Counted from the first letter of the stretch, positions 1 through 64,000 are shown. The stretch is 64,000 nucleotides of DNA from Leucoraja erinacea (GCF_028641065.1 NC_073407.1:19592001-19656000), one strand, 5' to 3'. The notes: generated by a model not told the origin, from the sequence alone. Made by a program: numbers and translations.

Positions 1-3000
1 GCGTCTGTGGCCTGATGTAGTGTAAACAGGGGCCGATAGCAGGCCTCGTGGAGCGTCGTGGGGGGCAGCGCCGGGTAAAGAGGCTCCGCCTGGCAGGTGG
101 CTTCAGCAGCCGCGACGGCGGTCGCCAGGACAAACAAATGGACGGTAGAGGGGAAGCGGTCCCCGTTGGCGGGCAACGATCCAGATGTTTGGGAGCGCGC
201 CGGTAACCACCTGGGCGATTTGCTGTTGGAGCCCACGAACGACGGAGGCCAACGGGATAGCCAGAGCGGGTGTACAGTCCACAACTCCGCCAGCCGCTAA
301 GAACAAGCCCGAGCGTGAACGCGGGAAAAGTACAACTGCCCGATGCGGCCGGGTGGCTGCTTAGGGCGCGCAAACAAGGGAGAACATGAGGAAGCAGGGA
401 CAAGGGCACTGACGGACAAGGAAAGAGGGAAGGGGAGATAGAGCACGATGCCATTGACAAAGAGGAGTGAACAACAAGGCGCTAGGGGTGATAATGAAAG
501 AGAGAAGGCTGCTAAGGACAACGTGGGCCACAGTAAGGTGGGTAGAGGCGCGAAGACTGACGGCTAGGCGCGGTAGGCGAGAGGCTAAACAGGTAAGAGG
601 TCAGGGGACACGATGCTTAAGGGTTAGACCCAACACAGGCACGGGGGCGGGGTAGAGGTCAACGGGCGGCTGTACAAGTGACGGGGAAGGGCGCGGGCGC
701 AGCCATACGGATCATGGGAGCTGTCAACGACACAAGGCAAGAAGAAAAAGCAAAAAGGTAGGTGGGCCACCTGGGATTGTAACTTCAAAGCCTGGCAAGC
801 TCAGCGGCGACAGACGGAAGGTGCCATGTGGCCGGCGGGTGTGGGTTGGCCACGTTCACGCAACGCGGGCTAGGGGATAAACCGAGCCCAATGCAAGCGG
901 AAGGAACAACTCAGCGTGCTGGGACGAGGCACGTGAAAGCGCTTTTTGAATGCACTGGGGGGAGGCGAACAATGCTGGAGTCGGTGCACAAGCGACAAAA
1001 AGGGCAAGCGGTCCCATCACTGGGCCGGGCAATGCAGTGACTTTCCGGCGGCCGATGACCGGCCAAGCAACACCTCAAGCGTGCAACTCTCGGTGACTTT
1101 CGTGCGACGCCCGGTAGGCAAGTCGGATCGGGTCATGGGTGGCCGGAACACCAGAGGTGGCCCGGTGTGGAGGTGGGCCGCCGACGGGCCTTTTGCTTCA
1201 CGCAGGAGGGGAACAAACGGGTTGCCCAGGCCATGGTACTGACCGGGGAGCATGCCTAACAGCAGCGCGGTTGTGGACGCTTCCTCCCACGACCGACAGT
1301 GTGAGCACACCAGCGAGCACTTAATTATGGTAAGGGCCACACTGTGAGCCGAGGGTGGCGGGGGGAAGAACAAAAAGTAAAGTAAGGGAAAACGCGTAAC
1401 AGCACTGAAACACGGGCGGGATAACGAACCCAGAAGGGGGAAGTGGGAGGCAGAGAGAGCTAGCCACCCATGCCGTGAAGGCGGCAACGAAATCCCGACG
1501 GGAGCGGCTGTCGGTAGCTGTGACCGGGAGGCCGAGCAGCCGGGAACTCCCGAGAGTATCCCATCCGCTCTAATTCCTGCTCGTCGCCACACCCGGGCGT
1601 CCCCAAGAGAAAATGGAAAGGGCAAGGCAAATTAGAGAGGAAGACCCCGGAAGGCAGAACGGGAGAAACGCGAAAGAAGTCCCAGACAGGAGGGAGCTTG
1701 CGGCCGGAGGGAGGGTAACGTCGACAGCAATGGAGAAGAAAAGGCTTTAGAGAACGTAGAGTAAGATATGATTGGTGCGGAAAAGAAGAGGAGGGGGGAG
1801 AGAACAAAGGTTGGGAAAAATACCGGAATTATCATGACCGATAGCAATGTACGAACGCACATACCGCTCCATCTGACCAGGTGGGGAGTGGTGCTGGCCC
1901 AGGGGGGTAAACCCCTTGTACGAGTAAGGGAAGATAGAAGTTGCACTGCCCGCGAAGGCCCCCAGAGGCATGAGAGAACCAGCCTCACGCGTCGGCGGGG
2001 CAGGGCGGCCCAGGCTGGCGAGGGACTGTCCAGCGAGTGAGGAAACTCCAAGGGGGTCCCCCACGTCCATGCCGTAAGGGGGTGGGATCGCGCCCCGTGG
2101 ACAGAGCATCAGGCATCGTTCACGGGGCCAGAAGAGACACAGGTCAAAGTTGCAGGAGACAGAAAAAGTGGCATGGGATTCCCAGAACGATATCCTGCCG
2201 CACACGGACAACCCCTTGTGGACGACATCCAATCCACAATAATAACAACACCTCCCCAGAGACGCACGCTCCAGCCCGGAAACCCAAGGCAGGGCGAGTC
2301 ACGTGATAAATGATAATCAACACAGGTAAAAAAACACTCGGGTTGGCCAAAGTGCTGGTCCGAGGGTATATGAAGGTAAGAAGAATCAGTATAAACACAC
2401 AACTACATACAGGCTTACAGTAGCCCGCACGCAATAGCGCAAAAGCTGAGATATAGATAAGATTTTAGGCGGACTGGAAGAGTCGGATGGAAAAAGGGGG
2501 CAGGTCTGATGGAAAGGGAGGCTGTTCCAGCCGTACTAGGAGCTGCAACCACAAGAGGCGGGGTTGGCCCCTAGCGGATCCGAACCGCGGGAGTTCAAAG
2601 GCCCCTCGCATTCCGAGGGTCTGAGGGTACCGGAGTGGATGGTGGGTGGTGTGTAAGAGACGTGGTGGGGGAATTAGGAGGGGGCAAGCCCCAGGGGAGG
2701 GGCTTGGTAGACATGAGGAGGGCGTGGAAGTAGTGCGGAAGACACAGGGGGATGTCAAGGCAATGCCGGCACAACCGCCCAGAGCGAGCACGGAACAGGG
2801 AACGAGGGGGCTGCTGGTTGGTGGTCCAGGACAAGGGAGAGTTCGTGGTCTAATGGGTGGCGGCCCGAAATCACCTAGTGCCTGTCGCTCCGAGATGCTG
2901 TGCACCTGCTGATATGGGCTCCAGCCATGTTTTTGGCCTCCAGCATTTTCCAGCAGCATGCATGTGATCCGTTTGGAGCACGTGGAAGGTGGGTAGGAAC

Positions 3001-4959
3001 TTTGAGCGCAATGGCACTGGGCGGCCTGCTCAGGAGCCGCCGCTCCCACCATGGCCCCGCGCAGACTGAGCGCCTTCTGGCACCTTCACCGGCATATGCC
3101 ACTGGTCCGCGTGCATAGCAATATGGTTTCGGGCAGCGCAGAACAGACCGCCAAAATAACAAGTTCGAAGTCACAGGAACCAATTTGAAGCCCCGCACAC
3201 TCGGTGTCCAACTTTCCACGCCAACGGAGCTTGATAAAGTGCAAATCCCCGATTCTCAGGGGACACGTCAAGCAACTATGGAGTGGCAGATGAAAGGCAG
3301 GAAACTTCTGTCCGCATGCAGCAAATAGAGTGTTAATTTGGCGATCGCACCTGCCGCAAAAAGGGGATGAGAGTAAATGCCAGGGTCAGAGACTTTAGCA
3401 CCAAGTCCAACAGGCGCCGAGGCCAGTCGGAAGGGATCTAATCTGCTGGTTTTTTCAGAGAAACGTTGCCCTCCGCAAGGGAACGGGTCCAGACAAATTG
3501 CACGGAATGGCGGGGTAATTCTTTTCTGGTCAATTGTAAGCGCAAACATCCGCTCGCTAATAGTTCCCAGTCTTGTTGGGTCGCCGGCTGTACCCAAATA
3601 TGACTGTCATTCCGCAAGCAATGGCCTCAATTGGGAAACGTGATTCCACGGGAACTGTCAACTGCAGTGTGGGAGTCCCACAATTATCATCTCTTTCGAC
3701 ACGACTTCCTGACACGGGACAAGCATACAAGGTATAATTCTCCGATGCGGACGTCATAAGACCCTAGATAGAGAGCAGCTGGCTGGTACCTCTGAGTTTT
3801 TAAGAAGGATGAGAGGGGTATCGGTCAGTCAGTGCGGCTTGAAGTGCCGAATGGCCTACTCCTGCACCTATTGTCTATTGTCTATAATCCATGTTAATCC
3901 CACAACCGTTGACTCACTTTCAATTGATGGCCATTGTCTGTGTGGAGTTTGCATGTTCTGTGTTTATTCGGTTGTTTGGGCTTCCTCTGGGTGCTCCAGT
4001 TCCCTCCTACATTCCAAAAACGTGTTGTAGGCGGGTTAATCAGCTACCATGAACAATCATTCAGTGCAAGTAGATGGTGGGTTACTCATGGTGGAGTTGT
4101 GGGGCTTGTGACAGAGAAGGGGATTACATGGAAATAAGTTGAGGCATGGGTTGGATGGAATTGTTCTGAGAGCTAGCATGGACTAAATGGGCTGAATGTC
4201 CTCTGTCATGAAAGAGGATGATGACATTTTTTTGCGTATGCAAGTTACCAACTCTGAATGGTCACAGTCCTGGAGGTTTTATCACACGACTCCCCCGCCT
4301 ACAAATGGCTGTAAGTGAGCCCATTGCTCACTTACTACATTCGACTTCTCAATGCCCTGTCTTCCCAAGCCAATTTTATATCCAATTTGATGATACCGTC
4401 ACTCAAAAGGACCTTTGTCCCCATCTTTAATATTTTATAACGAGTAAACAAAGAAAACAAAATTAAATCACAGATTTATTTTTGAATATCTAACATTTCC
4501 TTCGGGACTTTTGCCCACCATAATATCTTAGCAATTTCTGGAGAACCCTGGGGAGTCCACAAAGACTGGCAATCCAAACAGTATCAAAATATGGCTGGCC
4601 TCCATTATGCCAATATCTTGCCTCCAGGATCATTCTAGGGCATGGGAGACACACACGGACATGTGGGAACTCAAGGCACACAGGAAAGCCAGGGGAGTAA
4701 AGGGTAACAGCGAGTGTGAGAAAGTGCAGGAAAACGAGAGACACACACAAACACTCAAGTTGAAAGGTCGTTACAATAATGAAAAAGGGTGAACATGAGC
4801 AGAGTTCAAAATAAACGGGATAAATCAGAAAATGATATCAAATATTATAGATGATCATAAACCGGTTGCAGGATCAGAGCTTAGGACAAATTTGTTTTCC
4901 TTCATGTGGAGCCACAGCAAGAGTAGGATTATGTTCAGCAGAAAACTCACAGACCAGGG

Positions 4960-5205
4960 GGAAAAAAACTTCCATTCTGCTTTTCACATCCTCAGGGCAT
5001 CCCAAAATGCTTTACAACCAGAGAATTACTTTCCGAAGTGTGGACTTTGTAGTAATGTAAGAAACAAAGCAGCCAGTTTGTGCACAGCAAGCCCCGACAA
5101 GTAAAACCATAATGGCTGGATCAATTATTTGCTGACGTTGATTCAAAGATAAATATTGCTCAGAAACAGCAGAGAACTGCTTCCTCCAGTTTGAAACATT
5201 ACCCA
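4960..5205 (-). mobile_element. Ancient Deu-domain SINE remnant (SacSINE1/AmnSINE1-like); a similar remnant lies at about 49850-50170
   Basis: The plus strand reads CCCAAAATGCTTTACA...GTAATGTAAGAAACAAAGCAGCCAGTTTGTGCACAGCAAG, resembling the recalled Deu-domain consensus. Not verified by alignment. Confidence 0.5.
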
Positions 5206-5210
5206 CAGGT

Positions 5211-5721
5211 AACATAGAAACATAGAAAATAGGTGCAGGAGTAGGCTATTCGGCCCTTCGAGCCTGCACCGCCATTCAATATGATCATGGCTGATCATCC
5301 AACTCAGTGTCCTGTACCTGCCTTCTCTCCATACCTCCTGATCCCTTTAGCCACAAGGGCCACATCTAACTCCCTCTTAAATATAGCCAATGAACTGGCC
5401 TCAACTACCTTCTGTGGCAGAGAATTCCAGAGATTCACCACTCTGTGTGTGAAAAATGTTTTTCTCATCTCGGTCCTAAAAGATTTCCCCCTTATCCTTA
5501 AACTGTGACCCCTTGTTCTGGACTTCCCCAACATCGGGAACGATCTTCCTGCATCTAGCCTGTCCAACCCCTTAAGAATTTTGTACGTTTCTATAAGATC
5601 CCCCCTCAATCTTCTAAATTCTAGCAAGTACAAGCTGAGTCTATCCAGTCTTTCTTCATATGAAAGTCCTGCCATCCCGGGAATCAGTCTGGTGAACCTT
5701 CTCTTTACTCCCTCTATGGCG
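5211..5721 (-). mobile_element. CR1-clade (HER1-like) LINE 3' end, young
   Basis: LAIEGVKRRFTRLIPGMAGLSYEERLDRL...LEFRRLRGDLIETYKIL...SRTRGHSLRI...[14 protein letters not shown], 3' UTR and (TTTCTATG)n tail. Confidence 0.92.
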
Positions 5722-5833
5722 AGTACTTTGACATCCACTTGAGAGAACAGATCGTGGTAACTGTGTGGAATGAGCAGCCAGAGAATGGGTCGAGACCCAT
5801 TCCTTCTCACCAGAGATGCTGCCTGACCCGCTG

Positions 5834-6147
5834 AGTTTAGTTTAGTTTAGAGATACAGCGCGGAAACAGGTCCTACGGTCCACAGGGTCCGCGTCGACTA
5901 ACGATCCCCGCACGTTAACACCATCCTACACCCACTAGAGACAATTTTTACATTTCCCAAGCCATTAACCTGCAAACCTGTACGTGCTTGGAGTGTGGGA
6001 GGAAACCGAAGATCTCGGAGAAAATCCATGCAGGTCACGGGGAGAGCGTGCAAACTCCGTACAGACAGCACCCGTAGTCGGGATCGAACCCGGGTCCCCG
6101 GCGCTGCACTTGCTGTAAGGCAACACTCTCTACCGCTGCGCCACCGT
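5834..6147 (-). mobile_element. HE1-like tRNA-derived V-SINE, near full length
   Basis: A box TGGCGCAGCGG, B box GGTTCGATCCC, V-domain CTCCCCGTGACC...GGTTTCCTCCCACACTCCAA, CR1-like 3' end and (CTAAA)n tail. It splits a Penelope terminus (5785-5833 and 6150-6206). Confidence 0.85.
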
Positions 6148-6959
6148 TACATCAGCATTTTGTGTCTACCTTCAGTGTAAACCAGCATTTGCAGTGCCTT
6201 CCTGCACAGCCAGAGAACATTGTTGTGGGAGGTGAAATAGCAACATTTAAAAGACATTTGGACAGGATCGTGGGCAGAATTGATTTAGAGGGGTATAGGT
6301 CAAATGCGAGCAAATGGGACTTGCTTTGAAGGGGCATCTTGGTCAGTATGGATGACCTGGGCCGAAGGGCCTGTTTCCATGCTGCATGACTCTACAACAG
6401 ATCAAGCCTCTATTTATGATTCCCAGGACAACACACCCAACAGTCAGGAACTTCCTCCATTTTGCTCCAGAATGTTTGTCAACATGTATAAACATGTGTG
6501 CAATCCAATGGGCCATGATTGACAAGGTCTGACATGTTGACAGTTGTGATTGCACCAATGAAGCTGTTCTTCTTGAAGTGGAATTCAAGAGTTCCCCAAC
6601 TCTGCCCCCTTGTCCATTCTTAATGAGTGTAACCTCAGCAAAGCTCCCTGCAACACAGCACCAACGTGCTAGAGGAACGCAGCAGGTCGGGCAGCATCTG
6701 TGCAGGAAGTGAACAGATGACATGAGAGATGGACAGATGACACATTATGATCTGTGTTGTTATATGTGTTAATGTGACTAAAGCAGTGTACCATCATGTA
6801 CCAAATCCAAATACCACCAACCCTGGTGGCGTGGCAAATAAAGATTCTATCTATCGTTCTATTACAGGTCGGGACTGATTGAATGGTTCATTCAGAATCA
6901 CTGAAGTAGAATCCCGACCTGAAATGTCTCTCTCCACACATGCTGCCTGATTCGTTCAG

Positions 6960-7212
6960 CTTAGACTTTAGACTTAGCCTTTGACCCACCGAGTTTGTGA
7001 CAAACAGCAATACCCCCTTCACACGAGGGGCAATTTACAATTTACAGAAGCCATTTAACCTACAAACCTATACATATTTGATGTGTGCAAGGAAACCGAC
7101 GCAGTCACAGGGAGAACGTACAAACTCTGTACAGTCATCACCTGTAGTCAGGATCAAACCCGGGTCTCTGGCGCTGCAAGGCAGCAACTCTACCACTGCG
7201 TCACTGTGCTGC
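6960..7212 (-). mobile_element. Degenerate V-SINE (similar copies at about 3930-4210 +, 20318-20520 +, 53195-53525 +)
   Basis: tRNA-like head and V-domain motifs as in 5834-6147. Confidence 0.7.
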
Positions 7213-7764
7213 CCAGTTCTTCCAGCACTTTGTGCTTTGCTCAAGATTCAAACATCTGTGTCTTGTGTCTGCCTACGGCAGAGTACTGAAATATGTTTCT
7301 TATTTTCCTTTCAAATAGAATCCAGCACAAACACGACCTCCTCCTGACAAGACCCAAAAAGGAAAGAAAAATATAAGGCTCCACGGTGACTGCATCAATT
7401 TGTCATAGTGCCTTTGACTCGTCTCGCAGTGTGAGAACACATTTGGATCCAGATCAGACAAATGCCCATGTTTTCATCAAAGAAGACGAGGCTGAGCTGT
7501 GGAAAACCAGGGGGGGATTTGATACACTGCAGAGAAGAGGTTTAAGCTCATTGGTAAAGAACCAGGTTTGGGGTCGAGTTGAAGAGCTTTTTTCCACACA
7601 GCGACTTGTTGTGACTGGTACCATTTGATAAGATGGTGGAAGCAGGTTTGTCAAAAATCTTAAAAGGCAATTGGCTACTAAGAAACATTTGCAGGGCTAT
7701 GAGAACAAGCAGAGGATTGGGACCATTGAATATATCTTTCAGAGACAATTTTGATGAGGACAAT

Positions 7765-8970
7765 AAGTTACTATCCTAACCAGAAATCATGAATGAACAG
7801 AAAGATTCACCCTCTGCTAAAGGACACATGCGAGATTTTCAAGAAGGATGATCCCGTACTGTATAAAAAGACCAATTATCTTGTCCACAAGGCTACCAAA
7901 AATGCCAAAAGAGAATTCCAAAACAAGCTAGAGGCTCAAATAGATCAAACAGATGCCAGACAAATGTGGAATAGTTTGAATACCATCGCAAGCTAAAAGC
8001 TGACATTAGTAGCAATGTCTGGCAACAACACATCTCCTCTTCTATACTTTATACGCCCATTTCAAACATGCAAACAAAGTTCATCCACAGCGTGTTCTCC
8101 CATCATCCGCTGGGTCTGTCCCAGACATCTCAGTCGCAAACGTTAGATCTGCTTTCATGAGGGTAAACACTGGGAAAATGGCCGATCTGAATGAAGTTCC
8201 TTGTTGGGTTCTGAGATTGTGCGCCAATCAACTGGCCTCCGTCTTCACTGACTTCTTCAACGTCTCACGGATCTGGTTGATAGCTTCACGTGCCTTGGAA
8301 TCCTCTTCACCGGCAACTTAACCTGGTCCCTTCACACTGCTCTGGTGATCAAGAAACCACATCAGCATATCCGCATAGTTACTATCATAGGCATCTGAGA
8401 AGATTCGGCATATCCCGAGTGGTTTCTCTCAAGCTTGTCCAGATGCGCTATGGAAAGTATTCTGATGGGATCATCCATCTTATCCTGGCATGCCAACTAC
8501 TCACCTCATGCACTTTGCAGAGAATGGTGAGCACAGCCCTGTCCATTAAAAGCTCATTACTTCCTTCAAACCATCTTCACGGTGGTTGGAAGCACCATCA
8601 GGAGGGTTTGTAAGTATTATCAAAGATGCCTTTCTCTCTCCCAGACATAAGAACAACTTCCATCACTGCTTTAATACTACTATCAGACTCTTGAACCAAT
8701 CACCTCTTTCATACCCCCATCCCGGAGGTGGGGGTCAGGTACTTTTACTCTTTCCTCACTCTACCTCATTCGGTTATTCCGTTGTTGTACTTTTTCTGAC
8801 CTACTCCAGATTGCATTACAATCTTCACACCATTCTGCTGTTTCCCCACTGGGTTTATTGTTGTATCTCTCATTGTCATGTGCTCTGTGTGCTCTGTGTG
8901 CTTCATGCAAACAAGGAATGTTGAAGTACCCTGGTGTATATGAGAATAAACCCATCTGAATCCGAATCTG
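7765..8970 (+). mobile_element. Degenerate Rex1/Babar-type LINE ORF2 fragments plus 3' end
   Basis: YPNQKS*MN...LLKD...FKKDDPVLYKK...AKREFQNKLE...DARQMWNSLNTI. Later pieces resemble the RT C-terminus, ending in AATAAA and a CTGAATC tail. Confidence 0.7.
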
Positions 8971-9690
8971 TGAAAACATGATAGGCTGAAGGGTCATCGC
9001 CTGCAACGTATGACCTTATTGGATCTCTCAGAAGCCGCCGTGCTCTTCATGTAGAATGGAGTCGCCTGAATACCAGTGCCTTCTCGTATGTAAGAAAACT
9101 CTCAGGCAATTTGTGCATCATAAGTTTCCACAATGGAATGAACAGATGGTGTATTTACTTTTTTTGTCATTGCGGAGGTTGTTTGAAAGACAAACATTAG
9201 TCAGGACACTGGAAGATCTCCCAATCTCCTTTACACCACCTGAACCACCACAGGACAGAGATAAATATCCCCTCTCTAAGGTTTCCCAACATCCGGTTGA
9301 AAAATTAATGGAAATGAATGGAAATGGAAGTTCTACATTTGTTTTGTGTGTTCCCATTACTTCTTGGGACTATTTTGGACAAAAAATGATCAAAAATTAT
9401 ATTATTGAACTTTGAACGTTCAAGAACAAATTACAAAACAGTGTGTGGCAGTAATATTATAAACACATGTTTGCTTTTTATGGTACTTTAATGATTTTTT
9501 TTTAGGTGCTTTAATGATAATACAACAGTAATATTAAAATGGTTACCTAAACTCACCTCATTCACACCTCTGTTATCTCGACATCTGATTATCCTAAGCA
9601 CTCCTGGATGATCAGTAACCCTCCTTGCTACATTAATGTACCATCATCCTAATATCTGTTGACCATGAACAAACAGACCATGAAGGACCA

Positions 9691-9932
9691 GCAGTGGAGA
9701 TGCTGCCTTACAGCGCCAAAGACCCGGTCCAATCCTGACTACTGGTGCTGTCTGCACGGAGTTTGTCCAACACTCCAAAGAAGTACAGGTTTGTAGATTA
9801 ATTGGCTTGCTATAAATGTATATTGCCCCTCGTGTGATGTAGGATAGTGTTAATGTGCATGGATCGATGGTCGGTGCAGTCTCGGTGGGCCGAAGGGCCT
9901 GTTTCTGTGCTGTATCTCCAAACTAAACTAAA
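9691..9932 (+). mobile_element. HE1-like V-SINE, internally deleted
   Basis: TGCTGCCTTACAGCGCC...GGTGCTGTCTGCACGGAGTTTG...GGGCCGAAGGGCCTGTTTC...(AACTA)n. Confidence 0.8.
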
Positions 9933-9939
9933 ACACCAT

Positions 9940-10250
9940 ATCCACCTCACCCACCTGCTTCTGCTCACTGATTGACTCATCCACACCCCAGCCTCGTAAA
10001 ATGCTCATTCTTAGTTTCAAATTCCTCCATGTTCTGAACCCTCCTTCCCCCTGATCTGCCAGTTTTCAAATCATCTTGGATATCTTCTCAATTCCTGCCT
10101 CTCAATTATCCTTGACTTTTAATCAAACTATCCTTGGCAGCCACACTCGGAGTTCGAGAAATTTCCCCATAAACCTCTCCACTTTACTTCGCTTTGAGAC
10201 ACCTCTTGAAAACTCTCCCTTTGATCAAACTCTTGGTTATCTGCGGTATT
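9940..10250 (+). mobile_element. Old L2-clade LINE 3' remnant
   Basis: CTCACCC...CTGCTCACTGA...AAATGCTCATTCTTAGTTTCAAATTCCTCCATG...CTCTTGAAAACTCTCCCTTTGATCAAAC pattern, recalled as an L2 3' end. Confidence 0.5.
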
Positions 10251-10369
10251 ACATCCCTATAGAGCTGCACATTGGTAGCAATGGAAGCTACTGCAATATA
10301 TTACTGTCAGTACATGAACATGAATTGGGGATGAATTTGTTGCTTTATCTAAAAGGTGAAAACTCTGGC

Positions 10370-10371
<2 letters not shown>

Positions 10372-10429
<58 letters not shown>
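10372..10429 (+). repeat. Poly-C tract (58 nt)
   Basis: Read directly. Homopolymer length may be unreliable. Confidence 0.9.
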
Positions 10430-10488
10430 TGTGGGAGGGAAGGACAGGTTATGTTTCAAGTCAGGACCCTTCTTCAGACACCCCCCCA

Positions 10489-11375
10489 TTCAGAATCAGA
10501 ATCACCCCTCAATTTATTTGTCATTTGGACCCCTGGAGGTCCAAACGACTCCCCGTTTCCCCAGCCCCCATAACACACCCCCCCCCCCCAGACACAACAT
10601 AATTACTATTTTACATAAACATCCATCACATAACTGTGATGGAGGCCAAATTAAACGTATCTCTCCCACTGCATCTCTCCCCCCCCCCCCCCCCCCCCAT
10701 GTCAGAGTCAAAGTCATAGCCCCCGGCTGGCAATGGCGATTGTCCCGCGGCCATTGAAGCCACGCCGGGTGGTGCGAGGTCGCACACCGGGTCTTGGTGT
10801 TGGAGCCCCCGGTGTGCGCTCGCAGAGTCCCGCGGCCATTCCAGCCGCGCGGGGCAGTGGTGTTAGGCCCCGCTCCAGGAGCTCTTCGACCCCGCAACTC
10901 GGGCGGGAGAAGTCGCCGTTGCAGGAGCCCCGAAAAGCGGTCTCCCTCCAGGGAGCCGTGGGCTCGGCGCCGTCGTCCACAGACCTGTTGCCTCCGACTC
11001 TCCGGCAGCAGCAGCAGCAGCAGCAGCAGCAACTCATCAGCAGCAGCAGCGCTCCTCCACCGCTCCGGACCCGGCCAGCTCCGCGACGGTGAGGTGAGTC
11101 GACACCTGAGTCCCCGGTCTCTTCCTGTTGGAGCCGCTCCTCGTTACGGCCTCAACGACGACTGAGACCCGACGAGGGAAAAGGAATCTCAGTGCAGGGA
11201 GAGACAAAAAGTTTCCCCCCCCTCTCCACCCCACCCCCACCCCCACGGGCCCCCACACACACACCCCAATCTAAAATAACAAAAACTACACAGAAACACA
11301 GACAAAAAATAATAAAAACGCGGACAGGCTGCAGAGGCCGCTGCTGGCCAGAGCCGCGCCGCCTACCGGAAATGG
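10489..11375 (-). mobile_element. GC-rich non-coding retroelement with (CAG)n tract, 3' stem-loop and (ATTCTG)n tail
   Basis: GC-rich head CCATTTCCGGTAGGCGGCGC, then a T-rich tract, G-tract, GGGGAAACTTTTT, stem-loop at 10622-10643, AATAAA and a microsatellite tail. It sits inside a Penelope terminus remnant. Confidence 0.65.
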
Positions 11376-12608
11376 TAAAGATGGATCCCAACCCGAAATA
11401 TTGCCTGTACATTTCCACCTCAGATGCTGCTTGATTGACTTCGTCAGTTCCTCCAGCACTTTGGCTGTATTTGTTTTTGTTCTGTGGGTGTGGTCTGGCC
11501 AGCTGAACATGTATCACAGCTTCAGTCATAGAGGCATAACGTCCTTACAACTGCTATTAACTATTTGAACTCACAGAATCAGAGGCATTTCCTTTGTGCT
11601 ACACCTCCTTCCCAACCTTCTCTCCTGCAGGAAACTAACATGTTTGTTTCTCTCTTTATCAGTTCCTAGAACGGAATCTGGATCTAAAACTCAGTCAGAG
11701 TTTCCACAAAAACTGCCCGATCCGCTCAGTCCTCCCGGCATTTTTCTGTTTTTGGATTTCCAAACTCTGCAATTTGTTAATTCCCTACCTCAGTAATGCA
11801 CTGAGGCTGTTTGCCCAGTTCATGGTTAAGTAATGCAGTGGGACTTGAACAAATACAGGATAAGAGACTTATCATCTGATCCATTCTTCAGCCTCAAGGC
11901 TGCCAGTCTTTCCCACCTGTTTATCACAGTCGGCTGTGTGTGAGAAGTTGCCAACCCTATCTCCTGGGGAGGGAGATCACAAATCACTTCTACAACTCCA
12001 CATGCACTTAGAGTTTTGAAACAGTGGAAAGAATATAAGAATAGAAAGCCAGTCAGTCAATCAAACACTTTATACTGTCAGATAAAGGCTAATGTGCACT
12101 TAACTCCATCACTCTTCTGCTGATTAAAAAAAAAACCAATACATTTTCAATGGGCCTCCAGCCTTCATGGCTGTTTTGTGGGGAAGGGGGAGTGTGGATG
12201 TCTTCCACAATTCCGCTCCTCTTTGTGGGAAGAAATGCTTCCTGACCGTCTCCGATCGGCTGCCGAAACAATAAGGTTATACACCAATGTGGAGCTGGAA
12301 TTGTCACCCCCACCATCACACCAGCTGCACGATCCCCCCGCCCAAGTAACAGGTTGTTGGGAGACACATTGTGCTGGGAAAAGCATATCTGATCCAGGGG
12401 ACTAGACAAGCAACTTCAATATTCCAGACTGCTGTCTATTTCTGGAACTTTGTGTTCTTTAATCTTTCAAAGTTTGTCCCGTTATTATTTCCTTCTGGGC
12501 TCCGCTGCGGTGAGGCAGCACAGATCCTGTATTTTGCATCTGAATTTAATTTCCGTTGTTTTGGCAGGATGTTGTCAAGACTTAAACAAATCCCGTGAGT
12601 GGCACACA

Positions 12609-12676
12609 TATCAGCAGTCAATAATAAAACTGCACTTAACACTATCAGCAGTCAATAATAAAACTGCACTTAACAC
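12609..12676 (+). repeat. 34-bp tandem duplication
   Basis: TATCAGCAGTCAATAATAAAACTGCACTTAACAC x2. Confidence 0.9.
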
Positions 12677-12989
12677 TAAGGGCCTCCTTCCTACGCAAGC
12701 TCCCCTCTGATCAAAACTCACCCACCCCCTCCACCCTAACCCCAAACTCACTACCTCGCCCAGCCTCACAGCTCAGTGACTCCCAATGTCCCGCAAATGA
12801 CAGGCTCTCAACAATCCCACCCTCCCGCTCCGCACACCTGACCAATCTCATGGGACACTGCTTAGCTTTTTCTGTATCTTTCTTAATTTCACACGGGGAG
12901 AAATATATTGGCTGAAGATTGTTTTCTGTTACAATGGAGATCTCAGGGGGTTAAAGAGGCAGATTGTGAGGAGCATCTTAAAAGAGGGG

Positions 12990-13200
12990 TGTAGGAAGGA
13001 ACTGCAGATGCTGGTTTACACCGAAGATCGATACAAAATGCTGGAGTAACTCTGCGGGACAGGCAGCATCTCTGGATAGAAGGAATGGGCGACGTTATGG
13101 GTCAAGACCCTTCTTCAGACTGAGACCCGAAACATCACCCTTTCCTTCTATCCAGAGATGCTGCGTGTCTCGCTGAGTTGATCCAGCATTTTGTGTCTAT
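12990..13200. mobile_element. Fold-back Penelope-terminus element (TGTAGGAAGGAACTGCAG subfamily)
   Basis: Inverted arms around GACCCTTCTTCAGACTGAGACCCGAAAC. Imperfect ATCTTAA(A)AGAG on both flanks. Confidence 0.8.
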
Positions 13201-14280
13201 CTTAAGAGATGGGCTTCGGAAGGAAATGGCAGACCTTGGGAACTGGCCTGCTGACAGCACTGATCCCAATGGAATGGAGACGGATGCGTGGGTGCAACGA
13301 TAAAAGGAGGTAATGAATGTGGACTGATGGAGATCAGAGCAAGTGAGAGGGCTTCAGGCGTTCAATGAGGATTCTAGACCCCTTCATCATTTGTAGTTCA
13401 AGAAACTATCAGAGTCAAAATTCCTAGACCTTCTGTGGTGTAATTACAAACCTTGTCGAACCTCTGACATTATAGTTAGATCAGAACTGTTTTTAATTAA
13501 ACCTGTAAAGCGAAATACTCCACCAGATGAATCTGATGCTGGTTACATTGGAATGTTCTCATTTCCAAATGTAAATGATTACAACAGTGAAGGGTATGGG
13601 AGAGGTAGAATGCCTCGGGCCAGGAAGTACTATGATTAGAGTTAGGTCTAATTAAAAAGGGCACGTTGTCCTTTGCATGGAGCCTAGACAGGGAGATATT
13701 TTTCATGGCAGTACAGAATATCCAATCATAATCTCCTCTGGACTGGGAACATCTCTAGAGACATGGAGTGGGTCTGAACTGGTGAGATCAGCCCTCGTCA
13801 AATCCCCTGGTCCAAAGAATGGTAAAGGGAGAGAGGCACAGGAGAGGGAGAGGGAGAAACGGCCAGACACAAAACACAGATTAGCACAGAACATTTTGTA
13901 TTGCTGCAACTTCAGCTTCTACCACAGTGATAAAACTGCGAACTTTGATGAAGAAAAATCTCTTCAAAGGACAACAAGTTGCGTTTGATTCAGCAGATAC
14001 CTATAATCAGAGAAAATCTTTGGGAAAATTCTCTCTTTTCAGCAAACCACAGGAAGTTTAGCATGTTTACAATGCTTTTCACAATCGTAGAATATCTTAA
14101 CTACCTCAGCCTAGATTTTCACCATTATAGCAAAACAAACGTTAGTTTGTGCACTCCAGGATACCGCATACAGCATGTGGACTGAACAGATATTTTGTGT
14201 TAGTATTACTGGGGGAAGGTTACTATTGGCCAGCACGACTCTTCAGAATAGTAGTATGGGATCTTTTCAATTTATCCAAG

Positions 14281-14703
14281 AATAAGTTAGGTCTTTATTC
14301 TCTGGAGCGCAGAAGGTTAAGGGGGGACTTGATAGAGATCTTTAAAATGATGAGAGGGATAGACAGAGTTGATGTGGACAAGCTTTTCCCTTTGAGAATA
14401 GGGAAGATTCAAACAAGAGGACATGACTTCAGAATTAAGGGACAGAAGTTTAGGGGTAACATGAGGGGGAACTTCTTTACTCGGAGAGTGGTAGCGGTGT
14501 GGAATGAGCTTCCAGTGGAAGTGGTGGGGGCAGGTTCGTTGGTATCATTTAAAAATAAATTGGATAGGCATATGGATGAGAAGGGAATGGGGGGTTATGG
14601 TATGAGTGCAGGCAGGTGGGACTAAGGGAAAAAATGTTGTTCGGCACGGACTTGTAGGGCCGAGATGGCCTGTTTCCGTGCTGTAATATGGTTATATGGT
14701 TAT
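14281..14703 (+). mobile_element. CR1-clade LINE 3' end (second subfamily)
   Basis: KLGLYSLERRRLRGDLIEIFK...TRGHDF...FFTRRVVAVWNELP and an (ATATGGTT)n tail. A short minus-strand copy lies at about 17745-17887. Confidence 0.9.
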
Positions 14704-17700
14704 AAGACTCGCAGTGCGATGATTCATTTGATGAAAGCCACATTAGACGGTGGGTGTAGTACTCCCTCAGTGCTGCATTCCTGCATCAACCCAGTTTATA
14801 TGTGGACTTAACGTTCAGGTGGCAGAGAGACCTAACGAGCAAGCATTATTTTCTGTTAAATATGTATATCTGATGTGAGGACTCAATTGTTATTTTAACT
14901 TGGAAATGTGGGGTAAATGGTATGTGCTGCAAGTTGTAAAAGGGTCAGGACCTGTAGGCCACGGGATATCCTCAGAAACCAGGGGAGAGACAGGAGAGGT
15001 CCACAAAGTATTTTCCCATGTCCAAGAGCATGTTTGTGTGACCCTGCAGAAAGTTAAAATCAGCTCTTCAGTTTACATGCCTGAAGTGCCTGAAGTGCCT
15101 GAAGGACGATCTTGACTTAACAGCCGCTTTGATCATTTGTGTTGCTTTCAGAGTGCTAGTCATATTTTCTCATGTATTAGCCTAAATATTATAAAATAGT
15201 GTTAATTTAAACAACCATCATTTGTTGTTAGCCTAAACATTACAGGGTCGGGGCTTGGGTTTCTGGAGTTCAAGCAAGGTACTCATTTCTTTTTACAGTT
15301 AAACGTTTGCACGGAGTGTGTGCACAGGGGCCACTCCAAGGCGGCAGGTGGATGACTTCACTTTTATCCCAAGTGAGATTTAAACAGGAATGAAACAACA
15401 ATCAATATACTTCAAAAGTGAGGCAAAATAGTTTTGTTTTTAAATAAACCTCTTTGTGGGAAGACTTTTTTCCATTGGATGTATGGAATTAAGAATTCAT
15501 CCACAGAATCTTCCACAGATGCAACGGGTCAATGGCCTCCTTGCCTATTAAACTGCACGGTGATTCTACAATGATCAAGCCATCAATCCCACTGTTCTGG
15601 ACATATGGAGTATGACCAATTGCATTAACAAGAGCTAACGTGAGTGACTACCTCTGAAGAAATGATGTTTGGATTCAGGATATCCACGGCCCCTGCCTTC
15701 ACCCCACCCTACGCAAAGAATCCCCTTATTGTTCAAAACTCACGAATGAGGGTTGTCGTGAGGAAGGTACAGAGGGAGAGCGGAGAGTGATGAAGAGATG
15801 GATCAGGAAGAAGTAGAATGTTAAGATGCGAGAGGAAGTGGGAAGTTTCTCTTCAGTGCCAGGATAATTGGAGGAAGACTTGTTCTTCTAACAATAATGC
15901 CATGGATTCTTCCATATCTGTCCAAACGGATAGGAAGGATTTAATAGGACTAAACAAGTCTGTCAGTACCACAGGGTCCAGTGTGTGGGCTCCAATTAGT
16001 TCTTGTAGATGGTTTATGCATGCAACCTATAACATAGCTACCTCAACACCACTAACCACGCCCAGCCATATCAGTATAACTTTAATATCCTCCCTTTGTT
16101 CCTCCCTTAGGTTCCAGTACGCCTGAAGACTAGATGCAGTCAGTACTGGGACGTGTGTAACATATGCCTTGATTAACGACTCAGTAAAGGTCACAGTGTG
16201 TCAGACTCCACTCCTTTACAGTTCTAATCTACGCCAACAATTTGGAAGAGAGGACCAATCGTAATATTTTCGAGTTTGCTGACAACAAAAACAAAGCACG
16301 AATGCAAAGTGACAAGAATACACCGCGGGTCTGAGGGTAGACTGTGAAAATCATAAAACCTACAGATTCTGGAAATCTGAAATTAAAGCAGAAAATGCTA
16401 GAAATAGCAAAACAGGCAGCATATGTGAAAGGAGAAAGACAATTAATGTTTCAAATCAAATACATTTTGACATCTGAAGAAAAGAGAAAAAACGTTTTCT
16501 TTGCCTAAATAAACAGACAAGACCATGGCTGATGGTGTGAAAAGTGGAGAAATGCATTGGTGTAATAAACAGAAATGCAGAGGTTTTTTTTTTTAAAATG
16601 GGAATGTTGATCTGTGTGTCCTTGCACACAAACTACTGAAAGGTAACATGAAGATTCAACAGGCAGTAATGGGAAAGGTATGTTGGCCTTTATTGTAAGT
16701 TGATTTGAGTACAAGGAACAGGAATTTATATAGAACCATGGTGAGACCAAACATTGTTAGGGCAGCTGATCAGAGACGGTCAGGAAGCATTTCTTCCCAC
16801 AAAGAGGAGCGGAATTGTGGAAGACATCCACACTCCCTCTTCCCCACAAAACAGCCATGAAGGCTGGAGGTCCATTGAAAATGTATTGGGTTTATTTAAT
16901 CAGCAGGAGTGATGGAGTTTACAGTCTCCATACCAAAATAAGGATCAGCTTGCAATAGGGAGAGGACACTGAAGATGCTTCCTAGGTTGGTGGGTACGAG
17001 GAAAGATTGAGTGGATGAGAGATAAAATCTCTAATGTTGAAAAAAATAAGAGGTGACATCATTGGGACGTACAGGCTCATAGGGCTAGATAATGTAGATG
17101 CAAGGAAGATACTCCCCAGCTAAGAAATCTAGAACCATGGATCATGGAATCAAAATAAGGTTTGGGCCACAATGGAGTGAAACTTGGAGAAACCTCCTCA
17201 TTCATTCACCTCCTGTACTCACTCAGTAATGCACTGGCAGCTGCGATTTGGATGATGAAACTGGGACTGAACCCACAACCCTGAAGTGGAAATCAAACCC
17301 GTGATTCTGACGGCAAGTTGCTGCTGGACTGAGTCAGGGATGCTATGTTTTCAAGTGAATTAATTTCAATCCAATCAGTTGAACAATGATTTGGTAGGTC
17401 CATATCTAATTTGAGTCTGTAATAATTGGAGCACAGAAATAACCCAATTAAACATTGAGGATGTCCTGTGTCAATCCACATTGAAAGACTAAACAAGCCA
17501 TTGTCTCAGAGGAGCAAACTTCACTGGGCGCTATGCCATGAGACAATTTATGTTTCCCGTGCTTATCGGAGGGCGGAAGTAATACAGGCAAATAAAATGT
17601 TGCATCCTTGTACAAACTAAATAAATTAAATTGCAGACTGATCAGTCTTCATTTCAAGGGCTCAGCACATCAGTTCCAAGGTCTATTAGCAAGAAAGACT

Positions 17701-18057
17701 GTCAGTAATACTGGCTCTACTCCTAATAGACTCAAGATGTTAATAACCATATAACCATATAACATATAACAATTTACAGCACGGAAACAGGCCATCTCGA
17801 CCCTTCTAGTCCGTGCCGAACACATATTCTCCCCTAGTCCCATATACCTGCGCTCAGACCATAACCTTCCATTCCGTTCCCGTCCATGTTGTTAGGTAGG
17901 GTAGCACATCTTTACCGAGCAAGGCTGCACAGGCGTGCTTGTTTCCAAGAGACAAAACACCGACCGGGGAATCAAAGGTGTAAATAGAAAGAAGAAGAAT
18001 TGAAAAGAAAGTCTTGCATTTTTACAGTCACTTCTCAAATTTAGACTATCCCGAAGT

Positions 18058-18290
18058 TAGTTCCAGTCAGTCGAAAGTTTACAATGCTTTGCGATGTCCC
18101 ACGGTTGCGACATGCACAATCGAAATGCAGAGTGGCAGTTTTTATGATTTAAATACTAGTTCAAGTCGGAACCAAAAATGGAGGTTTAGAGCTTTGGGAT
18201 GTCCCATGGGAGCAACAGGCACAATAGAAATGCTATCAAAAGTGGAAATTGTTTTAAATACTAGTTCAAGTGGTGGTCCAAAAATGCAGG
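18058..18290 (+). repeat. Diverged tandem repeat, period about 105 bp, about 2.2 copies
   Basis: GCTTTG(C/G)GATGTCCCA at 18086 and 18191. TTTAAATACTAGTTCAAGT...CCAAAAATG occurs twice. Confidence 0.75.
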
Positions 18291-19361
18291 TCCGTAAATG
18301 TGTTCATTTTTAAAATAGGGCAACATTTTAATTCAGTGACGGAATCCCTATCCAGAGCTCCCAACCCCCACCACCAGTGGTGCATTGCTCCACCAATTGG
18401 TGCCATGTGCCCACCTGGCATCGGCAGCGCCCGGGAGAGTTTGGGAGGAAGATGCCACAACTACTGGGAATGCCGGATGTGCGTCTCAGTGTCTGGAACC
18501 TGGCTGCAGGAACTCCATAAATTCATTTACATACTAGAAGGTTATATGTTGAAGGTTAATAAGAGTTTTTGATTTATATACTCCCCTCAGATTGGGCAGA
18601 CTATACCTTAAAGACAAACCCCGTCAATGCCTGAAGAATAAGGAATTCTGTGCAGGTCCAGGTGCCGGGCTGCCAAGGAACACAGTCAATTAGAAATGAT
18701 CAGTTGCTGCAACAAATGATCAATTTTGTAGAATTACTTCACCTCAACTCTTGATCTGTGAGCTATAAATGACAATGTCCATCTCAACGCAGGTAGTTCT
18801 GCTTTAACGCGATAGTTATATTCCTATGAAAACTCATATTATATTTGTGTTATAAAAACAATTATGTCAGTGGGGAAGAGGAGGTTTGGAGCTAGAGTTT
18901 CAGAGTATCTATTTTTCCCCCAACAGGATTTTGGAAAATAAAGGTCTTTCAATAGCAATGTTTATTTATATTAAGACAAACTAACAATACAAAAGTCTAT
19001 TTGTTACATTATTTAACAGAGTATCACTTGCACAAGTGTCAAGATTAGCCAACCATGCGGTACTTTGTCAAAGGCCTTGATAATGTCCATGTCAACGTCT
19101 ACCACCCTGTCCTTGTTAATTCTCTGGGTCACCTTCAAAAACGTAACCAAATTCAAGAGACATGATTTCCCCTGCACAAAGCCATGATGACTATCTCTAA
19201 TCAGTCCTTGCCTTTCCAAATGCTGGTAGATTCTATCCTTCAGAATTCCCTGCAGTCCTTTTCCCATTCTTGAGGTTAGGATCACTGGCTCGTTAGTTCC
19301 CAGACTTGTCTTTGCCACCTTCTTTACCACGCCCATTAGCCACACCCAAGTCTTCCCATTC

Positions 19362-19758
19362 GGAAGATTGAGGGGGGATCTTATAGAAATGTACAAAATT
19401 CTTAAGGGGTTGGACAGTCTAGATGCAGGAAGATTGTTCCCGATGTTGGGGAAGTCCAGAACAAGGGGTCACAGTTTAAGGATAAGGGGATCTTTTAGGA
19501 CCGAGATGAGAAAAACTTTTTTCACACAGAGTGGTGAATCTGTGGAATTCTCTGCCACGGAAGATAGTTGAGGCCAGTTCATTGGCTATATTTAAGAGGG
19601 AGTTAGATGTGGCCCTTGTGGCTAAAGGGATCAGGGGGTATGGAGAGAAGGCAGGTACAGGATACTGAGTTGGATGCTCAGCCATGATCATATTGAATGG
19701 CGGTGCAGGCTCGAAAGGCCGAATGGCCTACTCCTGCACCTATTTTCTAAGTTTCTAT
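19362..19758 (+). mobile_element. CR1-clade LINE 3' end
   Basis: Near-identical to the 5211-5721 family, with small deletions. It interrupts an older minus-strand CR1 RT remnant (about 19020-19325, KAFDKVPH). Confidence 0.9.
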
Positions 19759-21635
19759 ACCTCATCTGTGGCTAAAGATGATGCAATTATCTCTCCCATG
19801 GCCCTTGCAATTTCTTCCTGGATTCCTACAATGTCCTAGGTTACACTTGATCAAGCCCCATGATTTCATCCATGTTAATATGCCTTAACACCACCACCAG
19901 CTCCCTCGTTAGCAATGTGGATATGTTACACGCGGTCATAATTGATTTAGCAGAATTGCTTAGCTTCCACAGTCAACTTTGTAGTGAAAGTCATGACGTT
20001 ATTGCACCATCCAGTGGCAAGAGCGCTGATCCACAAACAAGAGTTCAAATCCCACTTAAGCAAATGGGAATTTAAATTAAATAAATCTGAAATAATAACT
20101 ATATTCTGCACTTTGTTATCGCTACCTATTTTACGAGCTTAGCTTGATTGTATTTATGGATAGTGTCATTTGATTTCATTGGATATCATGCAATTCAAAT
20201 CTTTTCACTGTACTTTTGTACACGTGACAATAATAAATCTAAACCTAAACGCTTGCATCAATACCAGATGGCCGTATAAAGCAATCTGCTTCATAAATAT
20301 CCTACCCTGCCAATCTTAGGGCAGCATTTGTGGCACAGCAGTTTGAGCTGCTGCCTCACAACTACAGGATGTGGGTCTGATCCTGACCAATGCTCTGTCC
20401 AGGTGAAATGTGTACATTCTCCCTGTGACCGCGAGGATTTCTTCCGAATGCACTTTTCCTCCCACATCCCACGGATGCGCTGGTAAGTTCATTGGCTTCT
20501 GCAAATTACCCTTCTGTGCTGAATGGCAAAAACAAGCAAAGGGAGATAGAACATCGAACACAAAACACACAGCTTGCAGCAGAGGACTGGCCCAATGGCT
20601 CACAATGTCAGGGCCGATCATAATGCCAAACTAATCCCTTCTGCCTGCCCTTGTTCCATACACCTCCACTCCCTGCATAACCAGATGTCCATGTAAAAGC
20701 CTCTTTTGGCTTCGACCACCTCTCCAGGCAGCATGTTCCAGGTACCCACCACTTTCTGTGTTAAATATCTTGCTCTGCACATCTCCTTTAAACGTTCCCC
20801 CTCTGACCTTCTGGCTGTACCCTCTAGTCTTTGACATTTCCACTCCGGCCAAAAGGTTCTGACCGTCTCTCCATTCTTCCACTCTCGGAATTTTATAGTG
20901 AAGGGTGTCTTAAAGTCGCAGGGATACAGGGAGATAAGGACTGGGGAAATAAAACCAGCTACTCTGGTAGTGACAAGCCAATGGATTGAACGGCCATGTC
21001 TGTGTCATTATAACAAGATGATTATAGAGTACTCCGTCTGTATTATAGATGACTCCAGATTCTCTGATGCGTTTAATTCTTTGAAATAGCCCTCGGGGGC
21101 AATTGCTGACGAACAAGGCCTTCCCATCTATTGAACAAGTAATAAAAAACATACTCGGCCCCCCACGATTCTGTTTCATAGCCCTCTATTCTAATTAGCG
21201 TCATTCCTTAAGGCACAATTTAACCAGTGCAGGGCCCGTTTGAAGCACCCTTGTAAACAACTCACGGTGACTTGAGAATCGAAAATCACATCTGTGCGCT
21301 GCTTCCCACCCTGGGGCAGCCTCGCCGACGCAACGATTGTTTTCTATTTAACACCAACCAAATCAGCAGAAAATAAATACCAGTGCGGAAACGACTTTAC
21401 GAGGTATTTATGATCTCAACTTCAATTGAGAACATGCGTTTGCGGCTACCCGTGGCAGCTGCTCCTCATACTACAGCCGGCTAAGATGCACGAGAGGAAA
21501 TTTTGGTTTAACATTCACAAGATTCACGCAGCTGATGCACTGTACTGGTTCCACTACCAGTAATGCACAGAGCCAAGTTTGAACCTCACCTTCTTCTTCC
21601 AACGGGTTCAATAAATGATCCAAATGATCCAAATT

Positions 21636-21880
21636 CACACATGCACTGACTACACCGCCCAACACGGACTTCCATCTGTATATATGTATATATGTATGTA
21701 GCGCCGCAGAATTTGTGCACCTATTCCCCCCCCCCCATCTCCTTTCTGTTTTTTGTTTTTTCTGTTTCTTGTTTTTTGTGCTAAATTGTATGTATGCACT
21801 GAGTACGAGCAGCTTTCAGTTTCACTGTACATGTATAGTGACAATAAATGGCATATTCTATATTCTATTCTATATTCTAT
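21636..21880 (+). mobile_element. 3' UTR-only copy of the LINE at 62237-63180
   Basis: Near-identical to the reverse complement of about 62255-62475 (CATGCACTGACTACACCGCCCAACACGGACTTCCATCTG...GACAATAAATGGCAT), but with an (ATTCT)n tail. Confidence 0.85.
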
Positions 21881-22051
21881 CCTGCAATTGCAACAGCGAG
21901 TGGTTCGTTTTGAATTCATTCAATATTTGGAAGTTTAAATGAACGAGATTGCAATTATAAATAATCACCCAGAGGTTGTAAGGTTGGGAAACTGGGAAGA
22001 ATTTGGAGTGACATGGGCCAAATGCAGGCGTTGGGACTAGCCCAAATGCCA

Positions 22052-22516
22052 ACACAAAAAGCTGGAGTAACTCGGCGGGACAGGCAGCATCTCTACAGAG
22101 AAGGGATGGGTGACGTGCCGCGGGTGCCTGCTAGCGCACACAGATATCGAACCCGGCGTTCACAAGCCGCGGTCACGTGACTCAGGAGGGGCTGCTTGTT
22201 TTGCGCGGTTTTTCACTTGCGCGCGTTAGTTCAGCGCTGACCACCGTTGTGGGCAGACGTGTCTGGAGAACCCGTATACTGGATATCGAACTTTTGAATA
22301 AAGATCTGTTGAAAACTCCAGTAGTAGTCGTTTCTCAGACCACTAAAGACGTTTCGGGTCGAGATCCATTCAGACCATTCCAATGCCTCTAGTCTCTCTC
22401 TCTCTCTCTCCCCTGGCTTTCAGTCTGAAGCAGGAACCCGTCCCGTCTCCAGCATTTTGTGCCTAATCTTCGGGGCAAACCAGCATCCGCATGCAGACTG
22501 CAGTTCCTTCCTACAC
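22052..22516. mobile_element. Fold-back Penelope-terminus element interrupted by a solo LTR
   Basis: CACAAAAAGCTGGAGTAACTC...GGGTGACG [LTR] GACGTTTCGGGTCGAG...CAGTCTGAAG...CTGCAGTTCCTTCCTACAC. Confidence 0.75.
22116..22347 (+). mobile_element. Solo LTR (Gypsy-like)
   Basis: Starts TG, ends ACCACTAAA (degenerate ...TACA), has an internal AATAAA and a 4-bp TSD GACG (22112-22115, 22348-22351). CpG-rich. Confidence 0.75.
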
Positions 22517-22690
22517 AAGTTGGGCTGTCGCGGGGGAGAAGGCAGGAAAATGCGGGCGAGAGCAGACGCGATGGGTCGAATGGCCTAATTCTGCCCCCGG
22601 TGTGTCTTGTGTGGTCTTTAGTGGTCGAGTTTGGGGTTGCAGGTGCACAACCAAGGCGAGGAAGAGCTGATGCTGTACATGGAGGGTGTT

Positions 22691-22850
22691 TAAGAAGGAA
22701 CTGCAGGTGCTGGTAAATCGAAGGTGGACAAAGGTGCTGGAGAAACTCAGCGGGAGGAAATAGGCAACGTTTCGGGCCGAAACGTTACCTATTTCCTTCA
22801 CTCCTTAAATGCTGCTGCACCCGCTGAGTTTCTCCAGCACCTTTGTCTAC
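22691..22850. mobile_element. Fold-back Penelope-terminus element
   Basis: AAGAAGGAACTGCAG...AACGTTTCGGGCCGAAACGTT...CTGAGTTTCTCCAGCAC, with inverted arms. Confidence 0.8.
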
Positions 22851-23024
22851 CCTGTACATGGTATAGGACAGGTTTGGAGGGATATGGAGCAAGCGCAGGC
22901 AAGTTTGACCAGTAGTAGCTGGGACATGTTTGGCCTAAGTGGGCAAGTGGACAAATGTGGCCCGAAGTGGCCTCTTTCCACACTGGATCACACTATGCTG
23001 GAGGAACTCAGTGGGTCGGGCAGG

Positions 23025-23445
23025 GTATACTCTCTAGAATTTAGGAGATTGAGAGGGGATCTTATAGAAACTTACAAAATTCTTAAGGGGTTGGACAGGC
23101 TAGATGCAGGAAGATTGTTCCCGATGTTGGGGAAGTCCAGGACAAGGGGTCACAGCTTAAGGATAAGGGGGAAATCTTTTAAAACCGAGATGAGGAGAAC
23201 TTTTTTCACACAGAGAGTGGTGAATCTCTGGAACTCTCTGCCACAGAGGGTAGTTGAGGCCAGTTCATTGGCTATATTTAAGAGGGAGTTAGATGTGGCC
23301 CTTGTGGCCAAGGGGATCAGAGGGTATGGAGAGAAGGCAGGTACGGGATACCGAGTTGGATGATCAGCCATGATCATATTGAATGGCGGTGCAGGCTCGA
23401 AGGGCCGAATGGCCTACTCCTGCACCTAATTTCTATGTTTCTATG
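23025..23445 (+). mobile_element. CR1-clade LINE 3' end
   Basis: YSLEFRRLRGDLIETYKILKGLDRLDAGRLFP...WNSLP and a TTTCTATGTTTCTATG tail. Confidence 0.92.
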
Positions 23446-23770
23446 TGTGATGCCCCTGTCCCGATGTAACCTGCGATTTCCGGCAACCACCTTCAACTAG
23501 CATGGCAACCGGCTTCGACTAAAAAATGACCTATTTTTAGTCGCGACCGGTTTTGAATGTTTTGAAATAATCGCGGGAACATAGAAGATGCGGAAACCAC
23601 TTTCGACCGTTAGGGAGACTGACAAAAACCTCCGGGAACCGCACGGAAACCTTGGGTGGGGCGCAAAGTCTCCAGAGGTTTCCGTTGACTGGCAATCACC
23701 AAGGTGCAGAGTTAAGTAGTGTAACAGCCAAAGGGAAGAATGGACTGGGACGGCTCCTGTGACAACTCAC

Positions 23771-24142
23771 CCAAGTGCAGGGTCAGGTTGACGGAGTTGG
23801 GGAACTGCACGCCGTGTAACATGGACGGGCTCTGCCACCAGCTGGGCTCTTCCTCGCTGTGGAAGTCGTTGAGGGAGGTGGAGTTGTGGCTCCGCCTGGC
23901 ATCACACGTGTGGCAGGATTTGGTGACTCCGGTGGCGCCGGTCTGTAGACAGTACTCCTCCGGGTCGGGGTCACCGCACACGGCGCTGGCCAGCACACTC
24001 CGACCGAAAGCGGCGTTGCAAAATTCGGGGATGCACCTTTGGGCTCTTCCCGGCTCCTGCTCATCATAACACACGAATCCATTCCAGCCAGGGCAACGCA
24101 CAAGTGCAAAGAAAGCGCAGTGAGAAATGTCGGCAGCTCCAT
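23771..24142 (-). CDS. lamc3: Laminin gamma chain (best match gamma-3), first coding exon: signal peptide plus start of LN domain; contains a 2-bp frameshift at 24069-24070
   Basis: ATG at 24142 in strong Kozak context (ACTATGG) gives the signal-like MELPTFLTALSLHLCVALAGMDSC. After an extra GT the other frame reads YDEQEPGRAQRCIPEFCNAAFGR...CG..PEEYCLQTGATGVTKSCHTCDA...DFHSEEEPSWWQSPSMLHGVQFPNSVNLTLHLG, a laminin gamma LN N-terminus. DFH..E..WWQSPSM fits LAMC3 better than LAMC1. The exon ends at a phase-1 donor, TTG G|GTGAGT (intron starts 23770). Confidence 0.88.
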
Positions 24143-24296
24143 AGTTATCGCCGCAGACAGCCACTCTGTTCTTCCCTCAGTCTCCCTGGTTCAATCCGCT
24201 CTGCTTTGGAGAAAGCACTCGATAAAACCCTCAAATACCCACATCCCACCAAAACTGGAAACTTATTGCAATGACAGTTTGATATAGTCCTGCTCC

Positions 24297-24310
24297 CTGC
24301 CCCCTGGTGG
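24297..24310 (-). promoter_or_regulatory. CTCF core motif upstream of the lamc3 start codon
   Basis: The minus strand reads CCACCAGGGGGCAG, a close match to the vertebrate CTCF consensus, about 155 bp 5' of the ATG in non-repetitive DNA. Confidence 0.6.
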
Positions 24311-24779
24311 GCAGAACCCTGAGCGCAGTTTGCGGGAGGAAACTGTAAATATCTGCACCTTCTCAGGACATCCCAAAATGTTGCATCCCATTTGAATTAA
24401 GTTAAGACTGAGCGATGCAATCAGTCCAAATCAAAGCAGCGATGTTGGAAATGAGACCATTCCGGATTTAAGTTACTTTAAGCCCTGCACCAAATGTAGC
24501 AGTTTTAAAAATGTTGCAAAGTATAGAATGCGGATATTGCAAAGTATAGAATGCAGTGCAAACCAAAGATCTTTGGTGCAAACCGCAGACGCAAATCAAC
24601 TGCAGATGCGAAAATCTTGAGATAAACACAAAGTTCTGCCCGAAACATCGCCGATCAAAGTCCTCCAGAGATTCTGCCTGAGCCGTCTAGTTACTGTTCC
24701 ACGCAGTACAAAACGCAGCTGATTTCGTGCCCAACACGAGCGGCAATGTGAAAATGCTCAGACCACCTTTTAAAGTGAT

Positions 24780-24916
24780 TAAGGGGGAACTGCAGATGCT
24801 GGAAAATCGAAGGTAGACAGAAGTGCTGGAGAAACTCAGCGGGTGCAGCAGCATCTATGGAGCGAAGGAATCCAGAAGCTGCACCTGCTGAGCTTCTCCA
24901 GCACTTTTGTCTACCT
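24780..24916. mobile_element. Penelope-terminus element with short inverted arm
   Basis: Same GAACTGCAGATGCTGGAAAATCGAAGG family, followed by a partial reverse-complement arm. Confidence 0.75.
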
Positions 24917-25232
24917 TTTAAAGTGAGGTTGTTTGATAGGTGAATATCGAGAAAGGGATAGCATCCCGGACGTTCCGAAGAAACCAAATAGAAATATGAA
25001 TGAGAAAACCAAACGAAGGCTGGTAAAATAATCGTTCTAATCCAATACTTTACGCCCCACAAACCTAAAGAATGTAGGGACATGGCCAATGTCCCATCTA
25101 CAATCTGTAACAAAATGCTCTTGAATCATCCTTAGAGTGAAAAAAAGTGGCTCCACAAGGCACACTGGGGTTGCCAACGACATAAGATGGGTGGTATTGC
25201 AAAATAAAAATGTAGTTTGAAAATATTCTTCA

Positions 25233-26546
25233 AAATTACTATTGAACATGCATTTTAGATCTGAACAATTTGCTGTTTTCTTGCCCCTGGCTGTCAACCC
25301 TTATGACACAAGAAATGCTTTCTCCCTCGATTGACACCACAAAAGAGCAACTGATAGTTGAGGCAAAACTGTGCCAAATATATTGCAGTGCAGGCAAACG
25401 TTAGATCCAAAAAAAAGAATTGAACTGAGTAAAAGTAGAACATGCTGCAAACACAGCAAGTCGGGCAGCATCTGCGGAGAGAGTTCACCTCTCAAGTTAT
25501 TGATGATGAAAGTTCATTGATCTGAAATGTTAACTTTATTTCCTATTTCAAAATATTTCCAGCACTTTGTGATTTTATTTTATATTTCCAACATCAGCTG
25601 TATTTTACTTTTGAATAAAACGGAGTAATTGCAAAAAGGCGTAAAACTAGAAATGGTAGCGATCCAAGGACATTTAGGTATTAACATGCCATGGGCAGGT
25701 ACTGGAAATAATCGAGCAGGTTAATGGAATACATCGCGATGACCTGGTTAGACCACATCTGGAATACTGAGCAGGTCTGGGCACCACATCTCATAAAGGA
25801 TGTACAACCTTGAAGACTGTAAGGCAGAGATGTTTTTAGAATCGTACTTGGACTACAAACGGTAACTTCCAAGGATCTTTTGGCATGTCAATAATTCCCA
25901 GAATTAATTCAGAAAATGCTGAAAATACTCAGCTTTTGAAACAAGCCTGCAGAGAAAGAAATAGATTTATTGTCTCAGTTCAATAAACTTTCATCACAAT
26001 TCATAAGACCTGAACAACCCCTGTGAACAGAGTGGTGTTACAAGTTTTGTAGTTCCTTCTGTGATCACCAATTAAAGATTACGCAGTTTTTTTTTGTTAA
26101 AAAAAAACGCACTAAGGGTCTGTCCCACTTACCCGACCGTTACAGGCGACTGCTGGCACCTGTGATAGGTCGCCAAAATGTTCAACATGTTGAAAACTCA
26201 GCGGTGACCAGAAAGATGCTATGACTCTTTGGAGACCTCTCACGACCATACAGGCTGTGGTCGGAGAGGCCACCCGTGACATGTCACCAGGGGTCGCCTG
26301 TATGGTCGTGAAAATTTGTTGAAAATTTCATTCTACCAGTGCTCATGCCAGCCTTTAATGGAGATATTATACTAATCCCACTTTCCTGCTCTTTCCCTTC
26401 ATTTTGCCTTTAAGTATTTATCCAATTCCCATTTGGAAATTACTATTGAACATGCATTTTAGATCTGAACAATTTGCTGTTTTCTTGCCCCTGGCTGTCA
26501 ACCCTTATGACACAAGAAATGCTTTCTCCCTCGATTGACACCACAA
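25233..26546 (+). repeat. 110-bp identical direct duplication (25233-25342 and 26437-26546)
   Basis: AAATTACTATTGAACATGC...GATTGACACCACAA occurs twice, with no mismatch seen. Confidence 0.92.
26115..26330. mobile_element. Truncated Harbinger-like MITE (related decayed piece at about 23451-23690)
   Basis: One TIR, AGGGTCTGTCCCACTTA. Shares TTCAACATGTTG with the 45054 element. Confidence 0.7.
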
Positions 26547-27949
26547 GAGATTTATTTTTGAAGTTCGAAACACAGTTTGATATATTTTTTTAACAAAATA
26601 CTTATTTAACTTGGTTCTTGATGACGTCTCCTTTTATTGTCAAACTCCCACTTCCTCTCACAATGCAGCTGATCATTTAAGTACAGTTAATAAAGCAGGT
26701 GCCAAGTGTCATATCGTAAAGCTGAAATGCTGAGGGAAATCTTCTGCATATTACCAACAATGTATCCTTGGGTCTTGTTCTTGAAATAAAGCTGGTCTAT
26801 CAACAACTTCTGTCTGTGTGTACAAAATATCCCAAGATATTTAGAAGAGCATCAACAAGCACATTTTGACATTCAGCTACTCAAAGGGCATATTAAAACT
26901 AATTTTCAAAAGCTTAGTTATAGAGATAGATTTTAAGAGCGACCTAAGGAAATAAAGACAGATGGAGAGTGATGTTAGGGAGGGAATTCCAGAGCATGGA
27001 CCTTGACTTGGTATATGATTCATTGGATATATTGTTTCAGCTTATCTGGATGAGGTTGCAAAGTGTTCATATTAAATGCATTCTTCTAACCATCATTAAA
27101 CTCTTTGAGCCAACCATTTCCTAAAAGAGTTGGTCTGCTGTACGGACAGCGATCGTGTTACTGGCTTCACTTCATTGAATGTTATGAGAAAATTATACAT
27201 TCCATTTCATCCAGGATGTTCAGTTTCTCACCAAGACAAATTTCAAATCTTTGTTTTTTCTTGCGAACAACATATTGTGATTTATTTTTGATCTCTGCCA
27301 ATAATCATGCAACTTGCAGCTGTAATGATGTCCGTATATTGTTTGAGATGGAGCTGTTCATGAGCTTCATTGTCATGGAAGTTTCTATTATGTGGCTTTA
27401 TGATATCAGTGGTGCCGTTCCCCAATGTTCTTGGCTGTCATTGCCTTCCCTTGTAATTCTGGATCTAGCCTTACAATGAGGCGACTGTACGTGTTACAGT
27501 TGGGCATTTCATACACGAACAGGTACAATGTACAGACAAAGTAGGAGCATTCAATCCAATCTGATTGTAACCTCAACTCTATATTCACATGTCCTCTGGT
27601 AATTTTTGATCATTTACTAACCAAGAATTTATTATCCTTCATCTAAAAAAGATACATTGCCGTCTCCGCCTTTTGTGCCAAACTCAGTTACTTGACTGGT
27701 TTATTAATGGAGCTTCTAGCTTTGCAACTGTCATTTGCCTATAAACAACATTGAGAAAGACATTATCCACAGGCAGAAGCTTTTGAACATTTTTCAAACA
27801 TATCCACTGCTGGGCATGGTGGGCTAAAAGGCATGTTCCTGTGCTGTATTGTTCTATAATGTAGCTCTTTTACATTTTACATGCACACACAAATGTTTAA
27901 TCTCATGCATTAAATGAATTACGAGAACATCGGACTCGAGCGCCTAACA

Positions 27950-28365
27950 AATAGGCAGAGGTTGAGCAAGCTAGGACTATCCTTTGGAGAGCAGGAGACT
28001 GGGGGGTGACTTCATAGACACATATAAAATCAAGAGGTGATAAGGTGAATACACACACTCTTTTTCCCAGGAAAGTGGGAATCAAAACTAGGGGGCATGG
28101 GTTTAAGGTGAGAATGGAGAGATTTAAAAGGGACCTATGGTGCACTTCTTCATGCAGAGGGGAGGTTGTGTATATGAATCTAGCTGCCAGAGAAAGCAGT
28201 TGAGGCAAATATAATAATAAGATTTAAAAGATATTTGGACAGGTATATGAAAAGGAAAGAGATCATGGGATAGCAGCTAAATGCGGGTAAATGGGAGATA
28301 GGCATGTGGGTTGGCATGGACAAGTTGGGCTGAAGGACCTGTTTCTCTGCTGTTATTATTCTATA
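27950..28365 (+). mobile_element. Old CR1 LINE 3' end
   Basis: Degenerate RLGGDFI/KTRGHGFK motifs and a GGCTGAAGGACCTGTTTC tail. Confidence 0.7.
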
Positions 28366-29100
28366 TTCAGAGAGGTATCAGAATGATATTGTTTAAAACG
28401 TTTATGTAAACCTATAATCATGAATGGTCCCTGCTGACCTTTGCTTTTTGGTTCGAATTGTAACTCGATATGATCTTCGAGGTGCTGGATTAAACTGATT
28501 CTGCAGTTTCACTCACATAATTGAATGAAATATCTTTACCTCTGCCTGCAGATCTGCTGACACGGCATTCTCATCCCAGCCCATCTCTGCAAATAAGATT
28601 TATTTCTTATTTTCGCAATGGTTCTATTTTGTTCAGGTATGCTTTTGTCTTTCCTGTCAATTTTGACAAGATTATTTGCCTGAAGAATATTTACACCTTT
28701 CATCAAACGAACTGAAGGGCTCACACAATTCATCATAAACAGCAATGTTTCCCAAAAAATCTAGATATGTTCTGTCATGCTTTTGATAATGTTCCTGATC
28801 TGTAAACACTTCACTTTGTTTCTCCCGTGCTTGGGTCTGTACTTCAGTTCCATCACAAGTCTGCAAGTTGAGTTTCCTTAAATTGAGATTAATCTTAAAG
28901 TTACAGATTTATGCGTATAGGGTGGTAGATGTTATTGACCAATGTTATTTTTGGTCAGCTTCAATACTTTTCCATTCTATCCGCATCACCAATGTAATGC
29001 ATGTTCTTAGTCCACAGAGAGAAATCTATAAGATACATCGAATTTGTTAAATTGTACACAGTGATAAATGTTTGATCAAATATATGATAGAATAACATAA

Positions 29101-29273
29101 TGTAGCGGCACCTGCTGGTGCTCGCAAGTATCGAACCCTGCAGTCGGAATCCGCGCGCACGTGACTCCGGGAGGAGTCGTGATCGGTGAATCATATTGAG
29201 AATAAATCTGATTTAAACCAACCGCCTGTTGTCGTGATCCACCAAAACATCACATTTACCTACACATACTACA
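29101..29273 (+). mobile_element. Short solo LTR related to 22116-22347
   Basis: Starts TGTAGCGGCACC, shares TATCGAACCC and CACGTGACTC-GG motifs with the 22116 LTR, has AATAAA. It ends at CATCACA (29254) or TACTACA (29273). The TSD is not clean. Confidence 0.55.
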
Positions 29274-29380
29274 ATCATCAGAAAAATATATTCAACTCTA
29301 CAGCCTCTACCTTGGCTGGTCTGATGATAATGTCCTCTTTGTCCCTTCCAGACTTGACTATCCCATTGCTTCCTGTAAAG

Positions 29381-29835
29381 GGCGGCCCAGTGGTGTAGGG
29401 ATGGAGCTGCTGCCTTACAGTACCAGGGACCCGAGTTCGATCCTGACTTGTCTGCACGGAGTTTGTACATTCTCCCCGTGACCTGCCTGACCCCCCTATC
29501 AGTCTGAAGAAGGGTTTTCGGCCCGAAATGTTACCTATTTCCTTTGCTCCATAAATGCTGCTGCACCCGCTGAGTTTCTCCAGCATTTTTGTGTACCTTC
29601 GATTTTCCAGCATCTGCAGTTCCTTTTTAAACACTGGGTTTTCTCTGAGATCTTCGGTTTCCTCCCTCACTCCAAAGTCTTACAGGTTTGTAGGTTAATT
29701 GGTTTAAGAGTATAAATGTGAAATTTCCCCCAGTGTGTGTAAGGATAGTGTAAACGTGTGCGGGGATCGCTGGTCGGTGTGGACTCAGTGGGCCGAAGGG
29801 CCTGTTTCCGCGCTGTATCTCTAAACTAAACTAAA
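29381..29835 (+). mobile_element. HE1-like V-SINE interrupted by a Penelope terminus (about 29487-29632)
   Basis: B box GAGTTCGATCC, V-domain split by the insertion, (CTAAA)n tail. Confidence 0.85.
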
Positions 29836-29999
29836 CCTGAGCCCATGTACAATTCACTTCCCTGTAACAAAGCGTGTGGATTGACTCTCCCGTGTCCTAC
29901 TGCTTCACCCCCCCTTCCATCACGGAACCTCAATATTAACACCACTGGGTCCTGCTACCCCTGCCATAGCCAAGAGTTTCAAATCCATCTCATCCCCAC

Positions 30000-30525
30000 T
30001 CCCTTGTGAGCCCATGTTTGCCCCACCCCCACAGTACCACCCCCACCCATCTGCCGCTCTCAGAACCTGGATCTGTTATCCCTGTTACCCCTGTCGGGCT
30101 TTTAACCCCCCTCCCACCGGACTGCCCCTTTCTCCCCTCCCACCTTTCCGCTCAGCCATTTTATCCCCAACATCCCTGTATTCCAAATGGACTCATGGCC
30201 ATCTCTCCCCTGTCCCTCCCCTCCCGCCTGCATTCCTTCCTCTGGCTTCACAATTCACAACTCTTCTATCCTTATCTCAAACATTTTATCTTTTCTTCTC
30301 TGCGCTTTTTCCAACCATATGCCTATCAAAACCCCACCTCAAGTGTATTCATGTATCACCCGCCAGACTTTCTCTTGCTCCATCTTCTCTTCCAACTTTC
30401 TTCTCCACCCCCCCCCCCTCCCACCCCTCCAACTACAATCAGTTTATACAAGGACCCTGAGCTGAAGCATCACCAACCCATGGTCTCCAGAGATGCTTCC
30501 TGATATGCTGAGTTGCTCCAGCACC
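30000..30525 (+). mobile_element. Old Penelope 3' UTR/terminus remnant
   Basis: C/T-rich tract resembling the reverse complement of 60200-60500, ending CTCCAGAGATGCTTCCTGA...GAGTTGCTCCAGCAC. Confidence 0.6.
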
Positions 30526-30869
30526 CTGCCACTTTTTAAAATGACCAAATCCAGCTTACTGAGTTTGTTGACTTACACTGGCTTATGTTCCGACAGCAGC
30601 TTTAATATTCCCCATAGTCTAATTCCATCCAAAGTATTTATCTTCTGTGAGTGCTACAATTGAGATGTCTTTGCAACACTAAATCTGGCCTCTTGAGATT
30701 TCAACTGCTCCAGCAGAAGCAGCTCTGCCTTCAGTTGCCTTGCACATGAGAACACTTGGACTACAGTAGGCATTTAGGGCATTGATAACATGCCAAAACC
30801 TTCCTAATTAACTGGAAGAGTAATCGAACGTGTTTTCTCCCACACTGCTATCCCCCAGGATTAAACATC

Positions 30870-31300
30870 AGTTACTGGCAATTGGCCATGTTGTTCAAAT
30901 GCTCAGCACAGGACAGTCCATTCCATTCTCTTTTATGGGAGAAGATTATCTGGCAGACAGAGGAAAATATTCAAGCGCGTGTTCAAAGCTTCCTTGCAGC
31001 ATCCCCACTGAATACTGTGAATCCTGGCTCAAGCCCTTTCAAAGTGGAAAAGAAGCAGGCTGTCACTGGCGACGTCAGGCCCAAACATCAGGAGCGCAAA
31101 GTGATCCCGCAGAAGTGGCTGAAAGAACACACCACCGCACAAACTACCATCAATCATCTCCTGTCCCATCTGCGGAAGAGTCTGCCTCAGCAACCACCTG
31201 AGAATCAGCCAAAAAATGAATCAATATTGTCGATCTCAACGGACAGGTTGAACAGAAGAAGAGCACACGAGGACATTTTCTACATAACGAGGATCTATAT
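30870..31300 (+). mobile_element. Degenerate RTE-clade LINE 3' remnant (similar: about 50640-51430 minus, about 46850-47050 plus)
   Basis: IGHVVQM motif and CSIPxxxxESW-like residues typical of RTE ORF ends. Heavily decayed. Confidence 0.45.
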
Positions 31301-34300
31301 TGTATGAAGTAATTGGCATCAGATTGTGAAGTAGAGCTGCAATGGTAAACAACTAGTAAAAAATAAACCCATGTATGTGGAGATGGCGTACGGATATTGG
31401 AAGAAATGATGCTGCTCTGTCAAAAACATACAGTGATAATCATGGGGATTTTTAATCTACTTGTAAATATGATGGACAAAGCTAGCCTGGCTGAAGAGTT
31501 CAGAGTATTTTGGGAGGTAGACAAAAGTGCTGGGGAAACTCAGCGGGTGAGGCAGCATCTATGGAGCGAAGGAAATAGGTGACGTTTCGGGGCGAGAACC
31601 TTCTTCAGACTTATTTTGGGGATGTTTTCTTAAAGCAGGATGTACTACCGCCAACCAGAGCAAGCTTCACTGTGGCACCGTGCCACAAGACGGAACTGGT
31701 TCATTATCTCAAAGTGAAGGCTGCTGGGTGGCAGTCATAACATAAGTTGAGCTGTTCGTTCAACTTGGGGGAGAGAAGGGTGGGTCTAGGACTCAAGAAA
31801 TTGTTAGAGCTGTGGCTGAAAAGTCAAGTCAAGTCAAGTCTATTCGTCACATACACATACGAGATGTGCAGTGAAATGAAAAGTGGCAATGCTTGCGGAT
31901 TGTGCAAGAAAATGCGCACAGTTTCCGCGGAGCTGCCACGACGGCGACTAGACAGGGCCGCGCCATCTTGGGGTTTTGATGGACTTCATCCTTTAGCCCT
32001 GAAAAGAACTAGCTAATGACACAGTAGACGGCTTTGTAATAATTTCCAGAAATTCACATAACTCAAGAAAGGTTCCATTAGTTTGGAAAATAATAAATAC
32101 AACTCCTTTATTCAAAAAAGGGGAGCCAGAGGGCAGAAACATCCAGACAGGGATTATTCAAACAGGGATCACTATTTAACTTTTTTTTAAATCCAGTTAT
32201 CTTTGCATCCGTCACAGGGAAATGATAGAAGCATTTTTTAACAATATATTCGAGTTCTTTGAATAAATAACACGTGCAGTGAATAAAGAGGAACAGGTGG
32301 GCATATTAAGCTTTCCAGAAAGATTTGATAAGGTGCTATGTCAAGGTCATGGCAGAATAGCTCATGATGGAAGAGGTAACATTCTGGTGTGGACAGAGTA
32401 TTGGATGGCGGACAGGAAATGGTTAGGAAGCATAAATGGGCCTTCAATATATGGAACTGGTTATGTGCTAACGAACTGTTGGACAGGCTGGATTTGTATC
32501 CACTGGTGTTTAGAAGAGTGAGAAGGGTCTGAGGATTCTAGATGGGAAGAAAGTGTTTCTTCTTGTAGGAGATTCTTCAATCAGGGATCACTATTTAACA
32601 TATTTAAAAATTCTTATTTCTGAATCAGAATATTGAGCATGTAGATCTTTGTTTTCACTTCACTATCAAGTGTAAAAAGATGCTGTTTTCTAAATGAGCC
32701 TTAAGATTGTGTCCCTGTCTGCCCTCAACTGGAGATGAAAATGATCCCCTTATGTTATTTTAATGTGCAGAATGCACTTCTCCCAAAGTTTTGGCCAATA
32801 ATTGCACATCAGCCACCATCGCATCTTGTCAATATCTCTTTCAGGTTCATTACATTTCCAGTTTTCCTAGCCTTTCATGCATGTGCAGATGGCACAATTC
32901 CTAGTTTTAAACCAATGACCATATGGCTAAAGATTTGGGATGGCCTGTAGCTGTAAACGTTGCTTCGCCTGTGAAAATCTTCCCTTCTCTCTCTCTCCCT
33001 TCCAAGCAGTGCTGGGAAGGCTTGAGTGTCTCACAGAGGGAGCCCTGTGTAACCTTGTACAGAGCTTCTCTCCAAAATCTAATCTAATCTCTCTTTGACT
33101 TTGCCTCATCCTTGTTCTGTAAGGCGCACCATTTGTTGAACAGACTGGTTCAGGGAAGTGCATATTACTTCTTTTTATATTGAGGAATGTATTAAAGCTC
33201 CTTTTTGATCCCCTGAGCACTGAACGTGTTTCACAGCCTTTCGATTGACGACAAAAGCCTCCTAAAACTATTATTTTTCTCTCTTCCTATTTCGCCATTC
33301 AACGTTGAGCAGTGCTGGATGTTTTGCAATTTCCCTCACACCGAAAATCAAATGAATTCCAGACAATACTCACAGCACACACACATCTCCAGTGACAGCT
33401 TCATTCTTGTCTTCAATCACTTTTCTTATTTAATGACATTTTGCAAAGTTAGTGAGTGTTCCACTGTGCCTGGTTCCCCCAGCTTTTCCAATCAGCGTCG
33501 ACAGTCTCTGATTTGCGCCCCTTCTTCCCTGTCCTCCTGGTCACTCTGCTCATGTCCAAACCCCTTGATATAAGTTAAAATGGAAACTAAACCATTGGGG
33601 CTTAATTTCAGTGCGACTGAATTGAAAAGGAATAGAGAGGTAGGTTAAACATATCAACAACTACAGTGAGACCACACTTGAACTATCTTGGAGTTTTCTT
33701 CACTATATTACGGGGGAAACACAACAGTAGTTTTATATAAGGGTGACACCTGATCCACGAGGTTAGAGCTATCTTAAAAGATTGAACGCACTTGGGATTT
33801 TTTCCCCCCAGAGAAGACTGACGGATGATCGGATAAAGATCTTCATGACTAGGAATCGGTGTGCTGGTGAAGGCACATGGATGGCTTCCCTTGTTGGAGC
33901 TACTTAAAGTAGGGCTCATGAATATAAAGTAATAAATAATTAATCCAGAAGGAAATCCAAGCAAAGCTTCTTTACCCAGCCAGCGATGTGGCCATGGAAC
34001 TTGAAGCCTCATAGAGGGTATAAAGCGTATAACGGAGATTTATTTCAAGGGAAGACAGATATACAGGTGATGTGGTCCACCGTAATGAATGTGGATGCTT
34101 TCTGGCCTGCAGGGTAAGTGTTTGAAAGATTCTTTCACTCATGCCAGCCGCCTGTTCTCGTGGAGTTGCCCGAGGCTAATTTAAGAGTTGGCATTAGTCC
34201 TGCGTTCTTTTTTAACATCTGTTTCTTTTACATTTGCAACCAATTCAACCAATTAGAAGAAAAGAAAAAAAAGCTTTTTTTTTTCATTGCTTTCATCAGC

Positions 34301-34807
34301 AAACACAGCCCAGGCCACTCTGAAGCATCAGAGTTAATATTAAATTGCAATATAAAATATTAAATTGTAAACAGATGCCCAGTTGTGTGCAAATCATTCG
34401 TTTCCACATAGCATTACTAGGGAATCGCGAATTGAGAGGCGGTAATCATGGTATTGGTGAAGCGAGAAAAATAATTCATATTTTGCTGCAATTACTCTTT
34501 ATCATAAAAGGAGTGGATTTGAAATGCACTCTCCTCACTGGAGCTCTCCTCCACATAATCTGTCTGACCATCTCCACCATTCTCGATTTAGATTTTCAAT
34601 TGCCAGCATCAGCTCTATTTTGTTTTTTACTCGTTATATATGGCTCAGGATGCAGTTTTCTTGATCTGAAGTAAGATGGGCTGTAGGTTCAGACACTGGA
34701 GTAGATAATGTGAAAAGAAAGGCTTTGAATTATTAAAGACCTTTCATAACTTCTAGACTTCCCTCAGTCACTGTTGCAACTTGGGAAACGCACAACCAAT
34801 ACGCAAC

Positions 34808-34976
34808 GAAACTCAGCGGGTGCGGCAGCATCTATGGAGCGAAGGAAATAGGCAACGTTTCGTCCCGAAACGTTGCCTATTTCCTTCGCTCCATAGATGC
34901 TGCCGCACCCGCTGAGTTTCCCCCAGCATATTGTGTCTACCTTCGATTTTCCAGCATCTGCAGTTCCTTCTTGAAC
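34808..34976. mobile_element. Fold-back Penelope-terminus element
   Basis: GAAACTCAGCGGGTGCGGCAGCATCTATGGAGCGAAGGAAATAGGCAACGTTTCG pairs with its reverse complement around TCC. Confidence 0.8.
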
Positions 34977-35482
34977 GAATACGCACACACGCTCCCACAG
35001 TGTTGACCAAATAATCTGTGTTGTGTAATGTTGATGATGCACTTCCAATTGTGCAATAAAACACTGCATAGTCAGACCTATTTTTGTGCTCATGTCACTG
35101 GAGGGGGGTCCAAGCACACAACCCCCTGATTTAAACTGATACTCTCAGTGCAGCACACAAAGTGCTTCATACCCTGACTTTTGGTTGAGACACAGAAAGC
35201 TGATGCTGCGTTTACTAAGAGGATCTTACAAATATAAATGGCACAGAAGGTTCCTTGGTGTTGAAAATATCAGTTATAAATGAAAAATATCAAGACTGAG
35301 ATCAATGGCATTTTGATGGGCGAGAGTAATGTGGGGAACCCAATCAAGTGGGTAAAGTACAGATGCACCATGATCTAAGTGAGTAGAATATACAATGAAG
35401 GGACTGGATAATCACCTTACGTGTCTGCTTGGAAAAGCATTGTCCCCGTTCTTTAACCCTCACCCCACTCCCCAGACCTTAA

Positions 35483-35675
35483 AGGGCCTGTCCCACTTGG
35501 GCATTATTTGCGCTTCATTTACGTGACAAAATGTACACGTGACGCGCGCATGGCGCGTGGTGAGACGTGGTGGCGTAGGCAGCGTCGCGCGCGGCGCCCC
35601 AGGATTTTGGGATTCACAAAATCTTTGCACGCCCCCTGCATGACGCGCAAATGATGCCCTAGTGGGACAGGCCCT
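35483..35675. mobile_element. PIF/Harbinger-like palindromic MITE
   Basis: TIR AGGGCCTGTCCCACTTGGGCAT...ATGCCCTAGTGGGACAGGCCCT, flanked by TAA and TTA. CpG-rich interior. Confidence 0.85.
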
Positions 35676-37199
35676 TTAGTAACTCGGCTATGATCATGGA
35701 AATTTGCACAAGAATGGCCTCTGGGTAAGGTTTAGTCACAGGGGCACAGGGGACATGTGACAATGCAGCTGTCCAAATAATGCCCCGTAAACTAATTATC
35801 AGCTAAATTAAAAACTTAAACTAATTTTCCATATTGCAATGACTACCAAATATTTCATTGTCTGTAATGCACTTGTAATATGTACTTTCCTCTCTTGTCC
35901 ATAATCACACAAGCAGCAAATAGCTGCTTCCTCATTTCATTAGCATTGTAATTAAAAGTGAAACGGCCATCATCCCAGTCAGATAGAAAGCAATATTAAT
36001 TAGGTCCTGAGAGGAAGATTGACCCGAAGACTGATCGACTCTGACACTGTATTTGGAATTGAATTGGCTCAACGCCTCGAACTGCAGGCGGCTGAAGACA
36101 AACACACACATTAAATCCTTGTTAAACATTAAGAATGTCAAGCACATCCTGTTTTAAAAGAAAAATAAACATTTCTTTTCCATTGGTGATTTGCAATTGG
36201 ATTTAAATAGTGATTCCCATAAATGTCCTCCCTGGCTGAAAAATGGCAGGCAGTTAGTTAGTTTACGTTAATATAAATCTGTGATTGAGGACACTGAGCC
36301 GTAGACTCAGAGCAAAACCCAAACAGAGAAGACGAGGTGTTTCTCCATCTCTGACCGTTCATGAAACAAATACTGTACGATAAGTCAGGGAAATCTGACC
36401 TCTCTCAAATCAAAAATAAATAATTTACCTACCTCTCAGCTTGTAAACCTCTTCACCGGGAACACATTCAGAAAGTTACTTCATTACTCCAGTTGCTGAC
36501 ACAGAAGCTACATTTACATAAAAAATAGCTGATGGTGATATAGTGGATGAATGCATAATGACATTCCAATCCCGTCTTTTTAACAAAATAGTTTTTTTTT
36601 GGTAACAGGCAGTGGGAACTAAACATATTTCAGCAACAGTAAGCAGTTTATCTTGGATAAAGCAATTTACCTCAACCACGACACTAAACACCCACTCATT
36701 TCACCATTGGTACTTCTCGACAGGGGTATACAACAATGACAGGGCTTTGCCGAGACCTCTTTCAGAGCAGCTCCCAATTTCATGACTGCTACAAAGCAGA
36801 TGGAAAAGGCAGAAATCCCCCCACAATACCTTCACACCCCACTGCTGGGCAAAGTTCCTGGACCCTCCTCACTCAATTTCATCGTGGCCACACCTTCCCC
36901 AATGGTTAAAAAGTGAATCACACCAATTTCTCAAGGATAGCTGGAGAAGGGCAACAAATAATGGACTGTCACCACCACTCATATGCTTAGTGTGAATATA
37001 TTAAATATGTGCAGATCCTGGCAACGAAATGCTGCACGACTTGTTAATCAAAGAGGTTAGAGATGAAAGAAATTGTTTTTTTATTTTGTGAACGTAGGAA
37101 GAAAAGAACACCAGAACACAGGGAGCCACAATCGCTTGATGTTGTTGCTACATATTTCAGTAGAGAAAAGCCCACCATATCTGCGCTGACTGTTCAGCC

Positions 37200-38052
37200 C
37201 AACATGTCTGGGCTGACCATGAAGCCAATCCAACTAATCCCATCTGCCTGCTCATGGTGAATATCCCTCAGTTCCCTGCCTGTTCATGTGCCTAAACATT
37301 ACTCCTGTATCTTCTTCTACCACCTCCCCTGACAGCTGTTCCAGGCGCCCACCACTCTCTTTATTTAAAAAAATGCCTTGCGCATCTCCTTTAAAATGTC
37401 ATCCTTTCATCTTAACTCTATACACTCTAATATCTGACATTTTCATCCTGGGAAGAAGACTCTATCTATCCTATCTCAGCCTCTCATGAGTGTATCTATC
37501 AGGTCTCCCTTCAGCCTCTAATGCTTCAGTAAAAACAATCCAAGCTTATCCAACCTCTCATAACTAACACACTCCAATTCAGTTTACATCCCAGTGCACC
37601 CCTTCTGCACCCCCTCCAAAGCCTCCACGTCCTCTATAGAGTGTGGCAACCAGAACTGCACACAAAACTCGAAATGATATATGACCAAAGTTTAATACAA
37701 CTGCAACATGACTTCCCAACTTTTATACTCAATGTCCCAACTAATTAAGGCAAGCATGCCATACACCTTCTTTACCACCCGATTCAATTTGGTACCACTT
37801 TCAGGGAATTATGAACTTGCATTTCATCATCTCACTGTATATTATTACAACTTAGAGTCTTGCCATTTTTACTCTACTTGCATTTGACCTCCCAAAATGC
37901 AATGCCTTTATGCATTAGACTCCATTGGCCATTTCTCTGCCCAATTTTCCAATTGATTGATATCCTGCTGTGTCCTTGGGCAACCTTCCTTGCTATCTAC
38001 AACTCCATCAATATTCATGTCATCTACAACCTTATTAATCAGCCCACCTACA
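37200..38052 (-). mobile_element. Old CR1 LINE 3' portion
   Basis: The reverse complement gives degenerate VDDM, CVQFWLPH and RLKGDLI motifs. Confidence 0.7.
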
Positions 38053-38055
38053 TTT

Positions 38056-38454
38056 TCGGAGGTCTACAGATAATTCCTTCGTCTTAACGGCTTGGTTTTT
38101 GCTCTGACATACACTGTTAACTGTGGGACCTTATATAGACAGTGTGCCTTTCCAAATCATGTCCAATCAAGTTGTAGAAACATCTCAAGGATAATCAATG
38201 GAAACAGGATGAACCTAAGCTCAATTTTGAGTGTCATAGCAAACGGTGTGAATACTTATGTAAATGTGATATTTCAGTTATTTATTTTTAATTACTTTGC
38301 AAAAATGTCTAAACACCTGTTTTTGCTTCTTCATTCTAGGGTATTGTGTGTAGATTGATGATAATAAAAATAATTTAATCCATTTTAAAATAAGGCTGTA
38401 ACGTAACAAAATGTGGAAAAAGTGAAGGGGTCTGAATACTTTCTGGATGCACTG
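38056..38454 (-). mobile_element. Tc1-family DNA transposon 5' end
   Basis: The minus strand reads TA|CAGTGCATCCAGAAAGTATTCAGACCCCTTCAC (TIR) with an inner repeat AAGTATTCACACCG, and a transposase N-terminus (x)KTKELSVDLR near 38056-38088. Confidence 0.85.
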
Positions 38455-38799
38455 TACATCTTAATTATTTTTCCCTGAATTAGATCTATAACTTTTAATG
38501 TTTAATAATAATAAATCTTTATGTCCTGAATTTTTCAATTGATTGCTCACCTCACTCGTTTTTGAAGGTATGTTTTAATCTAACTACTATTACTGACATC
38601 CACCCTAAATGTCCCGGCTTTAATATTAAAGTTTGGTCCCTTGTACTGAGCAACCAGAGGAAATAGTTCTTGTCCATCTACCCTTTACAGTCTTTAGCAT
38701 TTTCTGCAATCAAAGAAATACACTGCTGATCTGAGAGAGAATGGCAACACAAAAAGTAACTGAGAAGTGATTCATGTATTGGCCAGAAATGTTTAAATA

Positions 38800-39730
38800 A
38801 CTGGACTATAATTGGAAAAATAAGGGGAGATCTAGATGGAATGATCTGGATAGGATACAAGTGGAGCAACTTAAAAGGAAGAGAGGAGCAAAAGTAAACA
38901 CTGGTCCCTTGGAAGTGGAAGCAAGGGAATTAATAATAAGGCTGAAGGAAATTGTAAAAAAAAACATTAAACAAACGTTATATCTCTCTTTGCAGTCCAG
39001 TACATCAAAGGATTCCTGGAATAATAGTGATTGAAGGGCAAAATAGATTAAACAACTTAAATCAATTAATATTCCAATAGAAAAAGTACTCAGCAAATTA
39101 GTAAGACTGATGCTGTCAAACCCCCCAGACCTGATAGAATCCTGGGACTTGAAAATAAATGGTTGCTCTGATCCTGGTTATCATCTTCCAAAATTCCCTT
39201 GGATCTGGAAACTCTACAGCGGATTGAAGGGCATCAAGTATAATTACAAAATAAAAAGCAATCAGACAAGTAACCTGACATAAATTGATGGCGATATGAT
39301 GGGATCCTTTATATAGGAAGTGATAACAAAGCACTTAGTAAAATATAACATGACTAGGCTGAAACTACACCTTTTATGAAAGACAAATTGGATTAATAAA
39401 ATTACAGTTCTTTGAGAATATAATTTGCAGGATGGATAAGGAGAAAGAGTTTTTCAATGATATTCTATAAACTACCTCATAAAAGTGGCTGTGGAGGTTG
39501 GAAGTAATAAATTACTATGAACATAAGATTAGTTAAGGGACAGGAAACAAAGGGGAGGGATAAATGAATAATTTTCATGTTGGCAAACTGCAACTAATGG
39601 GATACCCGAGGGATCAGCGCTTCCGATTCATCCATTTACAGTCGATATCAATGAATTACTGTAGAAGAAAGGAGTGTGTATGAGAATCTATGTGAGTTGA
39701 TAGCACAAAGGTGAGTGAGAAAATAAGAAC
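38800..39730 (+). mobile_element. Old degenerate CR1 ORF2 (continues at about 40890-41435)
   Basis: Remnants of GPLE, PxxIIFQNSL and GIPEGS-type motifs, with many indels. Confidence 0.6.
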
Positions 39731-39739
39731 TGAGGAGAA

Positions 39740-40885
39740 CATCCAGGTCCAGCAACATAATCAAGGACAGGTTGCACGATGGCCATACCCTCTTCTCCCC
39801 TCTCCCATCAGGCACAAGGTATAGAGGAGTTAAAACCTCCAGATTCAGGGACAGTTTCGTCCAAGTTCTTATTAGGCAACTGTCTCATTCTTCACCAACC
39901 TAAGAGTAATGTTGAACTACTATCTACCTCTTTGGTGACTCTCGGACTATCCTTGATCAGCTTTGCTGGCTTTATAGACCACCAGGTGGCGCCACCGAAG
40001 GCTGCCTCACCAACGGTCAGTCTCGTCTTTTTTACTTTGTTGTTTTTAGTTTGTTGTAAAGTGTATGTTATAGTGTACTTCTGGTTTTGTATTGTGTGGG
40101 GGGTGGTGGGGGAAACTTTTTTTTAAATCTCTTTCCTCGATGGAGATGCAACATTTTTCCATGTTGTATCTCCGTCCGCACTGCGGCCTAACTGGCGGCC
40201 TCATGCTGGGGACCGACTTTGGGATCTCCAACCGCGGGAGCCTGTGGACTTAATATCGTGGAGTTTGCGATCCCTTCGTCAGGGATCGATTTCGGCAGCT
40301 CCAAGCCGCAGGAGCTTCGACGGCCCCGATCACGGGGAGCTTCGATCGGCCCGACTGCGGATGGTTCGACTCCCCCGACCGCAGGAGAAAAAGGAGGAAA
40401 GAAGATAAGACTTTATCGCCTTCCATCACAGTGAGGAATGTGGAGCAGCCGCTGTGGTGGATGTTTATGTCAAATGTTATGTCGTTGTGTAGTTGTGTGT
40501 CTTGTTGCTTTTTTGGTATGAATGTGTGGCAAATCAAATTCCTCGTATGTTACAAAACATATTTGGCTAATAAATTATGATTATGATTATGATTACCTTG
40601 CACTAAATGTTATTCCCTTCTCATGTATCTATTGTAATTATGTATTGTCTTTCAGCTGACTGGATAGCATGCAACAAAGGTAGACAAAATTGCTGGAGAA
40701 AATCAGCGGGTGCTGCAACATCTATGGAGCAAAGGAAAAGGCAACGTTTCGGGCAAAAACCCTTCTCCAGCATCTGCAGTTCCTTCTTGAGCATGCAACA
40801 AAACCGTTTTACTGTATCTCGGTACACGTGACAATAAACTAAACTGAACTGAAACTGAAACTGAAACTGAACTGAACTGAAACTG
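39740..40885 (+). mobile_element. Rex1/Babar-type LINE 3' end hosting two nested insertions
   Basis: HTLFSPLPSG-type coding end, ACACGTGACAATAAAC and a (CTGAA)n tail. Split by elements at 39975-40595 and 40678-40790. Confidence 0.7.
39975..40595 (+). mobile_element. Non-coding retroelement with CTCF-like head, 3' stem-loop and (ATTATG)n tail
   Basis: Splits the host LINE UTR at GGCTTTA|CCTTGCAC. Same architecture as 10489-11375. Internal GGGAGCTTCGA subrepeats. Confidence 0.7.
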
Positions 40886-41436
40886 ATTAAATGAGTGGGC
40901 AAAAATACAACAATGAAAAGATTACAAAGTGAAAAATGATGTTATTCACATTGGGGGGAACAGCAAAAAGATAAAATCTTAGTTAAATAGTAAGAATAAA
41001 GATTTGTGCTCAGAATGATCTCAATAAAATAGTACAGAAAATTACCATGCACATACAGCAAGAAGGAAAATAGATGTTTAGCTTAATTGCAAGAGAGTGG
41101 AATACAAGGTTTCTGTACAAGGTTTTGGCACAACCACATTTAATTACCCAATTCAAGGAAGGATATAATTGCACAGTAGGAGATAAATGTATGTTTGTTG
41201 AATTAATCCCCGGGATAGTGGTTGTAGGATGTGCTGTAATTTAGTGGGGCAGTTGTGGGGCAGCAGGATTGTCTTTTGAGGAAGGATTAAGCAGAATGGG
41301 ACCATGCTCTCTGAAACTTAAAAGCATGAGAAGTGATTATAATCTGAGGAGGTTTAGCAGGATACGTAGGATAACTAGTGCGAGGATATTTTTTCAGTGT
41401 GTGGGAAATGTAGAGCAAGAACAGTTTCAGATGATA

Positions 41437-42267
41437 AGTGATTAGTATGTTTGCAGATGACACTAAAGTGGGTGATATTGTAGATAGCACAGACGTTTAT
41501 CAAAAATTACAGCAGGATCTTGATCAGTTGGGCAAATGGGCTGAGGAATGGTTAATGTTGCTTAATGCAGATAATGGAGATATGTGTGAGGTGTTGCATT
41601 TTGGGAAGTCAAACCAGGGCGAGATCTTCATAGTGAATGGCAGGGCTCTGGGGAATGATGCATACCAGAGAGATCTAGGAGTGCAGGTGCATAGTTCCTT
41701 GAAAGCAGGGTAGTCAAGAAGGCTTTCGGCACATTGACCACCAGTTTGAGTATAGAAGTTGGAATGTTATGTGAACTTTGGACAAGAAGCTGGTGAGGCC
41801 TTTTTTGGAGTACAGGTATTGTCCAAGCAAATAACTGCAAATTTAAGATGTTACCAGGACTTGAGGGTCTGAGCTTTAGGGAGGGTTTGGGTAGGCTAGA
41901 ACTTTATTTGTTGGAGCACAGGAGGATGGGGGTGATCTTTTTGAGGTGTATAAGATCATGAGGGGAACAGATAGGGTAGATGCACAGAGTCTTTTATCCA
42001 AAGTAGAGGGTGAGAGAGGAAAGAATTAATAGGAACCTGAGTGGCAACTTTTTTACTCAGGGTGGTAGGTATATGGAACATGCTACCAGAGGAAGTAGTT
42101 GATGCAGGTACTATAGTTTAAAATGCATTTGGACAGGTGCAGAGAAACATATGGTTTAGAGGGATATGCGCCAAACGTGGGCAAGTGGGACTAGTGTTGA
42201 TGGGGCTTTGTGGTCGGCATGGGCAATTGGGCTGTAGGACCTGTTTCCATGCTGTATGACTCTATGA
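41437..42267 (+). mobile_element. CR1 LINE RT-to-3'-end fragment
   Basis: ISMFADDTKVGDIVDS...LQQDLDQLGKWAEEW...CEVLHFGKSN...QRDLGVQVHSSLK and a TATGACTCTATGA tail. Confidence 0.9.
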
Positions 42268-42779
42268 ATCTGTGGATAGATACTAAGTCATTAAATATAT
42301 TCATGGCTCAGGCAGAATTTAAAACTATAAGATAACAGCATTACGAGATTTGGGATTGGAAAGGAAAATAGAACTGAGATCAAAGATCATTTTAGTTGTG
42401 ATCTTCTTATTGAACGGCAGACTATCTATTTATTTTGGTCTTATAATTGCAGAGAAGGTTAGTGGAAAAGGTAAGATACAAATTATTTTATGTTATCTTG
42501 TATCAGGGATTGGCGATCTTTACCTTCTGGGAGAAAAGATCATCTGTGGATAGATTTACTGAAGAGGTTAAAATTGATGTTAGTTTTATAGCATAAGTAA
42601 GGAGAAAACGTTTCCAGAGGCAGGAGGATTGTGAATTAGAGGTTGAGGATTTAAAATAATTTGCCTCGGGACCCAAGAGTAGATGAGGAGCCAGCATGAT
42701 TTGTGATCAGCAGTGCACTGCCTGAAATGGACATGGAGACAATTTCAATAGTAATCTTTTAAAAGTTAGGATTAAATGT

Positions 42780-43195
42780 CAGGACCACACACTCATCTCC
42801 CTGCTACCTTCAGGTAGAAGGTACAGGAGTCTGAAGACTGCAACGACCAGGTTCAGGAATAGCTACTTCCCCACAGCCATCAGGCTATTAAACCTGGCTC
42901 GGACAAAACTCTGATCATTAATAACCCATTATCTGTTATTTGCACTTTATGCAAAACGTTATTTGCATTTCGTTGTCTCTGTACTGTACACTGACAATGA
43001 CAATTAAAATTGAATCTGAATCTGAATCTGATCAGTGTATTTATTCTTGTGTGTATATATTTATATAATGGTATATGGACACACTGATCTGTTTTGCAGT
43101 AAATGCCTACTATGTTCTGTGTGCTGAAGCAAGGCAAGAATTTCATTGTCCTATCAGGGACACATAATAAACTCACTTGAACTTGAACTTGAACA
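42780..43195 (+). mobile_element. Rex1/Babar-type LINE 3' end with a nested second tail
   Basis: HTLISLLPSGRRYRSLKTATTRFRNSYFPTAIRLLN, a (CTTGAA)n tail and an internal (TCTGAA)n-tailed piece. Confidence 0.8.
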
Positions 43196-44843
43196 TGCCT
43201 ATGGGACAGAGTGGATGAGTGAGGCGATGGTTGGTGGATGTAATTGAGCAGTTCCTTCAAAGAACCAATGTGGACATTATGATTTGTATGGCCGACTTGT
43301 GTACTGTAAAACTCTACTTCTATAACGGATCCTCAGGTTTTAGGAGTTTAGTTCTTAGAATAATAGTCGCACTTAACTCTGATGGAACAATCTATTTCAC
43401 CATTGTTCACAAACCGGTTGAATGTACTCGCTTTTGTTTGCAGATTGTATTTCGTGGCATTAAATATTATTGGAGCCATGGAAGGAAGGAAGTGAAATGC
43501 GGATAATTTTGCTGTTGAAACCAAATCTATTTTCTAACATTGTCCTCCTGCTCTCTTACCCCCGAGATAATGAGTTACCTCCCTTTCTCCTTTTCGATAT
43601 TGTTAATATACAAAAGGAGGATCTAAATGAATGGGGGAATTTTCTTCAGTGTCCTAGTCAATATTTATAACTCAATTGACAATGCTTGTACAAGTGAACT
43701 GCCTCTGCATTCTATTATTATTTGTCACTAAATGACATCCTCCTTTACTAAAAGCACCATTTCATTGTAATCTGTTCATGTTAATCATGGGATCTTCCCA
43801 TGTGTCAATTATCCAGTTTCCCACATTAAAGTACTCTACAAGCTACAAGAGATACATTACTTGTAAAGGTCACTAACATTCAGACCTCATTCCTTTTCAT
43901 TCAAAGACAATTATAACGTCTCAATATCACAAACAAGAAGTAAAGAGGTTATTTGGGCTCCAAAATCTACTCTGCCATTGGATGTCATGGCTGGTTTTCT
44001 TTCTCAATTCCACTTCCCCATTCAAAACTCACGTTCCAGAAATGACATGATGCCCAAAATCTAATCTAATCAATCTCCATCTTGAAAATCGGAGTTACAG
44101 AGGCCCCTGGGCCACAGGGTATCAAATTCCGATGGATTTGAAAGAACCATGTTTGTGTGGAATATCTGCAAAGCCAGCATCAAATGGGATTCAGCTGCAC
44201 CACAAAAAAACAAGTTACAAAGCTCCAAATATTATTGTTCCCAACCAGCAGTTGGAAAGAGAGCCATAGCAGTGTACACTGACTAATAGCACACTGACTG
44301 TTCAATTTAATGAAGGAGTAACAAGATCTGCAGTCTTATCGACCTCCACAGCTCAACAGCTTCCCAGTTCCAGAAGGGGAATTGAAACTGGCTGATGTTC
44401 TGCAGAAAAGACAAACAGATGCAATTAGCGTCAACATCAAAGATTTATTTAGATTCCCCACACGGGCAATTTTCAAAAAATGATGAATTGCTTGAAAGAA
44501 GAGGGCAGTCATCAGTGACAGCTTGCTGAGACTTTCTAAGTATGTATATTTTGTGTGAGTGTGGATGCATATCCTATCCAGCATCAATGCATGCGACTGT
44601 GGGAGGCTTGTGTGTTGTCCGCATGCCTAATGATGTATACTGTGGTATCTTTGTGACCCGTCTATTAATGGATGTGTGAGTGAGTTAGTGTGTTTACGTT
44701 TAGTCCTGTGCATGCCTGCGTTCGGATGATTACATTTATCAGTATGCATGCTTACGTCCGTGTGCATGCATAACGTTACACAAGCTGTTTTATATGTAAA
44801 ACATTTTAAAACATTGACGATAAGCAACTTGGGATATCCTGAG

Positions 44844-44968
44844 TGTAGGAGCAAAATGGAAAGGGCACGTGGGGCTTGAAGTAACGGGCGATTTATTAAA
44901 TTGGTCTGCACCAGTTCAATAAATCACCCCGTTACTTCAACGCGTGGCCTTTCCATTTTGCTCCGACA
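44844..44968. mobile_element. 125-bp hairpin MITE with TGT...ACA ends
   Basis: The arms pair over nearly their whole length around a CTGC loop. Flanks are CTGAG and TTGAG. Confidence 0.7.
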
Positions 44969-45053
44969 TTGAGGTTGTGAAAATCATTACCCCCAGTTTG
45001 CCAACAGCCTTTGGAAGTTTGAAGAAAAGATTGTTTGAAAGTCAAAACCTTGA

Positions 45054-45824
45054 AGGGCCTGTCCCACTTAGGTGACTTTTTCGGCGAGTGCAGGAGACAC
45101 TGCGCTCACCTCATCATCGGCACATGGTCGGCACATGTTCACTGGTGGTCTCTGGTGAGTCTCCTTCATGATCGCGAGGAGTTCCCGCATTCTGGGAACT
45201 AGTCGCGGCCTCAGTACGGTCGCCGCAAATTTTTCAACATGTTGCCATGGAGAAAATCGCTAATCCTGTAGTCGTAGTGGGGTCGCCATGGAGTTATGGG
45301 TAGTCCAGGTAGTCATAGGTAGCTTTAGTTCATCGCCTTTGCTGACAAGGCACTTTCAATGTCTTATTGGGGAGCATGAGTTTTCAGAACCAAGGTTAAC
45401 CGACCGGTAATGTTAAATGCCCGCCAAACTTCACAGCTGTGTATCTCTGGCTTATTAAAGGTTGTCTGGCTTCTTAAAAGTGTCTCCCACTCCCCCCCCT
45501 ATCCCCCCCCCCCCCCCCCCCCCCCCCACTTCTCCCTGCCTCCCCCCCCCCCCCATTTTAAAGGACTTAAGGTACACTGTGCTAGCCGTCTTAACCTTCC
45601 TGTACGGTGTGTGTCTGTATCACCTTGGCTTTGCACCATGTGAATTTCAGACAGCGCTCCCCTGCTTTCCCTGGCCCCCGCCTTTGCGATGTGTTTGTGT
45701 GTGTGTGTGTGTGTGTGTTCCACTCTGACAGTCGCCCTTCCAGTTCCCGGTTTTTCAGGCGAGTGCCACAAACTTGACAGTCGTCGGCAGTCCGCTGAAA
45801 AATCGCCTAAGTGGGACAGGGCCT
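45054..45824. mobile_element. PIF/Harbinger-like non-autonomous element
   Basis: TIR AGGGCCTGTCCCACTTAGG...CCTAAGTGGGACAGGGCCT, flanked by TGA and TAA. Internal poly-C and (TG)n. Confidence 0.85.
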
Positions 45825-46027
45825 TAACATGGCACAAAGCTCAGTGTCTCTTAGGTAGCAGTTATCTTTGTACTCCTTTGAGACAGACTACTTCTAGCAG
45901 GTAAAATACTGGAGGGATATCATCAAAGCGGTGTCTGCAAAATCCTCCGAGTCCACTGAACCAATATCAGCGTCCTTTCCCAGGCCAGCATCAAGGCTTG
46001 GATTACTCAAATCACTCAAAGCGATGG

Positions 46028-46365
46028 GCGAAATTTAAATCTGCAGCCTACACCAGCCTGAAGCCGCGGTCTCCGGTGGGCAGGAGCCGATTCTGGACTT
46101 ACCTTGACTTTTACCTTGTCCTTTTACCATCTGGACGCCCGCAGCAACGGCTGCGGAAGTTTGAGGTCCCGACCATGGGGGAAAATGGAGGAGGACTGGC
46201 CAATTTTTGTGCCTTCCACCACAGTGATGAATGCTGTGGTGGATGTTTGTGTTAACTTTTTTATCGTGTATTGTGTGTCCTTTCTCATTGTACCGCTGCT
46301 GACAAATTCATTTCACTTGCACTTTATGTGCAATGTGACGAATAAAACTGATTGTATTGTATTGT
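46028..46365 (+). mobile_element. Truncated non-coding retroelement with the shared 3' stem-loop and (ATTGT)n tail
   Basis: TCCACCACAG-loop-CTGTGGTGGA at 46215-46243, AATAAA and a microsatellite tail. Confidence 0.65.
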
Positions 46366-47374
46366 ATATTGGTCATGAGCCCGATACCATGCTGCGTAAA
46401 CAAATACAATACAAGCTATTCCCCAGGTCACGAACGGGACCCATTTATACAGATGTCCATGTCAATTTTGTCCAGTAGTCAGCAAATAGTCAAATATCAG
46501 TCGATTGAGTAACCGTGTCTCCACAGTGTTGCAGTGAATGGTATCAAAAGCACCGAAGACAAAGCAGAAAGTGAAGAGAACGAGGAAACACATTTTGCCA
46601 TTCATTGGAATGAACGCATGTACGTGTGATGGACTTTTGAACATTAATAATGCTATGGGAGCTCACTCATGGGGGTGTCCCTAAATCAGGCTTTGGTTAC
46701 CCAGGCTGAACTGAACTCCATCATGGCAAGAATTTACCAGGTGAACAATGGAAAAGATTTACGGCTGTTCAACATTTGTGGTATCCCCAAATCCTGGAAT
46801 CATTGGTCTACGCTTGCCCAAACTACAAGAGGAGCATTAGGGATGGCTTGACAACCTGAAACCTATTCATCTGATGTACTCAGAAGTTGAGCGTAAGCAG
46901 CAGGAGTGCACCAACTCCTACCACCCACCAGCCCACCATATCAAGGACCAGGCACCCCAAATGTGGCATTGGCTTTATCAGTCACCTCAGAAACCACAGA
47001 AGACAGATGGAAGCAAGTCATGCTAACTCTTGAGTGACTGCCTAAGAGAGTGAGTGAGCGAGGAATTGCAAGTTCTCTCTTCCTTTCATCACTCCAGGGT
47101 TCAAAGGATAGAATCTTCTTTGAGGGGCAAACAAGACCAGATATTGCCCACGGTTAGCATGAATCTTAAAAGAGGCATTAAAGGGAGGATGTCGATGGCA
47201 ACAGCAGTGTAACACATGTGGGAGTCAGCAAAACCAGGTGGAAAAGGGAAAACAAGAAGGAAACTGAATCCATCAAGAAAAAAATGAGCTTCTTAAATCA
47301 GCCTTTGTAATCCTCCAATGATAACAGAGCTAAATTCCCAGACCAATAATCCATAATCCCAAAATGATCATGTC

Positions 47375-47880
47375 ATAAACGATAGGAGCAGAATTAGGCC
47401 ATTCGGCCCATTAAGTCTACTCCGCCAGTCAATCATGGCTGATCTATCTCTCCTTCCTCAACCCATTTTCCTGCCTTCTCCCCATAACTCCTGACACCCG
47501 GAATAATCAAGAATCCATCTATCTCTGCCTTCAAAATATCCATTGACTTGGATAGACACAAAAAGCTGGAGTAACTCAGCTGGACAGGCAGCATCTCGGG
47601 AGAGAAGGAATGGGTAACGTTTCGGGTCGAGACCCTTCTTCAGCCTCCACAGCCTTCTGTGGCAAAGAATTCCACAGATTCACCACCCTCTGACCAAAGA
47701 AATTCCCCAATAAAACTCCGTCTTAAAGGAATGTCCTTTAATTCTGAGGCTAGTCCTAGATTCTCCCAAAAATGGAAACATCCTCTCCACATCCACTCTA
47801 AGCCATTTACTATTCGGGAAGTTTCAATGAGGTGTCCCCTCATCCTTCTAAACTCCAGGGAGTTGAGGCCCAGTGCCGTC
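47375..47880 (-). mobile_element. CR1 LINE 3' end split by a Penelope terminus
   Basis: ALGLNSLEFRRMRGHLIET. The insertion at 47551-47643 splits GACTTGG|CCTCCACAGCC. Confidence 0.85.
47616..47643 (-). ncRNA. Minimal hammerhead-ribozyme-like core within a Penelope terminus
   Basis: The minus strand reads CTGAAGA-A-GGGT(CTCG)ACCC-GAAACGTT: CUGANGA box, stem II, GAAA, palindromic ACGT stem III and NUH triplet. Stem I is weak and activity is untested. Confidence 0.55.
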
Positions 47881-48597
47881 AAGATGATCTAGACACGCAT
47901 TTACATCTCATCATAGGGACAAGAGAATGTAAATGCAATTGATTAAATTAAAATGACTGAGAACACTAGGGTCAGTAGTGCAGCCCATGAAACTACTGGG
48001 CTGTTATTTTAAAATCCACCATGTTCACCAATTTCTTCCGCTATCCTTACCCAATCTGCCCTAGGTGGTATCACAAACATGCAGCAATGTGGTTGGCTCT
48101 GGAATGGCTGAGCAATCCATACAATTCAAGAAAATAAAAAATCTGCAGATGCTGGAAATCTGAAATAAATACAGAAAATCAGTGGGTCAGTCAGCATCTG
48201 ATGAAGGGTCTTGGTGGTGAAACTTTAACTGTTTTTCCTTCCTCAGAAACAGCAGGCTGAATGATTCCAGCTTTTCATGATTTCATTCAATTCGAGGCCA
48301 GACAGTTAAGCAATAATTGCTGCTTTTGGCCGTCTCCCCCACATCCCTTGAAATAATTAAATGGAATATGCAATTGGATAATTCCCTGCTTAAATCATGT
48401 TTTAATCATCAGATTATGTAGATGCAAATGCTCCTAAATAGTTTTTCCTTCATTTAAAAAAATATATATATGTGGATTCAATATCCAATGGTTAATGGTG
48501 AGATAATATTACGTGTCTGATGGCAGGAAGCATAGAAGCAAGATGGTAGGAGGAAGAAGTTTATGAGGTAGTACATTCAGGGCACTCCAGAGACAGC

Positions 48598-49257
48598 TTG
48601 TACTGGAGCCGACCAGGTAGAAGGCAATTCTGGATTTAGTGTCATGTAATGAACCGGATTTGATAAAGGACCTCGAGGTTAATGAGCCAATAGGAGGCAG
48701 CGACCATAACATGGTCAGGTTTAATCTACAATTGGAGAGGGAGATGGGTAAATTGGAGGAGTCAGTGTTGCAGGACTATGGGGCCATGAGGGAGGAGCTG
48801 GCCAAAGTTGACTGGAAAGATACACTAGCAGGGATGACAGTGGAACAAAAATGGCAGGTATTTCTATGAATAATACAGAAGGTGCAGGATCAGTTCATTC
48901 TAGGAGGAAGAAAGATTCCAAGGGGAGAAAGGGACGACCATGGCTGACAAGGGACGTCAGGGACAGTATAAAAATTAAAGCGAAGAAGTACAACGTAGCA
49001 AAGATGAGCGGGAAGCAAGAGGATTGGGTAATGTTTAAAGAAGAACAGAAGATTACCAAAAAGACAATACGGGAAGAAAAGATGAGGTATGAAGGTAAGC
49101 TAGCCGAGAATATAAAGCAGGATAGTAAAAGCATCTTTATGTATGTGAAGAGGAAAAAATTAGTTAAAATCAAAGTTGGACCCTTGAAGACCGAAAAAGG
49201 TGAATTTATAATGGGGAACAAGAAAATGGCAGATGAGTTGAATGGGTACTTTGGATC
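48598..49257 (+). mobile_element. CR1 LINE ORF2 internal fragment (endonuclease end and linker)
   Basis: EPTR*KAILDLVSCNEPDLI...IGGSDHNMVRF...PWLT...YEGKLAENIKQDSKSIFMYVKRKK...VGPLK...MADELNGYFGS. Confidence 0.88.
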
Positions 49258-49688
49258 TTTCGGGAGATTGTGCCTCCTATTTCTGGATACATCAGGAAGG
49301 GGAAGCAACCTCATGGTGTCTATTCTGTCAAACCCTCTCAAATTGAATTTGTCAGTCATTTGGTCTTTGTCTGTGGGGATGCCCAGTTTTACTGATGCTG
49401 CTCATCTTGGCCACTGCTTTGTGAGGGCACTTGATTAAGGATTGGTGGCATGGGATTTGTTGGTGACACCATTTCAACCAATTTAAATCTGTGTGCTTCT
49501 CGTATCTCTCACAGTTCACATGGGACTACTTCGAAAATGGAGACAACTGGTTTATTCTAACAGTTAATGACACTTCTAATGTTAAGCAGGCAGTGACAAA
49601 ATTGTGATAAATCCTCTTGACAACTGAATTGAGATTAGGTGGCAGCATGGTTAAGTAAATCTCACGACCCTTCGTATTTTGTATGTTA

Positions 49689-49694
49689 TCTCTC

Positions 49695-49739
<45 letters not shown>
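49689..49739 (+). repeat. (CT)n microsatellite
   Basis: Read directly. Confidence 0.95.
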
Positions 49740-49743
<4 letters not shown>

Positions 49744-50284
49744 GATTGCAGTCAGTCTAAATCTCTGACGCCCATATACAAAGCCAAGGATTGTGCTTTT
49801 AAAAGAATGTATTTGCATTTAGATACTGTTTTTTACAGCCACCGATAACAAATTGCACTTTAACATGAGAGTGGTTTGGAAGTACTTTGGAAGTAATGTA
49901 GAAGAGCAGGCAACCAATATGAACACAGCAAGATCCCACAATTATTGATATGCAGCATGTATTTTGTTTAGTAATATTGACTGAGTAATGAATATTGACC
50001 AACACCCTCATGAGAACTTCCCTTCTCTTCAAAATAATCTTTTATGTTAACGTTAATGACATTTGGGTCCTCGGTTTAATATCCCATCTGCAAAACTGTA
50101 TCTCTGTTAATGCAGAGAATACTGCAGTCCCATCTCAAATCCACAACTCCCAGACTCAGAGGCAAGGATATTATCACTGATCCAGAGATCGCTCTCCCTC
50201 ACTTGAGGAATTCCATCCATGGCAGTGCTCATTTCTTTAAGAAATCAGTAGACGACACAAAGCATCCCAGGCAGCTTTCGTCTT

Positions 50285-50411
50285 TAAGAAGGAACTGCAG
50301 ATGCTGGAAAATCGAAGGTACACAAAAATGCTGGAGAAACTCAGCGGGTGCAGCAGCATCTATGGAGCGAAGGAAATAGGCAACGTTTCGAGCCGAAACC
50401 CTTCTTCAGAC
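50285..50411 (-). mobile_element. Single Penelope terminus with hammerhead core (50382-50409)
   Basis: The minus strand reads GTCTGAAGAAGGGTTTCGGCTCGAAACGTTGCC...CAGTTCCTTCTTAAA. Further copies lie at about 29487-29632, 31517-31610, 40678-40790, 47551-47643, 52817-52942 and 53727-53836. Confidence 0.8.
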
Positions 50412-50972
50412 TTTAGTTCTTAGTTTAGAGATATGTCTTATGGTCTTATGATTTAAATGACAAATGTCTTCAGCGTTGGTTTGGGATTGAATGACAGTTT
50501 ATAAATATGATCTCTATCTATGGTTCAACTGCTTATTACATAGATTCATTCAGACTGGAGTGATTCACTAATAAAAAATAGTCAGGATCATCTATATTTA
50601 CACAGACATTTCTGCTTCTCTAAGGAAGTCCTTCAGGGTCAAGGATGACTAGTTTCTAGTTTAGTTCCACACTTTCTGTGAAGTCAATGTGGGATCAGCA
50701 GACTCTGTCTGGGTGGGACACAGATTGGGGGTGTATGTGTGGGATGTACTGCACTCCTGCTCCTTCCACTGTGCTTCCATCCCAGATGCTCTGTCTCCAT
50801 TTTGAATGCTTACAGGTCAGATTGTCACATGTTGGTCACAATGTTACAATTTGTTAAGGGGGCCTTTGTGAGCATCCTTGAAGAATTTCCTCTGGTCCTC
50901 TTGGTAACCTCGTGCTATAGCTCAAAGTAGTGCTTGTTTTAGGTATTTAGTGTCAAGCATCCAAACAATATG

Positions 50973-51188
50973 TTCAAGAAGGAACTGCAGATGCTGGAAA
51001 ATCGAAGGTACACAAAAATGCTGGAGAAACTCAGCGGGTGCAGCAGCATTTATGGAGCGAAGGAAATAGGCAACGTTTCGGGCCGAAACCCTTAGGGTTA
51101 CGGCCCGAAACGTTGCCTATTTCCTTCGCTCCATAGATGCTGCTGCACCCGCTGAGTTTCTCCAGCATTTCTCCAGCATTTTGTGTAC
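50973..51188. mobile_element. Fold-back (inverted) Penelope-terminus insertion with 15-bp TSD
   Basis: AAGAAGGAACTGCAGATGCTGG...GTTTCGGGCCGAAACCC is followed by its reverse complement. It is flanked by CATCCAAACAATATG at 50958-50972 and 51189-51203. Confidence 0.85.
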
Positions 51189-54100
51189 CATCCAAACAAT
51201 ATGGTCTGCCTCTTGGATCTAAGTGAGTTCAACCACAGCCTTGCATGCCTTCACGTAGCAGATGAGAATGGAGACCAAATTTTGATAGCAGCAAATTTGA
51301 GAAGGATTCTCGTCAGTCACGGAATTATGTAACATCGTGTATAACCATGTTTCGTGGTTATATTGCTCCGCCCATTTTTCTTGGAGTTGGCACATGGTGA
51401 AGATCATATTCCATGTACCTCTTCATGGATGGAGCCCACGGTGCAATTTGGGAGCACCTCTGGCCAGTACGCTTAACACTGGCTTACCACAAACATAAAC
51501 AAACTCTCACCTTTCCTTCAGCCCCTGTCCTTCACCATTCTACCAAAAACATCAACACCTCCGACGTTTCCCTATCTCTGTCCTCTTTCCCCTCTCAATT
51601 CTATTCCTCTTCACTTAAGTCCTTCCTAGTTGGCCATCCCCTCATCCTTCTCCTCTTGATTCATTCACAACCACTCCAGGCTCCCTGGCCTGCTGCATCC
51701 CATTCCCCATGTGCTACCTGCTTGCTGTGGCTTTCCAATACACATGCACACCGTCACACACACGGCAATATTAATTTTCATGCACATGTACGTACACACC
51801 CAAGCACAATTATATGCACACATTCACAGACACATGGTCTCTTTAAGTGAGGTTCTCAATTTAATGGCATTTGAGGGATGATTTTGTACTGGAATCCTAA
51901 ACTGAGATAAAAGCTTCCACTGGGATTGCAGAGACAGGCTACTTACATCTCACCATTCTGCACTGGATTTAAACCCACGTCTCAGAGGGACAAAGACACT
52001 TCACTTATCCTGAAGCACTCCCCACTTGAAAAGATCTGGAAATGTCAAATTTCATTAATCATCAGTGTAACATTCACTTTATGGTCTGTCACATGCATAA
52101 AGAGAAGGAGATGTGTGGGGATTATTTTTCTTATTATTAATATGAATAGAATATTCAGGCAAAAGAAAGCTCCTCAGGAAAGATATATTGATCTTGGGGG
52201 TGTACAGTGCAGCTTTAGCAGAATTAAAGAATAACATCTTGAGGACAAGTTTTAGGAACAGGCTGAATTGATTGAAGACAATCACATTGAAGAGTTAAAA
52301 GTGATAAAGAATTAAATAAAGTATTTTCAGTTAATCTATTTGCTCTAGGATGATCCGGAACAAAGAAGCATAATTTAAAATGAGATTGGCTCAGCAAATA
52401 GCATTCCTTTACATAAAAGTGAATGAAAATCTAAGATTGTCTTCACCAAATGTTTGTGCATTTTGGAAACTAATCAAAATTGTCTAGAATGAAATTCGAT
52501 AAACTGTGGTGAATTAAGTCATATCAAGGGATGAAAGTTGAGGTTACATCAACCAAGCAGCCAGATGAAGGGAGAGCAGATTTCGGGAGCTGTTCTGATC
52601 CTTGATAATGGTATTTCGCCAAGAAGATGAAATAAAAATGGAAAACAAGATGGGAAAAGCAAATAAAAGAGAGGCTCAAGGTACAATTGATACATGAGTG
52701 TTTCACCATGGACCAGAATCTGCCATAAGACGACAGTTTGTTCAATGATAGTCCAATTGAACAGTCCCAGCTTTGTATTAATTAAAGGCACCATATATTT
52801 GGAAAAGGGGTTTTAAAGAAGGGTTTCAACCCGAAACGTTGCCTATTTCCTTTGCTCCATAGATGCTGTCTCACCCACAGAGTTTCTCCAGCATTTTTGT
52901 CTTCCTTTGATTTTCCAGCATCTGCAGTTCCTTCTTAAACATGTTTGGAAAAGCCTCTTGCTTTTTTATCAGCCACCAGCCCTGCAATTGCAGTAGTTTC
53001 AGGAGTTTGTTATTTAAATCAAAAGCAATATGTTAGTACATTAGAAATCGTGCAATACTTGCAATGTGCAGCAGACTATCCTGTGAGGCAACCTGGGCAG
53101 GCTAGGCTTGTATCTGCTGGAGATTAGAAGAATGCAAGGTGACAATAAAAAACATAAAATTGTACGGGGTCTTTGCACAATGGATGTGAAGAAGGCAACG
53201 CAGTGGCACAGAAAGGAGAGCTGTTGCCTTACAAGTCCAGCAAGCCAGTTTCATCTCTGGTTCTGTGTGTTTGCATGTCCTCCCTGCGACCATGTGGATT
53301 TGCTCCAGCATCCCAAAGCTTTGCAGGTTGGTAGGTTAATTGACCAATGTAAATTGTCCCTGGTGTGTAAAAGAGTGGTAGAATTGGGGGAGGGGGACAG
53401 TGAGGGAGAGAGATGACAGGAACCTTGGTAGAGTAAAAAGGGTTAGGGTAGGTTAGTGTCAAAATTGGTGTTTGATAGTCAGCTCAGACTGTGGGAAAAG
53501 GGGCTTTTCCCTCTCTGTATCTCTGTGACTTTAGATTTTTTGCTCTTGGTGGGAAAATTCTAGAATTAAGGGTCATGATTTTAAAAATGGCTCACTCGTA
53601 TATGACATAGAAAAGGAGTATTCATTTCCTCTGAGGGTCATAGATCTTTGGAACTCCCATCCTCAAAGGACAGCAGAAGCACAATATTTGAATGTTTTAT
53701 GCCAGAGAGGGATGGATGGTTGATTGTTTAAGAAGGAACTGCAGATGCTGGAAAATCGAAGGTACACAAAAATACTGGAGAAACTCAGCGGGTGCAGCAG
53801 CATCTATGGAGTGAAGGAAATAGGCAATGTTTCGGCACTTAATAATAATAATAATAATAATAACTTTATTTCTTAAGCACCTTAAAAAACAACCAAAGCT
53901 GACCAAAGTGCTGTACAGAAAAAAAAATAAGCAAGACATCATAAAACAGGCAGAACAACAGAACATACAGCTAACACGATGCGCATAAATTACATACGAA
54001 AATTCAACAATAAATTAAAAGACATAAAACATGAGTATGAACCACGCAGCAAAATCAAGCAAATAAAGTAAATAAATAAGTCGACACCTTACTGGTCTAC

Positions 54101-56524
54101 AAAGGCACTTAGGCGGCACTGAAGGCTTGAGGGGCTGAATGGTCTACATCTGCTCCAAAATGTTTACTCTTGTGTGGTTGCCAAATAGATAGAGTAAGAA
54201 TATACATTTTAATGAAGTAAATGCATGTTGATTGTCATTCAAGGGAAGTGTTAATACTTTCACAATTATCTCTGTGCCTTCACTCTTACAATGCCATGTC
54301 ACATTAGGGTCGTGGTTTGCTGGTTGTTGCACAAGACACTTCCCTGATTCAACAACAGTAACTAACATTTGTGAAGCTCCCTTAAACATCATAAAATGTC
54401 CTAAAGCATGACATTGGAAGATTATCAGACAAAATTTGACAAAATTACCATAAAAGGAAATACATAAGCATACGTATAACCAAAGGCATGACAAGGAGGT
54501 TTTACAGAGTATCTCTTGTAAAGGAGGCAAACAAGACATTTCAAGGCCTAGTGACTAGACAGCTAACTTTCCAGCACAAATCCCTGTGGTACCACACCAG
54601 ACAGAGCCTTCCAATCAAAATGACCCCCTATCCATGTTTCTATCCATGAACCAATCCTCAACCCACATCTGTACATTACCTCCCAATAGCATGCACTCCA
54701 ATTTTATTTCATACTCTCTAGTGTGCCGTTGCAATGTTACACTTTCCCTTTCCTTGCCGATACCCTGGTTCTCTTTGCTGAATTCTGAGATTTTCCCAAT
54801 GTTCTGGGTTTAGAGCTTTTCTCGGGAGGAAAAGTGAAGAAAATAGGAGGAGAATAGGATAAGGAGAAAGAAAGCCCTCAGAGGCTTATGGGGAGGAGGA
54901 TGAAGAAATAAGGTATATAAGGGAATTTGGAGGTAGAAAATAAAGTGTGGCATAGAAGTTCACTGATGGGGGCAAGAGCAAGGAGGGTTTAGGCTGCAAG
55001 GTTTTATCTGCACAGGAACAGAAATAACATCTTCCCTTGTCCATAGCAGCGTTCCTGAAGCTCCTTATAAACTATTCCCTGCGGTTTTCTCAGAGGGAAT
55101 CTTCTCCACTTAATGGACCCACAATTTCAGTTACATTAAACATCTTTAAAATCCTTTTTATGTTTCTCTGAACATCATACATTTTTCACCATAAACTATT
55201 TATCAATTCATCTGCTCATGTCTAAATGGAGCGAAATTGCATTTCTATTGGTGACTGAATAGAACTATTCAGCCCATCGATTCTGCGTTACATTTGGATT
55301 AGATTATGGCTGATCTTCAACTCCATCTTTCCTACTTATCCCTTACTCAATAGAAATCTATTTTTAACACTCACTAGATTCAGCACTGCCTCAACCACCC
55401 CTGCCCCCTCACTCATCACCACCACCTAATTCTTCTAAATTCATCACAGACATCTGCCCCAACTTGTTTTAATCATTTCACTTTCTAAATCATTGCGCAT
55501 TTCCTATGAATCTGGGGCACGAGCACTAACGTTAACCCATTCATGCTTGTCATACCATGAACTGAGCATGGTACTTTTAATGGAGTTTGATTAAGGTCCT
55601 GATCAGTGGAACAGTTTACCTGGGAACACAATCTGTCCAAAGAGAAAAAAATGCCTCGGGAAATAAAAGAACACCTGAGCTTACCTGTACACCCATGCTG
55701 CAGATAAGTTTAGAAGGCAACTTCCCATAATTATATTGTTGGGTTAGTAAGGCATAAATAATAAGGATACTGAGTTGGATGATCAGCCATGATCATATTG
55801 AATGGCAGTGCAGGCTCGAAGGGCCGAATGGCCTACTCCTGCACCTATTTTCTATGTTTCAAATGTCCAGACCACAACATTTAAATCTGTTTCCAAAAAA
55901 TGTACAGATAATTAGCATTGTTAATGTAAAACAAACCACAGACCTTTGAGAAACAGGTTTCCCCATAGTTTTATGTAGTGTCTGTGGTCTATTAAGCACA
56001 ACGTATTGAACCACAACTCTGTCTCACCTTCTCTATAAATCCCAATCCTTTCTCACTCCTGTGATTACCCAACTTTCCGATAAAAGCATCTCAATTACCT
56101 AATTTATTATTCCATGTTGAGTGTTGGGTGCATGTTGTCAAGCACTTTTATGTCACGGTGTTACCATGGAGCCAATTGGGCTGAATGGCCTCTATGTCAC
56201 TGTAAGTGTGCGATTATAAAGTACTCCATCTGGATTAAAACTGGTGTGGCTGACTCTTAATTACCCTCTGAAATGGTCCTGGGGCAATTTGGGATGAACA
56301 ATCCCAACACAAATAAAACATACATCATTTCCCCACAATTTCATTTCACTGCTCGTCATTCTGAGATTAATGTAAACAGGCAGTTAAAGGTCAGCACTGA
56401 ATTAATGGGCCTATTTACTTGCTGTATCTCTCTGACATTAATGGTGCCTCGCTTCAGTGTCATCCGCAAACAGGTTTTAACATTTGGTTCAGTGGCCAAT
56501 GCCCACAATGAAACAACGCTGCAG

Positions 56525-56885
56525 TTTTCAAGAGAGAGTTAGATTTAGCTCTGAGGGCTAAAGGAATCAAGGGATATGGGGAAAAGGCAGGAACTGTATG
56601 GAGGGGCTGTATGGCCTTCTCCTCCTCCTGTTCCTACTTCTTACATTCTTATCCTACATTAATGAATTCTGCCTTGTTGTTAATTGCAGAGTTTCATGAC
56701 GGAAGTTGAGGGATTCTGTCAGGCATCATTTTCGATGATCAGCCATGATCATATTGAATTGCGGTACCGGCTCGATGGGTTGAACGGCCTATTCCTGCAC
56801 CTATTTTAGACAATAGACAATAGACAATAGGTGCAGGAGTAGGCCATTTGGCCCTTCGAGCCAGCACATAATATTTTCTATGTTT
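56525..56885 (+). mobile_element. CR1 3' tail interrupted by a 126-bp templated insertion and an inverted second tail
   Basis: GAGAGTTAGATTTAGCTCT...GCAGGAAC [56601-56726] GATGATCAGCCATGATCATATTGAA... Confidence 0.75.
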
Positions 56886-57359
56886 CAAAACACCGCTCCT
56901 TCCCAAATCAGTGAATCCATTACATATTATGTCAAACCACCCACTCCACAAAAAAAAATAAACTGCATTTCTATACCACCAACACAGTGTAAAATATCAA
57001 AAGATGGTTTACAGGAACAATAACAGAAACTCTGAGAGTTAAGGGTTTGAGGACAGAAAAGCAATATGGTTTCGACACAGAATGCCAAGGTTTCATGAAA
57101 TGTCCAAGTTCTAACTGCAATATTAAACCAAGGCTGCAACATTAAAAGCAAACGCAGTCCTGCGGGAGAAAATGGGAAATGGGAGTTGAGGTAAATGATG
57201 AGCCATAACATTGCTAAATGTAGAAATAGCCTCGAGGGGCTGTATGGCCTTCTCCTACTCCTGTTCCTACTTCTTACATTCTTATCCTACATTAATGAAT
57301 TCTGCCTTGTTGTTAATTGCAGAGTTTCATGATGGAAGTTGAGGGATTCTGTCAGGCAT
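56601..57359 (+). repeat. 126-bp direct duplication (56601-56726 and 57234-57359)
   Basis: GAGGGGCTGTATGGCC...TTCTGTCAGGCAT occurs twice, with two mismatches seen. Confidence 0.92.
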
Positions 57360-58167
57360 TAATAACATAAACCATTACACTAACTTTAAAACAGTAAGGT
57401 GGTGATAAAAAATTAACTACCCTGAAGGACTGTCCTGGGAAATTACTGCTTGTGTGAATATCCTGTACTGCATAATGGTGGCTAGATTACATAAGAGGAA
57501 TACGACAGAAATTTAGCAAAGGGAATAAGAATTAGGATGAATTAAATTGATTATTGGATTAAGCAGCTTCAAACCCCATCTGTGCACCTGCCATTTAATT
57601 TGGCTGTAATTGAGAATTAAGAATTAGACTTGTGACCAATTCATCTGCAAAGCCTTTGAATAATATGTTTGGGTAATGCAGAAAATGGTGGAGTACGTTC
57701 TGCTATCTTAATGCATTAAATGACGATTTATTTGTTGACTGCTTTTTTTTCTCTTTTAATTGCAATTGATCGGGAAATGTTAAAGAAAGAGAAAGGTTTA
57801 TATTTCCATGGCATCTTTCATGAAAATATAGTAAGAGGAACAGAGGCAGCTGACCATCCAACCCGTTGAGCCTGCTTTGCCTTTCATTAACACATATGTA
57901 CATATTACTATCTCCAGATCTCTTTAATTCCTTTATCAGTCTGCGTTTTGAATGAACGCCACTGTCCTCTGTGATAAAGGATACCAAAGATTCATTGTTA
58001 CCTGAGTGAAAATGATTCTCCTCACCTCAGTCTTTAATGACCTAGCCCTTATTTTCAAACTACATACTACATCTGTTGGTCATGTGAAATATCTTCCCTG
58101 CAGTTAGCCTGTCAAAACATTAACAATTTTGAAAGCCTTGATGAGATCTCTTCTCAATTCTTTAGAA

Positions 58168-59050
58168 AACTAGGTGCAGGAGGAGGCCATTTGGCCCTTC
58201 AAGCCAGCACCGCCATTCATTATGATCATGGCTGATCATCCATAATCAGAAACCTGTGCCTGCCTTCTCCCCATATCCCTTGATTCTGCTAGCCCAGAGC
58301 TCTATCTACCTCTCTTTTAAATTCATCCAGTGAATTGGCCTCTACTGCCTTTTGTGGCAGAGAATTCCACAAATTCACAACTCTCTGGGTGGAAAGGTTT
58401 TTTCTCATCTCAGTTTTAAATGGTCTCCCCTTCATTCTTATATTGTGGCCCCTGGTTCTGGACTCCCCCAACATTTGGGAACATTTTTCCTGCATCTAGC
58501 TTGTTCAGTCCTTTTATAATTTTATATGTATCTATAAGATGCCCTCTCATCCTTCTAAATTCCAGTGAATACAAGACCAGTTTTTTCCAATCTTTCCTCA
58601 TGTGACAGTCCCGCCATCCCGGGGATTAACCTCGTGAACCTACGCTGCACTGCCTCAATAGCAAGGATGTCCTTCCTCAAACTAGGAGACCAAAACTGCA
58701 GACAATACTTTGGATGTGATCTCACCAGAGCCCTGCAGAAGGATCTCTTTCCTCCTATACTCAAATCTTCTCGTTATGAAGGCCAACATGCCTTAGCTTT
58801 CTTCACTGCCTGCTGTACCTGCATGTTTACTTTCAGTGACTGGTGTATAAGGGCACCCAGGTCTCATTGCACTTCCCTTTTTCCTAATCTGACACCATTG
58901 ATATACTAATCTGCCTCCTTGTTCTTGCCGCCAAAGTGGATAACCTCACATTTATCTACATTATACTGCATCTGCCATGCATCTGCCCACTCACTCAACC
59001 TGTCCAAGTCACCCTGCAACCTCCTAGCATCCTCTTCGCAGTTCACACTG
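58168..59050 (-). mobile_element. CR1 LINE 3' portion
   Basis: ALVRSHPKYCLQFWSP...AIEAVQRRFTRLIPGM...EFRRMRGHLI...WNSLP. Confidence 0.9.
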
Positions 59051-60100
59051 TTCACTTGTTTCACACTATTCATTGTTCACACTGTTTGCAGTTCACTTAA
59101 AACTCTGAAGAAAACAATTGCTGTCAACTCAATCCAGCACCTTTGGAACCATTCTGGTGAATCTATATTTAATTATCTCTATTGCAAGTATATTCTCAAG
59201 TATATCCTGCCTTGAGTATAGAGACTCTAAATTGTGCACAATACTCCAGCTGTGTTCTCACCAAGGCCCTGTACAATCCTAGTAAGATTCCTTTATTCAT
59301 ACATTGAAATCCTCTTGCAAGAAAACTAACATAACATTTATCCCCTTAATTATTTGCTTCATCTGCGTGTTATCCTTTAGTGAGTTCTATACCAGTACAC
59401 ACAGGTTCCTTATCCTCAACATTACCTACTCTCTCAACATTTAATAATTTGATCTTCAGTTCTATGCACAACCTCACATTTTTTCCCACATTATATTCCC
59501 TTTGCAATGTTCTCATTCAGCTCGACACTGGAGCCTCTATAAAATCTCCACTGTATTCACAATCACATCTGGTTTAATATTGTCAGCAAATTTGCAAATA
59601 TGACATTTGGTCTCCTTAGCCTTTTTTGTTGATTTATATTTTGAGTAGCTTGGTTCGAAGCACCGATCCCTGTGATACGGAGAGCCAGCTGGGAATGATT
59701 TGTTTATTTCCATTCATTGGTTTCTGTGCAATAATCAATTTCAGTCCATATCAAATTGTTATGCCCAAATTCCATGTGCTCTGATCTTGTTGATCCTGTG
59801 TGGAACCTTATTGAACACCCGCTGAAAAGACAAATACAGCCTATCCACTGATTGCTTCTTATCCTGCCGACTAATCACATCCTCAAAGAACTCCAGTAGA
59901 TTAAACATGACTTTCCCTTCATAAATCCGTGTTGACTCTGCTCATACCTGTCATTCTTCTCATGCTGTTTTGTTTTTATATCCTTTATTATAGATGCCAA
60001 CATTTCCCCTATCATTTACACAACAACAGGGCTCCTCATATTACTTTATGGGGGATTAATTACTTTAAAAATGTATTATAAAAAAATACAATAGCTAATT

Positions 60101-61292
60101 TGTGTAGAAACAAGGATGGGAAGAGGGTTTACAAAAACGGGTTGACACTAATTTATGGAGTATCTCAGCGGATAGGTGATGTTTCAGGTCAGCACCCTTC
60201 TTCAGACTGACTGTGGGGGTGGATTTGGGGAGAAAGCTGGAAGAGAGGAGGGGCAGGACAAAGTCTGGCGAGTAATATGTAGATACAGGTGAGGTATTTT
60301 TTTTAATAGGCAGATGGTTAGACAAAGGCCAGGGGTGAAGAGACAGAAGGTGTGAAACAAAAAGATTGAAGAGTTGGAAATTGTGAGGCTCGAGGAAGGA
60401 ATGCAGGTAGAATGGGAGAGAAAGGGGGGAAATATGTGTGTGTTAAGGTGGGGCACAAGGGAGAGAGGATGGAGGGGAAGAAAGGGGCAGGGTGGAAGAA
60501 GGGCAGGAGGGTTTTGTACTTCCTAATATTGGAGAATTTAATGTTCGTATGGTTGGGTCGTAAACCACCAATCTGGAATATAAGGCGCTGCTCCTCCAGT
60601 TTGTGTGGACTCACTCTAGCCATGGAGGAGGCCCAGGACATAAAGGACACTATGGAAATGGGAAGCAGTTGCCAACCAGTAGACCAGCAGGTCTTAGCAG
60701 ACCGAGCACAAGTGTTCAGCAAGACAATCACTGAATCCTCGATTGGTCGGGCCGATGTACAGCAGGGCTCTTCGGGAACACCGAATCCAGTAGATAAGGA
60801 AAGAGGAGGTGCATGTGAACATCTGACTCACCTGAAAGGAGTGCTGGGGTCTCTGGATGAAGGTGAGGGAGGAGGTATAGGGACAGATATCACATCTCCT
60901 GGCTCTGCCATTCCAGGGGGAAGTACCCGGGGATGGGATGGGTGGGAAGGGATTAGTGAACCAAGGAGTTGTGGAGGATGTGAAGATGTCACTGGTGTTG
61001 AAGGAAATATTGAAGAATGATGTGTTAATGATATGTAGAAGCTGGTGGGTGAAAGACGAGGACCATCTCAGGTGTCCCAGAATGGAAAGACTCATTTTGG
61101 GAGCAGGTGTGGTTGAGACAGAGAAATTGAGAGTAGGAATGTGTCTTTGCAAGAGGCAGGGTGGAGTTAATCCAGTTAACTGTGGGAGTTGGTGGGTTTG
61201 TAGTAGATGTCAGTCGATAATCTGTCACCTGCGATGGAGACAGTGAGATCAAGAAAGGGGAGAGAGGTGTCAGAGATAGTCCAAGTGAAATC
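60101..61292 (-). mobile_element. Penelope-like retroelement, 5'-truncated and degenerate (RT C-terminus, GIY-YIG endonuclease, 3' UTR/pLTR with hammerhead core)
   Basis: Frames give DFTWTISDTSLPFLDLTVSIAGDRLSTDIYYKPTNSHS (PLE RT C-terminus), FTCTSSFLIYWIRCSRRALLYIGPTNRGFSDCLAEHLCSV (GIY-YIG) and KLEEQRLIFQIGGLRPN. A pyrimidine-rich UTR follows, then CTGAAGA-AGGGTGCTGACCT-GAAACATC at about 60178-60205. Frameshifts and stops are present. Confidence 0.92.
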
Positions 61293-61299
61293 AGAGACA

Positions 61300-61806
61300 T
61301 AAAGTGACACAGTGTGGAAACAGGCACTCCGGCCCAACTTGCCCACACTAGCCAACATGTCCCAGCTACACTAGTCCCACCTGCTCACACTTGGTCCATA
61401 TCCCTCCAAACCTGTCCTATCCATGTACGTGTCCAACTGCTTCTTAAATGTTGGGATAGTCCCTACCTCCTCTGGCAGTTTGTTCCATACATCCTCCATC
61501 CTTTATGTGAAAAAGTTACCCCTCAGACTCCTATTAAATCTTTTCCCCTTCACCATAAACCTATGTCCTCTGGTCCTCGATTCACCTACTCTGGGGAAGA
61601 GACTCTGTGCATCTACCCGATCTATTTCTCTCATGATTTTATTCACCTCAATAACATAGAGTCCCTGCCCACTCAACCTGTGCCTAGAGCTCAGATTCTC
61701 TAGCTCTGGCAACATCCTTGTAAATCATCTCTGTACCCTTTCCAGCTTGACAACATCTTTCCTATAACATGGCACCCAGAACTGAACACAATACTTTAAA
61801 TGCAGC
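61300..61806 (-). mobile_element. CR1 LINE 3' end
   Basis: KIMREIDRVDAQSLFPRVGESRTRGHRFMVKGKRFNRSLRGNFFT and a 3' tail. Confidence 0.85.
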
Positions 61807-63533
61807 CTAGACTAAGTGGAACCCGTTGGGTCCCAGCTTCACACGGGAGGGCTGGTCCCCCAACACAATATTCCACCTCTCCACCAATTCCAAGATTGCT
61901 GGCCAGTGTGGGGGGGTGGGGCTTTCTGGAATACAAGCACGGGTGTTGTGGGCCGAAGGCACTGGTTTCCAGAGGGCTAGTATGGACATTGTGGGCCGAA
62001 TGAATTCGGGCTGGCAGTTCAGCCACTCAGGCCTGGCAGCTCAGTAACTCAAGCCTGGCAGGCTGGCAGCTCAGAAACTGCCAGAAATTCTGCCAAAAAC
62101 AGGTGAGAGACTGTGAGAGGGGCAGAGGGTGGACAATCAATGTTAGACATTTTCATCTTTTTTTACAGTTGCAAAAGGCACACAGTTGCAAAAGACACAG
62201 TTTAAAAACACATAAAGGGCACTCACAGGTCAGTATTAGATAGATAGATAGATATGCCATTTATTGTCACTATACATGTACAGTGAAACTGAAAGCTGCT
62301 CGTACTCAGTGCATACATACAATTTTACACAAAAAACAAGAAACAGAAAAACAAAACAGAAGGGAGATGGGGGGGGGGGGGGGGAATAGGTGCACAAATT
62401 CTACGGCGCTACATACATATATACATATATACAGATGGAAGTCCGTGTTGGGCGGTGTAGTCAGTGCATGTGTGGATTTGAATTTATGGTAGATATAATT
62501 CTCGGGAAGCAGCTATTCCTGAGTCTGTTTGACCTGGATTTGATGCACCTATAGCGCCTTCCAGAGGGCAGCAGGTCGAACAGTCCAAACGCAGGATGGG
62601 AGCTGTCTTTGGTGATCTTCTTTGCCCTGCTAAGGCAGCGGGAGGTGTAGATGTCCATCAGGGAGGGGAGAGGGCAACCAATGATCCTCTGCGCTGTCCT
62701 GGTTACCCTCTGAAGCCTCTCCCTGTCTGCCATGGTGCAGCTGCCATACCATGCTGTAATGCAGTATGTCAGCAGGCTCTCGATGGACGAGCGGTAGAAG
62801 GTCAGCAGCAGGTTAGAGTCCAGGTTGTGCTTCCTGAGGACCCTCAGGAAGTGCAGCCGCTGCTGAGCCTTCTTGATGACCGCCGTCGTGTTGTCCGTCC
62901 AGGAGATGTCAGCCGCGATATGGACGCCGAGAAACCGGAAGGTGTTGACCCTCTCCACACACTCGCCGTTAATGTGTAGGGGGACTAAGTCGGTGCTGTG
63001 CCTCCTGAAGTCGACAATGAGCTCTTTTGTTTTCCTGGTGTTCAGAGCCAGATTGTTTTCTGAGCACCAGGTTGTCAACTTCAGGACTTCCTCTCTGTAG
63101 GCTGCCTCGTCTCCCTTTGAAATAAGTCCGACCACAGTAGTGTCGTCAGCAAATTTGACGATGCGGTTGTTGTTGTGGGCCTTATCAGTGTTCTGTAGAT
63201 TTCCAGCTCACACTGAGAGTCGTGACCCTTTCCCCCCCAATCTTGCAGAGGCTGAGCCACGCCCACACTTCTGGGTTTTATAGCCCCTCCCCCTCCCGCC
63301 AGAAGGGCGTGGCCTTCATGGCGTGATTGACAGGAGAGAGAATCTCAACATTTTTTAAACATTAATAAGTCTTGTATTTTTCATCAATGGGAAAAATCCT
63401 CTGGTCCTGACAGCTGGAGGGGGATTCTGAGTAAGGTGGCCAAAAATCACAGCCATAAGTGGTTGCGTTTTTTCTAAAATCAATATACAGTGCAAACAAG
63501 AAATGGTCAAGTTTAGACTTTTAATTATATAGA
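61807..63533 (-). mobile_element. Non-autonomous Helitron interrupted by a Rex1/Babar-type LINE
   Basis: Minus-strand 5' end a|TCTATATAATTAAAAGTC. The 3' end has the hairpin TGGGACCC-AAC-GGGTTCCA (61817-61835) followed closely by terminal CTAG. No TIR or TSD. Confidence 0.75.
62237..63180 (-). mobile_element. Rex1/Babar-type LINE, 5'-truncated, young (open RT C-terminal ORF ending at 62461)
   Basis: NRIVKFADDTTVVGLISKGDEAAYREEV...NNLALNTRKTKELIVDFRR...KKAQQRLHFLR...LLPSGRRYR. The 3' UTR has AATAAA and a (TATC)n tail. Confidence 0.9.
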
Positions 63534-64000
63534 TATGTGGTCAAGTCTCTGAAGTAGGGCTTTAACCTTCAGATACAGGTAAATGTGCTACCACTGAGCC
63601 ACATATGACCTTTAGTTTCCACCTACTTTTTCTACTTACTTTACATACACCTGAAGATCTGTCGTTGCATATTTGGAGTGCAGCATTTGGAGAATAACAT
63701 TTGGACAATGACATTTTGGCTGTGGTGTTTAGGGAGAGGAGCTTGAGGTGTAATATTTGAACAGCGGCAATTGTAGCATTGACTATTATGAAAATATAGA
63801 CCTCCAAGTAAGAATAGCCACAGTGTCTTGCATGAGTTAGTTATCTTATGATGGAATGTTTCCACTTCAGGAATGAAACACACACGTTCTATAACTTTCC
63901 ACTCGGAAAGATGAAAAATCTCCGCAGAACGCAAATTTCTGTCAATAGTTCACGGCCTTTAGAGTGGCAGTTACATCACACAGGTGTGATCTTGGAACCA

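What the first reader, a model, noticed from the sequence alone, without database searches (positions are those of the whole stretch)
12990..60210. Dispersed short Penelope termini carrying a minimal hammerhead-ribozyme core
Seen: more than a dozen ~90-220 bp insertions match the 3' terminus of the Penelope remnant at 60101-61292. Several keep CTGAAGA-A-stem II-GAAAC(G)T(T/C): 29504-29532 (+), 47616-47643 (-), 50382-50409 (-), about 31581-31608 (-) and about 60178-60205 (-). Established: Penelope-like elements carry minimal type I hammerheads with palindromic stem III, thought to cleave as dimers. Seen: two subfamilies differ in stem II (GGGT-CTCG-ACCC vs GGGT-TTCG-GCCC), both still pairing, but stem I is only about 2 bp. 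Many copies start at or near the core. Inference: a ribozyme-delimited, retrozyme-like non-autonomous family mobilised by the PLE RT.
Basis: partly seen in the sequence, partly recalled or inferred. Interest (0 to 1): 0.7.

Follow-up and report, generated by a model that had tools for sequence, protein, structure and literature searches.

The report
Penelope run-off stubs with minimal hammerhead
These short repeats are end pieces of an abundant Penelope-type jumping gene that carries a known miniature self-cutting RNA motif; most stop at the motif's front edge instead of its predicted cut site, likely because the copied RNA begins there, so they are likely by-products of copying and not a separate ribozyme-driven element.

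Summary
The window has about 29 arms of a Penelope-like (PLE, Neptune-type) terminus, and 3 of the 5 named cores pass a minimal-hammerhead descriptor. The genome holds young copies with open RT/GIY-YIG frames and roughly 0.75 million arms (extrapolated). With +1 as the C of CUGAnGA, 3' ends sit at about +95 and +132, like the two internal RT start sites shown for Anolis Poseidon. 5' ends pile up at -10..+8 (122 of 181 copies at risk); only 2 of 242 start at the predicted cut (+29). Inverted pairs join one +95 arm to one +132 arm (158 of 176 records). Best reading: RT starts near the RNA's front and runs off its 5' end, likely an initiator (TCAGT), leaving stubs unless it jumps to the 3' repeat. 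The cap-G test was inconclusive and RNA reads showed no start. No retrozyme family was found: one tandem array and a small +29 bump only. The hammerhead, tail and inverted copies are published; my searches did not find the 5'-end pile-up in print. This scan noted the same pattern before, here and in other genomes.

The parts
60101..61292 (-). Old, decayed 5'-truncated Neptune-type PLE: RT C-terminal part, Cys linker, GIY-YIG endonuclease, pyrimidine-rich 3' UTR, terminus
   Evidence: tblastn of a young element's protein hits 61292-61052 and 60936-60525 at 53-75%; 11 stops in one frame
60178..60205 (-). Decayed hammerhead core of the remnant (stem III C-G lost)
   Evidence: fails descriptor
29498..29636 (+). 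Solo stub, family A, about -6 to +133 (long end B); core 29504-29532 passes descriptor
   Evidence: 94% to young element; no TSD found
50279..50412 (-). Solo stub, family A, -3 to +132; core 50382-50409 passes descriptor
   Evidence: 96% to young element
47556..47646 (-). Solo stub, family B, about +1 to +90 (short end A); core 47616-47643 passes descriptor
31516..31614 (-). Solo stub, -3 to +94, stem II broken; 9-bp TSD
12990..13203 (.). Head-to-head pair, family B: B-ended arm (-, from -5) joined to A-ended arm (+, from +16)
22686..22852 (.). Head-to-head pair, B arm (-) and A arm (+), centre in the stem II palindrome; 10-bp TSD
24773..24917 (.). Head-to-head pair without core: B arm from +35 (-), A arm from about +51 (+); 14-bp TSD
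34808..34978 (.). Head-to-head pair centred in the stem II palindrome; B arm (+), other arm (-) ends at +74; 8-bp TSD
40675..40794 (.). A-ended arm (-, from about +3) with a short inverted piece of the tail (B arm); 13-bp TSD
50968..51189 (.). Head-to-head pair centred at +7/+8: B arm (-), A arm (+); 15-bp TSD
52815..52943 (+). Solo stub from about +4 to +132; 10-bp TSD
53724..53836 (-). Solo stub from +18/+19 to +131 (core incomplete)
22052..22116 (-). Solo stub, family B, from +24 to +90
30201..30524 (+). Older copy that keeps the 3' UTR upstream of a decayed core (long class)
48142..48293 (.). Old head-to-head pair of a divergent family with CTGATGA core

Best explanation
The short inserts are copies of the hammerhead-bearing terminus of an abundant Neptune-type Penelope-like retrotransposon, and they are likely run-off products: the element's RT likely starts at one of two internal sites about 95 or 132 nt past the hammerhead start, copies through the uncut hammerhead, and stops where the RNA likely begins, at an initiator-like TCAGT just in front of the core. 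Shown: shared sequence with intact ORF-bearing copies, two fixed 3' ends, TSDs, a sharp 5' boundary at about -3, and A+B pairing in inverted copies. From established work: internal RT initiation at two sites flanking the 'tail', nicking and extension of both target strands, and no need for HHR cleavage in vitro (PAc, PMC11167929); an internal Inr/DPE promoter in the D. virilis pLTR (PMC2377424). Inferred: the boundary is the transcription start. Both nicked target ends are primed, one at A and one at B, and the cDNAs join each other or the target through short matches (palindromes at -5..+4 and in stem II). Long copies arise when RT jumps from the RNA's front to the repeated 3' pLTR, like an LTR element's first strand transfer, or when the template is a read-through RNA. 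The hammerhead is predicted to be masked by a competing hairpin and would cut only a minority of templates.
For: Autonomous partner: 91 scored matches at 96-100% to a 468-aa RT/EN frame, 86 of them without a stop inside. L169 is a partial tandem with a 3,886-bp unit and the likely start ATG at about +167. 3' ends cluster at about +95 and +132. 5' ends of the first 100 anchor matches on C1: 29 reach -54 or beyond, 0 lie at -53..-10, 40 at -9..-1, 23 at +1..+13, 8 at +19..+37. In 242 young arms, 122 of 181 at risk end at -10..+8 against 12% expected from the downstream rate (p about 5e-68). In 264 arms of all ages from unselected DNA, 155 start at -7..+8, 2 at +28..+31, and 41 are long. Genome-wide exact counts fall from 32,858 (+1) to 26,926 (-2), 21,200 (-3), 17,598 (-4) and 10,126 (-10). 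TCAGT is the majority sequence before the core in the large subfamilies, while the upstream UTRs of long copies differ; it fits the Inr consensus YYANWYY (consensus recalled). Inverted pairs are A+B in 25 of 26 and 158 of 176 classifiable records (23 more unclassifiable; a pair can be counted twice). In array L300, 3 of 13 junctions leave from -3..-1 and none from further upstream. RNAfold gives stem II about 0 probability because +6..+11 pairs with +35..+41.
Against: The start site was not observed. Two lays of RNA reads showed no pile of read starts at -3 or +29; these libraries are dominated by passive transcripts of copies and are not cap-selected. Cap-G test inconclusive: G precedes A(-3) in 1,155 of 3,602 (32%) against backgrounds of 27-35%; G precedes G(-2) in 45 of 100 listed against 30-36%; 5 of 8 TSD-resolved junctions with extra bases have G before A(-3). 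More exact matches stop at -2 (5,726) than at -3 (3,602), and ends tail out to +13. The ladder counts include mutational loss and subtype differences. About 16-29% of copies pass the boundary, which read-through templates explain without any jump. There is a small excess of starts at +29 (about 1,180 corrected against 530-710 at +26, +27, +28, +30, +31; +33 is also high at about 1,070), so some templates may be ribozyme-cut. In D. virilis the start lies well upstream of the HHR, with an intron between (PMC2377424, PMC4209133).
Confidence: 0.6

Rival explanations
1. RT stalls or falls off at the front edge of the core on a longer read-through RNA, because of RNA structure, a bound PLE protein, or annealing at the TCAG-T-CTGA palindrome. 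No transcription start lies there.
For: Ends spread from -9 to +13. No cap signature was shown. -5..+4 is an interrupted palindrome that pairs between two RNAs in cofolding, and many inverted joints are centred there or in stem II.
Against: The predicted hairpin spans +6..+41, so a stall should come near its 3' foot, where ends are rare (hazard 0.003-0.007 per nt against 0.079 at -10..-1). Solo copies without an inverted partner show the same pile-up (79 of 169). The upstream UTR is pyrimidine-rich, and no end lies at -53..-10 among 100 copies.
Confidence: 0.2
2. The template's 5' end at -3/-1 is made by processing and not by initiation: a 3' splice site (polypyrimidine tract then CAG|T), a nuclease, or endonuclease cutting of the cDNA at the palindrome.
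For: The sequence looks like a 3' splice site, and in D. virilis an intron ends at the 5' side of helix I (PMC4209133). The excess of ends at -2/-1 fits CAG|T as well as an Inr.
Against: Only 2 genomic copies join the ORF end directly to the core. No such splice joint is among the joints shown in RNA reads (67 joints were not shown). TSD-resolved stubs abut host DNA without a shared upstream exon.
Confidence: 0.1
3. One reading: a ribozyme-delimited, retrozyme-like non-autonomous family whose units are cut out by the hammerhead and mobilised in trans.
For: The core is conserved among the large subfamilies, and differences keep pairing (U-A to U-G at 12/17 and -1/29, GUC to GUU). There is a small bump of starts at +29. 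Among 19 such loci several are clean solo starts, one is a tandem with two units starting at +29 (L320), and one has a +203 to +29 junction (L334). One 14-unit tandem array exists (L300).
Against: The large majority of copies span the cut site. They are dispersed monomers or inverted pairs (4 close direct neighbours among 208). All subtypes include long ORF-bearing copies. The L300 junction type occurs at only 2 loci in the genome. 5 of the 19 '+29' loci are internal deletions or mutated full cores, and 6 are inverted joints.
Confidence: 0.04
4. The stubs are a SINE-like family that re-amplifies from short master copies through an internal promoter.
For: Short copies outnumber long ones about 2.5- to 5-fold and contain the putative Inr.
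Against: No subtype is short-only. B-ended stubs need a template that extends past site A. By analogy with PAc, RT needs RNA about 55-60 nt downstream of its start sites (PMC11167929), which stubs lack.
Confidence: 0.06

Closest known systems
[quoted passage not shown]
   Same: CUGAnGA, one extra base before stem II, G-C closing pair, palindromic C-G in place of helix III, NUH; thousands of single motifs 'probably related to truncated PLEs'; Neptune PLEs of fishes are named; opposite-strand pairs 100-700 bp apart are noted.
   Different: Here stem II is 4 bp and stem I 2 bp (S. mansoni motifs have 7-8 and 4-5 bp; a 2-bp helix I is reported for D. virilis). The part read gives no end histogram relative to the motif.
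Anolis Poseidon PAc (Frangieh et al. 2024, PMC11167929; read: parts 1-2 of 4, main text and start of methods; supplements not read)
   Same: Two internal RT start sites downstream of the HHR that define the 30-40 bp tail; both target strands cut and extended; HHR cleavage not needed in vitro and only seen with protein; no RNA-seq ends at the HHR cut.
   Different: This element is Neptune-type, and its ORF likely starts about 167 nt after the core, not inside stem II. The paper's main text does not describe a 5'-end pile-up at the core's front edge or the one-arm-per-site rule; its Fig. S2 (not seen) may bear on this.
Canonical EN+ PLE insertion architecture (Craig et al. 2021, PMC8557442; Arkhipova et al. 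2013, PMC3846280; passages read)
   Same: 5' truncation, partial tandems, inverted 5'-truncated partner, tail at only one end, TSDs of about 8-10 bp, palindromes at inverted junctions.
   Different: Those passages ascribe the tail to endonuclease resolution and the palindromes to self-priming on an antisense template. The A+B pairing and sharp -3 boundary here point instead to two target-primed cDNAs from a sense RNA with a defined front end (inferred).
Metazoan non-LTR retrozymes (Cervera and de la Pena 2020, PMC7229834, passages; Li et al. bioRxiv 10.64898/2026.07.22.740005, parts 1-3 of 5)
   Same: Short, non-coding, type I HHR, related to PLE pLTRs. The single array L300 has two consecutive core-bearing units and resembles the proposed birth of retrozymes from PLE termini.
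   Different: Retrozymes are head-to-tail tandem repeats of 150-450 bp, mostly with canonical HHRs, and give circular RNAs. These copies are dispersed monomers or inverted pairs whose ends ignore the cut site.
LTR-retroelement minus-strand strong-stop DNA and first strand transfer (textbook knowledge, recalled)
   Same: Works like it in the inferred model: priming near the RNA's 5' end, run-off, jump to a repeated 3' end.
   Different: Target-primed, no tRNA primer, no integrase; failed jumps are inserted as stubs. Not a member.

Membership tests
EN+ Penelope-like element (Neptune type) | Single ORF with RT followed by C-terminal GIY-YIG endonuclease | tested here: met
   Open frames up to about 1,050-1,190 aa; Pfam RVT_1 (E 3e-6 and 1e-3) and GIY-YIG (E 2e-3), both below Pfam's curated cut-offs; YIGET and YIDD motifs visible
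EN+ Penelope-like element (Neptune type) | Cys-rich Zn-finger-like linker between RT and EN | tested here: met
   C-x4-C-x2-C (CNRKRCNIC) before the GIY-YIG; feature from PMC8557442. No tree was built, so Neptune versus Nematis rests on this and on recalled RT motifs
EN+ Penelope-like element (Neptune type) | Partial tandem / pLTR, inverted 5'-truncated partner, 30-40 bp tail at one end, TSD | tested here: met
   L169 partial tandem; inverted partners in L170, L173, L177, L183; tail about 38 bp; TSD median 13 bp
Minimal type I hammerhead of PLEs | CUGAnGA, extra base, stem II, GAAA, palindromic 15.2-16.2 pair, NUH | tested here: met
   41 descriptor hits in 1.004 Mb against 0-1 in controls; core invariant in the large subfamily majorities; 3 of 5 named window cores pass
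Minimal type I hammerhead of PLEs | Helix I long enough to hold the cut site | tested here: inconclusive
   2 bp in 25 of 41 hits; subfamily changes keep the -1/+29 pair; only one-sided changes were seen
Minimal type I hammerhead of PLEs | Core more conserved than flanks | tested here: inconclusive
   Core invariant between large subfamilies while +13/+14, +17, +28/+29 and +32..+43 vary, but +44..+57 and +66..+80 are nearly as constant; individual copies decay neutrally, with CpG loss at C25-G26
Minimal type I hammerhead of PLEs | Self-cleavage as a dimer or with protein | not testable with these tools
   MFE folds of monomer and dimer do not form the ribozyme; small +29 bump in genomic starts
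Non-LTR retrozyme | Head-to-tail tandem units, each with an HHR | tested here: not met
   4 direct neighbours under 400 bp among 208 core-bearing arms; one array (L300), junction type at 2 loci genome-wide
Non-LTR retrozyme | Unit boundaries set by the HHR cut | tested here: not met
   2 of 242 arms start at +29 against 36 at -3/-2; 3' ends at +95/+132
Non-LTR retrozyme | Independent non-autonomous lineage | tested here: not met
   All three subtypes scored have long and short copies; small sample (100 copies), no tree
Non-LTR retrozyme | Abundant unit-length linear and circular RNAs | not testable with these tools
   PolyA and single-cell reads laid cannot show small circles; no pile of read ends at +28/+29

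The most novel reading that the evidence does not exclude
Penelope-like elements replicate through an LTR-like first strand transfer. A capped RNA starts at an initiator three bases before the hammerhead. An RT dimer primes both nicked target ends, one at site A and one at site B. Each cDNA runs off the cap after 95-135 nt and must jump to the 3' pLTR to copy the ORF. Failed jumps leave the hundreds of thousands of stubs and A+B hairpins. The hammerhead, filling the first 30 nt of the mRNA, acts as a protein-gated switch that removes the cap or sets the 3' end of the repeated region. Repeated jumps within the 5' region can seed retrozyme-like arrays such as L300.
Probability: 0.3. Interest if true: 0.65.

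Novelty: new member of a known kind. Interest (0 to 1): 0.38.

Why it matters
The hammerhead in PLE termini and the truncated and inverted copies are known, so the motif itself is ordinary. The value lies in the fossil record. Tens of thousands of young copies give base-level positions for both ends of the cDNA. These positions argue against HHR cleavage defining insertions, and they make two open questions directly testable with the existing in vitro PLE system: where PLE RNA starts relative to the ribozyme, and how pLTRs, tails and inverted partners are built. If the strand-transfer model is right, it would explain why active PLEs need a partial tandem and would link target-primed and LTR-type replication.

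Tried and rejected
Rfam scan of the window: no hammerhead family at E<=10; the top hits are miRNA models matching the head-to-head hairpins. 3' splice site / spliced template: 2 candidate intron-less copies genome-wide, no splice joint among those shown; not favoured. Cap-G signature: inconclusive. Sequencing runs: no RNA holder listed; the three raw-read RNA runs laid were added by study or species label and show mostly passive transcripts; one listed start pile (L170:5142, 12 molecules) is unrelated to the boundary. over-called 'long' copies because inverted arms matched each other; it was replaced after masking. One search had a descriptor bug, fixed. (pattern for starts at +28) admitted the consensus base and was dropped; one search replaced it. 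In one search, many of the 23 ends at -99..-11 are long copies of subfamilies missing from my reference panel, so that rate (0.0055 per nt) is an upper bound. The +26..+33 counts were corrected only for base composition and contain internal deletions and palindrome-centred joints (seen for +29; flanks of +27, +28 and +30 matches were not seen). Literature searches for a published strong-stop or strand-transfer model, or a 5'-end pile-up, in PLEs found none; the library lacks most subscription papers, and Lunse et al. 2017 on dimer cleavage was not read (recalled). Supplements were not consulted: Fig. S2 of PMC11167929 and the closed bioRxiv supplements may bear on novelty.
Full report
Numbering: +1 is the C of CUGAnGA. 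The predicted hammerhead cut follows +28 (GUC or GUU), so a cut product would start at +29.

1. Observation. The five cores lie where stated. A profile from natural copies finds 29 arms in the window. Eighteen clear short arms form about 13 insertions, six of them head-to-head pairs, and several have 8-15 bp TSDs. A minimal-HHR descriptor finds 41 motifs in 1.004 Mb of sampled genome (window included) against 0-1 in four Markov controls; in the window it accepts 29504, 47643 and 50409 but not 31608 or 60205. Rfam finds no hammerhead. The stubs are 76-96% identical to a young element and only 61-81% identical to the remnant at 60101-61292.

2. The parent element. The genome (2.19 Gb; that it is a cartilaginous fish is my recall and other notes' wording, not a tool result) holds a young family: 91 scored matches at 96-100% to a 468-aa RT/EN frame, 86 without an internal stop. 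L169 is a partial tandem with a 3,886-bp unit. The order is core, two end sites, likely start ATG at about +167, long ORF, RT, Cys linker, GIY-YIG, pyrimidine-rich UTR, core. Pfam supports RT and GIY-YIG weakly. The linker fits the Neptune type (PMC8557442, passages). An exact 38-mer downstream of the core has 46,046 matches. The profile gives 347 hits in 1.004 Mb, about 0.75 million arms if representative.

3. 3' ends. They fall at about +95 (A) and +132 (B). The 38 bp between them is the known PLE tail. For Anolis Poseidon, the tail is the stretch between two internal RT start sites, both target strands are cut and extended, and HHR mutants insert normally in vitro (PMC11167929). In inverted pairs, one arm ends at A and the other at B: 25 of 26 records, and 158 of 176 classifiable records in all fetched DNA, with 23 unclassifiable. 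'Tail at one end only' is published (PMC3846280, PMC8557442).

4. 5' ends, the decisive test. For the first 100 matches of the downstream anchor on C1: 29 extend to -54 or beyond into the UTR and ORF, none end at -53..-10, 40 end at -9..-1, 23 at +1..+13, 8 at +19..+37, none at +28..+30. For 242 young arms (core-selected copies left out), the per-base rate of ending is 0.003 at +38..+49, 0.007 at +29..+37, 0.005 at +21..+28, 0.013 at +9..+20, 0.037 at +1..+8, 0.079 at -10..-1 and at most 0.0055 further upstream. 122 of 181 end at -10..+8 against 12% expected. In unselected DNA, 155 of 264 arms of all ages start at -7..+8, 2 at +28..+31, and 41 are long. Genome-wide exact counts drop from 32,858 at +1 to 17,598 at -4 and 10,126 at -10; these include mutation and subtype loss. 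Read depth in RNA runs added by study or species label drops at the same place, which reflects transcribed copies, not a start site. The boundary is real and lies about 30 nt upstream of the cut.

5. The cut site. Corrected counts of apparent starts are about 530 (+26), 650 (+27), 590 (+28), 1,180 (+29), 710 (+30), 620 (+31) and 1,070 (+33) (raw 187, 162, 209, 418, 177, 246, 424). Of 19 distinct +29 loci, 5 are deletions or mutated full cores, 6 are inverted joints and 8 are solo or tandem starts, including L320 and L334. A minor ribozyme-cut template class is possible but not shown. Folding predicts that +6..+11 pairs with +35..+41 and masks stem II in both families, in line with the protein-assisted cleavage of PAc.

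6. Non-autonomy. Three subtypes each have long and short copies (12/22, 15/38, 1/6; 6 copies unassigned), as do the GUC and GUU alleles, and only 4 of 208 core-bearing arms have a direct neighbour within 400 bp. One true array was met by chance: L300 has 14 units of the element's 5' region, with junctions from about +204..+223 back to +32/33 (9), -3..-1 (3) and +22 (1), ending at site A. Its junction type occurs at 2 loci genome-wide. It looks like repeated template jumping or local duplication, not a family.

7. What makes the boundary. TCAGT precedes the core in the large subfamilies and fits an initiator (consensus recalled). D. virilis Penelope has an internal Inr/DPE promoter in its pLTR (PMC2377424, passages), though its start lies further from the HHR. 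A splice-site origin got little support. A cap-derived G was not demonstrated: 32% against 27-35% background at -4, 45 of 100 against 30-36% at -3, and 5 of 8 in TSD-resolved junctions. A stall is less likely because ends are rare at the 3' foot of the predicted hairpin and solo copies behave like paired ones. I commit to run-off at the RNA's 5' end (about 0.6 overall; about 0.9 that the stubs are by-products of the autonomous element). RT starts at A or B, copies the uncut hammerhead, runs off, and either inserts as a stub, anneals to the partner cDNA at a palindrome, or jumps to the 3' pLTR. The jump, the start site and the dimer priming are inferred.

8. Comparison and novelty. The motif, the many solo copies, the inverted partners and the tail are published (PMC4209133, PMC3846280, PMC8557442, PMC11167929). 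Retrozyme criteria (PMC7229834; bioRxiv 10.64898/2026.07.22.740005) are not met. My searches did not find the 5'-end pile-up or a strand-transfer model for PLEs in the held library; unseen supplements may bear on this. I wrote the start-site reading in my notebook before opening the scan's notes, which report the same pattern in this and other genomes; they are repeats of the idea, not independent evidence. One of them claims a usual extra G before the start, which I could not confirm here.

9. Verdict. A new member of a known kind with a real and testable mechanistic clue. Interest 0.38.

Noticed in passing
L300:74-2546 (G000:C1, about 24.09 Mb): Head-to-tail array of 14 sequence-identical units of the element's 5' region with five junction types; two consecutive units carry the full core. 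A possible snapshot of serial template jumping or of retrozyme birth.
   Followed up: partly
L320 and L334 (near position 1500 of each): Copies starting exactly at the predicted cut (+29): L320 has two units in tandem that both start there; in L334 ORF-start sequence (to about +203) is joined directly to +29.
   Followed up: partly
L303:1424-1576 and L270:2965-3494: Stubs whose partner or upstream piece comes from the ORF start (+152..+204 inverted; +98..+306 direct), so RT can also enter downstream of site B.
   Followed up: no
L169 (minus strand, +49..+116 of the unit): Predicted stem pairing AGAUGCUG (+49..+56) with CAGCAUCU in the tail, with an inner GCUGAG/CUCCAGC hairpin; conserved across subfamilies and flanked by sites A and B; a candidate RT recognition structure.
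   Followed up: no
window 48142-48293: Old inverted pair of a divergent family with a CTGATGA core; a small CTGATGC cluster (5 copies) also appears in the sample.
   Followed up: no
window 56783-56848: Hairpin with a short (ATAGACA)n centre that matches miRNA models below their cut-offs; it looks like an inverted piece of another repeat.
   Followed up: no
window 62464-63207 (-): 248-aa open frame with an RT-like FADD motif, likely a LINE fragment (family assignment recalled, not tested).
   Followed up: no
L274:1501-1525: One genomic copy joins the ORF end directly to TCTGAAGA, as an intron-less or microhomology-deleted copy would; only 2 such matches exist genome-wide.
   Followed up: partly
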